NCBI GenBank assembly: GCA_045628165.1
Contig: JAZQPB010000228.1
Location: 368-64,367 of the forward strand
Direction of reading: 5' to 3'
DNA from: Bacteroidales bacterium
GTDB lineage: Bacteria > Bacteroidota > Bacteroidia > Bacteroidales > UBA3824
Length of the DNA stretch: 64,000 nt
Part shown: in pieces, positions 1 through 64,000 of the stretch
How the letters are laid out: every line of letters begins with the position of its first letter
How positions within the stretch are numbered: the stretch's first letter is position 1
Translations under genes and position numbers: made by a program
Notes under the pieces: model-generated
Seen by the model: only the letters and a program-made list of their open reading frames with translations
The model's database searches: none
What the model was told of the DNA's origin: nothing

Positions 1-117
1 GACCTTCTCCGTGATTTTCTGGATGAGCATTACAGTGAGATGTCACGCACCACGCTGAGATACGCCATCGAGAAAATGGACGAGAAGGAAAGGAAGGAAT
101 GGCTTGAGAGGAAATAA
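1..117 (+). CDS. 3' end of a CDS entering from upstream (last 38 codons DLLRDFLDEHYSEMSRTTLRYAIEKMDEKERKEWLERK). Function not assignable; only a faint resemblance to C-termini of HEAT-repeat DNA alkylation repair proteins.
   Basis: Frame 1 is open from the window edge to TAA at 115-117 and is followed by a hairpin plus T-run. Confidence 0.45.
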   Translation, partial: DLLRDFLDEHYSEMSRTTLRYAIEKMDEKERKEWLERK

Positions 118-159
118 AAAAAATCCGGCAATATCATCACGATATCGCCGGATTTTTTA
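112..159. terminator. Bidirectional Rho-independent terminator between convergent genes
   Basis: Stem atccggcaatatc (123-135) pairs with gatatcgccggat (141-153) with 1 mismatch. An A-run lies on the left and a T-run on the right. Confidence 0.7.
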
Positions 160-263
160 TATAAATGTAATCACAGCCTCGGAGAGGCGTCGCAGTGCAT
201 AACCGTATGCGAAGTCCGCAGGACAGAGCTTACGGACCACGCAGTACGGATAACACAGATGCC

Positions 264-2258
264 CTACAACTGAATAGTAATCATCTGGAATGAGTAAGGC
301 TCCAACTTAACAGTCATCTGCTTAGCGGCCTTGAAGTCCTCTACCTTAGGAGTTACTGGCTGAGCGTCGTAGTTGTTCTCCATAAAAGGCTGACCCTGAA
401 GCTTTGTGATCTTGGCGTTTGGCTTTACATTGAACTTGCTGAGGTTAACCTTGGCATTTACAGCCTCTGGTGTTGCGTTGGCCATTTTCACGTAGAGAGT
501 CTTGGTCTTGGTGTTGAGAACAACAGAAGAACCTGTAAACTTGGCGTCGCCGTTCTCGATTGTAACGAGCTTGTCATAGAAGTACTGACCTGACGACTGA
601 CCGAACATCTGCTGTACATAGTAGCTGCAGGTGAGGTATGTCTTGTTGTCGTCGAAGTAGATGAGGTCTGGATCCCAGTTGGTGTTGTCTCTGCGGGCAA
701 AGAGTGGTGCGTATGATGTCATTACAACAACATCGGCATTGCGCTCCACGTGCATGAGGTAGAGAGCCTCGCCAAGGGCAGAAACCCACTTCTTATTGTT
801 GGCAGGATCCTGTGTGGCGTACTCACCGAGGTAAACCTTGGTCTTGCGGTTGCGTGGGTACTTGTCGTACTGACGTGAGAAGTAGAAGTAGTCCTTCTTC
901 TCGTAATAGTGCTCGTCGATGATTGGGAGACCAATCTCGTTGGCGAGTTTCCAGCCAGCCTCGTAGTCAGGATTGCCTGGGTGAGAGCCTGGACCTGCGG
1001 TACCTACAATCACGATCTCTGGGTGAGCCTTTGTGATGCGGTCGTACATATACTTGAATCTCTCTACGAACTCTGGAGAGATCTTCTCCTCGTTGCCGAT
1101 ACCGAGATACTTGAGACCGAATGGCTTAGGATGACCCTGCTCGGCACGGATCTTACCCCACTTGGTGTTTTCGTCGCCGTTGGCCCACTCAATGAGGTCG
1201 AGAGCGTCCTGAGTCCACTTCTCGATATCCTTCATATCGCAAACGTCCTGAGCCTGGTCTGGCCACATATTCCAACCGCCGTTGGTACCCTGGCAGCTAA
1301 CACCACAAGGAAGGATTGGCAATGGAGCCATCTTCATATCCTCGCAGAGCTGGAAATACTCGTAGTATCCAATAGCCATCGACTGGTGGTAACCCCATGT
1401 GTTTTTCTGCTGACGACGTGTCTCCTTAGGTCCGATAGTCTCCTTCCACATGTATGTGTTCCAGAAACCCTCGCCACCGCCGTGAACCACGCATCCGCCA
1501 GGGAAACGGAGGAACTTAGGATTGAGAGCCTCGAGAGCCTCGGCGAGATCCTTGCGGATTCCGTGGCCGTGGTATGTATCCTGAGGCATCAGAGAGATCA
1601 TATCAACATCGAAATCACCGACAGTCTCTGAGAGTACCTGGAGTTCTGCGTTCTGGCAATCCTCAGAAGCTGTGAGAGTGCACTCGTATTTCTTCCAGTC
1701 GTTGGTATTTACAGTGAAAATGCCCTCAGCGAGTACCTTTGGCTGCTTGCCCCAGCCCTGTGGCTGAACGATAGCAACACGGATCTTCTTGGCGTCGCCT
1801 GCCACATTGCGGGCAAAGAGAGAGAAGTCGTACTTGGCGCCATTCTTTACGCTCATGCCGTTGAATCCGGCGTTCTGGAGACCGTAACCTGGCTTGCCGT
1901 CAAACCATTTCTCACCGAAATCGCGTGTACGCTCCACGTGGAGACGCATATAGTTGGGATTGTTTGGGTGGATAGGATTCTGCTGCATTACAGAAACCAA
2001 TCCGAGGGCGTGACCTGGACGTGCCACCTTCCAGCAAGTACCTGCGCCCCAGCCGTCGCGCTCGCTCAGGTTGTACTCGAAAGAGCCGTTCTGTACGAGG
2101 TCTGCATTAAGTCCGCCATCAGCTGACATAGAAATATCCTCGAAGAAGATACCGATAAGCTCATCGCTGATAGCCTTGCCACCTGATGGAGGAGCCATCT
2201 GAGCGAAAACCGAAGTGCCTGCCAAGAGAGCGGCACTAAGCATAATTGTCTTTTTCAT
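264..2258 (-). CDS. Secreted alpha-L-arabinofuranosidase, GH51-like
   Basis: 664 aa with signal peptide MKKTIMLSAALLAGTSVFAQ. N-terminal NGSFE carbohydrate-binding-like module, LGIGNEE (acid/base-type GNE motif) and YLGEYA (nucleophile-type motif). Confidence 0.8.
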   Translation of the reverse strand: MKKTIMLSAALLAGTSVFAQMAPPSGGKAISDELIGIFFEDISMSADGGLNADLVQNGSFEYNLSERDGWGAGTCWKVARPGHALGLVSVMQQNPIHPNNPNYMRLHVERTRDFGEKWFDGKPGYGLQNAGFNGMSVKNGAKYDFSLFARNVAGDAKKIRVAIVQPQGWGKQPKVLAEGIFTVNTNDWKKYECTLTASEDCQNAELQVLSETVGDFDVDMISLMPQDTYHGHGIRKDLAEALEALNPKFLRFPGGCVVHGGGEGFWNTYMWKETIGPKETRRQQKNTWGYHQSMAIGYYEYFQLCEDMKMAPLPILPCGVSCQGTNGGWNMWPDQAQDVCDMKDIEKWTQDALDLIEWANGDENTKWGKIRAEQGHPKPFGLKYLGIGNEEKISPEFVERFKYMYDRITKAHPEIVIVGTAGPGSHPGNPDYEAGWKLANEIGLPIIDEHYYEKKDYFYFSRQYDKYPRNRKTKVYLGEYATQDPANNKKWVSALGEALYLMHVERNADVVVMTSYAPLFARRDNTNWDPDLIYFDDNKTYLTCSYYVQQMFGQSSGQYFYDKLVTIENGDAKFTGSSVVLNTKTKTLYVKMANATPEAVNAKVNLSKFNVKPNAKITKLQGQPFMENNYDAQPVTPKVEDFKAAKQMTVKLEPYSFQMITIQL

Positions 2259-2293
2259 TTAATAAGTGTTATTAATTAATAGTGTTAACTCTA

Positions 2294-2301
2294 CAAAGAT
2301 A
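2294..2301 (-). promoter_or_regulatory. Bacteroidetes -7 box TATCTTTG (TAnnTTTG) upstream of the arabinofuranosidase gene
   Basis: The plus strand reads caaagata, ~36 nt upstream of the ATG at 2258. Confidence 0.45.
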
Positions 2302-2334
2302 AGAACTATTTTCAAAATTAAAAAATTTTTAAAC

Positions 2335-2378
2335 CACAAAAAAAAATCCGAAGCCCTGCAAGTCCAGAACTTCGGATT
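2335..2378 (-). terminator. Rho-independent terminator of the 146-aa/133-aa gene pair
   Basis: Stem atccgaag (2346-2353) pairs with cttcggat (2370-2377), followed on the minus strand by a long T-run. Confidence 0.65.
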
Positions 2379-2505
2379 AATTATTGATAAGAGAGAATAG
2401 CGAGTATAATTACTCAAAATCCTTGTCAGTGAAAGTAAAGCGTATTGAAGTGGAATCATGCTGCTTGATTACTCTCCAATTCTGAGTGCAGTAAGGTGAA
2501 TGAAA

Positions 2506-2907
2506 CTATATCTCAAACCCTTCCAAAATACCAGCCTCCTTCTCTGACGCATATTGTTCCAGCAAGGCTACAATCACATCATCGTCTTCGTCCAATTGTT
2601 GCAAAGGGCCGTTCTTAGGATAAACATCCAAAAAGCCAACCTCTTCCCGATCCTTATACACCAAGTACAAAAGACGATACCCATCCTTACGCGATAGTCG
2701 GTGCTTCTTATCAGGCAACCTAAGTTTTATTACCACACGAGGTTCGTCTATCAACACCATATCATTGTTGATTCTAATTTGCTCTATAGGCTTACCTCTG
2801 AATTCCGACCTTATTTCGTCTTCCACAGTGGAATAAACTCCTTTCTTCACCTTTTTGAGAACCTCCAAACGGCTCCTAAAATATGCAATTGTCTGATATG
2901 TTATCAT
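2506..2907 (-). CDS. Putative RelE/HigB-like toxin-domain protein (133 aa) with an acidic C-terminal tail
   Basis: The segment RLSRKDGYRLLYLVYKDREEVGFLDVYPKNG resembles the GKSGGYRviY...v.ll..y.K core of RelE/HigB-type toxins. It has a 4-nt ATGA overlap with the upstream ORF and lies in an AT-rich islet. Confidence 0.35.
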   Translation of the reverse strand: MITYQTIAYFRSRLEVLKKVKKGVYSTVEDEIRSEFRGKPIEQIRINNDMVLIDEPRVVIKLRLPDKKHRLSRKDGYRLLYLVYKDREEVGFLDVYPKNGPLQQLDEDDDVIVALLEQYASEKEAGILEGFEI

Positions 2908-3344
2908 TGTTCATTAAGTATTTTATTGTCCACTTCTGACAAACGTGCAAAGGCAGCCTTAAGACTCTCGTTTCTGGGAGCCTTGATATTGAAATTAACA
3001 ATGTCAGAATTCACCTCGTAAAGGGCAGAATAATTCATACCCAATTTACGGGTTTCTTCCTTCAAAGATTTTTCTTTCAAAGTTTTACGACAAGTATCAT
3101 ACAAACCCTTTATTGTCTCAAGCAAGAGTTTGAATTGACCGCCAAAAACTTTATAGTCCTCTTCTGTAACTGTTCGCCACTGGGCATACAGCAACTCATA
3201 GAGATTGTCCAAATCCCTATTAAGCCTCGATAGCTGACTCACACGATAACCGTTTTGTGAGACAACCTCCAATCTGTGGTTATAGGTACGCTTGCTCATT
3301 CGCACCATATTCTCTGATATCAATGCTGTCTGACACATAATCAT
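2904..3344 (-). CDS. Hypothetical helical protein, candidate partner/antitoxin of the downstream ORF. The true start may be an internal Met (MVRMSK or MSKRTY).
   Basis: 146-aa ORF translationally coupled to 2506..2907. No family recognised. Confidence 0.4.
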   Translation of the reverse strand: MIMCQTALISENMVRMSKRTYNHRLEVVSQNGYRVSQLSRLNRDLDNLYELLYAQWRTVTEEDYKVFGGQFKLLLETIKGLYDTCRKTLKEKSLKEETRKLGMNYSALYEVNSDIVNFNIKAPRNESLKAAFARLSEVDNKILNEQ

Positions 3345-3367
3345 TTAAATTAATTGGTTATTCGTGG

Positions 3368-3375
3368 CAAAGATA
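3368..3375 (-). promoter_or_regulatory. -7 box TATCTTTG for the two-gene pair
   Basis: The plus strand reads caaagata, directly upstream of the 2904..3344 ORF. Confidence 0.4.
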
Positions 3376-3411
3376 ATAATTTACACAACAATAGGAAACT
3401 AAATAAACAAT

Positions 3412-3948
3412 TTATTTCTCTTCCTGTTTCTCCAAATCATCCAGAATCTCTATGAGTTTGCCCATTGGACGGGTGACCACTACCCTACCCGACTGGATGA
3501 ACTCGCGGACGTCGAAGTTGGCGGTAAGCTCGTCGAGGAAACTCTGAATCTCGTTCTGGAGGCCGGTTTTCTCTATCACGAAAAACTGCGGATCTATGGC
3601 GAGGATTCTTGCGTTGGAGGTTCTTACAAGCTGCTCTATTACATTGTAGTCAGGCACTGATGCTGTGGCCACTTTGAAGAGCGCAACCTCCTGAGCGATA
3701 ACCTGATTCTCCTCGTAGAGGAACGCGCGGAGCACCTCCACCTGCTTGTCGATAATCTTGCGGAGATGTTCGGCCACCTCCTGAGTGGTCTCTATGGCGA
3801 TACAGAACGAGTGGAAACCCTTCTCCATGGCAGGCGAGGTGTTCAGCGACTCGATGTTCACCTTGTGACGCGTGAAAATTATGGAAATCCTGTTGAGGAG
3901 TCCCACGTGATTTTCGGTGTATATAAGTAATGTGTATTTTCGCTTCAT
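3412..3948 (-). CDS. ilvN: Acetolactate synthase small (regulatory) subunit
   Basis: 178 aa with N-terminal ACT domain YTLLIYTENHVGLLNRISIIFTRHKVNIESLNTS. Located downstream of ilvB. Confidence 0.9.
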   Translation of the reverse strand: MKRKYTLLIYTENHVGLLNRISIIFTRHKVNIESLNTSPAMEKGFHSFCIAIETTQEVAEHLRKIIDKQVEVLRAFLYEENQVIAQEVALFKVATASVPDYNVIEQLVRTSNARILAIDPQFFVIEKTGLQNEIQSFLDELTANFDVREFIQSGRVVVTRPMGKLIEILDDLEKQEEK

Positions 3949-3992
3949 CTGTTATACATAAATTACGTCACCTGACGGTGACTTGTTTTTTC

Positions 3993-4184
3993 TTTATCCG
4001 AAAATTAAAAGAATTATAAAGAATGGAAAGAATATTTTTTGAACACGAATTACCACGAATGGCCACGAATTACCAAAAATTTTATCAATAATAATTTATG
4101 AAAAATTCGTGTTAATTCACGATAATTTATGTTCCTAAAATAATTCTTTTAATTTATTTTCCATTCTTTTAATTTTCGGATAAA
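3993..4184. repeat. Palindromic MITE/REP-like element filling the ilvB-ilvN spacer
   Basis: Perfect 22-bp terminal inverted repeats: tttatccgaaaattaaaagaat (3993-4014) and attcttttaattttcggataaa (4163-4184). Internal inverted repeat aacacgaatt/aattcgtgtt and three cacgaat words. Confidence 0.7.
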
Positions 4185-4217
4185 AACCCCAGCAACGCCG
4201 TAGGCGGTGCTTTACGG

Positions 4218-5924
4218 CTAGTTCTCCGGGCCGAGGCGCAGCTCATCTACTCCGGCGCCGGCGGGGATTACGGGATAAATATTGTCTTTCTGTTCTACCT
4301 GAACCTCAAGGAAATATGGACCCTCGCAAGAGAGCATCTCGCTGATGGCAAGCTCAAGGTCGGCCTGACGGGTAACCTTGCGCGCAGGGATTCTGTAGGC
4401 CTCCACAATTTTCACAAAATCAGGATTCTCCAAGACTCCGAAATAATAGCGGCTGTTGTAATAGAGGTCCTGAAGCTGTCGTATCATTCCAAGGAAGTTG
4501 TTGTTGAGGAGCACCATTTTAACAGGAATCTTGTACTGCATTATCACGCCGAGCTCCTCGATGGTCATCTGGAAACCGCCGTCACCCATGATGCAGATGA
4601 TGTCCTTCTGCTTTTCGGCAAACGACGCGCCCACAGCGGCAGGCAATGCGAATCCCATAGTGCCGAGTCCGCCAGAGGTAACAATGTAGTCGTCCTTGCG
4701 GTAGTCGAAATATCTTGCCGAGGCCATCTGATTCTGTCCCACATCGGTAACAGTGATAGCGCCCTTTTTCCTGAGGTCTGATATCGCCCTGACAACGCGG
4801 CCCATTCTGATAGGCTCTTCCACGGTATCGAGGTCGTGGTTGATAACCTTGCGCTGCTCCACGGCCTTGTACTCAGCCATTTTCTCAAGCCAGTCGGTGT
4901 GCTTTTGGGCGTTGAGAAGCGGCATCAGCTTATTAATTGCTGACTTGGCATCAGAGACAATGCCCACCTTTACATCCACCACTTTCTTGATTTCCGAGGG
5001 GTCGATCTCGATATGGATTATGTTGGCCTGACGTGCATATTTCTTCACGTTTCCCGTTACTCGGTCGGCGAATCGCATTCCCACGGCCAGAAGTACGTCG
5101 CACTTGTTGGTCATCTTGTTTGGGGCAAGATTTCCGTGAAGGCCCACCATTCCGGCGTAGAGCGGGTGCTCGCAGGGGAAAGCCGAGAGTCCGAGCATTG
5201 TGCTTGCCACAGGCATATCGAGTTTCTCGGCAAGAGCCAGAACCTCGTCCTTGCAGTCGCTGAGTAGCACACCGTGACCCACCACCATGAGAGGGCGCTC
5301 GGCCTTGTTGAGAAGTTCGGCAGCCAACTCTATATCAGACTGAAGCGGCTTCAGTTTCGGATGATAGCTGCGGATCTTGGTGCATTTCTCGTACTCGAAC
5401 TCGGCCAGCATTTCGGTCTGGGCGTTTTTGGTGATATCGATAAGCACAGGGCCCGGACGTCCGCTCCTTGCAATGAAGAAAGCCTTGGCTATAGTCTCGG
5501 CAATCTCGTCGGCACGAGTAATCTGATAGTTCCACTTGGTGACAGGCATCGAGAAGCCCACGACATCAGTCTCCTGAAAAGCGTCGTAGCCAAGGCTTCC
5601 GAGGTTTACCTGACCAGTAATGCAGACCACGGGAACGCTGTCGAGCTGAGCGTCGGCAATGCCCGTGAGAAGGTTTGTGGCGCCGGGGCCTGATGTCACC
5701 ATGCAGACTCCCACCCTGCCCGAAACCTCGGCAAAGCCCTCGGCGGCATGCACCGCGCCCTGCTCGTGACGTACAAGCACGTGCTGGATTTTATCTCTGA
5801 ATTGATAGAAAGAATCGTAGATAGGAAGGTTGCTGCCGCCCGGATATCCGAAAACGGTGTCAACTCCCTCCTCTATCAGCGCGCGGGTAAAAGCCTCAGC
5901 GCCTGATATGTCGTAATATTTCAT
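4218..5924 (-). CDS. ilvB: Acetolactate synthase large subunit (biosynthetic, ThDP-dependent)
   Basis: 568 aa. N-terminus SGAEAFTRALIEEGVDTVFGYPGGSNLPIYD and the ThDP motif GDGGFQMT...NN. Confidence 0.93.
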   Translation of the reverse strand: MKYYDISGAEAFTRALIEEGVDTVFGYPGGSNLPIYDSFYQFRDKIQHVLVRHEQGAVHAAEGFAEVSGRVGVCMVTSGPGATNLLTGIADAQLDSVPVVCITGQVNLGSLGYDAFQETDVVGFSMPVTKWNYQITRADEIAETIAKAFFIARSGRPGPVLIDITKNAQTEMLAEFEYEKCTKIRSYHPKLKPLQSDIELAAELLNKAERPLMVVGHGVLLSDCKDEVLALAEKLDMPVASTMLGLSAFPCEHPLYAGMVGLHGNLAPNKMTNKCDVLLAVGMRFADRVTGNVKKYARQANIIHIEIDPSEIKKVVDVKVGIVSDAKSAINKLMPLLNAQKHTDWLEKMAEYKAVEQRKVINHDLDTVEEPIRMGRVVRAISDLRKKGAITVTDVGQNQMASARYFDYRKDDYIVTSGGLGTMGFALPAAVGASFAEKQKDIICIMGDGGFQMTIEELGVIMQYKIPVKMVLLNNNFLGMIRQLQDLYYNSRYYFGVLENPDFVKIVEAYRIPARKVTRQADLELAISEMLSCEGPYFLEVQVEQKDNIYPVIPAGAGVDELRLGPEN

Positions 5925-5958
5925 TTATATGATTAAAAATTAAAAATTAACAATTGAC

Positions 5959-6251
5959 AATGAATAATTAATAATTAACAATGAGCAATTATTGTCTGAT
6001 GCTTTTACCTGGTTGGGGTGGCCCTTGTGGCCACTACACTGGTAACCGCTGGCATCGCCTGCGGGATTCAAAGTCGTGGTACCAATCTTCGCCTGAGGGC
6101 CCCCCTGTCTTAGACCCGCAGGCGATGCCAGCGGTTACCAACGTGCAGCCCACAAGGGGCTGTGCCTTTCCTCTTAAAACTCCCCAAAAGGAGTACCAAT
6201 CATCGTCTGACGACAAACGAATTGCTAATTGTTAATTATTAATTATTCATT
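5959..6251. repeat. Nested palindromic element between ilvB and mltG
   Basis: Outer 32-bp arms at 5959-5990 and 6220-6251 (1 mismatch). The inner perfect 25-bp stem ggtaaccgctggcatcgcctgcggg (6041-6065) pairs with 6115-6139 around a 49-nt loop. Additional local hairpins are present. Confidence 0.75.
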
Positions 6252-6256
6252 ATTCA

Positions 6257-7291
6257 TCACCTAATACCTCTCTGACTTAGTGCCTTCTGATACTCACGGG
6301 CATAGCGCAGATGCTGGTCGTAGGTTCGGGCGAAATTGTGGTAACCACTGAAATCGCTCTTGGCGCACATATACAGATAGTCGTTGTGGTCGTAGTTGAG
6401 CACGGCATCCAGTGCGCTCTGCTCGGCAAAGCATATCGGCGATGGCGGAAGTCCCGGATACTTGTAGGTATTGTATGGCGATTCCACCTCGAGCATCGCG
6501 TTTGTTACACGTTTCACGCCCCAGTTTCCGCAGGCGTAAACCACTGTGGGATCGCTCTGAAGCGCCATTCCGATTTTCAGACGGTTGAGGTAGAGACCCG
6601 CAATCTTGGGCTGTTCCTCTTTTTTCGACGACTGCTCGCACTGTACTATGGAAGCCAGGGTGCTCACCTGCAATTTTGTGAGTTTCAGTTGACTGGCCTT
6701 GCTCTCACGGTCGGCGGTCCAGTAGTCGCAATAGCAGTCGTGCATGCGCTCGATGAATTTCTCGGCCGAGGTGTTCCAGAAAAACTGGTAAGTATCAGGG
6801 ATAAACATGGCGAAACAGGTCTTGCTGTCGAAGCCGTATTTCGACATAAAGCCGTCGTCCTTAAGCAATTGCAAGAGATAAGTGCTGTCCACGTCTATCT
6901 GCTTGGAAACCTTCGACGACAACTGCTCCAGAGTCCTGATATTGTTGAAAGTGACATTTACAGGCTTCTGATTTCCGGAGCGGAGCATATTGATGAGGGC
7001 ATTGTTGCTCATGCCGTCGGTGATCTCGTAACGGCCGGGCTTTATCTTGTTGGGATAGTTTTTCCAATCGGCCACCATCTCGAGCATGGCCTTGTCCTCC
7101 ACGCGGAAATTGGCATACAACGAATCCTTTACCCGCTGATAATCAGCATCCCGGGGAATATACAGATACTTGGTGCCGTCCACAAAAATATTGGGTGAAT
7201 ATATCTTCTGATACATCACATATCCACCCACTCCCGCCGCCAGCAGAAGCACCGCCATCACAGCCAAGGCTATCTTTAGAGTCTTCTTCAT
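6257..7291 (-). CDS. mltG: Endolytic murein transglycosylase MltG (YceG family)
   Basis: N-terminal TM anchor KIALAVMAVLLLAAGVGGYV. C-terminal motifs YNTYKYPGLPPSPI and LYMCAKSDFSGYHNFARTY. Start placed at MKKTLK (the ORF track extends to 7318). Confidence 0.88.
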   Translation of the reverse strand: MKKTLKIALAVMAVLLLAAGVGGYVMYQKIYSPNIFVDGTKYLYIPRDADYQRVKDSLYANFRVEDKAMLEMVADWKNYPNKIKPGRYEITDGMSNNALINMLRSGNQKPVNVTFNNIRTLEQLSSKVSKQIDVDSTYLLQLLKDDGFMSKYGFDSKTCFAMFIPDTYQFFWNTSAEKFIERMHDCYCDYWTADRESKASQLKLTKLQVSTLASIVQCEQSSKKEEQPKIAGLYLNRLKIGMALQSDPTVVYACGNWGVKRVTNAMLEVESPYNTYKYPGLPPSPICFAEQSALDAVLNYDHNDYLYMCAKSDFSGYHNFARTYDQHLRYAREYQKALSQRGIR

Positions 7292-7375
7292 AAGAAACTG
7301 ATAAGTTTTACATTGCAAAGTTGCAAAAAATTTTGATTATCCGCAAAAAATTGTGAGGGGGGAGAAAATCAGATA

Positions 7376-7422
7376 CAAAAACCCATAGTACTCCCGACGC
7401 CAAGGCATCGTCGCACTATGGG
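7376..7422 (-). terminator. Rho-independent terminator at the end of the RM operon
   Basis: Stem cccatagt (7382-7389) pairs with actatggg (7415-7422), with an inner cgacg/cgtcg pairing and a T-run on the minus strand. It is preceded by a second hairpin, tgtcccc-gaag-gggaca, at 7440-7456. Confidence 0.6.
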
Positions 7423-7460
7423 TTAATGTAGGCTGCGCTTGTCCCCGAAGGGGACAGGGG

Positions 7461-8642
7461 TTATAAATAATTTACAAACTCACCGATATTCATTACCTTG
7501 GCTGTAAAAGTATTCTTTCCTTGATTATTGAGTTGCTCTGTATTATCAATATCCAACTCCTTACTACTGTCAAAATGCAACACAGCATAATACGGAGCAT
7601 GTTGAGCATCAAATCCTTTTGAATTTAATTCATCGGCAGTCCAAATCTGGAAAGTTGATTTTGTGAGTTTATATAAATGATGCTCATTATTATTGTGGAG
7701 CAAAACATATTTCAACCGATCGAAACCAGGTTTTACAAGCAATGAACCTTTCGATTCGCCAGCCCTCAAATAGCAAATGCCTTTCTCAATCATCAGCCTC
7801 ATCGTTTCGGGACGAGCATAGTTTACCATAACAGTACTTTCTGTATTGTTGTCCTTTATCCTGCGAAGCATTTCTACCCTACGCTCTTCGTTTTCAATAT
7901 CATTTCTACGACGAATACTCAGGTCGTAGAATTCCTGTTCTCGCTCTATTCCAACGAAATTTCTGCCTAACAAATTAGCTGCAATTCCTGTTGTACTGCT
8001 GCCTGAAAACGGGTCCAAAACAAAATCACCTGCATCAGTTGAGGCAAGAATAATCCTATACAGCAATCGCAAAGGCTTTTGAGTTGGATGCTTTCCACAA
8101 GTTTTTTCCCATTGTCCAACCGCAGGAAGTTTCCAAACATCTGTCATTTGTTTGTCGCCGTTCAAGAATCTCATTGTCCCATAATTGAATTTATGAGTTT
8201 TCTTTTCTGATTTTCTCGCCCAAATGATAAACTCTGTTGAAAAGTTGAAATATTTGCACGACAAATTTGGCGGAGGGTCAGATTTCTGCCAAGTGATAAC
8301 ATTCAGTATCTTGTAGCCCAATTCTGTAAGACAACTGGCTACTGCAAAAATATTATGGTAAGTTCCGCTAATCCAGATAGTTCCGTTTTCTTTCAGTTTG
8401 CCGCGGCAAAGCGAAAGCCATTTCATATTGAACTCATGGATATATTCAGGCGTACCACCTTTGTCCCAGTCGCCTTTATCAACGCATACTTGTTTACCAC
8501 TTTGCACACTGATTCCTCCGTTACTTAAAAAGTACGGCGGATCGGCGAAGATAGTTTGGAAACTATTGTCAGGCAAACTGGCAATAATTTCCATGCTATC
8601 ACCGAGGTGAAGGGCGAAGTTAGGGAAAGTGGTAGTGGACAC
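7461..8642 (-). CDS. Beta-class N6-adenine/N4-cytosine DNA methyltransferase (DpnA / M.MboIC-like second methylase) with an extra ~130-aa C-terminal domain
   Basis: Motif IV IFADPPY lies near the N-terminus and motif I LDPFSGSSTTGIAA lies downstream (beta-class order). The start abuts the stop of the REase gene. Confidence 0.85.
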   Translation of the reverse strand: MSTTTFPNFALHLGDSMEIIASLPDNSFQTIFADPPYFLSNGGISVQSGKQVCVDKGDWDKGGTPEYIHEFNMKWLSLCRGKLKENGTIWISGTYHNIFAVASCLTELGYKILNVITWQKSDPPPNLSCKYFNFSTEFIIWARKSEKKTHKFNYGTMRFLNGDKQMTDVWKLPAVGQWEKTCGKHPTQKPLRLLYRIILASTDAGDFVLDPFSGSSTTGIAANLLGRNFVGIEREQEFYDLSIRRRNDIENEERRVEMLRRIKDNNTESTVMVNYARPETMRLMIEKGICYLRAGESKGSLLVKPGFDRLKYVLLHNNNEHHLYKLTKSTFQIWTADELNSKGFDAQHAPYYAVLHFDSSKELDIDNTEQLNNQGKNTFTAKVMNIGEFVNYL

Positions 8643-9476
8643 TTATTTTATCTCGTTAATAAATTCTTTTACATTAGTCAAATTATATACCCTCGGTATA
8701 ATGTTGTATGCCTCTTGAAGTTTATTCTTTGCACCACGCCAGCCTATGCCGTCAGTTATCCATACAAATTCAAAACCTTCAACGCTGTTTATCTTTGGAG
8801 AAAGTTCTGAGTATGAACGTGCAACTTCGTTGAGTTTACTTCCGCCTGCGGTATAAAAGTTTACTTCAATGAGGTAAACTTTTTGGGCAGTTTCGATTAC
8901 AAAGTCGAATCGTTTTTCGTCCTCGCCTAAAACAGCATTTAAGGTTGGCCATTCTCTTGAATATACTTCTTGACGGAATTTAATGCCGTTTTCAGTAAGC
9001 AACTTTGCAACTGAGTTTTCCATCACATGTCCGCCTCGGTTTTTGCGAGCATTAGTGTCAAGGCCGGTTTCTATACCGAAAACATAATCAACCAAATCCT
9101 TTATCTTGCGTTCTCTGAACAAATCACCAAGTCCAGTACTTTCGACGAACTCAATTACTCCGTCAATACTATTGAACAGAGATTTTAGTTCAATGCACTG
9201 ATTCAATGAATTGAGAACCATTTTCTTGCCTTCGTCTCTTACGGCAATTAGAATCGGCATTACAGAGAAAGCCGACTTATCTCTGTTCCAAATTGTCTCA
9301 ACTGACTTTCTCAAATCAGTTGTTCCTATCAGACTATTAAGAATACAAAGACTTAATTTTATATCGTCAACGTTATTGCCTATCTTCTCAAAATCGCAGA
9401 AGAAATCAAGCGTCTGATTGGTTTCCTGCAATTGAGAGATAAATTCGTTGAATTGTTCTGTTGTATGTGCTGGCAT
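8643..9476 (-). CDS. Type II restriction endonuclease, DpnII/MboI family (predicted GATC)
   Basis: 277 aa. The N-terminus QTLDFFCDFEKIGNNV matches what I recall of DpnII-family openers. It sits between two methylase genes, as in the MboI operon. Confidence 0.7.
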   Translation of the reverse strand: MPAHTTEQFNEFISQLQETNQTLDFFCDFEKIGNNVDDIKLSLCILNSLIGTTDLRKSVETIWNRDKSAFSVMPILIAVRDEGKKMVLNSLNQCIELKSLFNSIDGVIEFVESTGLGDLFRERKIKDLVDYVFGIETGLDTNARKNRGGHVMENSVAKLLTENGIKFRQEVYSREWPTLNAVLGEDEKRFDFVIETAQKVYLIEVNFYTAGGSKLNEVARSYSELSPKINSVEGFEFVWITDGIGWRGAKNKLQEAYNIIPRVYNLTNVKEFINEIK

Positions 9477-9492
9477 TGTCGTATTATTTTTA

Positions 9493-9642
9493 GATTCTTC
9501 GCTTCGCTCAGAATGACATCGTAGATTGTGTGTGTTAGGGAGTTAGTCGGAGGAAGGAACCGGCGGAGCCGGTTCCTTCCTCCGACTAACTCCCCCACTC
9601 TGACAAACCTAACTGTCATTCTGAGCGAAGCGAAGAATCTCT
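9493..9642. repeat. Nested perfect palindrome occupying the methylase-endonuclease spacer
   Basis: The outer 27-bp stem agattcttcgcttcgctcagaatgaca (9493-9519) pairs with 9616-9642. The inner 26-bp stem gggagttagtcggaggaaggaaccgg (9539-9564) pairs with 9570-9595 around the 5-nt loop cggag. Confidence 0.85.
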
Positions 9643-9643
9643 A

Positions 9644-10540
9644 TTACAATATGTTACTTACCATTATTTCTGTCAACTTTCCACGTTTACTGGCATTTGC
9701 GTTTACCATTCTTGTGGCAATTACTCTATCGATTCTGAATTCGGAATACAAATCATCAAAGAAATTATCCTCTGGATTTTTACCCTTTAAATCAGAATTT
9801 GAGAGAATAAATTTTGCATTCGCGGCATCCAATTTTTTACAGAATTCCGCCAATCGGACTTGCTCGCTGTCATTGAATGCCTCTTTTGCATACGAGTTGA
9901 AACTTGAAGTTTCACTCAAAGGCTTATATGGAGGATCTATGTAAAACACTGAATTCTCACCTGCATATTTAAATGTTTCCTCAAAATCTCCATTCAGGAT
10001 TTCCACCTTTTGCAAAACCTTGCTATCAGCTAATATTGTTTCAGGGTCGCATATTTTTGGATTTGCATATCTTCCAAATGGAACATTATACAACCCCTTG
10101 CTGTTAACCCGATACAAACCATTGAAACAAGTTCTATTTATAAAAATGAACAAGGCTGAATTTTCGATATTATCCAAGGCTTTTGTATTGAATCTATCAC
10201 GCTTCGACAAGTAATAATCTTTACGTTTGTCATCATCGAGTGGAATGTATTCGTCTTGAATATTTTGCAGATAATCAATTAATTTCGAAGGATTGTCTTT
10301 AATAGTCTTGTAAACTATTGTCAAATCAGAATTTATATCATTGATAATCGCCTTTTCGATATTGTCATATTTTTGAAGGATATGCCAAAGCACAGCACCT
10401 CCACCCACGAATGGCTCAACGTAGGTAATGCTTTTAGTAGAAAAATCTTGTGGCAAGCGAGCCTCAACTTGCTCGATAAGTTGAGATTTTCCACCCACCC
10501 ATTTTACGAAAGGTTTTGCTTGTATATCTGATTTCGCCAT
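9644..10540 (-). CDS. Dam-family (alpha-class) N6-adenine DNA methyltransferase, DpnM / M.MboIA-like
   Basis: 298 aa. KPFVKWVGGKSQLI (motif I region), EPFVGGGAV, and FYIDPPYKP (motif IV). Confidence 0.88.
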   Translation of the reverse strand: MAKSDIQAKPFVKWVGGKSQLIEQVEARLPQDFSTKSITYVEPFVGGGAVLWHILQKYDNIEKAIINDINSDLTIVYKTIKDNPSKLIDYLQNIQDEYIPLDDDKRKDYYLSKRDRFNTKALDNIENSALFIFINRTCFNGLYRVNSKGLYNVPFGRYANPKICDPETILADSKVLQKVEILNGDFEETFKYAGENSVFYIDPPYKPLSETSSFNSYAKEAFNDSEQVRLAEFCKKLDAANAKFILSNSDLKGKNPEDNFFDDLYSEFRIDRVIATRMVNANASKRGKLTEIMVSNIL

Positions 10541-11034
10541 TTTTCTTTTAAAATGGCATAGAGCGGCACTTAATGTTTAGAAGGGTTCGGCAAAACCGCG
10601 ACGGCAATAAGCACCCAACTCTACACCTTATTTTTTTATAATGTGTAGAATTACAGTTGCTTATCATCCCGTCTGATTAAATTTTGCCGATTTATCTAAA
10701 GAGGATAATAACCTAAATTCTCAATGATTGTTTATTGTGATGACATAAAAAAAGCGCAAGCATCTGATAGAATGTTCACGCTGACTTGCGGTCCACCACG
10801 ACCTTATCCCCAACAGAACAACAGATACTCACGCGATATTGAAATACACATCCAAAGATATGCAAGAGGACCAAGCCTCCCGCATACCAAGGATGATGGT
10901 ATATCATACTCGTAAGCACCATGTTTGCTTGTTTGTGTAGGGATATTGAAAAGTGGTGGTTTCAAGTCAACATAAACAAAGCTTCAATGACGCTTTTAAA
11001 TATGTGTTTGTCATTGCTATTCGCAACGACTTTG

Positions 11035-11065
11035 CAAAGATATGAAAATGAAAATTCAGATCAAA
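11035..11065 (-). promoter_or_regulatory. Well-formed Bacteroidetes promoter (TTTG-N19-TATCTTTG) reading into the 0.5-kb non-coding spacer toward the RM operon
   Basis: On the plus strand, caaagata is at 11035-11042 and caaa at 11062-11065, with a 19-nt spacer. Confidence 0.5.
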
Positions 11066-11076
11066 ATATTTTCAAA

Positions 11077-11271
11077 TTAAATCGCCTCTTCTCTACAATT
11101 CACCTCTATCCTATTCCCGCTTACCATATAATAAACATCTGACTGTCTGCAACCTAATACTTCATAAACAAGCACGTCGAAATCATTGGAATACTTCTCA
11201 AAAGTTTCCGCTGAAAGGTTGAGGATTTCGATTTTTCCTGTGGAATAGTCGATGATTGCTAATTGTGGCAT
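11077..11271 (-). CDS. Small hypothetical protein (64 aa), third gene of the ATPase/DUF4435 operon
   Basis: Its ATG overlaps the upstream stop codon as TAATG (11269-11273), indicating translational coupling. The composition looks like a globular protein. No family recognised. Confidence 0.5.
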   Translation of the reverse strand: MPQLAIIDYSTGKIEILNLSAETFEKYSNDFDVLVYEVLGCRQSDVYYMVSGNRIEVNCREEAI

Positions 11272-12269
11272 TATCCCAAAATTCTATCTATCTGTTTGTT
11301 AATCTTATCCGCACCAGAAGTTCCTATATTGCAATCCGCAGCATGCAAAAGATTGTCTATCTGCTGGTCAAGTTTTATTTTGCCAGACATGAGAGTGGCT
11401 TCCTTGTATTGAACCTCACGGTCTTTTTTTCGGGAGAGTGTGTCGTCGCTTTCGTAAATCTTTTGGATCTCCTTGTGTCGTATGCTGTTGGCCATAGCCT
11501 CTAATGTACGTTTTACGAAACTGAAAACATCATGACCTCTATACAGCAAATAGTATTCGCTATCGGAGAATCCCATTTCCGAAAGTTTGTTTTCTATTTT
11601 GTTGAGACCTTCCACATTGCCTGCAATAAGAGCCTCACAAGATTTGTATTCGTCAACTATGGCTGTCTGGGTATTGACACTGATTGAGCCATCCAAATTC
11701 AGTTTAAGTTTTCCAATGAGAGAATTGAACTTCTGAATTGAATACTGGCTGTTGACATCCCAGCCGAAAAACAATGACAGCAGAAACAGCTTCGACAATG
11801 CCTTGGATATTTGGGCGAGAATGCTCTCGAAATCTATATTGGCATCACTTGACAACACCAACTGATTCAACACATTGCCTATTTTGGAAGAATGGCAAAA
11901 ATGATTCTCTATGGAATGGTAATATGTGGTAAGGATATAATTGCAAGCCTTGATTCTTGCGGAATACTTGCTTTCGATTATCTCGTCGAAATCGCTGTCA
12001 ACGCAAACAATCAGATTCTTACCCAAATGAGAGTCATTAATATGATCAAGGATTGCGCCCTTGCCGGGAGTTTCCTTTCCGTTGATATTGTATGGCGATA
12101 TCCTGAAATCGTATTTGGAATTGTATTTCGACAGGAAAGATTTCCAAAACTGAACATCCAGATAATCCTCCACCCAAACCTGCACAATCTCCCTTTTGCC
12201 CTTAGAGTTAAGTGCGTTTGTGCTCTCGAAGAAAACGGAACTAATTGAATCAATAAGACTTGTAGCCAT
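11271..12269 (-). CDS. DUF4435-like Toprim-domain protein (AriB-like putative nuclease)
   Basis: 332 aa. VQVWVEDYLDVQFW (Toprim Glu), LIVCVDSDFDEI (DxD), and TTYYHSIENHF (the conserved ...iEN motif of DUF4435). Confidence 0.65.
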   Translation of the reverse strand: MATSLIDSISSVFFESTNALNSKGKREIVQVWVEDYLDVQFWKSFLSKYNSKYDFRISPYNINGKETPGKGAILDHINDSHLGKNLIVCVDSDFDEIIESKYSARIKACNYILTTYYHSIENHFCHSSKIGNVLNQLVLSSDANIDFESILAQISKALSKLFLLSLFFGWDVNSQYSIQKFNSLIGKLKLNLDGSISVNTQTAIVDEYKSCEALIAGNVEGLNKIENKLSEMGFSDSEYYLLYRGHDVFSFVKRTLEAMANSIRHKEIQKIYESDDTLSRKKDREVQYKEATLMSGKIKLDQQIDNLLHAADCNIGTSGADKINKQIDRILG

Positions 12270-12275
12270 ATCCCA

Positions 12276-13292
12276 TTACTTTTTTACAGTTCTTACATCC
12301 TCAATATTCTGAACACAAGAAGCCCAACCATTCAAGATAATACTTGGCGCATGAGTCGCAATTATCAACTGACAATTTGGATTCAGGAGTTTAATCTTTT
12401 CAATCAAGATTCTCTGCCAATCGGTATGAAGCGAAATCTCAGGCTCGTCAAGAGTGAAAATAAACTCTCTCCGCTCCTGAAGCAACGCAGTAAGCATTAT
12501 CAAAAGAACCTGCTTTTCTCCAGAAGAAAGTTCTTTGTAAGTCAAGAGATTATCCTTATCACCATTCACCATAAATTTTGGTTCCTGATTGGTTAGCACA
12601 ATCTCTTTGTCAGTCTCCCTGAGGAAATCGTTCATTATAGAAACAAAGAGATTTCTCTGACTGTAAATTTCGTCGTATGTTGCTTTCGACAAGTTGTTCT
12701 CAGCAGCGGCCTTTCCTATCTTTTCTGCAAGACTTCCTATATAATAGGAATACCCTTCAAAAGTACCCTTCAAATCTTCATCAAGCGATGTAACCTCTTC
12801 TGTTCCATACGGAGACACAGTCTTTGAATCAAATGGATCTATAGAGTCCAAATATGTCCCATCCCAAAAATTATCTTTTTCAGGTTCGGAAAGTTGTCTA
12901 TCTCCTACCATAACATAAGAAAAAGACGCCGCTATATTAACATTATCCCATTTTTTGATATCTTTACCTACAAGTTGGTCATCTACAGACACTTTCAAAT
13001 TGCCGTATTGATTATTTCTTTCTGCATTCTTTTTGAGGCTGAGATAATCGTCATTGAAAGATTCATAATAAACAGTACCCTTGTCAGTATCAATAACAAT
13101 AGATTTTACCCTTTTCGCCAAATAATCAGGCAATATATGGTCAGAATGGAAAAACAAGTAAAATACAAACTCAAGTATTGTAGATTTTCCACATCCGTTA
13201 ATACCCGACAATACATTTACCGAATCATTGAGATTCAGGTTGATATCGTAGGTATTCCACAAGCCTTTTATCTGTATCGACTTAATCTTCAT
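12276..13292 (-). CDS. ABC/SMC-type ATPase (AAA_21/AAA_15-like; AriA-like)
   Basis: 338 aa. Walker A GINGCGKST, signature LSSGEKQ, Walker B FIFTLDEPE, H-loop IATHAP. Confidence 0.75.
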   Translation of the reverse strand: MKIKSIQIKGLWNTYDINLNLNDSVNVLSGINGCGKSTILEFVFYLFFHSDHILPDYLAKRVKSIVIDTDKGTVYYESFNDDYLSLKKNAERNNQYGNLKVSVDDQLVGKDIKKWDNVNIAASFSYVMVGDRQLSEPEKDNFWDGTYLDSIDPFDSKTVSPYGTEEVTSLDEDLKGTFEGYSYYIGSLAEKIGKAAAENNLSKATYDEIYSQRNLFVSIMNDFLRETDKEIVLTNQEPKFMVNGDKDNLLTYKELSSGEKQVLLIMLTALLQERREFIFTLDEPEISLHTDWQRILIEKIKLLNPNCQLIIATHAPSIILNGWASCVQNIEDVRTVKK

Positions 13293-13316
13293 AGCGCACG
13301 TTTATTAAATTCCACG

Positions 13317-13324
13317 CAAATATA
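13317..13324 (-). promoter_or_regulatory. -7 box TATATTTG for the ATPase/DUF4435 operon
   Basis: The plus strand reads caaatata, ~25 nt upstream of the ATG at 13292. Confidence 0.45.
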
Positions 13325-13358
13325 ACACTATTTTCCCTCTCCCACAAATCAAAAAAAA

Positions 13359-13366
13359 TAAATTTG
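13359..13366 (+). promoter_or_regulatory. -7 box TAAATTTG for the STAND-TPR gene (divergent from the previous promoter)
   Basis: taaatttg lies ~90 nt upstream of the ATG at 13457. Confidence 0.4.
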
Positions 13367-13456
13367 CATATCTCCTTCCTTATCACTATTTTTACATTGA
13401 AAACTACACGCATATACAAAACAAGTTAATCTATTATCAATCAGAGGAATACAGAT

Positions 13457-16400
13457 ATGGAGACATACGTAGGAAACGAGATGGAGCTCAGTATGCTGAA
13501 GTCGGCATACGGTGATTTGCAGTACGGAACCAGCACCGTGGCGCTGATATCAGGACCCAGGGGCTGCGGAAAATCTACTCTTGTGGCCAGGATGTTGGCC
13601 AAGGCCGGCATAGAGGGCGTGGAGCCTTTCTGCGGGAACGCCGATTCTATCAGCAACATCCTCAGCGACAACAGCTTGGCATGGATAGAGAATATCCACA
13701 CCCTGCCTTCCGATTATCTGAAGGCACTGCTTTCGGCCTGCCGCAATATCGGCAACTCCAACAAGCCGGCCATGATAATACTATCCTGCACCTCCATGAA
13801 CGACGGCGAGATAAACGCTCCGCTCATGACCTTCCTCTCGGAAATAAGAACAGGTCTCGGCAATGCCGAACTGCTTGATATCGAGATGAAAGCGCTGAAA
13901 CTCGCCGACGTGCACTTCCTGATCTCCAAGCTCTATCCCGAAAACGAATTCCACTCCAATTTCGCCAATCAGATCCACAAGGCATCAGCTGGCAATCCGC
14001 TCATGATACACAGCATCCTGGAGCGCATGGAGCAGGAGGGCAACCTCGCCAGGCAGGGAAACGGCAAGTGGCTGGCGGCCACCAACGAAGAGATAATCTC
14101 CGACATAAAATCGCAGATAGAGAGCGAATGGGAGAGCAAGCCAGCTGATGGGGAACTTACTACCAGCACGCCATCAGCTGAAAAAAAATACAACACAGCC
14201 GCAGAGATGGACAGCGCCATAGAGCCGCTCCATCAGCTGATGAAAACATACAAGATGGCACAGGCCCTCGAGATAGCCAATCCGCTGATGGAGACCGCCA
14301 TGGAACTCAGCAGCAACAGCCACATCCTAAAGGCCGCAATAGCCAAATGCAAGATACTCAATTTCTTCGGGCTTTACGACAAGGCCATATCATGCGCCGA
14401 TACCGCGATGCAGGCCACAGACAGCGGAAACAGCGAGAGCCGCGCAATGATCACCGCCCTCAAGGCCCAGGCCATAGGCTATCTGTCGAGATTCAAGGAA
14501 TCTTTCGCGATGTTCGACCTTGCGCTCAACATCGCCCTCGCCTGCCAGAGCCACAGCACCGCGGCGCAGATATATGCGCTCAAAATTCCGTTTCTGCTGG
14601 AATATCCGCTGCTCGACAAGGTGGTGGACGCATACGACCGCGGAATCAGGCACTGCACATCACCCGATTCAGAACGCACGATGTGGGAGCTCCGGCTCTA
14701 CAACCTCTATTACATGCGCTACGTATCGCAGATAGAGGAGGCCATGGCGGAGAGCGAGCAGGTGCTCAGGTATTTCCGCGAGGAGGGCGACGCAAAATTC
14801 GAGGCCCGCACGCTTAATGTGATAGGACTGCTCTACACATCTAAATGCAACTTCGACAAGGCCGGCGAATATTTCACCATGGCCCTCCAGAGGCAAAACT
14901 CCATAAACGACAAGGTGGGCCTGATAGGAATACTCAACAACATGGGCCACCTGAATTTCGACACCGGCAACTATCAGGAATCCATCAGCTACTTCGATCA
15001 GTCGTTCGCGATATCGAGCTCCATAGGCAGCAGGAGCCTGATGCTGGTATCATATACCGGCAAGGGATCGGCATACATATACCTGGGGCAGAACGCCGAG
15101 GCCGAGCAGTGCATGCTGAAGGCCAGGGAGATAGCTGATGGCATGGAAAACAGATCGAGCATGGCATACGTGATATCGGCCCTGGGCGACCTCTACAGCC
15201 ACACCGGCGAAAACGACAAGGCGCTGGAGGTATACATGCAGGCCCTGGAGATAGACCGCGAGCTCGGCGACATGCCGTCGGTGGTGTGCGACCTCACCAA
15301 CATAGCCAACGTATACATAACCACGCGCGACGTGGACAACGGCATCAAGTATCTGGAAAGCATCAAGGACGAGATGCCCGACTACGACAACAATGTGGGT
15401 GTGCACGCCGCCATAGAGAACACTTTCGGAAACATATACTCGGAGAAGGGCGACTCCGACAAGGCCATGGAGCACTACAACGCCGCGCTCGAGATAAACC
15501 TGAAATGCGGCGACCACATCTGCACCAGCCTCAACTACTACAACATAGGCCTGCTGCATATCGACAACAACGACTGGGACAAGGCCGTGGAGTGTTTTGA
15601 GAACGCCGTAAAATACGACCGCCTCTCAGGCGACAAGATGCAGCTCGCACAGCACCTGCAGAGGCTGGCCTACTGCAACCGAATGATAGACGAGCCGCAG
15701 AAGAGCCAGCAGCAGAACATGGAGGCCGTATCGCTGTTCAGGAAGCTGAACCTGATGGACGACTGCGCAATATCGCTCCGCGCCGCCGGCGACGACGCAC
15801 GTGTAATGCAGATATTCCCAAATGCCGAAAAACTACTGCTGGAATCAGCTGAAATACTCAACGAGACCCGCAACTATCTGGAGCTGGCCGACACATACTC
15901 CACCATAGGAGTGATGTACACCGAGCTCAAGAAGATGAAGAAAGCTGAAACGTATTTCCGCATGGCCCTCGATCTCCACACCCAGCACAACATAGGCAAC
16001 TACGAACGCTATTCAAAGATAGCGCAGAGCATGGCGTGGATGTATTCGCAGGCCGGCAAAAACGACAAGGCCGTGGAGGTTTTCCTCGAGATGCGCAAAA
16101 ACAGCTCCAGCGAATATTATCTGGAGACCACGCTCATAATAGCCAAGATACTGGACGAGATGAAAAACGAGGACGCCGAGATCTATTACCGCGAGGCTGC
16201 GGAACTGGCCCTCAAGCAGGACGACCTTCAGCTGAAAACAGAAATATTGGGCGAGGCCGGCGAATACCTGGCCGAAAACGGAAAGCCCGAGCAGGGCATC
16301 CTGATGATAAACGAAGCCATAGAAATGCTCGACGAGGCCGACGACAAGCTCGCGAAGGCCCACATGACCGTGACCCTGGCCGACGCCTACGAGGCCGACG

Positions 16401-17626
16401 GCAAGTACAACGAGGCCATAGAATCGTACATAACGGCCAAGGAAATCTTTGAGGAGCTGGGCGAGAAATGGGAAGTGGCCTGCGCGCTCAACAACATAGG
16501 CTATCTGTATGACACTCAGAACAAATGCGTATTGGCCGCGCAGTATTATCATGCGGCTTTTGAGGAATACAAGAGCCTCGACAGCAAGGAATCGATGGCC
16601 AAAAACCTCTACAACGAGGCCCTAATGAACGAGCGCATGGGCAGCACCCAAAACGCGGCCCAGATATACCGACAGGTGCTCAACTACATAGACGAGGAGG
16701 AAAATCCGGCCGGATACGCCGCCACCGCGCTCAATGTGGCCAAGTGCATGAGCACATACACCGACGACGACAATGTGCAGAAATTCACACAGAAGGCCTA
16801 CGACCTATTCACGGCCATACAGCAGATAGACGATATGATAGCGTGTCAGGAATTCATGGCGCTGTTCAATTATCAGAAGGGAAACCACACCGCGGCCAAG
16901 GGACACCTGAGCAAGCTGCTGGCCATCAGAGACATCAAGCACGACAACACAACCCAGATGCTGGTATACAACAGCGCCGCATCGGTATGTTTCTACATGA
17001 ACGACCTCGATGCCACCATGGAGTATTTCCAGAAGACGATAGCCGTAGCCACCGAGATGGACTCCTGGAAAAACATCGCCCTCTGCAATCTACAGATAGC
17101 CGCCAAGATGAGCATCGACGACGACAGATACAACACCGAGATCACCTACAACGGCAAAACCCGCAAGATCTGGGAGTTCTGCGTGGAGTGCATCAATTTT
17201 GCCATCAAGATAGCTGAAAGCGAGAAAATGAACTCCACCATCTGCGAGGCGTACGAGCTGCTGGCCAACATATACGAGAAAACCGGCGACGTAAGGGAAC
17301 AGCTTCTGGCATTGGAGCAGATAATGATACAAAGCACCGACGACGAGCAGCAACTGAATGTAATGATGAAAACGGCCATAATAGACCGCGACTATTTCAA
17401 GAAGCCCGAACAGGCAAGCGACAGGATGTTTGATGTAGTAAACAAGGCAGAGGAGCTCAATCTCTGGGAATCACGGATACTGGCCACCATCTGGCTCTGC
17501 TACTGGCAGCTGCAGGATTCCCCATCCGACAAGGACGCCATCCGCACCCTCCAGAACATCTCACAGCGGTACGGCTACCTCTTCTTCAAGGTGCCCGGCC
17601 TCACAGATTTTCTGAAAAGACTATAA
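13457..17626 (+). CDS. Large STAND-type P-loop NTPase (AAA_16-like) fused to an ~1100-aa TPR array. No recognisable effector or DNA-binding domain.
   Basis: 1389 aa. YVGNEMELSMLKSAY followed by Walker A GPRGCGKST and LAWIENIHTL (Walker B-like). Many TPR_12-type repeats follow (e.g. LNVIGLLYTSKCNFDKAGEYFTMALQ). Confidence 0.8.
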   Translation: METYVGNEMELSMLKSAYGDLQYGTSTVALISGPRGCGKSTLVARMLAKAGIEGVEPFCGNADSISNILSDNSLAWIENIHTLPSDYLKALLSACRNIGNSNKPAMIILSCTSMNDGEINAPLMTFLSEIRTGLGNAELLDIEMKALKLADVHFLISKLYPENEFHSNFANQIHKASAGNPLMIHSILERMEQEGNLARQGNGKWLAATNEEIISDIKSQIESEWESKPADGELTTSTPSAEKKYNTAAEMDSAIEPLHQLMKTYKMAQALEIANPLMETAMELSSNSHILKAAIAKCKILNFFGLYDKAISCADTAMQATDSGNSESRAMITALKAQAIGYLSRFKESFAMFDLALNIALACQSHSTAAQIYALKIPFLLEYPLLDKVVDAYDRGIRHCTSPDSERTMWELRLYNLYYMRYVSQIEEAMAESEQVLRYFREEGDAKFEARTLNVIGLLYTSKCNFDKAGEYFTMALQRQNSINDKVGLIGILNNMGHLNFDTGNYQESISYFDQSFAISSSIGSRSLMLVSYTGKGSAYIYLGQNAEAEQCMLKAREIADGMENRSSMAYVISALGDLYSHTGENDKALEVYMQALEIDRELGDMPSVVCDLTNIANVYITTRDVDNGIKYLESIKDEMPDYDNNVGVHAAIENTFGNIYSEKGDSDKAMEHYNAALEINLKCGDHICTSLNYYNIGLLHIDNNDWDKAVECFENAVKYDRLSGDKMQLAQHLQRLAYCNRMIDEPQKSQQQNMEAVSLFRKLNLMDDCAISLRAAGDDARVMQIFPNAEKLLLESAEILNETRNYLELADTYSTIGVMYTELKKMKKAETYFRMALDLHTQHNIGNYERYSKIAQSMAWMYSQAGKNDKAVEVFLEMRKNSSSEYYLETTLIIAKILDEMKNEDAEIYYREAAELALKQDDLQLKTEILGEAGEYLAENGKPEQGILMINEAIEMLDEADDKLAKAHMTVTLADAYEADGKYNEAIESYITAKEIFEELGEKWEVACALNNIGYLYDTQNKCVLAAQYYHAAFEEYKSLDSKESMAKNLYNEALMNERMGSTQNAAQIYRQVLNYIDEEENPAGYAATALNVAKCMSTYTDDDNVQKFTQKAYDLFTAIQQIDDMIACQEFMALFNYQKGNHTAAKGHLSKLLAIRDIKHDNTTQMLVYNSAASVCFYMNDLDATMEYFQKTIAVATEMDSWKNIALCNLQIAAKMSIDDDRYNTEITYNGKTRKIWEFCVECINFAIKIAESEKMNSTICEAYELLANIYEKTGDVREQLLALEQIMIQSTDDEQQLNVMMKTAIIDRDYFKKPEQASDRMFDVVNKAEELNLWESRILATIWLCYWQLQDSPSDKDAIRTLQNISQRYGYLFFKVPGLTDFLKRL

Positions 17627-18454
17627 AAAAATCTCCCTCGGCAACTCCTTGATCATGCCCACCTCGTAGGCCTTCTGATACAGGAACGAGATAGCATCCC
17701 TGCCCTCGGCGCCGAGGTCCACGCTGAAATCATTAACATAGAGCTTGATGTGGCTCTGCGTAACCTCGTCGCTGAGCTCGCGGGCGTGCTCACGGATATA
17801 CGGGAGCGCCTCCTGCGGATGTGCGAAAGCGTATTCAATGCTGCGTCGGATTATGCGGCTCACCTTAAGCGCCAAATCGTGGCCGAGACTGCGCTTGGCT
17901 ATTATGGTGCCGAGCGGAATGGGCTTGTGCATATTCTGCTCCCACATCTCGCCGAAATCCACAATCTTCTCCAGACCCTTGCTCTTGTAGGTGAAGCGTC
18001 CCTCGTGGATAAGCAGGCCGCAGTCGTAATTGCCGGCTATCACATTTCCCTCTATCTCTGAGAAAAGCATCGGAGTCTTGTCCTTGGCATTCGGGAAGAA
18101 AACCGAGAACAGCAGATTCGCCGTGGTATTCACGCCCGGGATGAGGATGCTCTTGTCATCCATCTCCTTGGGATCAAAATACTTGCGCGCCACCAGCATC
18201 GGGCCGTTGTTCCTGCCCAGGGCAGCGCCGGAATCCAGCGTTACATAGTTTTTCCAGATGTCGATTCCGTAGGCATTGCTCGAAATCTTGGTGATATCGG
18301 GGTTGCCAGCTGATAGCGCATTTCTGTTCAGCACATCTATATCGTGCATCTCTATATCGAACTCGATGCCCTCAAGATCAATCTTCCTGTTGGCTATGGC
18401 ATAGAAAATGAAAGTGTCGTTGGGGCAAGTGGAATAAGCCAATGAAAGTTTCAT
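17621..18454 (-). CDS. mqnD: MqnA/MqnD family protein, likely 1,4-dihydroxy-6-naphthoate synthase (futalosine pathway)
   Basis: MKLSLAYSTCPNDTFIFYAI N-terminus (SxCPNDTF motif). Start placed at 18454 because the upstream ORF extension contains the PNP terminator hairpin. Confidence 0.7.
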   Translation of the reverse strand: MKLSLAYSTCPNDTFIFYAIANRKIDLEGIEFDIEMHDIDVLNRNALSAGNPDITKISSNAYGIDIWKNYVTLDSGAALGRNNGPMLVARKYFDPKEMDDKSILIPGVNTTANLLFSVFFPNAKDKTPMLFSEIEGNVIAGNYDCGLLIHEGRFTYKSKGLEKIVDFGEMWEQNMHKPIPLGTIIAKRSLGHDLALKVSRIIRRSIEYAFAHPQEALPYIREHARELSDEVTQSHIKLYVNDFSVDLGAEGRDAISFLYQKAYEVGMIKELPREIFL

Positions 18455-18461
18455 ATCTAAT

Positions 18462-18494
18462 CTATAATAAAAGAGACGCACATCTGTGCGTCTC
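18462..18494 (-). terminator. Rho-independent terminator downstream of the PNP gene
   Basis: Stem gagacgcac pairs with gtgcgtctc (18473-18494), followed on the minus strand by TTTTATTAT. Confidence 0.6.
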
Positions 18495-18498
18495 CACA

Positions 18499-18557
18499 AC
18501 TTTAATCTTTTATCTTTAATCTTTAAACTTTAAGCTTTAAGCTTTCAACTTTAAACT
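18499..18557. repeat. Heptad tandem array (CTTTAAN)n, the reverse complement of the (T/A)TTAAAG arrays at 24.6 and 57.0 kb
   Basis: ctttaatcttttatctttaatctttaaactttaagctttaagctttcaactttaaact, about 8 units of 7 bp. Confidence 0.8.
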
Positions 18558-19376
18558 CTAAAGATCAATCTCCTCGATGAGTTTCTTTACAATGGTGGTC
18601 ATCTTGGGCTCGGCGGCGGCGGCGGCCTTCAGCACCTCCTCGTGAGTAGGTTTCTCAGCCACCTCGGCAATGCCCATATCGGTGATTACCGAAAGTCCGA
18701 AAACAGGCAGCCCCATGTGTCGGGCCACGATTACCTCCGGCACGGTGCTCATGCCCACGGCGTCGGCGCCGGCTATGGCGTAGAATCTGTATTCCGACGG
18801 AGTCTCGAAAGTGGGACCCGTAACGCCGATGTACACGCCCTTCTGGAGCGGAATATTCTCGCGGTCGGCTATCTCGAAAGCCTTCTTCACAAAACGCTTG
18901 CTGTAAGCCTCGCTCATCTCGGGGAAACGCGGGCCGAGCTCGTCGAAATTCTGCCCGATGAGCGGATTGGTGCCGAAATGATTGATGTGGTCGGTGATTA
19001 CCATTACATCGCCCACGCGGAACGACGTGTTCATTCCGCCCGATGCGTTGGATACTATCAGCATCTTGATACCCAGGAACTTGAGCACACGCACGGGGAA
19101 CGTTACCTGCTGCATTGTGTAGCCCTCGTAATAGTGGAAACGGCCCTGCATGGCCACCACCTTCTTGCCGCCCAGATAGCCGAACACAAGCTGTCCGCTG
19201 TGGCCCTTTACGGTAGATACGGGAAAGTTGGGAATATCCTTGTAGCTAATGGCTTTTACAACCTCGATCTCTCCAGCCAGGTTTCCGAGGCCGGATCCTA
19301 ATATGATGCCTACCTCAGGCTCAAAATTGACGCACTGTTGTATGTAGGCGGTAGTCTCCTTTATTTTCTGCAACAT
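18558..19376 (-). CDS. Purine nucleoside phosphorylase (trimeric PNP/PunA type)
   Basis: 272 aa. GIILGSGLG, GHSGQLVFG, RFHYYEG, SNASGGMN. Confidence 0.9.
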   Translation of the reverse strand: MLQKIKETTAYIQQCVNFEPEVGIILGSGLGNLAGEIEVVKAISYKDIPNFPVSTVKGHSGQLVFGYLGGKKVVAMQGRFHYYEGYTMQQVTFPVRVLKFLGIKMLIVSNASGGMNTSFRVGDVMVITDHINHFGTNPLIGQNFDELGPRFPEMSEAYSKRFVKKAFEIADRENIPLQKGVYIGVTGPTFETPSEYRFYAIAGADAVGMSTVPEVIVARHMGLPVFGLSVITDMGIAEVAEKPTHEEVLKAAAAAEPKMTTIVKKLIEEIDL

Positions 19377-20484
19377 ATTTCAATAATTGGGTTTTAAGAT
19401 TATCCTGATCATCAAACACAAAGCTCACCTCTATGGGCAGGTAATACATTGATTCCATCGTCTGCCGGTCCTTGAACTCCATCTCATTGAGCCTCATGGC
19501 GTCTTTCTCGGTGGTTATTATCAGCTTGGGCCCGGGCATCCCGGCAAAAGTCTGCTCTATCCTGTCGATGTCTTTCTGCTTGAATTTGTAATGGTCGTTG
19601 TATTTCAGGTGCGTAATCTTTTTGGAATACTTGGTCTGCACATATTCCTCCAGCACCTTGGTATTGGCTATTCCGGTCACCAGAAGTATATTCATATCCT
19701 TGCCATCAGCTGATATGGTTGCCGTATTTTTGCTATCAGCTGATATGCTTACCGTATTCTCGCTATCAGCTGATATGGGAATACTGTCTCCCGCCATCAG
19801 CTGGAAAACAGGCTTAAGTTCCTGATACTCAAACCTTGTGAAATATATCGACTGGCTGGGCAGGATATCGAGGTGCGATGAGAACACTCTGCGCTCTATG
19901 GGCTTGAGGTCCGGCGGACACTTGGTTACTATCACGATGTTGGCCCTGTGGCTCTCCTTCATGGATTCGCGCATCTGGCCCCACGGCAGCAGATGGTCCT
20001 CGAAGATGGGGCGGTTGTAATCCACAAGCAGGATATTCACCCTGGGCGTAACACTGCGGTGCTGATACGCATCGTCGAGCACTATCAGCTGATTTTCATT
20101 GTGTTCCTTCAGAATTTCGGCAATACCCTTGGCGCGGTCCTCGCATACTGTCATATCTGCCTGGCCGCGGAATTTGCGGTACATCTGCTTGGGCTCATCG
20201 CCTATATCCGACACAGTGCTGCCATCAGAGGCCTTGATGTAGCCACTGGTGCTGCGCTTGTATCCCCGGCTCAGGATTGTTACCTTAAACATGTCCTTGA
20301 GCAGATTCACTATATATTCGGTGTGCGGTGTCTTGCCGGTGCCGCCCACCGTGATATTTCCAATGGAGATTACGGGTACATCAAATTCATGGGATTTCAG
20401 TATGTTGTGGTCGTACATGAAATTGCGGCACCACATTATACAATAGTAAATCCATGAAAAAGGTATCAGTAGTTTTCTTAGCAT
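19321..20484 (-). CDS. lpxK: Tetraacyldisaccharide 4'-kinase
   Basis: 387 aa. VPVISIGNITVGGTGKTPHTEYI P-loop. Contains an in-frame 3 x 30-bp repeat insertion. The 3' end overlaps the PNP start by 56 nt. Confidence 0.88.
   Translation of the reverse strand: MLRKLLIPFSWIYYCIMWCRNFMYDHNILKSHEFDVPVISIGNITVGGTGKTPHTEYIVNLLKDMFKVTILSRGYKRSTSGYIKASDGSTVSDIGDEPKQMYRKFRGQADMTVCEDRAKGIAEILKEHNENQLIVLDDAYQHRSVTPRVNILLVDYNRPIFEDHLLPWGQMRESMKESHRANIVIVTKCPPDLKPIERRVFSSHLDILPSQSIYFTRFEYQELKPVFQLMAGDSIPISADSENTVSISADSKNTATISADGKDMNILLVTGIANTKVLEEYVQTKYSKKITHLKYNDHYKFKQKDIDRIEQTFAGMPGPKLIITTEKDAMRLNEMEFKDRQTMESMYYLPIEVSFVFDDQDNLKTQLLKYVAENKGDYRLHTTVRQF
19705..19804. repeat. In-frame tandem repeat inside lpxK, seeded on ATCAGCTGAT
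   Basis: atcagctgat occurs at 19705, 19735 and 19765, and atcagctgg at 19796 (period 30/30/31 bp). The encoded peptide is SADSENTVSI-SADSKNTATI-SADGKDMN. Confidence 0.85.
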
Positions 20485-20572
20485 TAGTCGAGTTTTAATA
20501 AAATAGCAATTACAATGGTAAATATTACAAAAAGCTGAAATACAAAGGTTTGGCTGAATATAATTAAAAACG

Positions 20573-20634
20573 AAAGTAGTTAGTAAACAGCATTTGCAGA
20601 AACTATCTACTAACTACCATCTACTAACTACTCC
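20573..20634. repeat. TAGTTAGTA-word hairpin that probably serves as the terminator of the DUF4301 gene
   Basis: agtagttagta (20575-20585) pairs with tactaactac(t) copies at 20608-20633. On the minus strand it is followed by ttcgttttt. Confidence 0.6.
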
Positions 20635-20638
20635 AATA

Positions 20639-22177
20639 TTACTGGTGCTGCTCTCTCAGGAGGTCGAGCACAGTTTTTACAGGGCTGAATGTTGCGATGG
20701 GCACCTCCACGAAGATGGTGTTCCAGTCGCTCATGGCGCCGTTCCAGAGGCCCGGACGCTCTATCGATTTGAGAGTCTTGCCGTTCTTGCTCTTGTTTGA
20801 TATAAAACCAGTGAGCGGATCGGTAAACTTTCTGAGGTCAAACTTATTGCCCTCGCAGTCGGTAACATCGCAAACGAGGTCCACGGGGTTGAAGTGTGTG
20901 GCCTTGCTTACAAGCTCCTGGCTGTGCGGGTCGTTCTTGTCGATCTGCGAGCTCTCCACAATCTGGAGCGATGTGGTGCCGTCCTGGTTTTTGGCCCAGA
21001 AAGGACCGCCGCCCGGCTCGCCCTCGTTTTTCACCATGCCGCAGATGCGGAGCGGACGCTTGAGCTTTGCAATGAGTTTCTGAGCCTTCTCGGCATCGGT
21101 GAGACCCAGGAAGTCCTCGCCAAACTCGCAGCAGAGCTTCTTTGATACAAACACGTATGCCTCGTCGAGCACCTGCGGAGTAGGATTGCTCTCAAGGAGC
21201 TTGATGTAGTCGGCGATGTTCTCCTTGGTTTTCAGGAGATAGCCGGCCAGCGCCTGCTTGTATTTGATGGTGGCCTCTTTTCTTGCATCAGGCACCACAT
21301 TGTCGATGGTCTTGATGAAGATGATGCGCGCGTTTATGTCGTTGAGGTTCTCGATGAGAGATCCGTGACCTGCAGGGCGGAAGAGCGGAGTGCCGTCGTC
21401 GTTGCGGAAAATCTCGTTGTTCTCGTCCACGGCCACCGTGTCGGTGAATGCCTTCTGAGTAGAGAAGCTGATATCGAGCTTTACGCCGAACTTCTCCTCA
21501 AACGATATTCTTGCCTTATCCACAAAAGCGGTGAAGAAACCAAGATGCTCCGGCGATACGGTGAAATGTATCCTCACGTCCTTGCCTGACTTGGCGTACT
21601 GAATACCCTCGGCAATGTGCTCCTCCACGGGAGTGCGCGATGTATTCTTGTATCTGTGGAATTCGATGAGACCCTTCGGGAGATTGCCGTAGTTTAGGCC
21701 GTCCTTTGTGATAACACTCTCCACGAGCTCCTTGGGCTTGTGGTCCTGGAGCAACTCCTTTACCGACTTGCCGTACTTGCCGTATACAATCTTCTGGAGA
21801 TTGTCGTAGAATGCAAAACGGTCGATATTGTCGATGAAACGGCGGGCAGGAGTGGTGGTGTCATTGAATTTCTGCTTCTGCTCGGGAGTTCCGTTGTATT
21901 CTGAAGCGAAAACAAAAAGATCCTTGAACATACGTGAAGCTGCGCCCGAAGCTGGCACAAATTTCACAATGCTCATCTGCTCAGCCTCCTTGGCGTACTT
22001 CTGAGCATAAGTGTTCATCTCCTCCTCGGTAAGGCATCTGATACCGTCATTAGGTGTGGCGGGACGAACTATCCCCAAAAATGGAAAGCCATTCTTGTAG
22101 AAAGCCAACTGAGTGTCTATTTCCTCAGTAGTGATTCCGCGCTCGGCGAAAAATTTAATGTCTTTTTCAGTGTACAT
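20639..22177 (-). CDS. DUF4301-like protein (nucleotidyltransferase-like fold suspected)
   Basis: 512 aa. N-terminus MYTEKDIKFFAERGITTEEIDTQLAFYKNGFPFL and the VPASGAASRMFKDLF glycine/serine loop. Recalled as Bacteroidota family DUF4301. Confidence 0.6.
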   Translation of the reverse strand: MYTEKDIKFFAERGITTEEIDTQLAFYKNGFPFLGIVRPATPNDGIRCLTEEEMNTYAQKYAKEAEQMSIVKFVPASGAASRMFKDLFVFASEYNGTPEQKQKFNDTTTPARRFIDNIDRFAFYDNLQKIVYGKYGKSVKELLQDHKPKELVESVITKDGLNYGNLPKGLIEFHRYKNTSRTPVEEHIAEGIQYAKSGKDVRIHFTVSPEHLGFFTAFVDKARISFEEKFGVKLDISFSTQKAFTDTVAVDENNEIFRNDDGTPLFRPAGHGSLIENLNDINARIIFIKTIDNVVPDARKEATIKYKQALAGYLLKTKENIADYIKLLESNPTPQVLDEAYVFVSKKLCCEFGEDFLGLTDAEKAQKLIAKLKRPLRICGMVKNEGEPGGGPFWAKNQDGTTSLQIVESSQIDKNDPHSQELVSKATHFNPVDLVCDVTDCEGNKFDLRKFTDPLTGFISNKSKNGKTLKSIERPGLWNGAMSDWNTIFVEVPIATFSPVKTVLDLLREQHQ

Positions 22178-22246
22178 ACGTGAACTTAGTTTTTTTGGTT
22201 TTTCTTTTGTTGTGCATTGCCCTCAGTATCTTGCTCAGCTAATAGC

Positions 22247-22281
22247 AAAAAAGTCCGGAGGGAAAAAACCGGACTTTTTTC
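22247..22281. terminator. Bidirectional hairpin terminator
   Basis: agtccgg (22252-22258) pairs with ccggact (22269-22275). An A-run lies upstream and a T-run downstream. Confidence 0.7.
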
Positions 22282-22411
22282 AAAAAAAATAACACTTAAA
22301 ATCAAACAAGATATGAAAACAATTTTAGTTTTTGTAGCAAAGCCTGCTAATGGTAACACAAGCCCTGCAAGAAAACGGCGCAATCACTGCGGTTTGGTGT
22401 TTTCTATGCCA

Positions 22412-22443
22412 CAAATATAATGTGCATTTTTATCATAAGCAAA
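22412..22443 (-). promoter_or_regulatory. Bacteroidetes promoter TTTG-N20-TATATTTG
   Basis: On the plus strand, caaatata is at 22412-22419 and caaa at 22440-22443. It lies upstream of the 22247-22281 terminator and of the DUF4301 gene. Confidence 0.5.
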
Positions 22444-22482
22444 CTTTTTTGAAACTTTTTTTGCGGAAAATTCCTCACGAAA

Positions 22483-23556
22483 TCAAAACCGCGCTGTAGT
22501 GGTCTCGGTGCCGAAAAGCTGAAGCGAGATTCTGTCGCCGGGCTTCACCGAGTGCATGAAAGCCTCGTCCTTTTTCGGGAACCTTGCCTTGCACTGCGAG
22601 ATTATCTTTCCGGCCTTATCCGCGATGCCGGGGTCGCCGTTGGAGCTGGATACGGCCTTGGCGGCATAGTCGGCCGCCACCCAGTAAACCTCCGACGTGC
22701 CGAACGCATCGAGCCCGAAAACCGCCGCATAGTCGAGGTATATGCTTGCAATGGTCAGGTATCCGAGACCTCCCGACGGAGGATCCGAGGAAACCATCTC
22801 CTCGTTTTCCCATTTCCGGGCCAGCACCACAGCGTCGTGCAGATATTTACGCGCCCTGGCCCTGTAGCCCATGTCCATGCACAGCACACCAAGCCGGGCG
22901 GCATAGTTGTACGATTGCCAGAGCTCCTGTATCTGCTCCATAGCGGATATATACAGATCGTTGTGGCAGGTGCCGAGTATGTCCATTATCATCAGCAGAC
23001 GCTCCAAATCCACCACGGTTTCCGGCATCCGATATATGGAGACAACCAGCCTATTGAACTCGCTGCGGTATTTGGCGCTGCCGGCGGTCACAGTCTTGCG
23101 GATGGCCTGCCCGGCGGAATTTTCCGTATCACTCGCCATCAGCTCCACAAAAGGCAATACCTCGCCGAAAAGACGGTAAGCGCTTATCTTGCCGCTGCCG
23201 GCCAGCACAAAACAGCGCTGCAAAAAAGCATTGCCTGCGTCAAGGCGATCGAGCCCGAGAGCGTCGGCCTTTCTCTCATACAGATTTCTTATGGTATCCA
23301 GATAATGGTTAACGCTCACCGAATCAGCCACTTTCATTATCAGCTCGTAATAAATCCTTACGCCGTCGTCATACAGTTTCCGGCTGAAATCAGGACACTG
23401 GCCCACCACATCCCAATACGGCTCCACGGCCAAATCGTAAGAGCCCACCTTCATGTACTCCTTATAAATAGAATACTGCCTGGCGCACTCGCTGTTCTGG
23501 GCCATGGCAGCTGATACGCCACATACAAGGGCCGCCGCAAATAGGTATTTTCTCAT
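22483..23556 (-). CDS. Secreted hypothetical protein, helical/TPR-like
   Basis: 357 aa with signal peptide MRKYLFAAALVCGVSAAMAQ. No family recognised. Confidence 0.6.
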   Translation of the reverse strand: MRKYLFAAALVCGVSAAMAQNSECARQYSIYKEYMKVGSYDLAVEPYWDVVGQCPDFSRKLYDDGVRIYYELIMKVADSVSVNHYLDTIRNLYERKADALGLDRLDAGNAFLQRCFVLAGSGKISAYRLFGEVLPFVELMASDTENSAGQAIRKTVTAGSAKYRSEFNRLVVSIYRMPETVVDLERLLMIMDILGTCHNDLYISAMEQIQELWQSYNYAARLGVLCMDMGYRARARKYLHDAVVLARKWENEEMVSSDPPSGGLGYLTIASIYLDYAAVFGLDAFGTSEVYWVAADYAAKAVSSSNGDPGIADKAGKIISQCKARFPKKDEAFMHSVKPGDRISLQLFGTETTTARF

Positions 23557-23613
23557 ATCATCATAAAATATGAACGCAGACTCCGCACCATTGGCGGAAT
23601 CTGCGCTCCTTTG

Positions 23614-24150
23614 TTATCCTAAATTCTGCATCTGCCTGAAAACCTCCCAGATGGCAATGCCCGCGCTCACCGAGACATTCAGCGAGTGCTTGGTGCCAAA
23701 CTGCGGAATCTCGATGCACAGATCGCAAAGCTCCATCAGACGGTCGTCCACGCCCTTCACCTCGTTGCCGAAAACAAGCGCAACCTTCTCATATCCAGAT
23801 AGGTCCATCTTGTCTATCATCACGCTCTCACGGGCCTGCTCGATGGCGAGGATTTTGTATCCGTCGCGTTTCAGCTGGCATACCGCCTCCACATTGTCCT
23901 TATAGTAAACCCAGTCCACCGACTGCTCGGCGCCAATGGCGGTTTTCCTGATTTCGGCGCTCGGCGGAGTGGCGCTAATGCCGCAGATTACTATCTTCTC
24001 TACCCTGAAGGCGTCGGAGGTTCTGAAAATGGAACCCACATTAAGCGCGCTCCTCACATTATCGAGCACCACCGCAATGGGCGACTTCTCGGCAGACTTG
24101 AACTCCTCCACAGAAATCCTGCCGAGGGTATCCATCGAAAGCTTTTCCAT
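23614..24150 (-). CDS. SpoU/TrmH-family RNA 2'-O-methyltransferase
   Basis: 178 aa. NVGSIFRTSDAF, LVFGNEVKGV and SLNVSVSAGIAIWE (SPOUT knot motifs). Confidence 0.88.
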   Translation of the reverse strand: MEKLSMDTLGRISVEEFKSAEKSPIAVVLDNVRSALNVGSIFRTSDAFRVEKIVICGISATPPSAEIRKTAIGAEQSVDWVYYKDNVEAVCQLKRDGYKILAIEQARESVMIDKMDLSGYEKVALVFGNEVKGVDDRLMELCDLCIEIPQFGTKHSLNVSVSAGIAIWEVFRQMQNLG

Positions 24151-24151
24151 A

Positions 24152-24601
24152 TTACTTGTTGAGGGCTGCCTTTACCTTGTCGGCTATCATCTTGCCATCG
24201 GCCTTGCCGGCAAGTTCGGCATTAGCTGCCTTCATCACCTTGCCCATGTCCTTGATGGAAGCGGCGCCGGTCTCGGCCACAATTCTGCTTACAACAGCCT
24301 CTACCTCAGCCTCCGAGAGCTGCTGCGGCAGATAGCACTTGATATATTCGAGCTGGGCGTTCTCCTCGTCCACGAGGTCCTGGCGGCCCTGCTGCTGATA
24401 GATGGACACCGAGTCGGTGCGCTGCTTTATCATCTTCTGGATAATCTTCAAGACATCGGCGTCAGTTACCTCGCCGGCCTTGCCCGAAGTCTGCTCCTTG
24501 AGTATCTCGGACTTGATGGCACGTACTGCGGCCAACTTCAACTGATTTTTCTCCTTCATGGCGGACTTCATGGCGTCCTGAATCTGTTCTGTAAGTGTCA
24601 T
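24152..24601 (-). CDS. yqeY: GatB/YqeY domain protein
   Basis: 149 aa. Typical YqeY opening: LTEQIQDAMKSAMKEKNQLKLAAVRAIKSEI. Confidence 0.88.
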   Translation of the reverse strand: MTLTEQIQDAMKSAMKEKNQLKLAAVRAIKSEILKEQTSGKAGEVTDADVLKIIQKMIKQRTDSVSIYQQQGRQDLVDEENAQLEYIKCYLPQQLSEAEVEAVVSRIVAETGAASIKDMGKVMKAANAELAGKADGKMIADKVKAALNK

Positions 24602-24610
24602 GGTTTTTAT

Positions 24611-24657
24611 GTTTTAAGTTTAAAGTACAAAGTTTAAAGATTAAAGTTTAAAGATTA
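24611..24657. repeat. Heptad tandem array ((T/A)TTAAAG)n
   Basis: gttttaagtttaaagtacaaagtttaaagattaaagtttaaagatta. Confidence 0.8.
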
Positions 24658-24659
24658 AC

Positions 24660-25544
24660 CTACTGCTTCGAGAGTTTGGCGTAGTAGTCGGCGTTTTTCT
24701 TGTCGTTCAGTCGGGTATAGATTCTCGAGAGAATTGCGGCGTCGTGCGGCTTCTTGGTAATGCCGTAGAGCTTCACGTAGAGGTCGCGCGCCTTCTTGAA
24801 ACGTGCCGTGAGCGGAGCCGTGGTTTTCTGCAGCCTGGCGTATGCCTCGTTGGTCTTCTTGGCCTCGTAAGCCTTTATGGCGGCCACATACTCGTTTTCG
24901 GTGGTTATGTAGGCATTGTAGGCGGCAGCTGATAGGCCAATCAGATTGTTGGGGTCCATCTTGTAGAGCTGCTGGGCGGTCTTGTCGGCCTCGTCGTCCT
25001 TGCCGAGCTTCTTGCATATCTGGTGATACTTCTCCAGATTAGCAACCGAGCCTCGGTCGGCATCGCTCATCTTGCCGTATGCGGCAAAAGCCCTGTCGTA
25101 TTCCGACATCTCCACCAGCCTGTCCACAAGTCTCTGACACACATAATCGGAGCCGTCGGCAAGAGAATCCATCGCCACAAACTTTTCGAGACAGTCGAGC
25201 TCCTTGCTCATATTATCTATTTCAGCATAATATTTAGCCATCAGCAGCACCGACTGAGAATCCGAAAATCCCTGGGTTTCAGCTGATATGAGATATTCCA
25301 TAGCCTTTTCCTTGTTGCCGGTCATGTACAGGCACTTGCCAGCTGATGCCATTACATCTGCCGGGGCCTTGCGGTTTTTCTGCTTGTACTGGTCTATCAC
25401 CTTGTTGTATCCTGCCAGGGCTGTCACATAGTCCTTGTTGGCAAAAGCCTGGTCGGCATCAGCTGTCGGTATTGCGGCCTTCTGCTGAGAGGCGCACGAA
25501 GCCAGCATAATCACCGACGCCAGAATAAAATGTTTGATACGCAT
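24660..25544 (-). CDS. TPR-repeat lipoprotein
   Basis: Start placed at MRIKHFILASVIMLASCAS (lipobox). The ORF-track extension to 25877 runs through a promoter and a terminator. TPR-like helical repeats. Confidence 0.7.
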   Translation of the reverse strand: MRIKHFILASVIMLASCASQQKAAIPTADADQAFANKDYVTALAGYNKVIDQYKQKNRKAPADVMASAGKCLYMTGNKEKAMEYLISAETQGFSDSQSVLLMAKYYAEIDNMSKELDCLEKFVAMDSLADGSDYVCQRLVDRLVEMSEYDRAFAAYGKMSDADRGSVANLEKYHQICKKLGKDDEADKTAQQLYKMDPNNLIGLSAAAYNAYITTENEYVAAIKAYEAKKTNEAYARLQKTTAPLTARFKKARDLYVKLYGITKKPHDAAILSRIYTRLNDKKNADYYAKLSKQ

Positions 25545-25564
25545 AATTCTATTAAGTTTTAATG

Positions 25565-25572
25565 CAAAATTA
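25565..25572 (-). promoter_or_regulatory. -7 box TAATTTTG for the TPR lipoprotein gene
   Basis: The plus strand reads caaaatta, ~21 nt upstream of the ATG at 25544. Confidence 0.4.
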
Positions 25573-25612
25573 AGAAAATTAATTGCAATAAGCAACATTA
25601 AAAACGCAGATA

Positions 25613-25676
25613 AACAAAAAAAACTATTGCACTCAAGCCCGGCGACTGAACAACAGAGGCTGCCTGAATGCAATAG
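25613..25676 (-). terminator. Rho-independent terminator of the 157-aa gene
   Basis: ctattgca (25624-25631) pairs with tgcaatag (25669-25676), followed by a long T-run on the minus strand. Confidence 0.55.
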
Positions 25677-25710
25677 CTGATATCTTGAAAAGCTGAATCC
25701 GTATGCTTGA

Positions 25711-26184
25711 CTACTTCTTGGCTCTACCCACAAACGAGAGGATACCAACGGCACAAGCCTTCTTGTTGCCCTGGCCCGGCTTGAATCTGATAGAAACATA
25801 GTAGATACCCTGTTTCTGGCAGGCGAAATCGAAAGACTTCTTGTCGGTATTAGTAGCCTTGTCGAAAGTAGACTCATGAGGATTGCTCTCAGGCTTCGAC
25901 GAATCGTAGAGAGTGAGCACTACCTGATCCTGAAAACCCTCCTGCGCGCAAAGAGTAAACCTATATGTAGTATTGGCCGAAAGCTGAACAGACCATTTCA
26001 TACCAGTCTCCTCATCAATTGCATCACGCTTGAGTTTTGTATTGAAATCGCGAAGATATATTGCCTTCTCAGTTTGGGTTGCACACTGATATACAACCTG
26101 CTGCTTGCACTGTGCATTGGCATCGCTTGAATACATAGCCAAAGAAATGAAAGCACACACCAATAAGATAAATAGTCTTTTCAT
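25711..26184 (-). CDS. Secreted hypothetical protein (157 aa)
   Basis: Signal peptide MKRLFILLVCAFISLAMYSSDANA. Cys-containing, beta-rich sequence. Confidence 0.6.
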   Translation of the reverse strand: MKRLFILLVCAFISLAMYSSDANAQCKQQVVYQCATQTEKAIYLRDFNTKLKRDAIDEETGMKWSVQLSANTTYRFTLCAQEGFQDQVVLTLYDSSKPESNPHESTFDKATNTDKKSFDFACQKQGIYYVSIRFKPGQGNKKACAVGILSFVGRAKK

Positions 26185-26196
26185 ATTTTTATTCGA

Positions 26197-27111
26197 TTAA
26201 TTGATAATTTTGTTTCGTATTTTTTCGGTAGCTGTTATAATCTCTGAGAGGTCCTCGTCAGAAATCTCGATAACAGTATACTCATTGATAACAGAACCGT
26301 CGGGCGAATTCTCTACCTGAACAGTGATGTTCACCACGTCAAGTACATCCTTGAGCTCCTCAAGATCCTTTACGAGGTCGCCGAAATTGGTGTCCTTGTC
26401 CTTGAACATACGCAGAATAGGAAGCAGGCTGTTGAGCACCGATTTCTGCTGACCAATTGCGTCCTTGAGGTCGCTTGAGTACTGACCATTCTGGTCCTTA
26501 ATCTCCTTCTCTATCTGTGTAAGGAGATAGAGAGATTCTGTCCATACACCGGTAACGAGCAATGCGCTGAGGTTGCTGCGCTGGCTGTCTCTCAAGTGTG
26601 CATCCATATTGCGGTAGCTCTGGGTACACATAAACTGGAGAGTATCAATATTGTCGTCGGATGTAGCAAGGCGCTTGAGAGTAGGGAAGTCGAAGAACTG
26701 ACCCAACTTGAGCTCCTCTGTGAGCTGACGCACTGCTACAAGATATTGCAGAATCTGCGAAGTCTTCTGATATACATTGAGATAGCCAAGATCAACACTG
26801 AGCATACCCAAACCCAGAGACTTCTTGAACAAAGTTGTCACCTCCTTCACCTTGTCGGGGTCCAGAAGGTATCTGTTGGTAAAAGGCATTTCTATATCCT
26901 TCAAGAGAGCAGCCATCTCCACCGGAGAAGAGAAGCTGGCTATTACTTCGTTCATAGCCTCAAAGTTATAGTTAGCATTAGACGAACCCAAATCGTCCTC
27001 TGGTATAAATGCCTGAATCTCCTCGTCATTGCCGCCACCGCATCCGCTGCAGTTGAACTGCAGCATAGCTGTGCAAGCCAATGCTAAAGATAATAATATT
27101 CGTTTGCGCAT
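26197..27111 (-). CDS. Hypothetical lipoprotein (304 aa)
   Basis: Signal/lipobox LALACTAMLQFNCSGC. Directly downstream of the ABC transporter gene. Confidence 0.6.
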   Translation of the reverse strand: MRKRILLSLALACTAMLQFNCSGCGGGNDEEIQAFIPEDDLGSSNANYNFEAMNEVIASFSSPVEMAALLKDIEMPFTNRYLLDPDKVKEVTTLFKKSLGLGMLSVDLGYLNVYQKTSQILQYLVAVRQLTEELKLGQFFDFPTLKRLATSDDNIDTLQFMCTQSYRNMDAHLRDSQRSNLSALLVTGVWTESLYLLTQIEKEIKDQNGQYSSDLKDAIGQQKSVLNSLLPILRMFKDKDTNFGDLVKDLEELKDVLDVVNITVQVENSPDGSVINEYTVIEISDEDLSEIITATEKIRNKIIN

Positions 27112-27204
27112 GATACTATAAATATTGTCTTTTTTTGATTTTCAAAAATAGTAAAAATTTTGCATACCAAAACAAAAACTACAAAAGTTTTTCAAAAAAA
27201 ATTA

Positions 27205-30200
27205 TTATTTGTCCTTTGAAGCCTCTGTAGATGCATCACTCTTAGAGGTTTCGGTCTTGGCTTTCTTATCAGCCTCGGCAGCCTTGACAGCCTTCTTCTC
27301 GGCTTTGGCGGCCTTCTGCTGGGCTATCTTCTTCTTCATCCACTCGTATGGAGCGGAGTAGTTGATGCTGCCCGACCAGTTGACAAACCTCTTCAGGAGA
27401 TCGAAGTACAACGTAATGTAGCATATCAGGCTGAAAAGCCAGATTACCACAATGTTGAATGTAAATGTATCATAGTATTCGCCGCAGAACCATTTTCTTG
27501 GAGCATAGAAGTGGGCCCTGAAACCAAACCAGCTTGAATTGTCAGCATCCTGGAAAATAGGGTCCGCTTGTTGTATTAAACGATTTCCGTGACGAATTAT
27601 TTTCTTTTTCTCAAAAGTATTTGTAACAATATCCTGCAATTTTTCATTGTGGTACTTGTTACGGTATGTGTGATAGAAACTTGCCTGTGCAACTTTTTTC
27701 TCAATATCTTTCTTGTCGATATTGGGATCCTTGCTCAGCTTGTTGCGGATTATCTTCTTGTAGGCGTCCTCGTAATGGGCCTTAGCGTGCTCGATGTTGG
27801 ATTCTGCGCTGTTAAACTGATTGACGTAGATCTTCTTCACCTTGTTGAGGTAATCCTCCACCTCCTCGGCCACATCCTCGTCGAACTTGCCTACATAGAG
27901 ATCGTTGATGCAGTCGAGGCGGTAGTCCTTTACTCGGCGCATTTCAGCTGCACACTCCTCACGGAGCAGGGCCAGGTGATACTCCTGTATCTGATGGATA
28001 CGTACTGTATCGTAGCCCTCATCCTCGGCGTCCTCCAGCGAATCGAGACAGTCGATAGCGTAGCCGAGCGATTTCTCGAGCTCTCCGAAATAGTGCACCT
28101 CCTTGTAGTTGGCGTAGCTCTTCTCCTTCTCGAAATTGTAGAAGTTGCTCTCGTACTGATTGTCCTTGAACGACTTAACCATCAATGCCTCGTAAGACCA
28201 TCTTGAAGGCATCATCTCGGCGATGATAGGCACACGGCCCACCGAACCGATTATCTGATTGAGCTTGTCGAAGCTGAACATGGAGCCGCCCAGAGCCATC
28301 TGGGGAATCATGAGCAGCGGAATGAGGATGTAGATGGTAACAGCTGAGTTGAATGCCGACGAAATGTTGAGGCCAAGCATATTGGCAAACACAAACATCG
28401 GGAACAGCACAAGCCAGAACGACAAATACATATCGGCAAACTGCAATATGGAATTGCCCACAAGCACATAGAGCAGGGCCTGGATAGCTGATATCGCAGT
28501 AAGTATCACCACCTTGGCTATCAGGTAGCTGGACCTCGACAGATTGAGGAACTCTTCTCGTTTCAGGATCTTGCGGTCGCGGAAAATCTCCTCCGCCGAT
28601 ACCGTAAGACCAAGGAACAGGGCCACGATGATGCTCATGAAAATGTAAGGTACAATATTCTCATTTTCAAAGAACAGATAGTGGTCTCTGTCGGGAGCGG
28701 TATATCTGATGAGGAACGAGAGGATGAATCCAAGGAGCGGCGCCTCAGTAAGGTTAAGGAATATATACTGGGCATTGCTTACCTTCGACTTGAAATCTCG
28801 TCTCAAATATATCTTGAACTGGTTGAACCAGTTGGGAACACGCAAATTCTTGGGTGGCTCGTTGGTTACGTCGTCTATCTTCTCGGGTGTCACGTTCTCA
28901 TGGAAACGCTTTTCCCAGCCCTGGGGATCCACCTTACGCTTGTCCTGGAAATTACCGAACTCATCCACGGTCTGTGCCTCGATGATATCGAAAATCACCT
29001 CCGGCGTTGCATTACCGCAGACCGGACACTCGCCCTCCTCGCTCTTTACCTGATTATCAGCTGTCTTGAAATAAGAGATACAGTCGATAGGATGGCCATA
29101 GTAAACAAGGTAACCGCCGGTATCGAGAATTATCATCTTATCAAACATCTTGTAGATCTGAGAAGACGGCTGGTGGATTACTACGAAAATGAGCTTGCCC
29201 TTCAGGGTGAGCTCTCGCAGAAGGTCCATTACATTCTCGGAGTCGCGCGACGAAAGTCCCGAAGTAGGCTCGTCCACAAAGAGGATGGACGGCTCGCGGA
29301 TAAGCTCGAGCGCGATATTAAGACGCTTGCGCTGACCGCCTGAAATAAGTTTGTTGAGCGAGTTACCTACCTTGAGGTCCTTGCGCTCATACAGGCCGAG
29401 GCTCTTGAGTACGGCATTCACCTTCTCGGTGATCTCGGCATCGCTCAAATTCTTGAAACAGAACTTGGCGCTGAAATAGAGGTTCTCGAAAACTGTGAGC
29501 TCCTCTATCAAAAGGTCGTCCTGAGGGATAAGTCCGATTACGCCCTCAAGCTTTGCCTTCTCTGTGTGGAGGTTTACGCCATTGATGAGCACCTCGCCCT
29601 GCGATGGAGTGGTGATACCGGAAAGCACATTAAGCAATGTGGTCTTACCGGCGCCTGATGCACCCATAATACCAACAAGACGGCCCTGGCACTCAGAGAA
29701 GTTGATATTCCTAAGTCCAATAGCACCATTAGGGAACTTGAACTCAAGGTCATTTACATTGAAAGACAAGTTGGTAAAGGTCTTGTCGGCCTGGAATGTG
29801 GCTACAACGTCGCTGTAGTACACAGGCTTACCTTTGGCCAGCTTGAGAGTGGCACCCGGAGCAAATGAGTAGATACGGTCGGCGTAGATAGCCTGACCGT
29901 TCAAGAACACCTCGTGGGTACCGGTGTAGCGCATAAAGTAGAGCTCCTGTGTAGTAACACGGAGGATAAAGATATCCGAATCGAGGCCCTCGCAGCGGAT
30001 AGACTTTGTGTTGTCGAAGCTGTACTTATTATCGCTGATAACGAGGATGTTGGGAGAATCGAACCTCTGCGAATCGTCGTTGGTAACGAAGTTCTTGGAA
30101 TCCACAAGCACATTCTGAGACAGCGCATCAGCGTCGCTGGCCTCAGGATTTATGTTGAAGACCTCACCCACAGTATCCACGATAGCCATACGCTGCTTGG

Positions 30201-30618
30201 TGAACTTCTTGCTGGTGTTCAGCAATTCGTACAGACGTACATATACAACTATCTTCTGCTGCTGATTAATGGTCCTATTAATCCTCTTGCAGATACCGAG
30301 AATCTTAACAGAGTCCTTAACGGCAGTCTGCTCGCTGAGGGCCTTGAGCTTTTCGGCGGCAACAGGATCGTTGGCGGCCTCCTCCTGGAGCTTTCGGAGT
30401 TTTGCCTCCTGCTTCTCCTTCTTAACCCTCTCCTCCTCGGTAAGGATAAGACCAACCTGCTGCTTGAACTCGAGCAACCATGACTGAGAAGCCTCGGCAC
30501 CAAGCTGCTGTACGAGGAAACTCTCCACGTACTGCAACTCCTTGTCCTCGATACCGCCATCTTGCTTGGCAGTAAGGGCAAACAACTGTATCAACGCTTT
30601 TAATATCTCTTCACTCAT
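27205..30618 (-). CDS. ABCG-type ABC transporter, fused NBD plus ABC-2 permease. It also has an N-terminal TerB-like domain, an unassigned ~230-aa linker and a long C-terminal extension.
   Basis: 1137 aa. LFALTAKQDGGIEDKELQYVESFL (TerB-like). Walker A GASGAGKTT, signature LSGGQRKR, Walker B ILFVDEPTSGLS. Multi-TM ABC-2 region. K/A-rich tail KAAKAEKKAVKAAEADKKAK. Confidence 0.85.
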   Translation of the reverse strand: MSEEILKALIQLFALTAKQDGGIEDKELQYVESFLVQQLGAEASQSWLLEFKQQVGLILTEEERVKKEKQEAKLRKLQEEAANDPVAAEKLKALSEQTAVKDSVKILGICKRINRTINQQQKIVVYVRLYELLNTSKKFTKQRMAIVDTVGEVFNINPEASDADALSQNVLVDSKNFVTNDDSQRFDSPNILVISDNKYSFDNTKSIRCEGLDSDIFILRVTTQELYFMRYTGTHEVFLNGQAIYADRIYSFAPGATLKLAKGKPVYYSDVVATFQADKTFTNLSFNVNDLEFKFPNGAIGLRNINFSECQGRLVGIMGASGAGKTTLLNVLSGITTPSQGEVLINGVNLHTEKAKLEGVIGLIPQDDLLIEELTVFENLYFSAKFCFKNLSDAEITEKVNAVLKSLGLYERKDLKVGNSLNKLISGGQRKRLNIALELIREPSILFVDEPTSGLSSRDSENVMDLLRELTLKGKLIFVVIHQPSSQIYKMFDKMIILDTGGYLVYYGHPIDCISYFKTADNQVKSEEGECPVCGNATPEVIFDIIEAQTVDEFGNFQDKRKVDPQGWEKRFHENVTPEKIDDVTNEPPKNLRVPNWFNQFKIYLRRDFKSKVSNAQYIFLNLTEAPLLGFILSFLIRYTAPDRDHYLFFENENIVPYIFMSIIVALFLGLTVSAEEIFRDRKILKREEFLNLSRSSYLIAKVVILTAISAIQALLYVLVGNSILQFADMYLSFWLVLFPMFVFANMLGLNISSAFNSAVTIYILIPLLMIPQMALGGSMFSFDKLNQIIGSVGRVPIIAEMMPSRWSYEALMVKSFKDNQYESNFYNFEKEKSYANYKEVHYFGELEKSLGYAIDCLDSLEDAEDEGYDTVRIHQIQEYHLALLREECAAEMRRVKDYRLDCINDLYVGKFDEDVAEEVEDYLNKVKKIYVNQFNSAESNIEHAKAHYEDAYKKIIRNKLSKDPNIDKKDIEKKVAQASFYHTYRNKYHNEKLQDIVTNTFEKKKIIRHGNRLIQQADPIFQDADNSSWFGFRAHFYAPRKWFCGEYYDTFTFNIVVIWLFSLICYITLYFDLLKRFVNWSGSINYSAPYEWMKKKIAQQKAAKAEKKAVKAAEADKKAKTETSKSDASTEASKDK

Positions 30619-30711
30619 GATGCTTTATATAAAAGTAGTGTGTTAGTCTTATAATAATATAACGAATCCCCGCCCCTGAAATTATCAGGAACGGAGCAAT
30701 CATATTCTAAA

Positions 30712-31092
30712 TTAGATAGAGTATGGAACCTGCTCGAAAGGAACCTCCACGATATCTGAGTATTCCTCGCCGGCCTCCTCCATATCCTCGTCGTCGTCTG
30801 GATAATGCCATCTTACGAGCACGTCGTTGCCATCGCTGCTGATATCCTCGAGCTTGAGGAGAACATCAAGAAGCAACTTAGAAGAAGCTGTATTGAAGTA
30901 CTCCAGCTTGAAGTTGAACACGGTTTTCTCAAGAGGGTCGTTCTTGTACTCATCGAGCCACTCGAGAATAGGCTTATAGAATACTACAACATCCTCAGGC
31001 AGCGAACGGCCTGAAATCTCAAAAATGTTGTTCTCCTTATCCAATGTTACTGTTGGAGTATCGTCTGTACCTTGTATTTTTATAACTGACAT
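30712..31092 (-). CDS. DUF1987 / SiaC-family regulatory phosphoprotein
   Basis: 126 aa. IKIQGTDDTPTVTLDKENNIFEISGRSLPED...FYKPILEWL...FKLEYFNTASSK, typical of DUF1987. Confidence 0.8.
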   Translation of the reverse strand: MSVIKIQGTDDTPTVTLDKENNIFEISGRSLPEDVVVFYKPILEWLDEYKNDPLEKTVFNFKLEYFNTASSKLLLDVLLKLEDISSDGNDVLVRWHYPDDDEDMEEAGEEYSDIVEVPFEQVPYSI

Positions 31093-31104
31093 AATAGTAA
31101 ATAT

Positions 31105-31683
31105 TTATTCTTTGATTCGGGAAATAGTTGATGTTAAAACGAAAAACGAGTTTACACTGTCGATCGACAGGAAGCTGTACAACAGCTTTTGTCCGGTCTT
31201 GCGTGCAATATCGATGAAGCCTAAGCCTGCACCTCCGCGGTCGGATATACGACCCTCCCGCATCTGCTGCTTGTAGAGCTTATTAAGACCGTCCTTGTCC
31301 TGCTTGTTGATATTCTCCAATATCGACCTCAGTTTCTCGACGTTTTCGTTCTTGATAATGTTACCGGTGGTTACATTATACTCTGTAGCGGCCTTAGAAA
31401 CCATGAAGATTCCTCTGCCGTCTTTGGCTGACTCGTTGGGAGTGCTTTCAGAATGCTTGCTGATGTTTTGAAGGCACTCCACCATGACATGGAAAACCTT
31501 TTTCTGCACCGAGCTCGCATCCTCCTCGCGCGCCATATTCGTCTCGGCGAGCGAGGTAAACGCTTTCGTGATAGAATGCGTAATCTCACCCTCGTAAGCC
31601 AAATTGATATTGTTTCGCTTCATCTTGACGTAGAAGTCGTAAACAAAATCCAGCGACTCGTTGTGTTCTTTGGTATTAGCCAT
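31105..31683 (-). CDS. SiaB-family protein kinase (GHKL-like)
   Basis: 192 aa. INLAYEGEITHSIT and the ATP-lid-like GGAGLGFIDIARKTG. Adjacent to the DUF1987 and PP2C genes. Confidence 0.75.
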   Translation of the reverse strand: MANTKEHNESLDFVYDFYVKMKRNNINLAYEGEITHSITKAFTSLAETNMAREEDASSVQKKVFHVMVECLQNISKHSESTPNESAKDGRGIFMVSKAATEYNVTTGNIIKNENVEKLRSILENINKQDKDGLNKLYKQQMREGRISDRGGAGLGFIDIARKTGQKLLYSFLSIDSVNSFFVLTSTISRIKE

Positions 31684-31713
31684 AATATTGTTTTTTGATA
31701 TTATGATACTTTA

Positions 31714-34359
31714 TTAAAATTCTATTCCGATCAATAATATATCGTCCACCTGCTTGTTGGCGCCCTTAAACTCGAAGAAATCCTTCTCGAAGAGCTCCTT
31801 GTACTGCTGCATCGTAAACTCAGGGTTGCCCTCTATGAGTTCCTTGATACGGCCCGGGCGGTATTTGCGACCATCACTGCCACCTATCTGATCGGGCAAA
31901 CCATCCGAGAAGAAGAAAATCTTCTCGCCGGGATTGAATGTAATCGCATAATTCTCAAATTTCTTCTCCTCCCTGCCCTTGCGTGGCGGCTTGCCACCGA
32001 TAGCCTGCGCAGTTCCCTTATACTGAACAAGTTCCCTCTGGCTGTTGAGGTAGTACAGCGGACGGTGCGCACCCGAAAAGTCAAGTGTGCGGGTATTGAA
32101 ATTAATCTTACACAATGCAACATCCATGCCATCACGTGCTTCTTGCTCCTCACTATCTTGCTTTAGGGTTTTTCTTACACCCAAATGCAGGTGGTCGAGC
32201 ACCTCGCCGGCTGTCATATTCTCGGCGTGGTCGGCTATCATATTAAGGTTGAAGTATCCGATAAATGAGAGCAGGGCTCCCGGCACACCGTGACCCGTAC
32301 AGTCTACGGCTGCTATATAGATGTTGTCGTCTTTTTCAAAGAACCATGGGAAGTCGCCAGATACCACATCTCTTGGACGGTAAAACATGAAGAACTTAGG
32401 CAGCCTTGCCTCGATAGCATCCAGACTCGGAATAATGGCTGACTGAATTCTCTGGGCGTAGTTGATGGACTCGGTGATGCTCTTGTTCTTCTCCTCGATC
32501 TCCATCTCGATACGCTTGCGCTCTGTGATATCGTGAGCTACAATAAGTATAGTCTCGAGCTCCTTTTCTGTGTTGTACTCCGGAATGGCGTTGAGAGCAA
32601 TGATTCTCTCGTCGGTGCCGTCGGCTGTTGGGAACGTGGTTTCCAGGTCGAAAATTCTCTGATTCTGCACCACCTGGCTGAGAGCCTCCTTGAAACAAGT
32701 GGAAATGGATTCCACAAGCTCCACCTCGTCGATGGACTTCTGAAGCATATCCGCCTTCTTCTTGCCGGTGTACTCCTCGGCCACAGGGTTTACATAGAAG
32801 AAACGTCCCTCCGGGTTAAGACGGAGAATGGCATCGAGAGAGTTCTCGGAGAGGGCCTGCATCTGACCTGACATTCGCTGGGCCTTTTCAGCAATCTTGC
32901 GCACTGTGATGTCTCGGGTATTGAAGATAATGCCCTGGATGGCGGCGTTGCTTAGGAGGTTTCGTCCAGTAGCCTCAAGCCACAACTGCTCGTCCTGAGA
33001 CTTATGGAACTGATACTCGAAAGTAACGGGAGTTTCAGGATGCGCTATCAGCTGCTTAAACACCTCATGGAACTTGCCGCGCGATGCATCGTCGAACTTC
33101 TCGACGGCGCTCTTGCCGATAATATAATCAGGATCATAACCAAGAATGTTCTTGCTGGAAGGGCTCTCGTATGTAACGATGGCGCTCTCGTCGTAGATGG
33201 AGATTACCTCGCTCGCATTCTCAAGCAGGGCGTACTGACGTTTCTGACCACGCTCCACCTCGCGGATCTGAGCCTCCAGTTTTCGGTTGGAATCCTGAAG
33301 CTCGAGCTGAGCGCGCTCCATGTCGGCAGCATTCTTGCGGAGCTCCTCCTCATTTTTCTGCAACTGCTTGGTCATGTTCTGGGCGTCGCGGAGGAGTTTC
33401 TCGGTCTGAGTATTAACCTTGAGGTTGAAGATGGTCTGAGCGATAATCTCGCTCACCTCCTTGATAAGCATCAAAGTCTTGTTGGGCAGATCGGCCCTCA
33501 ACGAGGCAAACTCGATAACGCCCTGGAGTTTCTCGTCGCTGATGAGCGGAGAGAGCAGCAGAGTCTGAGGCTTCTGATCGCCGAGAATACCGGAGCTGAT
33601 GGTCACATAGTCGGCAGGAATCTCCTTGCGGTAGATGATGTCGCGCTCAAAGGCGGCCTGGCCCACAAGACCTATACCAATCTGGAATTCCTGAGTGATA
33701 TATTTGCGGCGGTTGTAGGCATAAGTGGCTATATTCACGAGCACCTTCTTGTCGTCGTCGTAGATATAGAAAGCGCCCTGCACGGCGTCGATGTATTCAA
33801 TAAGGCTGATGATAGTCTCGTAAGCCAACTCGTTGATACTGTTTCGCTGACGGAGAATATCATTGACAATTTCCTTTCCCTTGGCAATCCAGTTCTGCTC
33901 GTTCTCACGCTGTGACGTGGCCACAAGGTTGTTCTTCATTATCAGCAGCGACTTACCAAGCAAGTCGTTCTGATCGATATCAGTATTGTCGAAATAGAGG
34001 TCACCTTCACCAATTCGCTTGGCGATAAGTGAGTTTTTGCGGAAAATCTCGTTCTTCTCGGCCAGCATGTTCTCAAGTTCCTCGTTCTGCTGGCGGTTTT
34101 TGCGGGCAAAATAATTGAATATGAGAGCAATAACCAGAGGAGCCAAATCTATGATATACAAATCTGGCGATAGGATATGAATGGTATCCAGCTTGGCTAT
34201 ATCAAAGTGGGTCTGATTGTGAGTGAACGCCGTCAAGATAGCAACAATAGGAAACAGTAAACCTATAGCAAAGCCTATAATGGTGTATATAAGCACCAAA
34301 TGCTTGCTCCTTGCGGTTGTTGCCTCCGTTGCTGATATGTCTGTTTCCTGTAGTGCCAT
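31714..34359 (-). CDS. Membrane-anchored GAF-PAS-PAS-PP2C (SpoIIE) serine/threonine phosphatase, SiaA-like
   Basis: 881 aa. Two N-terminal TM helices, a GAF domain (IGIGLVGQAAFERD), PAS segments, and the C-terminal SGDFPWF...AAVDCTGHGVPGALLS SpoIIE motifs. Confidence 0.85.
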   Translation of the reverse strand: MALQETDISATEATTARSKHLVLIYTIIGFAIGLLFPIVAILTAFTHNQTHFDIAKLDTIHILSPDLYIIDLAPLVIALIFNYFARKNRQQNEELENMLAEKNEIFRKNSLIAKRIGEGDLYFDNTDIDQNDLLGKSLLIMKNNLVATSQRENEQNWIAKGKEIVNDILRQRNSINELAYETIISLIEYIDAVQGAFYIYDDDKKVLVNIATYAYNRRKYITQEFQIGIGLVGQAAFERDIIYRKEIPADYVTISSGILGDQKPQTLLLSPLISDEKLQGVIEFASLRADLPNKTLMLIKEVSEIIAQTIFNLKVNTQTEKLLRDAQNMTKQLQKNEEELRKNAADMERAQLELQDSNRKLEAQIREVERGQKRQYALLENASEVISIYDESAIVTYESPSSKNILGYDPDYIIGKSAVEKFDDASRGKFHEVFKQLIAHPETPVTFEYQFHKSQDEQLWLEATGRNLLSNAAIQGIIFNTRDITVRKIAEKAQRMSGQMQALSENSLDAILRLNPEGRFFYVNPVAEEYTGKKKADMLQKSIDEVELVESISTCFKEALSQVVQNQRIFDLETTFPTADGTDERIIALNAIPEYNTEKELETILIVAHDITERKRIEMEIEEKNKSITESINYAQRIQSAIIPSLDAIEARLPKFFMFYRPRDVVSGDFPWFFEKDDNIYIAAVDCTGHGVPGALLSFIGYFNLNMIADHAENMTAGEVLDHLHLGVRKTLKQDSEEQEARDGMDVALCKINFNTRTLDFSGAHRPLYYLNSQRELVQYKGTAQAIGGKPPRKGREEKKFENYAITFNPGEKIFFFSDGLPDQIGGSDGRKYRPGRIKELIEGNPEFTMQQYKELFEKDFFEFKGANKQVDDILLIGIEF

Positions 34360-34420
34360 ATTGTTTTTGTTATAAATAAGTTCTTTACTATTTGTTTTGG
34401 CCAGCTAATAGCGCGAGATT

Positions 34421-37036
34421 CTACTTGGCGTCGAAACTGCTGAGCCAGCCGCGGTACTTGCCGTCGAGCGAAGTCTCCTCTGTGGATTCCGACAGAGTGC
34501 TGATTTTCTCCATCTCCACGAGCTTGAACTTGAGCTCCGACTCGCTGCCCTTGATGGCCGAGAGCTTGGCCTGGAGTTCCTCGTTCTTCTTCCGGAGCGA
34601 TTCCACCTGAATGGTGGCCTGCTCCTCAATCTCCTTGTGGACAGTGATATCGATAGCGGTATAGAGCACCTTGAACACCTTGCCCTGAGTATCCTTAACA
34701 GGGGTGTACTGGTTGATAAGCCAGATGTCGTTGCCGGTGAGCTTAGACTTACGCTTAACAGTGATCTGGTGAAGATTACCCTCGCAAACATTTTGCCACA
34801 GTGCCTTGAATTCCACAATTTCTTCGTCCGGGATAAAGGTAAGAATGTTCTTGCCCTTGGTCTGCTCGTAATCGTAACCCATGGTCTTGATATGCTTGGC
34901 ATTGGCCGACAGCAAGTTGCCCTCCACCGAATACTCGGCCTTCATCATGGTCTCGTCGATGGCGGTGAGCACTGATGTCATCTCCACCCTGTTTTTGGCC
35001 ATATTCTCCTGTGTGGACATGAGCATCTCGGCACGCTCCATCGATTCGGAGAGCAGTCGCTTGTTGCGCTCCTCAGTAATCTTCTGCTCGGTGATATCGT
35101 TGGCCATGTAGAGCACTCTCACCACCACGCTCTTCTGATCGAAGATAGGTGTATACTGTGCCAGCAGCCAGATAGACTCGCCATGCTTGTTTTTCTGATG
35201 GATGGTGCTCTGGTAAGACTGGCCCTGGCAGATATTCTGCCATACGATGTCGAAGTTTTCCAGATACTCATCGGGAAGTATAGCCTTGATGTTGCGGCCA
35301 ATAAGCTCGTCCTTACGGTATCCGAGAGCCGAGAGGAATTTCTGGTTGGCCGATTCGAACTTGCCTTCGGGATCCAGCTCGGCCTTCAGCAATGTCTCGT
35401 CTACAGCCGAGAGAATACCGGCCATCTCGGCCTCACGGCGCTGAGACTCGTTTCTCGCGTTGGTCATCTCGTCCATCGCCTTACGGAGCTCGTCCTCGCG
35501 GACAGCCAGCTCGTCGGTCTTTTTCTGAGATTCCTGGAGAAGCTCTGCTGTCTTGGCGTTGCTTCTCAGCGATGCCAATGTGGAAGCAATGGAATCGCCG
35601 AGCTGCTCCACAAACTGCACCTCGTAAGGTTTCAGCAGATTGAAAGATGCAAGCTCTATTACACCCAGGATGCGGTCTTCCGACTTTAGCGGCACTATGA
35701 GAAGGCTCTTGGGTCTCGAATCACCGAGACCTGATTCTATCTCCATGTAGTCGCCCGGCACATCTGTAATATATATAGTGTTCTTCTCCAATGCACATAC
35801 GCCAATCAGGCCGTCGCCCATGGCTATCTTCTTGGTGAGGAACTTCTTGCGGTCGTAGGCAAAAGCCGACAGCATCTCGAGGAACACGTTCTTCGGGTCG
35901 GTGTCGTCCACGATAAAGAGGCCACCCTGGCTTGCGTTGATGTAATGCACCAGACTCTTAATCACCTCGTCGGACAGAGAGTTGATGTTGTCGTTGGAGT
36001 GGCGCATGATGTCGCCGAACTTGGCAAGGCCCTGTGTAGTCCAGTTGCGCTGCTCGTCCTCCAGACGGCGCTTGTTCTCCTCGGCCTGTGTATCGTGCAG
36101 ACGGTCGCGGAGCTCCATGAGGCTCTTGGCCATGGATCCGTCGGGGGCGTCCATATCGAAATCCGTATCATAGTTGCCCTTGGCAATCTCGTTGGAGAAC
36201 TCGGTGAGTTTCTTGAAGTTGCTGGCAGTTGCGTTTATCTTCTTGTTAAGCACGCCAATATCGGTCTTGTCTTCTCTGAGCTTATCAGCTGGCACCACAC
36301 CACGGCTGAGCGACTCCAGGAACTCCTGCGCGCTGGCGTAATTGTAGCGCATGTACCTGAATATCGAGATGCCCACCAGGAGCACCAGGATAATGAGCGG
36401 CAACGAAAGCGCGCCTATCGTGATCCTGAGCTTGTTGATGCTCTCGCGGATAGCGCTGTCGGCCACATAGAGATTCTGCAGATGTGTGGTGTACATGAGG
36501 TCGAGCGTCTTGCGCATCTGGTCGAAGGCGGCTATCTCCTTAACACCGAGCAGCTCGTGGGCCACATCCACATCGCCCGATATGATATTGCGTATGATGT
36601 TCTTGTTTACGTTTTGATAAATCACAAACTCGTTCTTGAATCTGTCGAGGAGCTTGAGCTCGTCGGCAGACTGCAATGTGTTCTCGTAGTCCTTGAGGCG
36701 CACCTCATAAAACTGGTTGAACTTGTTGTGATGCCTCTGTATGGCCACCACATCGGTCTCGTTCTCTATGATGGCATGATTCTGCACCACGAGGGCATAT
36801 ATATCCTCGGTGAGCGAGTATAGAGGATAAATACCCGCCGCCTGATGCGAGGAGAAGTCCTCGACACTGTTTCTCACTCTGCCCACAGAGTAGAATGAGT
36901 ATATACAAAAGAATAGAATATAAGCCAATACCGTTGAGAACAACAGTATCAACTTATTCCTAAAGTCCAATTTATCAAATATTTGACTCACTTTCTCCAT
37001 TGTATGGGCAATCGTTTTTGTGGTTGAAAATAGCAC
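34421..37036 (-). CDS. Membrane sensor with 4-helix-bundle/HAMP-GAF-PAS-PAS and coiled coils but no recognisable output domain. The start may be MEKVSQ at 37000.
   Basis: 871 aa. TM-periplasmic-TM N-terminus, GAF domain (MGDGLIGVCALEKNTIY), two PAS modules and a C-terminal coiled coil. Paralogous to the GAF-coil region of the neighbouring phosphatase. Confidence 0.8.
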   Translation of the reverse strand: MLFSTTKTIAHTMEKVSQIFDKLDFRNKLILLFSTVLAYILFFCIYSFYSVGRVRNSVEDFSSHQAAGIYPLYSLTEDIYALVVQNHAIIENETDVVAIQRHHNKFNQFYEVRLKDYENTLQSADELKLLDRFKNEFVIYQNVNKNIIRNIISGDVDVAHELLGVKEIAAFDQMRKTLDLMYTTHLQNLYVADSAIRESINKLRITIGALSLPLIILVLLVGISIFRYMRYNYASAQEFLESLSRGVVPADKLREDKTDIGVLNKKINATASNFKKLTEFSNEIAKGNYDTDFDMDAPDGSMAKSLMELRDRLHDTQAEENKRRLEDEQRNWTTQGLAKFGDIMRHSNDNINSLSDEVIKSLVHYINASQGGLFIVDDTDPKNVFLEMLSAFAYDRKKFLTKKIAMGDGLIGVCALEKNTIYITDVPGDYMEIESGLGDSRPKSLLIVPLKSEDRILGVIELASFNLLKPYEVQFVEQLGDSIASTLASLRSNAKTAELLQESQKKTDELAVREDELRKAMDEMTNARNESQRREAEMAGILSAVDETLLKAELDPEGKFESANQKFLSALGYRKDELIGRNIKAILPDEYLENFDIVWQNICQGQSYQSTIHQKNKHGESIWLLAQYTPIFDQKSVVVRVLYMANDITEQKITEERNKRLLSESMERAEMLMSTQENMAKNRVEMTSVLTAIDETMMKAEYSVEGNLLSANAKHIKTMGYDYEQTKGKNILTFIPDEEIVEFKALWQNVCEGNLHQITVKRKSKLTGNDIWLINQYTPVKDTQGKVFKVLYTAIDITVHKEIEEQATIQVESLRKKNEELQAKLSAIKGSESELKFKLVEMEKISTLSESTEETSLDGKYRGWLSSFDAK

Positions 37037-37074
37037 CCGTCGGGGTACAGTTTTACATCTATAATCCCAAAGTC

Positions 37075-37082
37075 CAAATTTA
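37075..37082 (-). promoter_or_regulatory. -7 box TAAATTTG for the sensor/phosphatase operon
   Basis: The plus strand reads caaattta, just upstream of the ORF start. Confidence 0.4.
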
Positions 37083-37288
37083 GAAATAATTTTTGTTTCT
37101 ACACATAAAATTTTACATTTTTCTAATATTTTTCATAAAATATTTTCACATCAGCTGATACTCAACCAATTACACACGCAGAAAATATTTTATGGGACTA
37201 TTGTCAGCTGATAAGTTTCAAAAAACATGCCTTTTTTATAAATGCATGCGCTTGCGGCGTTTTTTTTTGCTAATACCGATTTATCTAT

Positions 37289-37296
37289 TAATTTTG
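37289..37296 (+). promoter_or_regulatory. -7 box TAATTTTG for cheR
   Basis: taattttg lies ~23 nt upstream of the ATG at 37319. Confidence 0.45.
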
Positions 37297-37318
37297 CATC
37301 ATATAACAGAACGAAAAA

Positions 37319-38140
37319 ATGGCTCTAACGGAAGACGACATCAAGAGATTTCAGAAGGCGGTAAGCAGTGTATCGCCTTACAATTTCCACGACTACTCGT
37401 ACAACAGCTTCTATCGCCGTATCGACAAGATACTCGGAGACTACGGCATCACCATAGACAAGCTGATAGACAACGTATGCCGCGACTACAACTATCTGGA
37501 GCGCGTGGTAAGGGACATCACGGTAAACACCACCGAGCTGTTCCGCGATGTGGAGACATGGGCCCACATCAAGCGGATGCTTACCTCGATATACGCCGAC
37601 CAGCCAAGCATAAATATCTGGCACGCAGGATGTTCGTCGGGTCAGGAGGTGTATTCGATGATGATGATGCTCTGCGAGCTCGATATGCTGGACAAGGCCA
37701 CGATATACGCCTCCGACATCAACGAGAAGGTGCTCGGCACCGCCATGTCGGGCAAATACAAGTACCACGAGATACAGGAGTACATCGGAAACTTCGACAA
37801 GGTTTTCAACTCGGAGGGCAACCCGGTGCAGATGAGCAAATACATGGAGATAAACAAGTTTAAGGACTACGTGCAGATGAACAGGACTCTGGTGGAAAAG
37901 CCTCTGTTCCTGAAGCACGACCTCGTGCCGTGCCGGAACATCGCCAACCACGACTTCGACATAATTTTCTGCCGCAACGTGCTGATATACTTCAACCACG
38001 AGCTGCAGACCAATGTGATAAACTTTTTTGCCGACCACATAAAACCCAACGGATGCCTGGTGATAGGCCGGCACGAGGGAATGATAGGCCCCGCCGCCGC
38101 CAGATTCAACAAGGCCGAGGCTCTCTACTTCAAGAGATAA
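37319..38140 (+). CDS. cheR: CheR-type protein-glutamate O-methyltransferase
   Basis: 273 aa. TELFRD motif, SAM-binding IWHAGCSSGQEVYS, and FDIIFCRNVLIYF. Confidence 0.88.
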   Translation: MALTEDDIKRFQKAVSSVSPYNFHDYSYNSFYRRIDKILGDYGITIDKLIDNVCRDYNYLERVVRDITVNTTELFRDVETWAHIKRMLTSIYADQPSINIWHAGCSSGQEVYSMMMMLCELDMLDKATIYASDINEKVLGTAMSGKYKYHEIQEYIGNFDKVFNSEGNPVQMSKYMEINKFKDYVQMNRTLVEKPLFLKHDLVPCRNIANHDFDIIFCRNVLIYFNHELQTNVINFFADHIKPNGCLVIGRHEGMIGPAAARFNKAEALYFKR

Positions 38141-38228
38141 CGCGGCACACCTATTAATAAGGTATCAGCTGCGGGAAAATGGCATTTAAATTGCTATGTT
38201 TCAGAAAACAATATAAACAAATCGCAAA

Positions 38229-39044
38229 ATGAAAAGACTAAGACACATATTATTGACAGCATCGCTGATAGCGGCCTGCGCCATAGCCAACGCGCAGGTG
38301 GATTTCACGGTGGAGCCGGAGACCGCCTGCGCCGGCAAGACCATAAAGGTAACCAACAAGACATCAGGCAAGTATCAGCTGGCCAAATTTAAATTCGGCG
38401 ACGGCCTCGAGGCATACGGCGACAATCTCCAGCACATATACCAGGCAGGAGGATCGTACACCATAGAGCTGTCGGTGCTGATGGACGACGGATCGTGGAG
38501 CCCGGCCAAGATGCACATAGTAAGCGTGGGCGAAAAGCCTTCGGTATCGGTGGCCGACAACAGCAAGGCAGGGCAGCTGACAGCAACTATATCAGCTGGA
38601 GCCTCCCTGAAATGGTACTGCAACGGCAGCGAGATGAAAACCACCCAGACATCCCTATATTATAAGGAGAGCGGAGAATACAAGGCCGTGGCCACGCTCG
38701 ACAACGGATGCGCCGATTCGGCATCGGTAAAGGTAACATACACCGACATAAGCGGAAAGGACATGACATCGATAGCCGTAAAGAACAACGTGATAACACC
38801 GGGCGTGCTCGACGGAATAAACGACGTGCTGGCCATCGACGGACTGCCATTCGACGGGCCGTGCGAGGTGTCGGTATTCAACTCCAAGGGCAAACTCGTA
38901 TACGACAACAAGAACTACTCCAACACCGACGGATTTATGGGCACCGACAATTCCGGCAACCTCCTGCCCGCCGGCACATACTATTATGTAATAAAGAGCT
39001 GGGGACGCAAAGGCTGTACCGGGTTCGTGGATGTAATAAGATAA
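38229..39044 (+). CDS. PKD-domain protein with T9SS type B C-terminal sorting domain
   Basis: 271 aa with signal peptide. PKD-like FKFGDGLEAYGDNLQHIYQAGGSYTIELSV. C-terminus ITPGVLDGINDVL...AGTYYYVIK...GFVDVIR (gliding-motility C-terminal domain). Confidence 0.8.
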   Translation: MKRLRHILLTASLIAACAIANAQVDFTVEPETACAGKTIKVTNKTSGKYQLAKFKFGDGLEAYGDNLQHIYQAGGSYTIELSVLMDDGSWSPAKMHIVSVGEKPSVSVADNSKAGQLTATISAGASLKWYCNGSEMKTTQTSLYYKESGEYKAVATLDNGCADSASVKVTYTDISGKDMTSIAVKNNVITPGVLDGINDVLAIDGLPFDGPCEVSVFNSKGKLVYDNKNYSNTDGFMGTDNSGNLLPAGTYYYVIKSWGRKGCTGFVDVIR

Positions 39045-39057
39045 AAAAGCTGAAACT

Positions 39058-40530
39058 ATGATAAGGAAAATAATCACCGCAAGCGCGCTGATCCTTAGCG
39101 CAAGCATGTCGATGGCGCAGGACATGTCAGCCAACGGACAAAACTACATAAACAGATACTCCGTAGCACCCGCCTACGCCGGATTCAACGGCAACGCCGA
39201 GGGATTCCTGAGCCTCCGCCAGACCATGAAAGGCATACAGGGATCGCCCCAGATAATGAGGGCCGACATGAACGGCGCATTCATGGGCAACATGGGATAC
39301 GGCGTGCAGATAATAAACGAGAAATCCGGAAACTTCCAGAACACCGTAGTATCGGCAACATACGCCTACCACCTGCCGCTGAGCTCCGACATGAGCCTGA
39401 GCCTCGCGCTATCGCCCACATACATCCGCAGCTCATACAACCTCGGGCAGGCCGTAACAGAGAGCCCCTCGCCCGACCCCGTATTCACCAATCAGGCAGG
39501 CATGGCAGCTAATGGCTTCGACGCCGGATTCTCCCTCATGTTCAACATGCAGAACCTCTTCGTGAGCGTAAACGCGCCGCGACTCATCTGCAAGGACCTC
39601 GAATTCAAGAACGGCATAGCCAACGCCAACCGCCGCATAGACGCCGACATATCGTACGCCCTGGAGATGGACAAATGGGAGTTTGAGCCCATAGCCAATG
39701 TGGGATACGTATTCGACGAGGGCGTGGAGTTCAAGGGCGCAGCCGTGGCCAAATACAACAAGATGGCATGGATGCAGGTATCGTACTCGTCGGAGAGCTG
39801 GATAGGCATAGGAGCAGGATTCGCCGCCACCGGCCGCATAGCAGTCAACTACCAGTACGAGGCAGGCACATCGCTGCTGGCCCGTCAGATAAACGGCAAC
39901 CACGAGATTACAGTAGGATTCCTGATAAGCAAGGCCAAGAACGCCAAGACAGCCAAGAAGCCTACAATCTTCACCGCCGAAGACATAAAGACCGAGGCAC
40001 CGGCCAAGCGCACCGACAACAACGCCCTCGAGAAGAAACTCATGAACGAGATCAAACGCCTCGACAACAAGATCGACAGCCACCACACCGGCACCAACGC
40101 CGACAACAACTCCAACCCGACACCTCAGGACGCGCCCAACGCCTGGGTAGACAACGAGGAGAAGGAGGAGAAGGAAATGGAGGAAAAATGGGATGCGCCC
40201 ATGAACGTGCCCAACGTGAAATTCGGCTACGGATCCGACAGGATGTTCTCGTCATCGTATCCGGCCATAGCCAAGTTCGTGAGCGAGATGACCAAAGACC
40301 CAAGCCTCAAGATCATGGTGATAGCCTACGTGGACAGCATGGGAAGCAAGTCGTATGCCAAGCAGCTGGCCGCCAAGCGCGCCGAGGCCATCAAGTCGTT
40401 CATGGTATCCAAGGGAATAGCGGGCAACCGCATAGTAACCAAGGGCGCCATCACACGCGACACCAGGATGACCATAGAGCCAAGCCTCCGATACGACAAG
40501 AACTTTGTACAGATACGCTACCAGCGATAG
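39058..40530 (+). CDS. PorP/SprF-family T9SS membrane protein fused to a C-terminal OmpA-like domain
   Basis: 490 aa. YINRYSVAPAYAGFNGNAEGFLSLRQTMKGIQGSP (PorP/SprF opening). C-terminus VKFGYGSDRM...YVDSMGSKSYAKQLAAKRAEAIKSFMVSKGI (OmpA_C). Confidence 0.8.
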   Translation: MIRKIITASALILSASMSMAQDMSANGQNYINRYSVAPAYAGFNGNAEGFLSLRQTMKGIQGSPQIMRADMNGAFMGNMGYGVQIINEKSGNFQNTVVSATYAYHLPLSSDMSLSLALSPTYIRSSYNLGQAVTESPSPDPVFTNQAGMAANGFDAGFSLMFNMQNLFVSVNAPRLICKDLEFKNGIANANRRIDADISYALEMDKWEFEPIANVGYVFDEGVEFKGAAVAKYNKMAWMQVSYSSESWIGIGAGFAATGRIAVNYQYEAGTSLLARQINGNHEITVGFLISKAKNAKTAKKPTIFTAEDIKTEAPAKRTDNNALEKKLMNEIKRLDNKIDSHHTGTNADNNSNPTPQDAPNAWVDNEEKEEKEMEEKWDAPMNVPNVKFGYGSDRMFSSSYPAIAKFVSEMTKDPSLKIMVIAYVDSMGSKSYAKQLAAKRAEAIKSFMVSKGIAGNRIVTKGAITRDTRMTIEPSLRYDKNFVQIRYQR

Positions 40531-40567
40531 CGCGCCGGTACCATACCTTATATAAAAGCCAACTATC

Positions 40568-41080
40568 ATGAAAAAATCAGTATTATATCAGCTGACGGCA
40601 ATATTTCTGCTGGCCCTGGCCATACCCTCGGGAGCGCGCGCACAGACCCTCACGCTGGGCGCCGCCACACCCTCGGCCAGCTCCACAGAGGCAGGAGGAC
40701 TGCGCTACAGCGGCAGAATAGGATACACAGGCTGCGCTAAGGTAAGCAAGCTGGTGATAGGCAACCCCAGCCAGGACAACCAACACCAGACACCGGAAAC
40801 CGGCGACATAAGCCCCAACGGCATATCAGCCTCGGCATACCCCAACCCCTTTGCCGACGAGATAAGGATCACATTCCCCGTAAAGGAGCAGGCCGGGCGC
40901 CCCATCATACAGATAATAGACAATGCCGGGCGGGCAGCTAATAGCGAGATTACACAATACTCCGAGAGCGGGCGCAGGGCAACGGCCACAATAAGCGCCG
41001 CCGGCCTCCCAAGCGGAAAATACATAATAAGAATACTCACAGGCGGATGCATATACGCAGTAAGCGCCATAAAAATCTGA
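40568..41080 (+). CDS. Small secreted protein with T9SS type A C-terminal sorting domain
   Basis: 170 aa with signal peptide. C-terminus AYPNPFADEIRITF...LPSGKYIIRILTGG. Confidence 0.7.
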   Translation: MKKSVLYQLTAIFLLALAIPSGARAQTLTLGAATPSASSTEAGGLRYSGRIGYTGCAKVSKLVIGNPSQDNQHQTPETGDISPNGISASAYPNPFADEIRITFPVKEQAGRPIIQIIDNAGRAANSEITQYSESGRRATATISAAGLPSGKYIIRILTGGCIYAVSAIKI

Positions 41081-41086
41081 CGAACC

Positions 41087-43036
41087 ATGAAAACAAACAT
41101 CACGCATATACTCGGGACACTGGCAATAGCTGCCATGCCGATGCTGGCATCAGCTCAGAGCCTGCCCAACTCATTCAACTACCAGGCAATGATAAACGCC
41201 GACGACGGATCGCCCATAGCCAACAAGGACATCACGGTAGAGATATCCATACTGCAGGGCAGCGGATGCGACGACGGAGGCACATGCGCCATACTCTGGC
41301 AGGAGCTCCACACCCCCACCACCAACGACTTCGGCCTCTTCAACGTGGAGATAGGATCCAGCAGCGCCATCAGCACAATGACAGGCAGCATGAAGAAATA
41401 CTCCGACATAGAGTGGCTGAACACATCAGGCGGATACTACTACATGAGAGTGCGCGTGGATTTCGGCGAGGCATCGTACCTGAACGGAATGACCGACCTC
41501 GGCACCACCAAATTCTCATCAGTGCCATACTCACTGGCGGCCACCACAGCCGAGAGCGCCAAGCAGGCCCACACACTATCGGCCAACGCCGACGGCAAGA
41601 CAGCCCTCGACATCTCGCAGCTGGCCGACGTAACGGTGATAAATCCGCAGAAAAACCAAATCCTCGTATTCGACGGCAAGACATGGAAAAACTCCGACCC
41701 GGCCAATACTCAGGGACTCACCAACATCGACATACAGAACCCCGCCAACGGACAGCTGCTGATATACAACGGCACATCCAAGAACTGGGAAAACAAGCCA
41801 TTCCCCGCGCTCAACATCGAGAGCATGAGCAATGTATCGGTAGAGGCGCTCAACAAGAAAGACGTACTCGCATACAACGGCAGCGCCTGGCAGAACACAC
41901 AGCTCAGGCTCAGCAGCCTGTCAGACGTAACCGGCACACCCGCCAACGGACAGGTGCTCACATACAACTCGGGATCGTGGTCGCCAGCCACACCAGCCGC
42001 CGGCGACACCAAGACCACCAGCATCTACGACCTCACCAAAGACGTGAAAATCAACAAGCTGGACCTCAAGGACGGCCACGTGCTCACATTCAACGAGCCG
42101 CTCAATCTCTGGGAGGCCAGAGTAAACGAGAACATCTGGACCAAGGGAACCACCAACTACTACACCAGCAAGAGAATCGGAGTAGGCGCCGAAGTAGTTC
42201 CCGACGTAAACGGCAGCTCGGTACTCATGATGGTGGCCACATCAAGCACATCCACATCAGGCACATCGCTCTTCAGCGGCAAGGGCATCACCATAGGATG
42301 CAGCAAGGACCGCGTAAAAGGCTCAGGCTCAATAGCATTGGGCGCAGGCGGAGCAGGCGACGTACAGGGAGCATCATGCATAGTGGGCAACGGCGCCACA
42401 GCCGAGGAGATGGCCGAAAACAGCATAGTACTCGGCAACAAGGCCACATCCAACGCCATCAACAGCCTCGTAATAGGCGCCAACAGCAAGGCCAGGGGCA
42501 GCAACACATCAGTACTCGGATCGGGCCTGCAGTCGGTGGGCGACAATTCGCTCGTAATAGGCAAATACAACAAATACGCCACCGACCAGCTGTTTGCCAT
42601 CGGCGACGGCACCAGCAGCGCCACCAACACATGCTTCTACATCAAGGCCGGCGGCGACGGATTTATCCAGGGCACACTGGGCAACGCATCCGACTCGCGC
42701 CTCAAGACCAACATCAACACCATCGATAATGCCCTCGGCAATATCACGAAACTCCGCGGAGTATCCTTCAATTGGGACAAGACCAAGAACCCCAACGCCG
42801 CCGACGGCCTCCAGTTCGGTTTCATAGCCCAGGAAGTCGAGAAAATATTCCCCAACCTCGTGAGCGAAAACGTAAACGGCTACAAGGCAGTAAACTACAC
42901 CGGAATAATCCCCGTACTCACCGAGGCCATCCAGGACCAGCAGACAGAGATTGAGGAGCTCAAGAAAGAGAACGAGGAGCTCAAATCAGCCCTCGAGATG
43001 CTCCTGAAGAGAGTAGAGGCACTCGAAAACAAATAA
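41087..43036 (+). CDS. Tail-fibre-like surface protein with C-terminal peptidase S74 intramolecular-chaperone domain
   Basis: 649 aa with signal peptide. Five GQ(V/L)LxYNGxxWxN-type fibre repeats. SDSRLKTNI...LRGVSFNWDK...GFIAQEVEKIFPNLV, then a terminal coiled coil. Confidence 0.8.
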   Translation: MKTNITHILGTLAIAAMPMLASAQSLPNSFNYQAMINADDGSPIANKDITVEISILQGSGCDDGGTCAILWQELHTPTTNDFGLFNVEIGSSSAISTMTGSMKKYSDIEWLNTSGGYYYMRVRVDFGEASYLNGMTDLGTTKFSSVPYSLAATTAESAKQAHTLSANADGKTALDISQLADVTVINPQKNQILVFDGKTWKNSDPANTQGLTNIDIQNPANGQLLIYNGTSKNWENKPFPALNIESMSNVSVEALNKKDVLAYNGSAWQNTQLRLSSLSDVTGTPANGQVLTYNSGSWSPATPAAGDTKTTSIYDLTKDVKINKLDLKDGHVLTFNEPLNLWEARVNENIWTKGTTNYYTSKRIGVGAEVVPDVNGSSVLMMVATSSTSTSGTSLFSGKGITIGCSKDRVKGSGSIALGAGGAGDVQGASCIVGNGATAEEMAENSIVLGNKATSNAINSLVIGANSKARGSNTSVLGSGLQSVGDNSLVIGKYNKYATDQLFAIGDGTSSATNTCFYIKAGGDGFIQGTLGNASDSRLKTNINTIDNALGNITKLRGVSFNWDKTKNPNAADGLQFGFIAQEVEKIFPNLVSENVNGYKAVNYTGIIPVLTEAIQDQQTEIEELKKENEELKSALEMLLKRVEALENK

Positions 43037-43038
43037 AG

Positions 43039-43239
43039 ATGGACAGCAACAATAAAAACAAACAGCCCGGAAGCCGAGAGCTTGCGGGCTGCTTGATAAT
43101 ACTTCTGGTGATAATAGCAGCAATCGTAATCGTGATGATAACTCTCAGCAACTGCGTAGACAGCGTAAACGACGAATACAAGCAGAAATACGACACATTA
43201 ATGCACACGCTCGATTCGCTTGGATACATCATTCACTGA
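43039..43239 (+). CDS. Small single-pass membrane protein (66 aa)
   Basis: Starts 2 nt after the fibre gene's stop. Hydrophobic helix LAGCLIILLVIIAAIVIVMITL. Confidence 0.5.
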   Translation: MDSNNKNKQPGSRELAGCLIILLVIIAAIVIVMITLSNCVDSVNDEYKQKYDTLMHTLDSLGYIIH

Positions 43240-43846
43240 TACCCCACGGGAAAAACTCGATCACCTTCTTGGTCTCAAAAAACTCATCATCAAAGACATC
43301 CGGGATATTGTAGATGCGGCACTTGGCGCTGTACGGAGCTATCTCCTCCATAAAATCGCCGCCCTTCAGATACACTATCCTGGATGTCTTTTCTTTCAGC
43401 AGATTGTTCAGAGTCTGCTTCACAAAATTAGGAAAAGCCGTTACCGCGCGGCTCACAATGGTATCGAACCTCTGCTTCAGCATCACGGATTTTATCTGCA
43501 TGGCCCTGGCATTGGCGAGGCCCAGCTTCTCTATCACATCATTCACCACCGAAATCTTCTTTCCGATAGAATCTATCAGCGTAAAATTCTTGTCGGGATA
43601 CATAATGGCCAATGGAATACCGGGGAAACCTCCGCCCGTGCCCACATCAAGAATATTCCTGGAGCTGTCTATTAGATTGAATTTGGCAATAGCCAGAGAG
43701 TGAAGCACATGGCGTACCATGAGCTGGTCGATATCAGCCCGCGAAATCACATTAATCTTCTCGTTCCATTCGGGATACAGGGCCTCGAGCATCCTGAACT
43801 GCTCAGCCTGCCTTTCGCTTATATTGGGGAAATATGCGCTTATCAT
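43229..43846 (-). CDS. rsmG: 16S rRNA (guanine527-N7)-methyltransferase
   Basis: 205 aa. LDVGTGGGFPGIPLAI SAM motif. GidB-like N-terminus. Confidence 0.9.
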   Translation of the reverse strand: MISAYFPNISERQAEQFRMLEALYPEWNEKINVISRADIDQLMVRHVLHSLAIAKFNLIDSSRNILDVGTGGGFPGIPLAIMYPDKNFTLIDSIGKKISVVNDVIEKLGLANARAMQIKSVMLKQRFDTIVSRAVTAFPNFVKQTLNNLLKEKTSRIVYLKGGDFMEEIAPYSAKCRIYNIPDVFDDEFFETKKVIEFFPWGISE

Positions 43847-43893
43847 TTTATATTTATCATTATAGGTGGTTGTGCAGCTAATGGCAAAATATT

Positions 43894-44526
43894 CTACAAC
43901 CTGTCCTTCTCGATTTTGTAATTGCGTATAGTGGCTATCAGCAGCTCCCTCGATCTGTAGAGACGCGCCTTAACGGTGCCGATAGGAATATTGAGCTCCT
44001 CGGAAATCTCGGTGTACGACTTCTCCTCAAAATATCTCTTGATGGTGATATCGCGGTAGTCGGCATGCAGCTGCTGAACAATCTGCCACATCAGCTGCTG
44101 TTTCTGCTCGCGGATCATGGATTCCTCGGGATCATCGCTCAGCTCCATCAGCTGAGGCACCTGGGCAATGGAGTTGTTGTCCTCGGGCTCCGGCTCCTTG
44201 TCGATGGATACCGTGCGCTGCCTGTTGCACCGTATAAAATCTATGGCGCCGTTGGTGGCAATGCGGAACAGCCAGGTACTGAATGCGTTGGTAGGTTTGT
44301 AATACCTGATATTACGGAAAGCCTTGCCGAAAGCCTCCATCGTGAGGTCCTCGGCATCATGCTGGTTTTTCACCATGCGGCTTATGGTAAAGAACACAGA
44401 TTCCCTATAGCGTTTCAAAAGCGTGGCAAAAGCCTTCTGGTCGCCTTTCTGCGCAGCCTCCACAAGCACAAGGTCCGATTTGGCCTTGTCGGAAAACAGA
44501 GAAGTTGAACTTGAATCTATTTCCAT
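43894..44526 (-). CDS. ECF-type RNA polymerase sigma-70 factor
   Basis: 210 aa. Region 2 (DAEDLTMEAFGKAF...FSTWLFRIATN) and region 4 (SYTEISEELNIPIGTVKARLYRSR). Confidence 0.88.
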   Translation of the reverse strand: MEIDSSSTSLFSDKAKSDLVLVEAAQKGDQKAFATLLKRYRESVFFTISRMVKNQHDAEDLTMEAFGKAFRNIRYYKPTNAFSTWLFRIATNGAIDFIRCNRQRTVSIDKEPEPEDNNSIAQVPQLMELSDDPEESMIREQKQQLMWQIVQQLHADYRDITIKRYFEEKSYTEISEELNIPIGTVKARLYRSRELLIATIRNYKIEKDRL

Positions 44527-45665
44527 TTTAGACGCTCCTTTCTATGGTTGCCCAGTATCATCTGTATCAGATTGATATAAGGCAGAATAATATCAAACAA
44601 CAGTGCCCATCCGGCCACTTTCCTCAGATTAAACTTCTTGCACATGTGATGCATCGTAAACTGGAACAACGCAAACCTGGTGGCGAAGAGCGCGCCCGCA
44701 ATCACATACAGCGGGGCAAAAAACGACAGAGCCACACACGCCAGATAGAAATATGTGCGGAACAGAGGCTCGCATCCAAGCAGAATCTTGTGACTTGTCC
44801 TGTACCGCTCCGACGCTGTAAAATGTCTCTGTTTCTGAGTGTTCCACTGATAGAAAGTCTCCTTGGGCACACATGTGGTAAACGAATCGGGATGATACGA
44901 AACCACCACCTTGTGGCCCTTGGCATTCTCATTCACAAACAGGTCGTCGTCTCCCGACATCAGCTGGCTGTGCGATGCAAAACCCCGGCCGCTCATGAAC
45001 AGCGACTTGCGGTAAGCCAGATTCCGGCCCACGCCCATATAAGGCATTCCGGCCTCGCAGTAAGTGTAATACTGCAGCGCCACAAAACCCGCATCGTATC
45101 TTATCAGCTTATTAACAAAAGTGTTGCGCTCCTCGTATCCGCCGTATCCGAGCACAATGTCGTTGCCCTCGGTAAAATGCTGGCTCATCTGACGGATCCA
45201 GTCCTTGGAAGCCGGTATGCAGTCGGCGTCGGTCAGCAGAAGCCATTCGTTCTTGGCGGCCTTGATGCCGATGGTGAGAGCCAGTTTCTTGCCCCGGCGG
45301 AAAATCTTGTCGTGCGATATCTCGGTCACATACAGATTCTTGTATTTCTGCTTGTACTCATCCAAAACCATCTCGGTATCGTCGGTGCTCTGGTCGTTCA
45401 CCACCACCACCTCAAAATCGGGATAGTCCTGCTCAAGCACATACTTGAGCCTCTCGCGGAGATTTTCCTCCTCGTTTTTGGCGCAGATAATCACCGATAC
45501 CGGCACCGGACTGTTGTACGGAACCTGCTTGGGCTTGCGCGCCACACGCGAGAATACAAATATATAATAAAGCATCTGAATCAGCCAACTCAATAATAAT
45601 GAGCCAACTAACCAAAACTTCCAGTCGTATATATTACTGAATACTTCTAAAATATTATTCCACAT
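44517..45665 (-). CDS. Family 2 glycosyltransferase, membrane-bound
   Basis: VSVIICAKNEEENL...VVVVNDQSTDDT...LTDADC motifs plus C-terminal TM helices. Start placed at MWNNILE. The ORF-track extension to 45878 overlaps the tgt promoter. Confidence 0.8.
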   Translation of the reverse strand: MWNNILEVFSNIYDWKFWLVGSLLLSWLIQMLYYIFVFSRVARKPKQVPYNSPVPVSVIICAKNEEENLRERLKYVLEQDYPDFEVVVVNDQSTDDTEMVLDEYKQKYKNLYVTEISHDKIFRRGKKLALTIGIKAAKNEWLLLTDADCIPASKDWIRQMSQHFTEGNDIVLGYGGYEERNTFVNKLIRYDAGFVALQYYTYCEAGMPYMGVGRNLAYRKSLFMSGRGFASHSQLMSGDDDLFVNENAKGHKVVVSYHPDSFTTCVPKETFYQWNTQKQRHFTASERYRTSHKILLGCEPLFRTYFYLACVALSFFAPLYVIAGALFATRFALFQFTMHHMCKKFNLRKVAGWALLFDIILPYINLIQMILGNHRKERLKWK

Positions 45666-45688
45666 ATTTTTATTAATACAATCTCTTG

Positions 45689-45696
45689 CAAAAATA
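45689..45696 (-). promoter_or_regulatory. -7 box TATTTTTG for the GT2 / sigma / rsmG-side operon
   Basis: The plus strand reads caaaaata, ~24 nt upstream of the ATG at 45665. Confidence 0.4.
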
Positions 45697-45763
45697 CAAC
45701 GAATTTTTGAAAAATAAAAAATAATTTCTTCAATAAAATCAACAGAATTAATTTTTTTAAGAT

Positions 45764-45771
45764 TAACTTTG
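45764..45771 (+). promoter_or_regulatory. -7 box TAACTTTG for tgt
   Basis: taactttg lies ~39 nt upstream of the ATG at 45810. Confidence 0.45.
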
Positions 45772-45809
45772 CACAGCCTAAAGTGTGGGCACAACATTAC
45801 AACACAATT

Positions 45810-46940
45810 ATGAAATTCGATATCAAGCATACAGACCCAAGAACCAACGCGCGAGCCGGAGTAATCACCACCGACCACGGCGAAATCCAGACACCTATAT
45901 TCATGCCTGTGGGCACAGTAGGCTCAGTAAAGGGAGTGCATCAGCGCGAGCTCCGCGACGACATAGACGCCAAGATAATACTCGGCAACACATACCACCT
46001 CTATCTGCGCCCGGGAATGGACATCCTGCATCAGGCCGGCGGACTCCACAAGTTTATCGGCTGGGACAGGGCCATACTCACCGACAGCGGCGGATTCCAG
46101 GTTTTCTCATTAGCTGCTAATCGCAAAATCACCGACAAAGGCGTCACCTTCCGCTCCCACATCGACGGCAGCAAGCACCTCTTCACACCCGAGAGCGTGG
46201 TGGATACCGAACGCCTGATAGGCAGCGACATCATGATGGCTCTCGACGAGTGCACACCATACCCATGCACATACGAATACGCATCCAAGTCGCTCGACAT
46301 CACCCACAAGTGGCTGGCCCGCGGAGTCAAGCACTTCAGGGAGACCGAGCCTCTCTACGGATACAGCCAGGCATATTTCCCGATAGTGCAGGGCAGCGTA
46401 TACAAGGACCTCAGGAAAAAATCCGCCGAGTTCATAGCATCGCAGGGCATGGACGGCAACGCCATAGGCGGACTCTCGGTAGGCGAGCCTGCCGAGATGA
46501 TGTACGAGATGATAGAGACCGTAAACGAGATACTTCCCTGGGACAAGCCAAGATACCTGATGGGCGTGGGCACACCGGCCAACATCATTGAGGGCGTGGC
46601 AAGAGGCATCGACATGTTTGACTGCGTGATGCCAACCCGAAACGGCCGAAACGGAATGATATTCACATCCGAGGGCACCATCAACCTGAAAAACGAGAAG
46701 TGGAAAAACGACTTCAGCGAGCTCGACCCCAACGGCACATCCTACGTGGACCACTGCTACACCAAGGCATACATGCGTCATCTCGTGGTATCGGGCGAGA
46801 GACTGGCCGCTCAGATAGCCAGCATCCACAACTTGGCATTCTATCTGGCCCTCGTGCGCGAGATACGTCAGCGCATCATCGACGGCACCTTCGCCGACTG
46901 GAAAGACGACGCCTGCAAGAGGATGATGAGAAGGCTGTAA
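45810..46940 (+). CDS. tgt: Queuine tRNA-ribosyltransferase (tRNA-guanine transglycosylase)
   Basis: MKFDIKHTDPRTNARAGVITTDHGEIQTPIFMPVGT, LTDSGGFQV, GLSVGEP and DCVMPTRNGRNG. Confidence 0.93.
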   Translation: MKFDIKHTDPRTNARAGVITTDHGEIQTPIFMPVGTVGSVKGVHQRELRDDIDAKIILGNTYHLYLRPGMDILHQAGGLHKFIGWDRAILTDSGGFQVFSLAANRKITDKGVTFRSHIDGSKHLFTPESVVDTERLIGSDIMMALDECTPYPCTYEYASKSLDITHKWLARGVKHFRETEPLYGYSQAYFPIVQGSVYKDLRKKSAEFIASQGMDGNAIGGLSVGEPAEMMYEMIETVNEILPWDKPRYLMGVGTPANIIEGVARGIDMFDCVMPTRNGRNGMIFTSEGTINLKNEKWKNDFSELDPNGTSYVDHCYTKAYMRHLVVSGERLAAQIASIHNLAFYLALVREIRQRIIDGTFADWKDDACKRMMRRL

Positions 46941-46942
46941 TT

Positions 46943-47084
46943 TAGTAGTTAGTAATTAGTAGATAGTAGTTAGTGCTTTTCTATTGGAGTGCAATAGGTA
47001 TTAAGCTCATACTACATCTACCAACTCCACCAAACATCAATCCATGAACTAACTACTAACTACTATCTACTAACTACTATCTAC
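46943..47084. repeat. TAGTAGTTAGT-word long imperfect palindrome between tgt and lptF/G
   Basis: The left arm tagtagttagtaattagtagatagtagttagtg (46943-46975) faces the right arm actaactactaactactatctactaactactatctac (47048-47084). Central small hairpin ctattg-gagtg-caatag. Confidence 0.7.
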
Positions 47085-47091
47085 AAAAAAA

Positions 47092-48171
47092 ATGTTCACC
47101 ATATTAGACAGATACATAATAAAGAAATTCCTCGGCACATTCTTCTACTCGCTTGTGCTGCTGATTTCCATTATCATAGTATTCGACATACAGGAAAAGT
47201 TCGACGACTTCATCGAGAAGAAGGCCCCGCTCAACGAGATCGTCTTCGATTACTACGTAAACTTTGCGCCGTACTATGCCAATATGTTCATGTTTCTGTT
47301 CATATTCATATCAGTAATATTCTTCACGAGCAAGCTGGCCGGCAACAGCGAGATTATAGCCATACTGAGCGCGGGCATCAGCTTCAGGCGAATGCTTGTG
47401 CCGTATTTCGAGGCCGCCACACTCCTGGCCGCACTCTCGTTTGTGCTGAGCGCATACATAATACCCCCGGCCACGGAAATCAGGCTCAAGTTCGAGAACA
47501 CGTACATAAAAAAGGCGTACGTGAACAACTCCATAAACATCCACCGGCAGGTAGACGATTCCACCATCATCTACATGCACAACTACGTAACGATGTCGAA
47601 CTCAGGCAACCGTTTCAGCTGGGAAAAATACCATGGCAAGGAGCTTAAGGAGAAACTCATGAGCGATGTAATAACATGGGATTCCACCCTCAACAAGTGG
47701 CGCATCACCAACTATTATATCCGCTACATGACCCCAAACGGCGACTCGGTAGTAACCGGACGCAGCATGGACACCACACTCGCCATATTGCCCACCGACT
47801 TCAACCAGAGGCTCAACCAGATAGAAACCCTCAACAGCGACGAGCTCAACGAATACATAGAAGAGCAGAAACGCCGAGGCAGCGGCAACATCGAGGCATT
47901 CCTCGTGGAAAGCTACAAGCGCATAGCATTCCCGTTCGCCTGCTTCATACTCACCCTCATAGGAGTAACCCTCTCGTGCAAGAAAGTGCGCGGAGGCATC
48001 GGCATCAACCTCGGAGTAGGCCTCGGCCTCAGCTTCAGCTACATACTCTTCATGCAGATATTCACGCAGTTTGCCATAGGAAGCTCTCTGCCGCCTCTGC
48101 TCGCAGTATGGATACCCAACATCATCTACACCATCATCGGCATATTCCTTTACATAAAGGCGCCCAAATAA
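47092..48171 (+). CDS. LptF/LptG-family LPS export permease
   Basis: 359 aa. MFTILDRYIIKKFLGTFFYSL opening and 6-TM YjgP/YjgQ topology. Confidence 0.85.
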   Translation: MFTILDRYIIKKFLGTFFYSLVLLISIIIVFDIQEKFDDFIEKKAPLNEIVFDYYVNFAPYYANMFMFLFIFISVIFFTSKLAGNSEIIAILSAGISFRRMLVPYFEAATLLAALSFVLSAYIIPPATEIRLKFENTYIKKAYVNNSINIHRQVDDSTIIYMHNYVTMSNSGNRFSWEKYHGKELKEKLMSDVITWDSTLNKWRITNYYIRYMTPNGDSVVTGRSMDTTLAILPTDFNQRLNQIETLNSDELNEYIEEQKRRGSGNIEAFLVESYKRIAFPFACFILTLIGVTLSCKKVRGGIGINLGVGLGLSFSYILFMQIFTQFAIGSSLPPLLAVWIPNIIYTIIGIFLYIKAPK

Positions 48172-48183
48172 ACCAACACACCA

Positions 48184-49293
48184 ATGGATATCAACCACGA
48201 GGATGCAGTATACAATGTAGCCATCACCATGCTGCCGGGACTTGGCGGCGTGGGGGTGCGCGGCCTCGTGCACTCGGCAGGCTCGGCCAGGGCGGTATTC
48301 GAGAATGCAGAGGAGCTGGCAGCTAATGGCGTGATATCCTCCAGAACCGCCGACTCGGTGAAAAACAGCACTGCGCTCCACATGGCCCAAAACCAGCTGG
48401 AAATCTGCGCCCGCCACAATATCAGCATCCACTACTTCGAGGACCTCACCTATCCGCGCAAACTGGCCGCCAGCGATACAGCCCCTGCCCTGCTCTACTC
48501 GCTGGGCAAGGTAAACTACGACGCCTGCCACACAGTAGGCATAGTGGGCACAAGATCCTGCGACGGCGACGGCAAAAACAACATCTTCGCACTGGTGGAG
48601 CAGCTGAAAGCCGACAACATCAACGTAATCATCATCAGCGGACTGGCCTCAGGCGCCGACACATACGCCCATCAGGCCGCCCTCAAATACGAAGTACCCA
48701 CAGTAGGAGTTCTCGGCCACGGGCTCAACATGGTATACCCGGCCGAAAACCGCAAACTGGCCGGCGACATCGTGCACTCGGGCGGCGCGCTAATCACGGA
48801 ATACTACTACGGACAACCCGTCAGCAAGACCAACTTCCCACGCAGAAACCGCATAATAGCCGGCCTCTGCGACGCCATAGTAGTGGCACAGAGCAAATCG
48901 AGCGGAGGCGCCCTGATAACAGCCAACGTGGCGCAGGAACTCCGCAAAGAAATCTTCGCATTTCCCGGACGAATAAGCGACAAGCTCTATGCAGGATGCA
49001 ATCAGCTGATAGCCAACAACAAGGCCACCTTGATAACATCCGGCGCCGACCTCACCAAACACATGGGCTGGAGCTCAAGACTCAAGCCGTTTCAGACAGA
49101 AATGAGCCTGGATCCGCTCAGCGAAAACGAAGTCAGGATCATGGACACTCTCCACGCCAATGGACTGGTGAACATCGACACACTATCCATAAAAACCGGA
49201 ATACCGATTCCCCAGCTATCGTCAATACTTCTCGATATGGAATTCAAGGACCTGGTAACAGGATTACCGGGAAAAAGATACGAGGCAAGATAA
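48184..49293 (+). CDS. dprA: DNA-processing protein DprA
   Basis: 369 aa. GIVGTRSCD, SGLASGADTYAHQAAL, GHGLNMVYPAEN and FPRRNRIIAGL. Confidence 0.9.
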   Translation: MDINHEDAVYNVAITMLPGLGGVGVRGLVHSAGSARAVFENAEELAANGVISSRTADSVKNSTALHMAQNQLEICARHNISIHYFEDLTYPRKLAASDTAPALLYSLGKVNYDACHTVGIVGTRSCDGDGKNNIFALVEQLKADNINVIIISGLASGADTYAHQAALKYEVPTVGVLGHGLNMVYPAENRKLAGDIVHSGGALITEYYYGQPVSKTNFPRRNRIIAGLCDAIVVAQSKSSGGALITANVAQELRKEIFAFPGRISDKLYAGCNQLIANNKATLITSGADLTKHMGWSSRLKPFQTEMSLDPLSENEVRIMDTLHANGLVNIDTLSIKTGIPIPQLSSILLDMEFKDLVTGLPGKRYEAR

Positions 49294-49299
49294 AGACAC

Positions 49300-49339
49300 A
49301 AAAAAAACGGTACGGAAAATTTTCCGCACCGTTTTTTTT
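49300..49339. terminator. Bidirectional Rho-independent terminator between convergent dprA and the SusE/F-like gene
   Basis: cggtacggaaa (49308-49318) pairs with tttccgcaccg (49321-49331), flanked by an A-run and a T-run. Confidence 0.75.
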
Positions 49340-49359
49340 ATATCAGATAGCATCAATCA

Positions 49360-51384
49360 TTACTTAACCACAGCATCCCATGTGCCGTTGGCGAAATCGG
49401 CGGTGATAATGTATGTGCCGCCTGCTGGATCAATCCACTGGCTGTAGCTGTCGCCAAAGGCTCTTGGCTCAGATGCTATCAGAACCGAGCGGTTGATAGG
49501 ATCGCTCTGACTCTTCCATGCGTCGTCGCAGCCGTAGACAATCTGATTGCCATCCTGCTCCACCACAAAGTAGAAGTTCCAATCGGCAGGGCTAAACTCG
49601 CCCACGTAAACGCCGTCCTGAAGTGTGAGTGTAACATTGAGGTCGTTGCCGGACTTGTCGAAAAGCTTTACCTCGGCAAACGATACAGGAGTAGCCGACC
49701 AAACGCCGTTCAATGCGTCGAAGGTCACGATATATGAGCCTGCGGCAAATGTGGTACCGTCGGCACCCTCAAACCAGAAGTTGTCGGCATTATCGTAGGC
49801 GAAGCCGTCCTTCTTCCAGCCGTCAGAACCCCAAGGAGTATCGTTTGCGTCCTTTATCATGAAATTGTAATAATCAGACTTGGTGGTTACCGAGCCCTGA
49901 TAGATACCGGTAGGATTGCCGTTGGCATCGAGCTTTGCTGGGAATGTGGCCACAATGATAGAGTTGTCGTCCTTGTCGAGCATAGAGAGCGATGATGAGA
50001 GGAGCGCAGCTGATATGCTTTCAGCTGAAACATCCGCTCTGATGGCGTATGTACCGGCCTTAGGGGCATCAGCTGAAAGGTATTCCTTGCCGTCGTCGCC
50101 CTTCAGGATGATTTTTCCGGCAGCTGATACGGTTATCAGACCCTTGCATTTGCCAGTGGCGGCGCCTTCCTGCAAATCTACCGTGAGATCTGCCTCATCG
50201 GAACCACACACGGCCTTCATGCCCTTTGGGAATACAGGAGCTGACGACGATTCGATTGTGTATGTGAGCTTCTCGGGATTGTTGAGGTCGATTACGATCT
50301 TGTAGCTGCCGGCCTTGCCGAGAGTGAACGCAGCATCGGTACCTATCTCGAGAGTGCCGTCAGCCTTGGCACCCAGCTTGAAAGTGCCTGGTGTTGGTGA
50401 GCCATCGCCGCCGCTCTTGGTGTAAATGTTCGACTCGCCGCTTACAGTGAACTTGGCATCGTCCTTGGCGCTCTCCACAAATGCCACAAACTGAGTCTTG
50501 GCGGCATTGAAAGAGAATTCAGCTGAAACGTCGCCATAGGCCTTCAGGCTCTGGATGTGCTCGTAAGTTACGGTGATGTCCTCGGCCTTCTTGGTATCCA
50601 CGGTTACGTATGTGCATCCGCTGGCTCCGAAAGTCCAGAAGTTGATGTTGTTGCCTCCGGCTGTAATCTCCTCATACTGAGAAGTTGTGTAGAACGCGCC
50701 GGTAGAGTATGCCCAGTTTACGGTCTCGTTGCCCACGTAGCGGAACTGACCATCGCGGCCATTCCAGTGAGCCCAGTCGCTGGCAAACGGCAGGAATCCC
50801 TTGTAAATCATGTCTTCGCCGGCCGAGAAGAGTGTGTCGGTGGTCTTGGAATCCACAAGGTTGATGAGCAGGTAATGCATATCGATGTAGATTGGGTTCA
50901 CATTTACAGAAACGATGTTGCTGTAAGTGCCCTCAATAACCGAAGTCTCGTTGAACTTGTGATTGACTCTCAGATACATAGTATTCATCTTGCCGGCATC
51001 GAGACCGAGATTCTTGGCTATGATGCTGAGATCGAGTTTCGAGAGCGTGATGGAATTGCCATCGGCGCTTATCTCCATGGTGTGTGCGGAGCTGAAGGCC
51101 TGGTCAGCTGATGCCTCAAGCAGGTAGAGACCCTTGCCCATGTTGTGGGCAGCCGATGGATCGCCGTTCAATACCAGGGCGCCGTCGGTGGTGTAGGTCA
51201 GGATTATGCCTGCCTGGTCGAGGTTGTTCTCGTTGCAGATGATGTCGTTGCCCTGGCTCGAAATCTCGGAGGCCGATGGATAACCCACCTGAAACATTTC
51301 CTTGTCGTCGTCGCAGGCTGTAAGAGTAAGGCCAGCTGATAGCGCCAACGCCATAGCGGCTGTGTATATCTTTGACTTGTTCAT
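49360..51384 (-). CDS. SusE/SusF-like surface glycan-binding lipoprotein
   Basis: 674 aa. Lipobox LSAGLTLTACDDD. Beta-rich repetitive Ig/CBM-like sequence. Position immediately downstream of susD. Confidence 0.65.
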   Translation of the reverse strand: MNKSKIYTAAMALALSAGLTLTACDDDKEMFQVGYPSASEISSQGNDIICNENNLDQAGIILTYTTDGALVLNGDPSAAHNMGKGLYLLEASADQAFSSAHTMEISADGNSITLSKLDLSIIAKNLGLDAGKMNTMYLRVNHKFNETSVIEGTYSNIVSVNVNPIYIDMHYLLINLVDSKTTDTLFSAGEDMIYKGFLPFASDWAHWNGRDGQFRYVGNETVNWAYSTGAFYTTSQYEEITAGGNNINFWTFGASGCTYVTVDTKKAEDITVTYEHIQSLKAYGDVSAEFSFNAAKTQFVAFVESAKDDAKFTVSGESNIYTKSGGDGSPTPGTFKLGAKADGTLEIGTDAAFTLGKAGSYKIVIDLNNPEKLTYTIESSSAPVFPKGMKAVCGSDEADLTVDLQEGAATGKCKGLITVSAAGKIILKGDDGKEYLSADAPKAGTYAIRADVSAESISAALLSSSLSMLDKDDNSIIVATFPAKLDANGNPTGIYQGSVTTKSDYYNFMIKDANDTPWGSDGWKKDGFAYDNADNFWFEGADGTTFAAGSYIVTFDALNGVWSATPVSFAEVKLFDKSGNDLNVTLTLQDGVYVGEFSPADWNFYFVVEQDGNQIVYGCDDAWKSQSDPINRSVLIASEPRAFGDSYSQWIDPAGGTYIITADFANGTWDAVVK

Positions 51385-51416
51385 TTTTGCAATCGTTTAA
51401 TGATTAGGAAATTATA

Positions 51417-52940
51417 TTAGTAGCCCTCGTTCTGGGTGAGGTTTGCGTTGGCGGAGAGCTCGTGGGCCGGTATAGGGAACACATTGCGGAAGGCCTCAAA
51501 ATTCTTGCCATCAGCTGCACCGCCCTTAAACTCCCAGTTGTAATTGACATCGCCGCCGTATTTGTTGAAACGTACGAGGTCGGTGCGGCGGAGCATCTCG
51601 AAAGCCAGCTCGCGAGCGCGCTCATCAAGGATGAAATCCTCGTCCACGCTCTCCACGGCCAACGCTCCCGCTCTCTGGCGGATCTCGTTTATGAGCTTGA
51701 CGGCCTCGGCGGAATTTCCGTTGCGGAACTGAGCCTCGGCCTCGTTGAGAATCACCTCGGCGTAGCGGATTACAGGAAGATCGGTGGCGCAGCCGTTGTC
51801 GGTGTTGCCCTCAAAATATACAGGCTTGCCGTCGTCGGTAAGGTTGGTGAACTTCAGGCTGATATAGCCCTGATCCTTGTCGTCCTCGGTGGTCACGTAC
51901 TGAGCCTGGCCGTCGGTGTAGAAGAAAGTATTGCGGATATCGCCGGTCTCATTGAAGAGAGCCGAGAAGTGGCCGTTTACACGCATGTTGCTCCAGCCGG
52001 AAGAGATGCCGAGCTGGTCGTTGTTCTCGCCGCCGTTTTTGCCGAAACCGCAGATGAGGTTGGTGGCTCCGGCCCATGATCGGGCGTTCTCGGCGTCGGA
52101 TGCCAGGGCAAAGATTATCTCCTTGCCGGGGCCCGCATAGTTGTGGTTATCAGCTCCAAAAATATTGTGGTATGTGGCTGTGGGTTCCAGCTGATAGCCA
52201 AGAGATTTTACCTTCTGTGCAGCTGATATGCACTTTTCGTAATCATTGCTGCCGTTGTAGACCTCTGAGTTGAGGTAGATTCTGGAAAGCAGAGCGTATG
52301 CCGCGCCCTGGCTTGCACGTGGATAAGCCACTGTGGCCGACATCTCCGGCGCTATGGCCTCGAGCTCGGAAGTGATGTATGTGTAGAGTTCCTTGCGCGA
52401 TGCGGTTGGGATGTTGGTCTCGCCGATGGCGACGGTCTCGGTGGGCAGCACGCCCTTGCCGTAGATATCCATGATGTAATAGAGCGAGAGAGCTCTCAGA
52501 AAACGGGCCTCGAGGGCTATCTGCCTGATGGCGGGATCATCTTTGCCGGCCGCGTTTTTCAGGAGGTCGTTGCACGAGGTAACCACCACGTAGCATCTGT
52601 ACCAGACGTACTCGCACCATACATCCGATGCGTTCCAGGTGTTGTATGTGAGAGGTCCCAGCTGGTCGCCGGAGAGCCATGTGTAGGCTATGGCGTCGGT
52701 GGTGCCTTCCTGGAGATTGAAGATGGAGCGGATAAGTGGCTCGTTCTTGCCTGACATGTTGAGGTTGGCCACATTGTATGAGTACGATGCGTAGCAGGCC
52801 GCCATCACCGACTCGAAACCCTGCACCGACGAGTAAACCTTGTCGGAAGAGTCGTCGATGGTGGGATACTGGTCGAGGCCGTCGCAGGAGGCCATGGTGA
52901 GTGTAAGGCCCAACGCTGCTATATATAATGATTTTTTCAT
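51417..52940 (-). CDS. RagB/SusD-family nutrient-binding outer membrane lipoprotein
   Basis: 507 aa. Lipobox LTLTMASCD. RFLRALSLYYIMDIYG and PVIRYAEVILNEAEA SusD signatures. Confidence 0.9.
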   Translation of the reverse strand: MKKSLYIAALGLTLTMASCDGLDQYPTIDDSSDKVYSSVQGFESVMAACYASYSYNVANLNMSGKNEPLIRSIFNLQEGTTDAIAYTWLSGDQLGPLTYNTWNASDVWCEYVWYRCYVVVTSCNDLLKNAAGKDDPAIRQIALEARFLRALSLYYIMDIYGKGVLPTETVAIGETNIPTASRKELYTYITSELEAIAPEMSATVAYPRASQGAAYALLSRIYLNSEVYNGSNDYEKCISAAQKVKSLGYQLEPTATYHNIFGADNHNYAGPGKEIIFALASDAENARSWAGATNLICGFGKNGGENNDQLGISSGWSNMRVNGHFSALFNETGDIRNTFFYTDGQAQYVTTEDDKDQGYISLKFTNLTDDGKPVYFEGNTDNGCATDLPVIRYAEVILNEAEAQFRNGNSAEAVKLINEIRQRAGALAVESVDEDFILDERARELAFEMLRRTDLVRFNKYGGDVNYNWEFKGGAADGKNFEAFRNVFPIPAHELSANANLTQNEGY

Positions 52941-52975
52941 TTTTGTATCAGTTTTTTATAATTGATATTTACGCA

Positions 52976-55957
52976 TTAGAACTGGAATCCCAGCGAGAGC
53001 GAGAATGTTCTTGGACGTGGGTAGAATGAGTTGTCGACACCGTTGCCTATCTCGGGGTCCACACCGTTGTACTTGGTGAGGGTAAACACATTCTGAACAT
53101 TTAATGTGGCGTTCAGCGAGAAGATGTCGGCAATCTTTCCGAAATTGTAGCTCAGGCTGATGTTGTCCATCTTGAGGAACGACGCATTGTGGAGATAATA
53201 GTCGCTCTGATACTGGCGGTGCTTGAATCTTGTGGCCAGGTACGATGACGACATATTGTTTATCTGGCCGTCGTTCCACTGCAATACATCCTCGATGCCG
53301 CCCATCTGAGCCGCGATACCGTTGTATACGTAGTTGCCAAGATTTGCGCGGAGCGATGTGCTGAGGGTGAATTTCTTGTAGCGGAGCGAGAGCGAGTAGC
53401 CCAGCATCAGGTCGGGAGCAGGCGAATGGCAGTAATACTTGTCGGCGTCGTTGATGATGCCGTCGTTGTTTGCATCCACGTAGGCACCCTCTATAGGGTT
53501 TCCGTTCAGGTCGTAGATCTGGTGATAGAGCCAGAACGAGTATGGCGACTGACCCTCGGTGAGAGTCTGGAACTGGCTGCCCTCTATGCCGGGACCTGCA
53601 GGATTGTTGACCACCTCGCCGCCGTCGTTGATGGAGAGGTTGGTGATCTCGTTCTTCTCCCAAGTGGCGTTCAGCGACATATCGAGACCCCAGTCAGCTG
53701 TATTGAGAACATTGCAGTTTACGGAGAACTCCAGACCCTCGCTGTCCACATTGCCCACGTTGGTGAGGATAGAGCTTGAGAAGTTGCTGCCCGCAGCTGC
53801 AGGCACTGTGGCGAGAAGGTTCTCGGTGGTGCGTGAGTAGTATTCGATGCTGCCCGAAACCTTATCCTTCAGGATACCGAAATCAAGGCCGATGTTCCAT
53901 GCCTTGGTAGATTCCCACTTGAGATTCTCCACGTATGGCGATGTGTAGTAGATAGGAATCCAGTTGCCGTTCCAGAGATAGTAAGCTGCCGAATTGGGCT
54001 GAGAGAGTGTGTAAGTGGCCAGATAGTTGTAGTTGCCGATGCCGTCCTGCTGACCTGTAACACCGTATGATGCGCGGAGCTTCAAGTTGTTAACTACGTC
54101 AGACAATTCGCTCATGAAGTCCTCGTCGCTTATACGCCAGGCCAGGGCAACTGATGGGAATGTACCCCAGCGCTCGTCCTTGGAGAATCGTGAAGTACCG
54201 TCGCGGCGTACAGTGGCGGTAAGCATGTACTTGCCCATGAATGTGGCATTGGCGCGTCCGTAATATGACATGAGCACGTGGGTCTGGTCCTTGGGAGATG
54301 ACGATCCCATTACTGCGCCCTCGGTGGTATAATACTCGAAGTATGGAGCGTTGCTGTTCCAGTACTGATAATCGTAACCGGCTGTAACATCAAAGTTTAC
54401 AATATCGAATTTCTTTGTATAGTTAAGATAACCGGTGAAGAGCTTGTTGCTGTTCTTCTCAGGTCCGTAAGAATAGTCGCGGCCCTTCTCGTTGTAATTG
54501 AGCATGGCATCAGCTGGAATAAAAACCGAGCCCTCGCCCTTTGCGAAATCGAGACCGCCGGTCACATGGGCCTTCAGGTCCTTGCAGAATGGGAATGTGT
54601 AGTCTACGTCGAGGTTTGTGATAAGACGCTGAACTGTAGACCTGTTGTCCTGATACTCAAGAAGTCCCACAGGATTCTTGACCGAACCGGTGATAGGCAT
54701 AGGTGTGCCGTTCACCATGTTGTAAGCCTCGGTGTAGCCCATGAAGAGATCATCGTTGCCTGAATATACAGGGATTGTAGGGTTGTAGACAGAGGCGTTG
54801 TAGATGGCGCCGTAGTCGGCAAAACGGTTCTTGTTCATAGACGCCTTCAGGCTGAGGTTCACCTTGAGATCGTCGTTGAGGAATGTAGGATTCAGGTTCA
54901 GGTTTCCTGTGTAGCGCTGTGTGTTGTCGTTGAGCAGGATACCGTCCTGAGCCATGTAGCCGATGGAGGCGCGTACGGGAAGCACCTTGGCCACTGTACC
55001 CGAAACGGAGAGATTGTTGTCGGAGCCGAAAGCTGGACGGAAAATCTCGTCGTTCCAGTCGGTATTGGCATTACCGAGAAACTGGATGTATTTCTGCTCG
55101 CCGGTGCCCTTCACCACGTCGATAAACTCGTCGCGGGATAGCATATCAGCTGTCTTGGTCTTCAGGGCCATGGAGTTGGTGGTGTTGAAAGTAATCTTCA
55201 CCTTGTCCTTGCCGCCCTTCTTGGTGGTGATGATGATAACACCATTAGATGCGCGCGAACCGTAGATGGCGGTAGACGACGCATCCTTCAATACTGTCAT
55301 GCTCTCGATATCAGCTGGGTTGATGAGCGCGAGGAAGTTGTCGCTGTTGCCGGAGATACCGCCGTTTTCCAAAGGAACGCCGTCGAGCACGATGAGAGGA
55401 TTGTTGGAGGCGTTGAGCGAAGCACCGCCGCGGATCTTGATGGTGGAGCCAGCTGATGGCGAACCGCCGTTGCTCATAATCTGGACGCCGGCCACCTTGC
55501 CGTTGATGAGCTGCTCGGGCGAGCTTACCACACCGCCGTTGAAGTCCTTCTCAGATACGCTGGAGATAGAGCCGGTGAGGTCGCCCTTGCGGCGTGTACC
55601 GTATCCGATGGCCACCACCTCGCCGAGCTCGGTAACGGCCGGACGCATGGTAACGTTGAGTGTATTGCCGGAAGGTACTGGAATGGTCAAGCTCTCGTAT
55701 CCAATGAAAGAAAACATGAGCTCGTGGGAATCACCCCCGCCAAGATTGAGAGTATAAGCACCGTCGAAATCGGTAATGGTACCATTGGTAGTACCTTTAA
55801 GTACAACGGTGGCACCCGGAATAGGCTGACCTGTCTCGTCGCTTACCACGCCAGAAACCGTCTTCTGGGCAAACGACAAGGACGAGAGACCCAGAAATGT
55901 CACGATAAGCAGCATTTTGGCTACTATGTAACGGATGTTCAATGTCTTTGAGTCCAT
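52976..55957 (-). CDS. SusC/RagA-family TonB-dependent outer membrane transporter
   Basis: 993 aa. CarboxypepD_reg-like VSGVVSDETGQPIPGATVVLKGT, plug IESMTVLKDASSTAIYGSRASNGVIIITTKKG, and a C-terminal beta-barrel ending F. Confidence 0.93.
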   Translation of the reverse strand: MDSKTLNIRYIVAKMLLIVTFLGLSSLSFAQKTVSGVVSDETGQPIPGATVVLKGTTNGTITDFDGAYTLNLGGGDSHELMFSFIGYESLTIPVPSGNTLNVTMRPAVTELGEVVAIGYGTRRKGDLTGSISSVSEKDFNGGVVSSPEQLINGKVAGVQIMSNGGSPSAGSTIKIRGGASLNASNNPLIVLDGVPLENGGISGNSDNFLALINPADIESMTVLKDASSTAIYGSRASNGVIIITTKKGGKDKVKITFNTTNSMALKTKTADMLSRDEFIDVVKGTGEQKYIQFLGNANTDWNDEIFRPAFGSDNNLSVSGTVAKVLPVRASIGYMAQDGILLNDNTQRYTGNLNLNPTFLNDDLKVNLSLKASMNKNRFADYGAIYNASVYNPTIPVYSGNDDLFMGYTEAYNMVNGTPMPITGSVKNPVGLLEYQDNRSTVQRLITNLDVDYTFPFCKDLKAHVTGGLDFAKGEGSVFIPADAMLNYNEKGRDYSYGPEKNSNKLFTGYLNYTKKFDIVNFDVTAGYDYQYWNSNAPYFEYYTTEGAVMGSSSPKDQTHVLMSYYGRANATFMGKYMLTATVRRDGTSRFSKDERWGTFPSVALAWRISDEDFMSELSDVVNNLKLRASYGVTGQQDGIGNYNYLATYTLSQPNSAAYYLWNGNWIPIYYTSPYVENLKWESTKAWNIGLDFGILKDKVSGSIEYYSRTTENLLATVPAAAGSNFSSSILTNVGNVDSEGLEFSVNCNVLNTADWGLDMSLNATWEKNEITNLSINDGGEVVNNPAGPGIEGSQFQTLTEGQSPYSFWLYHQIYDLNGNPIEGAYVDANNDGIINDADKYYCHSPAPDLMLGYSLSLRYKKFTLSTSLRANLGNYVYNGIAAQMGGIEDVLQWNDGQINNMSSSYLATRFKHRQYQSDYYLHNASFLKMDNISLSYNFGKIADIFSLNATLNVQNVFTLTKYNGVDPEIGNGVDNSFYPRPRTFSLSLGFQF

Positions 55958-56194
55958 TTTCAGTAATTTAAATTGGTTAATAAAAATCTATTTGTTAATA
56001 CTTTCAAGAATCTGCGACAGATTCTTTGTTTATTTTGACGCTTTAAAAGTATAAATTATTATTATTACTACCAAATGCAAATATTTCTTAATATTAAGGA
56101 AACAACAAAAAATAACCAAAGCAAATAAAAATAAATACACAAAGTGCAATTTCATCTACACAAATTTAATGTACTAAGTACCTTAATAATAACT

Positions 56195-57004
56195 TTACAA
56201 ATCGATATGCGAGCTGTGTACCTCGCGGCCTATAAACAGGGAGGCGCAACTGTTGAAAACGTCGGGGTTGTCGGTGGTGAAATATCGGGTGGTTGAATTT
56301 TTGGAAAGACGGCTGTCCATCTCCGGATGACGGCGCAGATAGTCGATAAGGCTCTGTGCCACAATCTCGTTTTGAGGGATAAAGGATACTCCCTGCGGAC
56401 ACGCTCTCCTGAAAGAGTTGATGAGCAGCGGATAATGTGTGCAGCCGAGTATCACGGCGTCGATATCAGGAGACTGCGCCATCAGCTGGCCAAGGTATTT
56501 GGATACAAAATAATCTGTGCCGGGATTATCCACCTCGCCGTTTTCCACAAGGGCGGCAAGCATGGGGCAGGCCTGCTGATAGACATTGATGCCGGGATAC
56601 AGTTTCTGAATCTCAAGGATATAGCTCCGGGAGTTTACGGTGCCCATGGTGCCGAGCACACCTATATTATTGGTATGCGTGTATTGCTGGATAACCTCGG
56701 CGGTGGGCCTTATGATGCCGAGCACGCGGTTCTGTGGATTTATGGAGGGAAGGTCGTTTTGCTGGATGGACCTCAGTGCCTTGGCCGATGCGGTATTGCA
56801 CGCCAGAATCACGAGAGGACACCCAAAAGAAAAGAGACGGCGCACCGCCTGCAATGTGTAGGCGTACACCGTCTCGAAGCTTCTTGAACCGTAAGGAGCC
56901 CTCGCATTGTCGCCCAGGAAAACATAATCGTATTCCGGCAGCAATTCCTGAAACTTGCGGAGTATTGTAAGTCCGCCAAATCCCGAATCGAAGACCCCTA
57001 TCAT
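56195..57004 (-). CDS. murI: Glutamate racemase
   Basis: 269 aa. IGVFDSGFGGLT, VILACNTASA and ILGCTHYPLL. Confidence 0.92.
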   Translation of the reverse strand: MIGVFDSGFGGLTILRKFQELLPEYDYVFLGDNARAPYGSRSFETVYAYTLQAVRRLFSFGCPLVILACNTASAKALRSIQQNDLPSINPQNRVLGIIRPTAEVIQQYTHTNNIGVLGTMGTVNSRSYILEIQKLYPGINVYQQACPMLAALVENGEVDNPGTDYFVSKYLGQLMAQSPDIDAVILGCTHYPLLINSFRRACPQGVSFIPQNEIVAQSLIDYLRRHPEMDSRLSKNSTTRYFTTDNPDVFNSCASLFIGREVHSSHIDL

Positions 57005-57096
57005 TTAAAGTGTAAAGTTTAAAGTTTAAAGTTTAAAGTTTAAAGATTAAAGTTTAAAGATTAAAGATTAAAGATTAATGTTTTAAGCTTTAAAGA
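57004..57096. repeat. Heptad tandem array ((T/A)TTAAAG)n, the longest copy (~13 units)
   Basis: tttaaagtgtaaagtttaaagtttaaagtttaaagtttaaagattaaagtttaaagattaaagattaaagattaatgttttaagctttaaag. Confidence 0.85.
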
Positions 57097-57615
57097 TTAC
57101 ATGCCGAGCTCTTTCTTGATGTCAGCTGTTACATCCACGCTGATGGCCTCGTTTACGAAGAGAACCGAGTTCTTGTCCATGATGTAAACGTAACCGCCAT
57201 TAGCTGCCACTTTCTTGATGGCTGCGTCGAGCTTGTCCATTACCGGCTTTATGAGGTCGTTTCTCTTCTGTGAAAGAGATGCCTGTGCATTCTCCTGGAA
57301 ACGCTGGATGCGCTCCTGAAGCTGCATGATCTCCTGCTCCTTGTCGGCGCGGAGGGCAGCAGACCACTTCTCTGGAGCGGCGTCGGCCAGGCCCATGTTC
57401 TCCTGATATGCCTGAACCTTGTTCTGATACTCCACGCCAAGAGTCTGGAGCTGGTCGTCGAGTTTCTTGCCTTCGGTCTCGAGGGCTGTCTGAGCGGCCT
57501 TGTACTCTGGCATAGACTCTATGATCTCGGCTGAGACACAGTGTCCGAATTTCTGGGCCGAGGCTGTTACACTCAGCGCTACAAATGCTATTAAAATTAA
57601 GAATAATTTTCTCAT
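57097..57615 (-). CDS. OmpH/Skp-family periplasmic chaperone
   Basis: 172 aa with signal peptide. Coiled-coil OmpH-like sequence. Position downstream of bamA. Confidence 0.85.
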   Translation of the reverse strand: MRKLFLILIAFVALSVTASAQKFGHCVSAEIIESMPEYKAAQTALETEGKKLDDQLQTLGVEYQNKVQAYQENMGLADAAPEKWSAALRADKEQEIMQLQERIQRFQENAQASLSQKRNDLIKPVMDKLDAAIKKVAANGGYVYIMDKNSVLFVNEAISVDVTADIKKELGM

Positions 57616-57643
57616 TTCTGTTTTGGGGTTTATTGATATTTAA

Positions 57644-58150
57644 TTATTTGATAATCTTCTTGAGTACCACATCGCTCTCGTCCATCTTCTCGGAAGCGTA
57701 GATTATATCGCCCGAAACCTTGTCGAAGATGTAGTCGTAGTTGCCCTCAGCCGCCACAGCCTTAAGAGCCTCGTATACATTGTCCTGGATGGGCTTGATG
57801 AGCTCCTGGCGCTTCTTGGCGAGCTCGCCGTCGGTGCCGAAGTATTTCTTCTGAAGCTCCTTGGCCTCCTTCTCCTTGGCTATTATCTCGTTTTCGCGCT
57901 TGGTCTTGGTGGCCTCCTGGAGGATGTCTACCTCAGCCTGATACTTCTTGTACATATCGTCGAGCTCCTTGAACTTGGTCTCCACCTCGGTCTGCCACTG
58001 CTTGGAGTAGGTGTCAAGCTGTTTCTGAGCCTGCTGATATTTAGGTATCTTGCTTAGGATATATTCGGTATCTACATGGGCAAATTTCTGTGCGAAACCT
58101 GTAAAACCCATCAACAATGCCATAGCTGCGGTAAAAATCAATCTTTTCAT
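57644..58150 (-). CDS. OmpH/Skp-family periplasmic chaperone (second copy)
   Basis: 168 aa with signal peptide. FAHVDTEYILSKIPKYQQAQKQLD opening, typical of Bacteroidetes OmpH. Confidence 0.85.
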   Translation of the reverse strand: MKRLIFTAAMALLMGFTGFAQKFAHVDTEYILSKIPKYQQAQKQLDTYSKQWQTEVETKFKELDDMYKKYQAEVDILQEATKTKRENEIIAKEKEAKELQKKYFGTDGELAKKRQELIKPIQDNVYEALKAVAAEGNYDYIFDKVSGDIIYASEKMDESDVVLKKIIK

Positions 58151-58219
58151 ATTACTTAGTTTTTTAGTTAGTATTATAGTTAAATATTTTTATCCATATA
58201 GTTGCAATCGGCGGCGGGT

Positions 58220-60712
58220 TTAGAAGTTCTGACCCAAAGTAAATTGCAATTTAGATCCAGAGCGCTCTGTCTCGCCCGGCACAGCATCGAATCCCCAGCC
58301 CCAGTCGAGGCCGAGCATACCGAGCATTGGCAGGTAGACCCTGACACCGGCACCGGCTGCGCGGTACACATCAAACGGACGGAACTGGTTGACCTCCTTC
58401 CAGCAGTTTCCTCCCTCCAGGAATCCGAGACCGTAGATTGTGGCGCTCTCCGAGAGGATTACAGGATAGCGGAGCTCAAATGTATACTTGGCGTACACAT
58501 TGCCGCCGCGGCTGATGGTCTCGCTGTCGTAGCCCCTCATGCCTATCACATCCTTGCCGTAGGTATAGTAGTTCATGCCGTCGCCGCCCATGGTGTAGCC
58601 CTGGAATGGAGCGTAGCCGAGGTCGCGGGTGTAGAAACACGACAGGCCGAACTGAACCTTTGTATGCAGCACGAGGTCGCAGTCACGTATCAGCTGGGTA
58701 AAGTTCTTGGCCTCGAAACCGTATTTGTGATACTCCACCCACTTCCACTTAAGGCTGTCGGAGATGGTGGAGTAGTTCTTGTTGTTCATCTTGGAGTACG
58801 GTGGAGTAATCTCAGCTGATAGCGAGTACTGTGCGCCGTTTCTCGGGTAGATGATCTGGTCGATGGTCTTGCGCGAGAACACCACCTTTATACCGGTCTC
58901 GTTGGCCAGTCCGTTGGCGCTGAAACCCTCGAAGTAAGGATAGTTCTTGAGCTTGTATCTCTTGAAGAAGAGCTCGCTGTAGAGCTCAAAGTTGTTGTCG
59001 GGCCATGTGAGACGGCGGCCGAGACCTATCGCGCCTCCCCATACCTGCATACGGTAATTCATGTTTTCCTCGTACCACTGCTTCCAGTAGTCGGAGCTGG
59101 TCATGTACTTTGAATAGTTGACATCAGTATAATAGAAGCTTACGGAGAACATTGTAGGTTTCTTGCCTCCAAGCCATGGCTCCTGAAACGAGATGCTGTA
59201 TGTCTGATAGTACTTGCCGTTGCTCTGGAACGAGAGGCTGAGTTTCTGGCCGTCGCCGCCGGGCAGAGGCCTCCACGAGCTCTTCTCGAAGAAGTTCTTG
59301 GTAGAGAAGTTGTTGAAGCTTACGCCGAGACGGCCCACAAAGTATCCGCCGCCCCATCCTGCCGACAGCTCAAACATATCGTTGCTCTTCTCCACGAGGG
59401 GATACTCGATATCAACAGTCTTGTTGATGTAGTCGGGTATAGGAGTAGGATTCAGCTGCTCGGGCTCAAAATTGCCGAGCTGCGCAAGCATACGCACAGA
59501 GTTGATGATATCCGACTTGCGGAATAGCTGACCCGGAGTGGTATACAGCTCGCGGCGAGGCACGTGGTCGTTGGTGCGGGTATTACCGCTGATATTAATC
59601 CTGTTGATGTAAGCCTGGGGACCCTCCACCACCATAATCTCCACATCCACCGAATCGTTGATTACCGATACCTCGCGTGGCAGAGTGTGATAGAAGAGAT
59701 AGCCGTCGTCCATGTAGATATTCGATACGGCGTCCTTGTCGTTGTTCAGACGGTCGTCCATGCGGTTCTGGTCGTAGAGGTCGCCCTTCTTGATATCGAG
59801 AGCTGTCTGAAGACGCGCGCTGCTGTATTTCTCGTTGCCTATCCATGTGATATTGCGGAAGAAATACTGATGGCCCTCATACACCTTCAGCTTTACGCCC
59901 ACCAGCCTGTCGTCGATGCGGTACACCGAGTCGCCTATCACGCGGGCGTCGCGGTAGCCCTGCTGATTGTATTTCTTCACGAGCTTCTTCTTGTCCTCCT
60001 CGAACTTGGAGCGCACAAACTTGCTGGGCTTAAAGAAGCCCCACCATCTGCGCTGCTTGGTGTCCTTGAGGGCCTTGCGGATCTTCTGATTGGTGAAGGC
60101 GCTGTCGCCCTCGGTCTCTATGGTGGAGATTCTCACCTTGTGGCCCTTGTCGATATTTATCACCATGTTGGATACAAACTGGAGATTTGTATCAGGCACC
60201 TCGGTAACCCTTACATCCACATTGTAGAAACCCTTGTCGTAATAATGCTGGGCAATAATATTCTTGGTCTTCGAGATGGTGTGCTCGGTAATCTTGGTAC
60301 CCTGCAGGAGATTCACCTTCTTGGCGATATCATCCTTCTCGCCCGACCTCACGCCCTTGTATATCACCTTGTTGAGCTTTGGACGCTCCTCAAGCTTGAT
60401 ATCGAGGAAAACCTTGTCGTCGGGAGTGGTGCCCACCACCGCGATGCTCACATCCGAAAACATGCCCTGTTTCCAGAGCTTCTCGATGGAACGCGTAATC
60501 TCGTCGCCGGGCACAGTAATCTTCTGGTCCAGCTTAAGACCAGAGATGTCTATGATAGCCTGCTTATTAAGAAACTTGATGCCAGAAACGGAAATACCGC
60601 CTATAGTATAAGTCTTGGGGGAGTCATAATTTACAACAGAGGTCTGCGACAATGCAGTGTTTGTCGCAAACGTAAGCAGCATTATGATAACCAGTAGTAA
60701 TCTGCCTTTCAT
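58220..60712 (-). CDS. bamA: Outer membrane protein assembly factor BamA (Omp85)
   Basis: 830 aa. POTRA repeats (ISVSGIKFLNKQAIIDISGLK...) and a C-terminal barrel ending FTLGQNF. Confidence 0.92.
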   Translation of the reverse strand: MKGRLLLVIIMLLTFATNTALSQTSVVNYDSPKTYTIGGISVSGIKFLNKQAIIDISGLKLDQKITVPGDEITRSIEKLWKQGMFSDVSIAVVGTTPDDKVFLDIKLEERPKLNKVIYKGVRSGEKDDIAKKVNLLQGTKITEHTISKTKNIIAQHYYDKGFYNVDVRVTEVPDTNLQFVSNMVINIDKGHKVRISTIETEGDSAFTNQKIRKALKDTKQRRWWGFFKPSKFVRSKFEEDKKKLVKKYNQQGYRDARVIGDSVYRIDDRLVGVKLKVYEGHQYFFRNITWIGNEKYSSARLQTALDIKKGDLYDQNRMDDRLNNDKDAVSNIYMDDGYLFYHTLPREVSVINDSVDVEIMVVEGPQAYINRINISGNTRTNDHVPRRELYTTPGQLFRKSDIINSVRMLAQLGNFEPEQLNPTPIPDYINKTVDIEYPLVEKSNDMFELSAGWGGGYFVGRLGVSFNNFSTKNFFEKSSWRPLPGGDGQKLSLSFQSNGKYYQTYSISFQEPWLGGKKPTMFSVSFYYTDVNYSKYMTSSDYWKQWYEENMNYRMQVWGGAIGLGRRLTWPDNNFELYSELFFKRYKLKNYPYFEGFSANGLANETGIKVVFSRKTIDQIIYPRNGAQYSLSAEITPPYSKMNNKNYSTISDSLKWKWVEYHKYGFEAKNFTQLIRDCDLVLHTKVQFGLSCFYTRDLGYAPFQGYTMGGDGMNYYTYGKDVIGMRGYDSETISRGGNVYAKYTFELRYPVILSESATIYGLGFLEGGNCWKEVNQFRPFDVYRAAGAGVRVYLPMLGMLGLDWGWGFDAVPGETERSGSKLQFTLGQNF

Positions 60713-60760
60713 TTAAATTCGTTTTTTTCTGATAAGATATTGTTAAAAAGTTACAAAGCG

Positions 60761-60768
60761 CAAAGTTA
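60761..60768 (-). promoter_or_regulatory. -7 box TAACTTTG upstream of bamA
   Basis: The plus strand reads caaagtta, ~49 nt upstream of the ATG at 60712. Confidence 0.4.
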
Positions 60769-60783
60769 TAAAAAAAATCTTAA

Positions 60784-61527
60784 TTACTTACTAATTTGCT
60801 GCGAAGTTTTGCCAAATCTTCGCTCCCTGCGCTGAAAATCCACAATAGCCTCATAAAACTGCTCCGCGCCGAAATCCGGCCAGAGCGTATCGGTGAAATA
60901 CAGCTCCGAATACGAGATCTGCCAGAGCAGGAAATTTGAAATCCTCTGCTCGCCGCTTGTGCGTATCAGCAGCTCGGGATCAGGCATTCCGGCGGTATAC
61001 AGGCAATCGGCAAAATCCTTCTCGGCCAGCGAGCTGATATCGAACGGAGACTCGCTGTACCTCTCCAGCAGGCGCTTGGCGGCATTAAGCATCTCATAGC
61101 GGCTGCCGTAGCTCAGGGCTATCACCACGGTAATGCCCGTATTAGCAGCCGACTTGGCGCACGCCGATTCTATCTCTGCCCTCACATCGGGAGGCAGCAT
61201 GGCATTGTCGCCTATAGTTACAAGGCGCATATTGTATGCGGCGAGATCGGCCAGCTGAGCCGCCACCGTTCTGGCCAACAGCGACATCAGGCCATTAACC
61301 TCGCTCTCGGGCCTCTGCCAGTTCTCAATAGAGAAAGCGTAGAGGGTAATGTACTTAACTCCGATTTTCTGAGCGGCATCCACAATCTCACGGGCCCTGT
61401 TGGCGCCCATGGCATGACCTTCCAGACGGTCCTTGCCGAGCCTCTTGGCCCAGCGTCCGTTGCCGTCCATTATCACAGCCACATGCTGTGGCACCCGGTC
61501 CTTATCTATCAGATCTATCGATGACAT
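60784..61527 (-). CDS. uppS: Isoprenyl transferase (undecaprenyl diphosphate synthase)
   Basis: 247 aa. HVAVIMDGNGRWA, YAFSIENWQRP, RTSGEQRISNFLLWQ. Confidence 0.93.
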   Translation of the reverse strand: MSSIDLIDKDRVPQHVAVIMDGNGRWAKRLGKDRLEGHAMGANRAREIVDAAQKIGVKYITLYAFSIENWQRPESEVNGLMSLLARTVAAQLADLAAYNMRLVTIGDNAMLPPDVRAEIESACAKSAANTGITVVIALSYGSRYEMLNAAKRLLERYSESPFDISSLAEKDFADCLYTAGMPDPELLIRTSGEQRISNFLLWQISYSELYFTDTLWPDFGAEQFYEAIVDFQRRERRFGKTSQQISK

Positions 61528-61597
61528 AAGTCTGTGTATATATGTGTGTTATTATGTTCTATTATCATATCAGCTGAAACCCCATCAGCTGGCAGGC

Positions 61598-62341
61598 TCA
61601 CTGCCTGTAAGCCTGGCACTTGCCGCCCTTGCCCGATCCCATCCTGAACGAGAGCTGAACCCCGAGAAAGGAGTACCAGTCGTCGGTGCCGGCAAAAGAC
61701 CTCTGCTTGGCCGCGCCCTCGCCAAACGACATATCGTAATAATCCACGCCGATATTATCGAGCAGGTCGGAGAACAGCTTGCGGAATTTCCACTCCACCG
61801 ACAGAGTTACCACATCATTGGGGCAGTACCTGACTCCCGCGCCAAACGGAATGCAGAACCTGAGTCCCTCCGAGGGGAACGACGCAACCGCCAGCCCCGG
61901 GCCTCCGGCTATGTACGGCGAAAAACTGTGCCTGTCGTCGCCCGGTATCAGGGGCAGGAAATATATCTCGCCCTGCAGCGACATATCCACGAGCTCGTTG
62001 CAGAAACTGGCGCCCCTGGCCTTCTGCACCGGACTGTCGGAATCGGCATCGCTGCCCTGCAGCTTGCACCACATGGTCTGGAACGACACCGAGAGCCTGC
62101 TGCTGAACACGTGCCTCAGGCTGAAACCAAGCGCCGGCCTGGGATTGTACAGCACCTTGTCGGGATTAATCTCGCCGTAATACATGCCCACGCCGGCCAT
62201 CAGGCCCACCTCCTCGTGCTGGGAGGTCTGGCAGTAGGAGTCGGCGGCTGATACAGTAATTACGGCCAGCAATACAGTTGCAAAGATATAGGAAACTATC
62301 GGTTTCTGTGCTTTAAAAAATCTTAATTTTGCGTCCATCAT
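61598..62341 (-). CDS. Outer-membrane beta-barrel protein, DUF6089-like
   Basis: 247 aa. Signal sequence and alternating beta-strand pattern. Conserved position upstream of uppS-bamA in Bacteroidota. Confidence 0.6.
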   Translation of the reverse strand: MMDAKLRFFKAQKPIVSYIFATVLLAVITVSAADSYCQTSQHEEVGLMAGVGMYYGEINPDKVLYNPRPALGFSLRHVFSSRLSVSFQTMWCKLQGSDADSDSPVQKARGASFCNELVDMSLQGEIYFLPLIPGDDRHSFSPYIAGGPGLAVASFPSEGLRFCIPFGAGVRYCPNDVVTLSVEWKFRKLFSDLLDNIGVDYYDMSFGEGAAKQRSFAGTDDWYSFLGVQLSFRMGSGKGGKCQAYRQ

Positions 62342-62409
62342 TTAACTTTTTAATTGGGAAACTGCTCAAGACGCTCAATTATTGCGCATTTAGCAATTAT
62401 TAATAAATC

Positions 62410-63168
62410 CTAAGCGAGCGACGGATCGCGCAGCACGAGCTTCACGAAATCCACATGCACGGGATTGTCGCCGGCAGGAGTCTCCAGCCTGATGGGGAAA
62501 AAGCTGTCCCTCATTATCCAGGTGCTGATGCTGTCCATCCACATGGAGCCCGATGCGCGGTCGGGATGCACCACATCGCCGCTTATCCTCGTATACCGCA
62601 GCGCCTTCGAGAGGAAAAACTGCCTCGGGCCGAATTTTCCCATCATCACATCGTTGATTCCGGTATCCTGCCTCCAGTTGGGCGGCCCCACCACCACCAC
62701 CGGCACACCGCAGCACTGCTGCACAATATTGTCGAAATACACGCCCCGGCTCATGGCGTCGCGCTTAAACATCTCGTTGGCGCCTATCACGAAAATTATG
62801 AACGTGGGCCTGTACTCATTAACATAATACTCCAGAGTATCGCACGAGGCGAAAGTCTTGGACGTGGCGCTCACCCACGATACCACCTTGAGGTCGTGGC
62901 CATTAGCTGTGCAGTAATTCTGGGCGCGGAACATGAGCGTATACGCCATCGAATCGCCTATCAGCAGTATGCGCTGGGGATCGCTGTTTACACGCGGATG
63001 CAGAGTCCTCGGATTCCGCAGCGTGGCACAGCCCTGCGCGGCCTGTATCTGAAACTCGCCGTACTGGATGCAATACCACAGCGAAGCGCCCAGCCCCGCC
63101 ACAATCACGGCCAGCGCCAATAGCAGAATCACACGCCGAGAGGCCTTAGGTTTTTCGCTTCTTGTCAT
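62410..63168 (-). CDS. SGNH/GDSL-family hydrolase
   Basis: 252 aa. N-terminal TM helix. Block I LLIGDSMAY and block V SGDVVHPD. Confidence 0.7.
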   Translation of the reverse strand: MTRSEKPKASRRVILLLALAVIVAGLGASLWYCIQYGEFQIQAAQGCATLRNPRTLHPRVNSDPQRILLIGDSMAYTLMFRAQNYCTANGHDLKVVSWVSATSKTFASCDTLEYYVNEYRPTFIIFVIGANEMFKRDAMSRGVYFDNIVQQCCGVPVVVVGPPNWRQDTGINDVMMGKFGPRQFFLSKALRYTRISGDVVHPDRASGSMWMDSISTWIMRDSFFPIRLETPAGDNPVHVDFVKLVLRDPSLA

Positions 63169-63196
63169 ATTATTTTCGGTATAAGGAAACCAAGGG

Positions 63197-63204
63197 ACAA
63201 AGGT
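63197..63204 (-). promoter_or_regulatory. -7 box TACCTTTG for the SGNH hydrolase gene
   Basis: The plus strand reads caaaggta, ~29 nt upstream of the ATG at 63168. Confidence 0.4.
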
Positions 63205-63241
63205 AATGAAATATTTTATATAACTGAAATAGTTTTTTTAT

Positions 63242-63249
63242 TAAATTTG
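63242..63249 (+). promoter_or_regulatory. -7 box TAAATTTG for the ECF sigma gene
   Basis: taaatttg. Its position argues that the real start codon lies downstream of 63258. Confidence 0.4.
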
Positions 63250-63257
63250 TATCGGAT

Positions 63258-63857
63258 TTGCAACCAAAACCAGCTATTATAAGTCTAATAATCAGAAAAA
63301 AGCAAGAATTGGAAGAAAAGGAACTGATAGAAAAATGCAGGAAAGGCGACCGCGGAGCCCAGTGGGAACTCTACCGGAAATACTCTCCCATGCTATTTGG
63401 AATATGCCTGAGGTACTCATCCAGCCGGGAGAGCGCCGAGGACATACTGCAAGAGTCGTTTCTTAAGATTTTTGCATCCATAGGCGGATACGAGGGCACA
63501 GGATCGTTTGAGGGATGGCTGCGCCGCATCACAGTAAATACCGCCATCACCTGCTACCACCAGAATCTGAAACACATGCACCACGAGGACGTGGACGACT
63601 ATGCCCAGACCATGGCCAGCGGAGAGCCCAACTTCGACCAGCAGGAGTTTACCCGCGAGGAGCTGCTCGGCGTGGTAAACTCACTGCCCGACGGATACAG
63701 GATGGTATTCAACATGTTTGCCGTGGAGGGATTCAAGCACAGGGAGATAGCCGATATGCTGGGCATCGACATCAACACCAGCAAGACACAATTCATGCGC
63801 GCACGCCTGATAGTGGTAAAGCGCCTGAACGAGCTAAAGAAATCACATGGAAAATAA
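63258..63857 (+). CDS. ECF-type RNA polymerase sigma-70 factor; start codon uncertain
   Basis: Region 2 (AEDILQESFLKIF...FEGWLRRITVNTAI) and region 4 (KHREIADMLGIDINTSKTQFMRAR). There is no in-frame ATG before region 2, so a TTG at 63258 or 63309 is the candidate start. Confidence 0.8.
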   Translation: MQPKPAIISLIIRKKQELEEKELIEKCRKGDRGAQWELYRKYSPMLFGICLRYSSSRESAEDILQESFLKIFASIGGYEGTGSFEGWLRRITVNTAITCYHQNLKHMHHEDVDDYAQTMASGEPNFDQQEFTREELLGVVNSLPDGYRMVFNMFAVEGFKHREIADMLGIDINTSKTQFMRARLIVVKRLNELKKSHGK

Positions 63858-63869
63858 TACTACTACACT

Positions 63870-64000
63870 ATGAGCACGCCAGAAGACTTGTATAAGGAAA
63901 AATTCAGCGGATACACCCCCGAGCCGCCCCAGAGCATTTGGAGCGGCATAGAGAGCCGGATGCCCAGGCAGGGATTCATGAGATTCAGCCTCCGCACCTT
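63870..64000 (+). CDS. 5' end of a CDS leaving the window, possibly the cognate anti-sigma factor
   Basis: The ATG lies 13 nt after the sigma stop. MSTPEDLYKEKFSGYTPEPPQSIWSGIESRMP. The call is positional only. Confidence 0.4.
   Translation, partial: MSTPEDLYKEKFSGYTPEPPQSIWSGIESRMPRQGFMRFSLRT

Follow-up and report, generated by a model that had tools for sequence, protein, structure and literature searches.

We show here that a 64-kb window, the whole stretch of DNA analysed and ~64 kb of the genome of an uncultured gut Bacteroidales MAG lineage, is rich in an oriented 8/9-mer, (Y)ATCAGCTG, and that selection or drive targets this DNA word and not the protein. ATCAGCTG ranks first among the over-represented 8-mers of the window, with 54 copies at 47 sites (+ strand 32, - strand 22) and a density of ~1 per kb in native DNA. 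The exact counts, including 69 CAGCTG sites, reproduce the hand counts of an earlier sequence-only reading (69 CAGCTG, 47 extended sites). An order-2 Markov model predicts 3.4 copies of the 8-mer and 24 of the CAGCTG hexamer in the window, in 100 dinucleotide-preserving shuffles the 8-mer numbered 2.9 +/- 1.6 and never exceeded 6, and a null that keeps the protein sequence and per-gene codon usage gave 8.4 +/- 2.5 against 50 observed in genes. The word had been described as lying mostly inside genes, and indeed 48 of the 54 copies (89%) are intragenic. The sites are as follows, each line being a copy of ATCAGCTG unless another feature is named; the sister species shares 83% nucleotide identity with the window, L018 is an NCBI MAG contig at 92%, and L037 is another relative.

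2118..2125, +, glycosidase-like gene, read S-A-D; no other copy before 13.4 kb
7461..13292, -, word-free inserted defence island: DpnII-type GATC restriction-modification cassette and DUF4435/AAA_15 pair
13984..13991, +, TPR gene (xxA TCA GCT G)
14142..14149, - (CAGCTGAT on +), TPR gene
14173..14180, +, TPR gene
14232..14241, both strands, 10-mer ATCAGCTGAT, TPR gene; non-synonymous origin (EKLM to HQLM) relative to relatives
15844..15851, +, TPR gene; common to sister
18307..18314, -, menaquinone-biosynthesis gene
19695..19803, -, in-frame 30-bp tandem repeat multiplying the word, lpxK; window lineage only
19705..19714, both strands, 10-mer ATCAGCTGAT, lpxK, repeat unit 1
19735..19744, both strands, 10-mer ATCAGCTGAT, lpxK, repeat unit 2
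19765..19774, both strands, 10-mer ATCAGCTGAT, lpxK, repeat unit 3
19796..19803, +, lpxK; sister has GTCAGCTGA at the equivalent place
20084..20093, both strands, 10-mer ATCAGCTGAT, lpxK (N-Q-L-I)
23508..23515, -, hypothetical gene
24926..24933, -, TPR_19 gene
25280..25287, -, TPR_19 gene
25340..25347, -, TPR_19 gene
25458..25465, +, TPR_19 gene
29056..29063, +, ABC transporter gene
33047..33054, +, PAS/phosphatase sensor gene
36284..36291, +, PAS sensor gene
37150..37159, both strands, 10-mer ATCAGCTGAT, intergenic, between the divergent sensor and cheR-like genes, not within a terminator stem
37205..37212, -, intergenic; 53 bp from the 37150 copy
38164..38171, +, intergenic
38374..38381, +, PKD/CHU_C gene
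38591..38598, +, PKD/CHU_C gene
40587..40594, +, T9SS-tail gene
44090..44097, +, ECF sigma factor gene
44147..44154, +, ECF sigma factor gene
44959..44966, +, glycosyltransferase gene
49001..49010, both strands, 10-mer ATCAGCTGAT, dprA; kept in sister
50007..50014, -, SusE/DUF5111 gene; window-specific
50068..50075, +, DUF5111 gene; sister codes S-A-D as TCG GCC GAC
50121..50128, -, DUF5111 gene; window-specific
51105..51112, -, DUF5111 gene; common to sister
51333..51340, -, DUF5111 gene; window-specific
51510..51517, +, SusD gene
52188..52195, -, SusD gene; common to sister
52220..52227, -, SusD gene; window-specific
54509..54516, +, SusC gene; window-specific, including an E-to-D change
55145..55152, +, SusC gene; three substitutions from sister (ACC GCC GAC to ACA GCT GAT)
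55310..55317, +, SusC gene; window-specific
55450..55457, -, SusC gene; window-specific
56481..56488, +, racemase gene; common to sister and L037, lost in L018
58689..58696, +, bamA; common to sister and L018
58813..58820, -, bamA; common to L018, not in sister
61569..61576, +, intergenic (uppS / DUF6089 gene)
61584..61591, +, intergenic (uppS / DUF6089 gene); 15 bp from the 61569 copy

What is enriched is the oriented word rather than the 10-bp palindrome ATCAGCTGAT, which the sequence-only reading had put forward. All seven positions that it listed for the 10-mer are exact (14232, 19705, 19735, 19765, 20084, 37150 and 49001), but seven copies do not exceed the 9-10 expected from 8-mer halves with independent flanks (32 x 22/69). 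In addition, 22 CAGCTG sites carry no AT flank on either side, where chance alone predicts 20-29 CAGCTG sites in all; the bare hexamer is unenriched, and the AT flank is required for the excess. Outside positions -1 to -4 and +9 the flanks are uninformative, and ATCAGCTG is therefore not a repeat element. One-step variants are enriched in the window, as had been noted with example coordinates that were wrong by a few bases: there are 12 copies of ATTAGCTG/CAGCTAAT where 1.2 are expected and five of ATCAGCTA/TAGCTGAT where 1.4 are expected. The commonest, ATTAGCTG, has a T in place of the outer C (C-to-T). Both copies reported in the cheR/sensor intergenic region are present, the second of them, at 37204, in the form GTCAGCTGAT.

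All four coding contexts that permit the word exceed the codon-shuffle null (xxA TCA GCT G, 19 observed against 0.33 expected; xCA GCT GAT, 13 against 0.66; xAT CAG CTG, 6 against 1.7; CAG CTG ATx, 10 against 4.8). The word approaches saturation, occupying 44-83% of compatible peptide positions even though rare codons are needed, and is thus written against the host's own codon preferences; the share of Ser-Ala pairs encoded as TCAGCT is 23% for the window, 12% for the sister species and 0-1% for more distant relatives. Sense and antisense copies number 25 and 23, both orientations are interleaved along the entire window, and orientation is unrelated to gene direction. Given that each permissible frame and orientation is enriched, that rare codons are used and that so many positions are filled, the enrichment arises at the level of DNA. 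The sequence-only reading was right to infer selection on the DNA word, whereas its palindromic unit and its suggestion of very-short-patch repair find no support.

Among relatives, ATCAGCTG is also enriched in L018, while the sister species prefers DTCAGCTGA and has as its top word TCAGCTGA, a true palindrome; flank preference differs significantly between window and sister (p = 4e-5 at position -1). More distant relatives have neither word. ATCAGCTG is absent from L037, L042 and L038 despite shared synteny and gene content, and in the L001 and L002 species AGCATCAG is enriched instead, across several frames and both strands. Sites are gained and lost rapidly. Between window and sister they are conserved no better than background, with 6 of 17 kept against 0.31 for all 8-mers, a comparison of 17 sites only. 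New sites take 2-3 substitutions, among them transversions and changes of amino acid, and many of the gains are CAGCCG to CAGCTG.

The single copy in the first 13.4 kb had been recognised before, although it lies at 2118-2125 and not at 2128. This gap exists because the region holds the inserted restriction-modification/defence island and genes without compatible peptides. The island, AT-rich with a GC3 of 0.33-0.47, was inserted in a strain-specific manner, is missing from three relatives at the corresponding junction, and uses ATCAGCTG at none of its five compatible peptide positions. The ilvB and ilvN genes encode no peptide able to hold the word, so that its absence from ilvBN calls for no special cause; mltG has two compatible positions, neither of them used. 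For the AGCATCAG word of the L001 species, L041 shows a parallel gap over its leftmost ~7 kb, which carries ilvB, mltG and its own restriction-modification island.

Tentatively, we favour the explanation that (Y)ATCAGCTG may be a lineage-specific self word spread by recombination-coupled drive, in the manner of DUS/USS or HIP1. Recognition during DNA uptake or recombination, and with it any receptor, is something that we infer: a sequence-specific DNA-binding component of DNA exchange would recognise the word, either when own-species DNA is taken up or during processing or recombination in natural transformation, so that word-bearing fragments and alleles would be preferentially passed on. The word could then spread by molecular drive to nearly every position that the protein tolerates. 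The uptake-type idea of the sequence-only reading is thus the best fit to the anatomy, while remaining unproven; the dprA gene cited with it, the only known competence gene in the ~64-kb window, adds nothing because it is, to our knowledge, near-universal. Short-range clustering of copies is not predicted by an uptake model. Natural competence is present in Bacteroidales (P. gingivalis; PMC3268665), DUS dialects have been described (PMC3630211), and HIP1 enhances transformation (bioRxiv 10.1101/2024.09.10.611283; 10.64898/2026.06.24.733823). No uptake specificity for any Bacteroidota was reported in the literature searched, and as far as that literature goes an uptake-like or HIP1-like word is new for this phylum.

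Like HIP1 (GCGATCGC), the word is an octamer with a palindromic core at ~1 per kb or denser, and like HIP1 and the alternate HIPs it is mainly intragenic, occupies all tolerant frames, is missing from foreign DNA, is replaced by other words in some related lineages and has enriched one-step variants (PMC5861425, PMC4390886); recombination-coupled drive is now proposed for HIP1 as well. However, HIP1 is phylum-wide, whereas here the word changes between sisters at 83% nucleotide identity; HIP1 sites are conserved above background, which is not the case for the 17 sites tested here; the full palindrome is not what is enriched; and no cognate methylase is known for ATCAGCTG. With the DUS of Neisseriaceae and the USS of Pasteurellaceae the word shares a density of ~1 per kb, both orientations, lineage-specific dialects, depletion from mobile or foreign DNA, placement in tolerant reading frames and an accumulation explicable by uptake bias plus recombination (PMC3630211, PMC7371117, PMC3458573, bioRxiv 10.1101/2025.10.24.684340). 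In contrast, terminators hold about half of the DUS/USS copies and almost all of their inverted pairs (bioRxiv 10.1101/2025.10.24.684340), while ATCAGCTG is overwhelmingly intragenic, is not concentrated in inverted pairs, and was found in no terminator-like stem among the intergenic copies examined. It also belongs to another phylum, has no known uptake preference, receptor or competence regulon, and clusters at short range. Saturation of compatible positions is expected to be lower for USS than for ATCAGCTG.

It is very improbable that the word lacks a DNA-level function and reflects biased codon or dipeptide usage, a family of repeats or faulty assembly. Under Markov models z ~10 is indeed also reached by ordinary codon-context words, CGACAAGG for example, and of the seven 10-mers the 30-bp tandem repeat supplies three, with one more 8-mer copy next to it; however, control words of this kind are confined to a single frame and strand, whereas ATCAGCTG is enriched in each of four frame/strand classes, and the same enrichment recurs in independent assemblies (the L018 contig and Logan assemblies from several sequencing runs). 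The codon-aware null, the control words, the four contexts and the uninformative flanks together refute this reading. Codon bias and repeat elements are thus disfavoured, as are very-short-patch repair and a Chi or KOPS role. Chi sites are 5-8-mers over-represented in a species-specific way, with differences among related taxa, and the word shares with Chi and KOPS/architecture-imparting sequences the character of a short oligomer, over-represented in a given species and recognised on the chromosome. HIP1 is reported to behave like Chi in transformation (bioRxiv 10.1101/2024.09.10.611283). Nevertheless, a Chi-like role, in which the word would modulate a RecBCD/AddAB-type nuclease and mark own DNA for repair and not degradation, is unlikely: Chi and KOPS are strongly strand-skewed per replichore, whereas the 32 and 22 copies here are interleaved and unskewed, a partial test given that the replication direction of the window is not known. 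The word is also much too dense, since known 7-8-mer Chi sites are several-fold sparser than ~1 per kb.

It is conceivable but doubtful that the copies form an array bound by an abundant, sequence-specific chromosomal protein and kept by cis selection for nucleoid organisation, condensation or segregation. The palindromic core would suit a dimeric binder, copies are orientation-independent throughout native DNA, 12 gaps are shorter than 70 bp (15-63 bp) against 2.8 expected, and a role in nucleoid structure has been proposed for HIP1 (PMC5861425). Such an array is harder to reconcile with site conservation at background, with about half or more of all opportunities being filled and not a spaced subset, with the lack of the word in the three syntenic relatives and with the shifted flank preference of the sister species. 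Equally doubtful, if possible, is a HIP-type word in which a CAGCTG/TCAGCTGA methylase, orphan or part of a restriction-modification system, and methylation-dependent biased mismatch repair would ratchet near-matches toward the word; this is reportedly Elhai's model for HIP1. The PvuII/AluI-type palindromic core, the truly palindromic top word of the sister, the outer C-to-T variant and the CAGCCG to CAGCTG gains are all consistent with it, as are the alternative words of related lineages, which recall the alternate HIPs of cyanobacteria and their respective cognate methylases (PMC4390886, PMC5861425). Some relatives also strongly avoid AGCT (an observed/expected ratio of 0.1 in L006), which would fit a family AGCT-specific restriction-modification system, although no such enzyme was identified behind the avoidance. 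On the other hand, CAGCTG without the AT flank is unenriched, and copies of the full palindrome do not exceed the number predicted from independent halves. The T-variants are undepleted (TAGCTG, 26 against 18-26 expected) and gains include transversions and several simultaneous changes, observations that speak equally against the very-short-patch repair proposed earlier. The solitary CAGCTG-type methylase proposed with it is not found within the window either, whose only DNA methylases belong to the GATC (DpnII-type) cassette of the word-free island. The methylase explanation would overlap with a self word spread by DNA exchange if methylated words also act in transformation.

The CAGCTG core occurs at 69 sites in the window, and the 8-mer ATCAGCTG, the top over-represented 8-mer there, is present in 54 copies at 47 sites (32 copies on the + strand and 22 on the - strand of the 64 kb), which in the native DNA of this genome sample amounts to roughly one copy per kb. 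Dinucleotide-preserving shuffles yielded 2.9 ± 1.6 copies with a maximum of 6, and an order-2 Markov model predicts 3.4. The over-representation proposed in the sequence-only reading thus holds against the Markov check that was run, and an exact short word at about one per kb, hundreds to thousands per genome and far above chance (here 54 versus about 3), is what the DNA uptake sequences of Neisseriaceae (DUS) and Pasteurellaceae (USS) display. The hand counts of that reading for CAGCTG and for the 8-mer sites were identical to the exact ones, and the seven positions listed for the 10-mer ATCAGCTGAT were all recovered by exact search. The lone early copy is indeed single in the first 13.4 kb, but it lies at position 2118 and not 2128.

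The palindrome, which had been taken as the enriched unit, has to be given up in that role. Its seven occurrences in the window compare with 9-10 predicted from the two 8-mer halves, and CAGCTG lacking the AT flank is found at 22 sites, roughly what chance alone gives for the hexamer (20-29), which leaves the oriented ATCAGCTG as the enriched unit. In the window as in the sister species, full palindromes do not exceed the number expected if the flanks of the half-sites were independent. Position -1 of the word prefers T or C (T 30, C 21, A 3, G 0), and a G there would create GATC, which is avoided in this genome (observed/expected 0.4). A mild G/C preference is seen at -3 and -4 and T is rare at +9, while flanks farther out show no conservation, so that little information lies outside -4 to +9. 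A dispersed repeat element of the REP or MITE kind was rejected on these information-free flanks and on the location of 89% of copies within genes rather than mostly between them. Among one-step variants, TTCAGCTG (16), ATCAGCAG (14) and ATTAGCTG (12) are best tolerated, and changes within the central AGC are rare.

Whether the excess stems from proteins or from DNA was judged with a null in which synonymous codons were permuted within each gene, keeping the protein sequence and the codon usage of the gene. This null produced 8.4 ± 2.5 genic copies, against 50 observed. A corrected gene set was used to sort the copies into frame and strand classes.

Frame and strand classes of the word, with expectation from the codon-shuffle null
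xxA TCA GCT G: 19 observed, 0.33 expected
xCA GCT GAT: 13 observed, 0.66 expected
xAT CAG CTG: 6 observed, 1.7 expected
CAG CTG ATx: 10 observed, 4.8 expected

All four permissible classes are enriched. The remaining two hold no copies, because an in-frame TGA would arise in one, while the other would need Ile-Ser followed by Cys, Trp or stop. The xxA TCA GCT G class relies on rare codons (CTA 3%, TCA 13%, GCT 18%). The claim that selection or drive acts on the DNA word rather than on the protein is accordingly borne out, and a codon or dipeptide artefact is refuted by the synonymous-codon shuffles, overall and per frame, and by the control word CGACAAGG, which is confined to one frame and one strand as expected from codon context. 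The word is present at 49% of x-Ser-Ala-[VADEG] positions, 44% of [SPTA]-Ala-Asp, 75% of [NHY]-Gln-Leu and 83% of Gln-Leu-[IM]; none of five Asp-Gln-Leu positions carries it, and there the word would make GATC. It is thus close to saturating the places open to it in proteins. Ser-Ala is written as TCAGCT in 23% of cases in the window, where this is its commonest coding, in 12% in the sister and in 0-1% in more distant relatives. Whatever the function of the word, for example in methylation or in the nucleoid, the drive is notable for its strength: 44-83% of compatible positions carry the word against codon preference, and some amino acids are altered too.

Within the window, 48 of the 54 copies (89%) are intragenic in DNA that is 91% coding, which shows no intergenic preference. 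Orientations are interleaved throughout (sense to antisense, 25:23), and close pairs have mixed orientations. None of the intergenic sites (n=5) lies within a terminator-like stem; the frequent placement of DUS and USS at terminators, often as inverted pairs, is thus not seen here. Copies do cluster at short range, with 12 gaps of 15-63 bp where 2.8 are expected. Three of these gaps belong to one window-specific feature.

19695-19803: in-frame tandem repeat in lpxK, 30 bp, about 3 units, peptide xISADxK, with the 10-mer in each unit

The sister has an unrelated 48-bp stretch at this location. As a separate matter of composition, A strongly exceeds T on coding strands (AT skew 0.25-0.39) at 13457-17626 and 38000-43000, stretches that correspond to a 1389-aa TPR gene and a type IX secretion cargo cluster (PKD/CHU_C, PorP/SprF-OmpA, Por_Secre_tail, Peptidase_S74).

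The scarcity of the word up to 13.4 kb can be put down to ordinary causes, since this part holds an inserted defence island together with ilvB and ilvN, which have no peptides able to carry the word. The mltG gene has two compatible positions, neither of them used.

7461-13292: defence island of low GC3, with a DpnII-type GATC restriction-modification cassette and a DUF4435/AAA_15 pair

The cassette consists of a D12 methylase, a DpnII endonuclease and an N6_N4 methylase. The 5.9-kb island has no copies of the word and uses none of its five compatible peptide positions, matching the depletion of DUS and USS in recently acquired DNA. It is missing in three relatives (contigs L038, L039 and L042), where mltG directly abuts the TPR gene, and the contig L041 has at this junction a restriction-modification island of another make-up, methylase plus PD-(D/E)XK (L041 3106-6915). 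These comparisons mark the mltG/TPR junction as a hot spot for the insertion of restriction-modification islands of GATC type.

The window encodes SusC/SusD, type IX secretion components and BamA, for which an exact-sequence look-up returned no record. Its relatives are uncultured Bacteroidales MAGs, with horse, goat, sheep, yak and deer gut or rumen samples as named sources; they were compared through short loci only, and the host genome through 64 kb.

Relatives of the window and their words
L018, contig of an NCBI MAG: 92% nt; shares the word of the window (7 copies in 3 kb), having gained further sites and lost one
Sister species, Logan assemblies: 83% nt, BamA 87% aa; 19 sites of TCAGCTGA over 39.6 kb
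Species of contigs L001 and L002: BamA 74-76% aa; without the window and sister words; AGCATCAG enriched on each strand and in several frames (codon-null z 8-10)
Contigs L037 and L042: BamA 78% aa (L037), TPR protein 63% aa (L042); all of these words absent
Contig L038: 84-89% nt; likewise without any of them
Lower-GC relatives: BamA 68-72% aa; the words are absent here too

Related species thus use lineage-specific dialects, as DUS and USS do: YATCAGCTG in the window and L018, DTCAGCTGA in the sister and AGCATCAG in the L001/L002 species. The -1 base in the sister is G, A or T instead of A, and the flanks of window and sister differ with p = 4e-5 at position -1 and 1.5e-4 at position -2. With respect to the palindromic octamers of cyanobacteria (HIP1), the top word of the sister, TCAGCTGA, is palindromic and the unit of the window is oriented. 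A further candidate dialect, AGCTTCAG in L037, L001 and L002, was set aside: its z is weak (4-6) and its copies are mostly confined to one strand and one frame, probably through codon context. L038 (JAZUEG010000089.1), L018 and L015 are contigs of one NCBI MAG with identities to the window of 84-89%, 91% and 94%, and their word content differs (no copies in 7.4 kb of L038 versus 7 in 3 kb of L018). Either the bin is chimeric or it includes a segment acquired from a lineage that lacks the word. In two distant relatives, high-count words proved to be local arrays rather than dispersed: CAGAATGAC, 16 times in a one-strand array of a Chitinophagales MAG (L020 5599-7114), and a one-strand 7-bp tandem array in a Kapaibacterium MAG (L030 17880-17971).

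Individual sites turn over. Of 17 8-mer sites that align between window and sister, 6 are kept, versus 0.31 for all 8-mers, a comparison of low power, so single sites seem to be under no extra constraint; for CAGCTG the figures are 10 of 26 versus a background of 0.40, again with low power. Conservation above background, as described for HIP sites, is therefore not evident among these 17. Flank conservation near sites is marginally below average (0.76 versus 0.80, p = 0.048). Lineage-specific sites lie 2-3 substitutions, transversions included, from the other species, as in TCG GCC GAC to TCA GCT GAT or ACC GCC GAC to ACA GCT GAT, and some gains alter the protein (EKLM to HQLM). Gain is ongoing in both lineages. 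Strains of the sister, examined for polymorphism, are 99.7-99.99% identical and too alike to inform. The pattern of turnover between the species indicates a strong, continuing, directional process acting on the whole word.

What this process is can be weighed among several candidates. A repeat element or a codon artefact is excluded by the codon nulls, the control word and the flanks. Very-short-patch repair, one of the mechanisms put forward earlier, is disfavoured because its deamination products are not depleted (TAGCTG 26 versus 18-26 expected, CAGTTG 18 versus 24-28) and ATTAGCTG is even enriched 10-fold; moreover, mending at a single position cannot yield gains of several substitutions or the need for an AT flank. 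A Chi or KOPS signal is likewise disfavoured, since the strong strand skew of such signals, co-oriented with replication, is lacking in the strand counts of the window (32 versus 22). Of the three candidates left, a HIP-type process linked to a methylase is unlikely in our estimate; no methylase of CAGCTG type was found in the window, whose DNA methylases belong to the GATC cassette. We hold an array of binding sites for an abundant chromosomal protein to be equally improbable. The reading we favour, tentatively and by analogy, is a self-recognition word that would spread through recombination-coupled drive, as in DUS and USS, because it is the sole one to predict together a density of about 1 per kb, symmetric orientation, no copies in inserted DNA, species dialects, fast turnover without site conservation, and filling of tolerant coding positions. 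The only competence-related gene in the window is dprA, which is near-universal. Natural competence has been documented for Bacteroidales (PMC3268665). HIP1 is now proposed to work in transformation (bioRxiv 10.1101/2024.09.10.611283; 10.64898/2026.06.24.733823), so that self-recognition and a methylase-linked process may not be exclusive. Viral contigs, scanned twice for clustered copies, gave tandem repeats only, in unrelated viruses without the CTAG avoidance of the host, and no phage of this lineage was found in these scans.

The closest analogues are HIP1 with the alternate HIPs of cyanobacteria, and DUS/USS. The present case differs from both in its phylum, in the switch of dialect between sister species, in an oriented rather than palindromic unit, and in copies that are almost wholly intragenic, free of terminator association and clustered at short range. 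Literature searches on the 10-mer, on uptake sequences of Bacteroidetes/Bacteroidales and on CAGCTG methylation in Bacteroid* returned nothing relevant, and the papers searched hold no earlier report of a hyper-abundant word or uptake specificity in Bacteroidota. To our knowledge, sequence-specific self-recognition in DNA exchange is firmly established in two proteobacterial families only and is now suspected for HIP1. It is conceivable, if doubtful, that the species-level words YATCAGCTG, DTCAGCTGA and AGCATCAG serve some gut and rumen Bacteroidales as self tags in DNA uptake or recombination, in the manner of DUS, USS or HIP1 in a third or fourth phylum, gating gene flow between close gut species and rewriting up to half of tolerant codon positions. 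If true, this would suggest transformation-type exchange with species barriers in a dominant gut phylum, and would supply a simple sequence marker of native versus acquired DNA, useful also to check MAG binning, in these lineages; a word that differs between sister species would also be an ideal system for finding the reader protein by comparative genomics.

Several other palindromes are unusual in the opposite direction, with extreme avoidance. CTAG occurs once in 64 kb, versus about 75 expected, the sole copy overlapping the ilvB stop codon at 4218; GATC stands at 0.40 of expectation in the window, and CATATG (0 versus 11.7), GTCGAC (1 versus 14.5) and TTCGAA (2 versus 12) are avoided as well. 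Avoidance of CTAG, GATC and CATATG is common to nearly all Bacteroidales relatives checked, the contig L017 being an exception, and AGCT is nearly missing in the contig L006 (5 versus 47 expected). Intergenic tandem arrays of 7-bp units are found at 5932-5991, 18498-18562, 20602-20632, 24611-24658, 46942-46974, 47048-47084 and 57004-57099. Several sit shortly upstream of start codons, as do (CTTTAAA) x 13.6 ahead of a racemase gene and (ACTAACT)n ahead of lptF. The arrays at 46942-46974 and 47048-47084 are inverse complements of each other, and similar heptamer words are present in L018 and L042.

Follow-up and report, generated by a model that had tools for sequence, protein, structure and literature searches.

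PARIS systems and the layout of the locus

In Escherichia coli, PARIS is triggered by small acidic DNA mimics such as Ocr, and its ATPase, AriA, requires both the Walker A lysine K39 and the Walker B glutamate E393. The middle insertion of E. coli AriA, which consists of a coiled-coil and a helical bundle, bears the residues of the trigger-binding pore, and its insertion domains IS1, coiled-coil, and IS2 build the hexameric scaffold together with these pores (PMC9122126, PMC11464382). AriA and AriB, the nuclease component, co-evolve (PMC11464382). The published MacSyFinder rule defines PARIS by two adjacent genes, one scoring at least 32 bits with AAA_15 or at least 27 bits with AAA_21, and the other at least 27 bits with DUF4435 (PMC9122126).

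The window (the whole 64-kb stretch of DNA that was analysed, from a Bacteroidales bacterium) carries, in a low-GC defence island beside a DpnII-type restriction-modification system, three open reading frames of 338, 332, and 64 amino acids on the minus strand, referred to here as ORF1, ORF2, and ORF3. ORF1 (12276–13292) encodes a compact ABC-type ATPase, and ORF2 (11271–12269), separated from it by 6 nt (12270–12275), a predicted DUF4435/Toprim nuclease. ORF3 (11077–11271) encodes a small, conserved acidic protein of no known family, and its start codon shares the sequence TAATG (11269–11273) with the stop codon of ORF2. A sequence-only reading of this DNA had described the same frames, the gap, the overlap, and a number of motifs, all of which were found on the minus strand, and had interpreted the locus as a PARIS-related pair that is extended by a translationally coupled third gene and would guard the adjoining restriction-modification system. 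The restriction-modification system itself is real. According to Pfam, it comprises, also on the minus strand, a D12-class (Dam-like, GATC) N6-adenine DNA methyltransferase (9644–10540; MethyltransfD12, 3.5e-63; MTase_II in PADLOC), a DpnII-family restriction endonuclease (8643–9476; DpnII, 1.7e-100; REase_II in PADLOC, 5e-89), and a second DNA methyltransferase of the N6_N4 class (7461–8642; N6_N4_Mtase, 3.9e-57). Neither tRNA nor tmRNA was found in the window by ARAGORN.

Identity of ORF1 and ORF2

The motifs of ORF1, which include the Walker A motif GINGCGKST (residues 30–38), the ABC signature LSSGEKQ (255–261), the Walker B motif FIFTLDEPE (277–285), and the H-loop ATHAP (312–316), are intact and align to the N- and C-terminal ATPase halves of E. 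coli AriA. The Pfam matches of ORF1 are AAA_15 (78.7 bits, 8.8e-22) and AAA_21 (69.4 bits, 7e-19), the best PADLOC match is the AriA model PDLC04164 (3.2e-51), and the top match among PDB sequences is again E. coli AriA (8ux9/8v45, E 1e-16). With 338 residues, ORF1 is shorter than the E. coli protein (464 residues), and nearly the whole difference falls within the middle insertion, which comprises ~153 residues (54–206) compared to ~260 in E. coli. The compactness of the ATPase had been pointed out in the sequence-only reading and holds with respect to E. coli, but it is not unusual, with the AriA proteins of Bacteroides and Phocaeicola being only 282 and 310 residues long and matching the dedicated PADLOC AriA model end to end. 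Since this region forms the trigger-binding pores in E. coli, the shortened insertion is of some interest for trigger sensing.

ORF2 carries the motifs VWVEDYLD (residues 31–38), VCVDSDFD (88–95), and YHSIENHF (117–124), within which Glu34, Asp38, Asp91, Asp93, and Glu121 are invariant in an alignment of 29 homologues. These acidic Toprim residues are spaced like Glu26, Asp30, Asp88, Glu90, and Glu122 of E. coli AriB (PMC11464382), an equivalence that refers to spacing and motif order and not to a direct alignment. Pfam assigns ORF2 to DUF4435 (63.4 bits, 3.5e-17), and PADLOC to two AriB models (PDLC04165, 9e-30, and PDLC02983, 8e-26) and to no other family; the Toprim_Old, GajA, AbiLii, mad4, and PtuB models of Pfam and PADLOC gave no match at E≤1. 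The AlphaFold2 model of ORF2 is moderately confident (pLDDT 68), and Foldseek places the AriB chain 8ux9_A at the top of the PDB matches with E 2.9e-3 and a probability of 1.0, at a TM-score of only 0.34; this is the sole match below E 0.3, the next one appearing at E 0.34. Neither phmmer nor a profile built from seven AriB sequences retrieved E. coli AriB from the PDB sequences, and it is by way of Pfam, PADLOC, and the fold search that the two proteins are linked.

The three Pfam scores given above all exceed the published thresholds for PARIS, and the two genes lie 6 nt apart on the same strand. The assignment of ORF1 and ORF2 to an AriA/AriB pair, as proposed in the sequence-only reading together with the suggestion of profile searches, is thus borne out by Pfam, PADLOC, and the PDB sequence match of ORF1, with the top fold match of ORF2 pointing the same way, and the pair is predicted to be an ordinary two-gene PARIS system with a short AriA, as is common among Bacteroidales, short two-gene relatives being present in B. 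finegoldii and P. massiliensis. Its recognition here is routine annotation; a standard defence-finder would call the pair, so that all it adds to the short Bacteroidales type is one more clade, which is divergent and rare.

The clade of the window AriB appears to be rare indeed. A search of 5.8 billion proteins turned up only three close relatives, the next ones being 25–29% identical. More than 6,000 relatives were counted at E≤1e-10. A single-sequence scan of genome contigs yielded no confirmed relative of AriB, and no match was found in phage records by blastn or tblastn; in plasmid records, tblastn retrieved the Bacteroides and Phocaeicola pairs. One protein (P0038), put forward as a close relative by its profile score, actually belongs to the common Bacteroides clade and contains an internal duplication, so it was set aside.

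Two units in the locus

In our preferred interpretation, to which we assign a probability of about 0.8, the locus consists of two units that are independent of each other and whose joint transcription is incidental, a canonical two-gene PARIS and a module comprising ORF3 and a structured RNA, with ORF3 not being a PARIS subunit. The first unit would extend from 13348 to 11271 and include its own putative promoter, ariA, and ariB, serving for abortive infection. By analogy with E. coli, the oligomer of the AriA ATPase would hold the AriB Toprim nuclease inactive until binding of a phage protein to AriA releases AriB, which would then cut host tRNA and stop translation. The second unit would extend from the ATG of ORF3 (11271) to the first restriction-modification gene (10540), comprising ORF3, another putative promoter, and ~500 nt of structured leader RNA, and would represent a portable 5' module that is found, in several contexts unrelated to one another, ahead of restriction-modification operons of the GATC type. 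In the window, the PARIS cassette would have come to lie immediately upstream of ORF3.

The border between the units is delineated by comparison with the closest relative of the locus, L008, which has the same chromosomal site with no PARIS. Blastn aligns the window to L008 at 13548–13362 (98.9% identity) and again at 11271–9642 (96.2% identity), with nothing matching in between; the segment of ~2.09 kb on the minus strand (11272–13361) that carries the promoter, ariA, and ariB is absent from L008, where 63 bp are found instead. Homology of all PARIS-less loci to the window likewise starts at 11271/11272, that is, at the ATG of ORF3. The TAATG overlap is present only in the window, whereas the corresponding genes in the PARIS-bearing loci L009, L011, and L019 are separated by spacers of 22–25 nt that resemble the leader found in the PARIS-less loci. 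The window lacks ~26 nt between two ATGCC repeats, and a loss of this fragment would have removed the usual short leader of ORF3 and created the overlap. Loss of this leader by deletion, together with the independence of the module, would argue that ORF3 is not a PARIS subunit.

Sequences of the form TTTG-N17-23-TAnnTTTG represent the Bacteroides promoter consensus. Six of them are present in the 64-kb window compared to 1.16 expected, and both putative promoters of the locus are among these matches, on the minus strand. The first one (13317–13348, TTTG-N20-TATATTTG) is located 25 nt upstream of the start of ariA, within the segment absent from L008. The second one (11035–11065, TTTG-N19-TATCTTTG) is found 11 nt after the stop codon of ORF3, and all aligned loci share its -7 element. 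Transcription would be expected to start at about 13310 and 11028.

ORF3 and the structured leader RNA

The protein encoded by ORF3 has nine homologues with 66–93% identity and 30 invariant columns, the variable columns being distributed over codon positions 1, 2, and 3 as 14, 7, and 33. Its AlphaFold2 model has a mean pLDDT of 93 and shows the order strand-strand-helix-helix-strand. On account of the substitution bias toward third codon positions and of the confident structure model, ORF3 can be considered a genuine conserved gene under purifying selection. The protein has a net charge of -6 and a pI of 4.25, and the family is uniformly acidic. Searches of ORF3 against Pfam, PADLOC, NCBIfam, and PHROGs, as well as a search for helix-turn-helix families, gave no match, and neither did Foldseek against the PDB (best E 0.85). 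Against BFVD, the matches returned by Foldseek were only borderline (E 2e-3 to 1e-2, TM 0.6–0.73) and concerned small, uncharacterised proteins from uncultured phages, crAss-like ones among them; no weight is placed on them here. A scan with the ORF3 alignment led only to two already known MAGs among the genome contigs and to nothing among the metagenome and viral contigs; three distant members of the family found nothing in the viral contigs, nor did ORF3 with its leader in phage records (blastn and tblastn) or plasmid records (blastn).

The most conspicuous element of the leader that follows ORF3 is a structured RNA of ~295 nt (10742–11036) on the same minus strand as ORF3 and the restriction-modification genes. 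Compensatory changes occur in 12 of the 92 pairs predicted by RNAalifold, and 97.6% of cells are paired, values reached by none of 500 shuffles, while slid controls show 2–4 compensatory pairs. The minimum free energy is -119.3 kcal/mol (z -8.7), compared to a z of -4.7 for the antisense strand. The RNA belongs to no Rfam family: no gathering-level match to Rfam 15 was found in the whole window, the best ones within 10300–11400 having E≥2.8, far below the threshold. A covariance model (R1) detects one copy of the RNA per locus. A U-run is present at 10742–10752. The pattern of its long-range helix, GAAACCACCAC-N135-165-GTGGTGGACC, has 18 matches in metagenomes and none in viral sequences, and the 18 are ascribed to chance since none is homologous by blastn. 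Retron ncRNA, 6S RNA, tmRNA, RNase P RNA, and an integron attC-like site were considered and rejected, with Rfam negative, no reverse transcriptase or integrase nearby, and no ARAGORN hit. The ~295-nt RNA is an undescribed structured RNA supported by covariation. The rest of the conserved non-coding leader (10541–10741, minus strand, delineated by alignment) includes a hairpin formed by an inverted repeat (10617–10652), and another hairpin (~10536–10557) contains the ATG of the methyltransferase in its 3' arm. A role of ORF3 as an RNA-binding partner of this leader was set aside in view of the uniformly acidic character of the family.

Genomic contexts of ORF3 and alternative explanations

ORF3 is found in the absence of PARIS in at least five types of loci. 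In L008, it is positioned between a TPR gene and the RNA followed by M-R-M; in L001, between PDC-S01 and the RNA with a DpnII system; and in L002–L007, between DUF2442 and the RNA, followed either by a Sau3AI-like endonuclease and a C5 methyltransferase or by a D12 methyltransferase. L016 has two copies of ORF3 around PD-T4-9_A fragments, and in L017, ORF3 is located beside an HNH gene and an LmuB fragment.

These contexts bear on the possibility that ORF3 and the leader RNA form a control unit of the GATC restriction-modification operon, in a role like that of the C-proteins (for example, timing or limiting the endonuclease at entry into a new cell), with PARIS being a mere neighbour. ORF3 precedes a restriction-modification gene set in seven of the nine context types, and the stretch between its ATG and the start of the first restriction-modification gene, whatever that gene may be, is conserved as one block in spite of the differences among the genes downstream (a D12 methyltransferase or a Sau3AI-like endonuclease). 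The consensus promoter and the covarying RNA between ORF3 and the methyltransferase, as well as the hairpin over the methyltransferase ATG, would also fit such a role. On the other hand, the RNA is missing beside ORF3 in L009, L019, and L016, and in L016 and L017, the neighbours of ORF3 are not restriction-modification genes. Moreover, being acidic and having no helix-turn-helix, ORF3 is not a classical DNA- or RNA-binding regulator. This explanation is possible, although we would place it somewhat below even odds.

Less probable by far is the explanation favoured in the sequence-only reading, in which the locus would be a true three-gene variant of PARIS, with ORF3 being a translationally coupled subunit that serves as an adaptor, mimics the trigger from within, or holds AriB in check. 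ORF3 is indeed located 0–25 nt downstream of ariB in all four informative loci of the window AriB clade (79–86% identity; the window, L009, L011, and L019) and is kept after ariA and an ariB remnant in L018. The TAATG overlap in the window, the acidic character that ORF3 shares with known PARIS triggers, and the lack of any promoter or terminator match between ariB and ORF3 could be cited in addition; of the promoter scans, the one for sigma-70 is not informative for Bacteroidales. However, the overlap is not conserved and is specific to the lineage of the window. The loci with both PARIS and ORF3 are ~80% identical in DNA and therefore probably go back to a single ancestral arrangement, so that they would not count as independent evidence. 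ORF3 is intact and under purifying selection in the PARIS-less loci, including the same site in the closest relative, and L018 has lost ariB and still retains ORF3. ORF3 is missing after AriB in the more distant pairs L038, L039, L040, and L013, which include other short Bacteroidales pairs; the association downstream of homologous pairs, whose conservation had been proposed as a check, is confined to the clade with at least 79% identity. At the nucleotide level, ORF3 of the window is 94–97% identical to its counterparts in the PARIS-less L008 and L016 and only 80–83% identical to those in the PARIS-bearing L009, L011, and L019; between the ORF3 copies of L018 and the PARIS-less L001, the identity is 96%. 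The relatedness of ORF3 does not track the presence of PARIS, in contrast to the co-evolution of AriA and AriB (PMC11464382). Judged by these comparisons, ORF3 is not specific to PARIS and would not be its subunit; neither the adjacency of genes nor overlapping stop and start codons are enough to establish a system of three components, and the overlap is probably the result of a recent deletion. A lineage-specific functional link between ORF3 and this AriB clade is nevertheless conceivable, since ORF3 follows ariB in every informative locus of the clade. It is very unlikely that ORF1 and ORF2 should instead be assigned to a different OLD-like family (Gabija, AbiL, MADS3-4, or a retron/Septu PtuA-type ATPase with a different effector), inasmuch as the weaker PADLOC matches of ORF1 to PtuA (1.6e-24, the next family after AriA), mad3 (1.7e-18), and the ATPase-Toprim_I-B models reflect the AAA_15/21 ABC ATPase shared by all of these families, while the AriA model scores far better, ORF2 matches only AriB models and DUF4435, and the pair is not accompanied by a reverse transcriptase, HNH, or helicase gene.

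Returning to the interpretation of the locus as two independent units, the module of ORF3 and the RNA is the only part that looks new. ORF3 recurs at the joints of defence cassettes, which include PARIS, PDC-S01, PD-T4-9 remnants, Lamassu remnants, and three kinds of GATC restriction-modification systems. Since its strong acidity makes binding to nucleic acid unlikely, our best guess is that ORF3 has a protein partner in the neighbouring nuclease systems, which it would bind and modulate. We can speculate, quite tentatively, that this undescribed family of small acidic proteins and the ~295-nt RNA constitute a portable module that controls GATC restriction-modification cassettes in the defence islands of Bacteroidales. 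In such a module, ORF3, encoded by the host and resembling a DNA mimic, may modulate nucleases nearby (the restriction endonuclease or, in the lineage of the window, AriB), and the conserved DNA of ORF3 may provide a homology joint for cassette swapping. Should ORF3 and the RNA govern how restriction-modification systems are expressed or become established, this kind of control would be new for such systems in a major gut phylum.

Comparison with known systems

Comparison of the window pair with PARIS of E. coli B185 (8UX9, 8V45–8V49), the chains of which are the best PDB matches for both window proteins, reveals the same order of the adjacent genes on the same strand, the ATPase followed by the DUF4435 protein, with all ATPase motifs and five acidic Toprim residues kept, as well as a similar placement in a variable defence island. 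The differences, apart from the shortened AriA insertion, are the host, a Bacteroidales bacterium, and an AriB too diverged to be detected by sequence only.

The short pairs of Bacteroides and Phocaeicola (for example, WP_007751218.1 and WP_022275889.1 of B. finegoldii) belong to the same phylum, match the same PADLOC models (PDLC04164 and PDLC02983/PDLC04165), and consist of two genes with an AriB of equal size (332–333 residues). The AriA of the window is 55% identical to theirs over the N-terminal P-loop region and 40% over the C-terminal half, while the identity of AriB is 26%. The insertion of the window AriA is ~55 residues longer, and therefore the protein matches the PADLOC model in two pieces. 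The Bacteroides pairs occupy a conserved chromosomal site beside a DMT/EamA transporter, with neither a restriction-modification neighbour nor ORF3.

The restriction-modification genes of the window correspond to those of a DpnII-type cassette, with the same D12-class methyltransferase, DpnII-family endonuclease, and N6_N4 methyltransferase, but they are preceded by ORF3 and the structured leader of ~500 nt, neither of which is known, to our knowledge, for DpnII systems. A small gene located 5' of a mobile restriction-modification operon is also the feature shared with the genes of the C-proteins (controllers). Membership of ORF3 in that family was nevertheless rejected on the basis of the absence of a helix-turn-helix or Pfam match, the acidic character, and the strand-strand-helix-helix-strand order; in addition, a separate promoter and the RNA stand between ORF3 and the restriction-modification genes.

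Organization of the locus

Three minus-strand ORFs, namely ORF1 (ariA, 12276–13292, 338 aa), ORF2 (ariB, 11271–12269, 332 aa), and ORF3 (11077–11271, 64 aa), are arranged as described in the sequence-only reading, with a 6-nt gap between ORF1 and ORF2 and a TAATG overlap between ORF2 and ORF3. The motifs listed there are all present as well, with Walker A at residues 30–38, the ABC signature at 255–261, Walker B at 277–285, and the H-loop at 312–316 of ORF1, and with VWVEDYLD (31–38), VCVDSDFD (88–95), and YHSIENHF (117–124) in ORF2. The GC content is 37–40% across 7000–13400, versus ~50% in the flanks. This low-GC block also holds a DpnII-type restriction-modification cassette (D12-class methyltransferase, DpnII endonuclease, and N6_N4 methyltransferase), and lies between a yceG-like gene and a divergently transcribed gene that encodes an AAA_16+TPR protein of 1389 aa.

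The nearest relatives are Bacteroidales MAGs. The closest relative, L008, occupies the same chromosomal site with flanks 95–99% identical. The AAA_16+TPR gene (13457–17626, plus strand) departs from this level: identity to L008 is 99% over the intergenic region common to both and the initial ~90 nt of the gene, 13549–13793 does not align, and 13794–17626 is only ~74% identical, a pattern that suggests allelic replacement or fast divergence. Between methyltransferase genes that are 95–96% identical, the endonuclease has been swapped (window 8654–9641 versus L008 7646–8176), the window carrying a DpnII-family enzyme (277 aa) and L008 a non-homologous PDDEXK_11 enzyme (176 aa). In L008, yceG is separated from the restriction-modification cassette by an additional 424 bp (9448–9871) with a gene for a small nucleotidyltransferase (NTP_transf_2/Polbeta). 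This segment is absent from the window at 7367–7374, a further indel at the cassette level in this hotspot.

ORF3 in loci with and without PARIS

ORF3 is a genuine gene, with nine homologues (66–93% identity, 30 invariant columns) in whose alignment 14, 7, and 33 columns vary at codon positions 1, 2, and 3, respectively, and with an AlphaFold2 model (pLDDT 93) of strand-strand-helix-helix-strand fold. No family match was found in Pfam, NCBIfam, PHROG, or PADLOC, and a complete profile search, run against 1.84 billion representatives, yielded only 23 relatives, all small proteins and almost all acidic. In the family alignment, 27 of the 28 members are acidic (net charge −3 to −25, pI 4.0–5.3), which argues for the binding of protein rather than of nucleic acid. 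One member, of 170 aa, carries the domain at its C terminus. All fold matches were borderline, and the small proteins matched, which come from crAss-like and other uncultured phages, are uncharacterised.

The sequence-only reading suggested that ORF3 may be the third, coupled gene of a PARIS variant. In the AriB clade of the window, ORF3 does lie 0–25 nt 3' of ariB in all four informative loci (the window, L009, L011, and L019), and a fifth locus, L018 (1–659), keeps it after the 3' end of ariA and the last ~60 nt of ariB, the nuclease gene having been deleted internally. Since these loci are ~80% identical in DNA, they are best read as a single inherited arrangement. A three-gene PARIS unit with ORF3 as a component is nevertheless not supported, as the window ORF3 is 94–97% identical in nucleotide sequence to those of the PARIS-less loci L008 and L016 but only 80–83% to those of L009, L011, and L019, and the L018 copy shares 96% identity with the one in L001, which lacks PARIS. 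The TAATG overlap (11269–11273) is likewise peculiar to the window. Other loci with both PARIS and ORF3 have a spacer at this junction, reading TAAT GCC aaaatcaaccaccaccat ATGCC (e.g., L009, 1404–1431), and PARIS-less loci carry a similar sequence, ttttcaaccatcacc ATGCC, as leader. The window junction arose when ~26 nt between these two repeats of ATGCC were lost, and with them the usual short leader of ORF3. As no promoter or terminator match lies between ariB and ORF3 in the window, ORF3 is probably co-transcribed there with ariAB.

The coupled-gene proposal is further contradicted by the presence of ORF3 in loci devoid of PARIS. In L008, where 63 bp stand in place of 11272–13361 of the window, a TPR gene is followed by ORF3, the leader, and genes for a D12 methyltransferase, a PDDEXK_11 endonuclease, and an N6_N4 methyltransferase. 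ORF3 and the leader lie between a PDC-S01 ATPase gene and a DpnII system in L001, and, in L002–L007, between a DUF2442 gene and either a Sau3AI/MutH-like endonuclease with a C5 methyltransferase or a D12 methyltransferase with PDDEXK_11. In L017, ORF3 converges on an HNH gene and an LmuB fragment. L016, at the same chromosomal site as the window, has two direct ORF3 copies (1858–2055 and 3086–3283) that have ~30 nt of upstream leader and the first 57 codons in common and bracket fragments of the defence gene PD-T4-9_A, ahead of a lone methyltransferase; because of this bracketing, ORF3 DNA may be a recombination joint between defence cassettes. In all PARIS-less loci, homology to the window starts at 11271/11272, the ORF3 start codon. 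In the more distant PARIS pairs, those of L013, L038, L039, and L040, ariB is not followed by any small gene on its strand. On genomic context, ORF3 is thus a separate element and not a PARIS component. In PARIS-bearing L010, homology begins (at 6891) exactly at the ariA start codon (window 13292), with unrelated genes upstream; start codons are repeated breakpoint positions in this gene set.

A structured RNA in the leader

The leader from the ORF3 stop to the methyltransferase start spans 536 nt. It is non-coding, its indels measuring 1, 3, 5, and 6 nt, yet 68% of its columns are invariant, versus 62% in ORF3. Candidate promoters are matches to the Bacteroides consensus TTTG-N17-23-TAnnTTTG. 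One full match, with N19 (11035–11065, minus strand), opens the leader right after ORF3, and another (13317–13348, minus strand) is placed 25 nt before ariA, within the PARIS indel segment. Across all 64 kb of the window there are only six matches, with 1.16 expected.

From the first of these candidate promoters extends a structured RNA of ~295 nt (11036–10742, minus strand), predicted to fold into a 5' hairpin and a single long irregular closed rod that ends in GCGCUUUUUUU. Of the 92 pairs predicted by RNAalifold, 12 show compensatory double changes; pairing holds in 97.6% of cells, and none of 500 shuffles reaches the observed values, while slid controls give only 2–4 compensatory pairs. One helix is wholly different between sequence groups, with its pairing kept. 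G-U pairs are numerous. The RNA is assigned to the strand of the genes because the sense sequence folds better (−119 kcal/mol, z −8.7) than the antisense (−83 kcal/mol, z −4.7). It has no match in Rfam 15, and its covariance model finds exactly one copy each in the window, L001–L008, and L018; L009, L016, L017, and L019 lack it. The conclusions on ORF3 and the RNA draw on just six different RNA sequences and some ten loci, every one of them metagenomic.

Further along the leader there are two conserved minus-strand hairpins, TCTACAC...GTGTAGA (10617–10652) and, ~70 nt downstream, the terminal GCCATTTT-aaaaga-AAAATGGC (~10536–10557) with the methyltransferase ATG in its 3' arm, which may control translation or processing. 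Since the leader is conserved up to the start codon of whatever restriction-modification gene comes next, the stretch from the ORF3 ATG to that codon behaves like a portable module at the 5' side of restriction-modification operons of the GATC type. Judged by sequence, the most novel material is the ORF3 family with its structured leader RNA, just outside the segment delimited in the sequence-only reading.

Comparison with known PARIS systems

ORF1 and ORF2 themselves are confirmed by sequence comparison as an ordinary PARIS pair, of a kind already known. PARIS is defined by adjacent AAA_15 (≥32 bits) or AAA_21 (≥27 bits) and DUF4435 (≥27 bits) genes (PMC9122126); ORF1 scores 78.7 bits for AAA_15 and 69.4 for AAA_21, and ORF2 scores 63.4 bits for DUF4435. 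In PADLOC, ORF1 matches AriA PDLC04164 best (3.2e-51; next family PtuA, 1.6e-24), and ORF2 matches two AriB models alone (9e-30 and 8e-26). Among solved structures, ORF1 is closest in sequence to E. coli AriA (8ux9/8v45, E 1e-16), with both ATPase halves aligned. Sequence searches with ORF2 did not retrieve the E. coli AriB chain, the divergence being too great; a Foldseek search with its AlphaFold2 model (pLDDT 68) has that chain, 8ux9_A, as top match (E 2.9e-3, probability 1.0, TM only 0.34) and as the sole one with E <0.3. Residues E34, D38, D91, D93, and E121 of ORF2, unchanged across 29 homologues, match in order and spacing the catalytic E26, D30, D88, E90, and E122 of E. coli AriB (PMC11464382). 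In E. coli, AriB is sequestered by AriA until freed by a phage trigger (Ocr, Ptr1, Ptr2), whereupon it cuts tRNA-Lys(UUU) along with a small number of further tRNAs (PMC11464382; PMC12409363). By analogy with this published mechanism, AriA of the window would hold AriB until such a trigger appears, and AriB would then cleave tRNA.

A profile search finds >6,171 DUF4435 relatives at E ≤1e-10, mostly from Bacteroides and Phocaeicola and ~331–333 aa long. The AriB clade of the window is rare, with three close relatives at 79–86% identity and the next at 25–29%. The compactness noted for AriA holds against the E. coli protein, than which ORF1 is 126 aa shorter, nearly the whole difference lying in the middle insertion (~153 aa, residues 54–206, versus ~260 aa). 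It is not exceptional, since the AriA proteins of Bacteroides finegoldii and Phocaeicola massiliensis, which match the 253-position PADLOC AriA model end to end, have only 282 and 310 aa (adjoining AriB, 333 and 332 aa). Compared with these short proteins, AriA of the window has an additional piece within the insertion.
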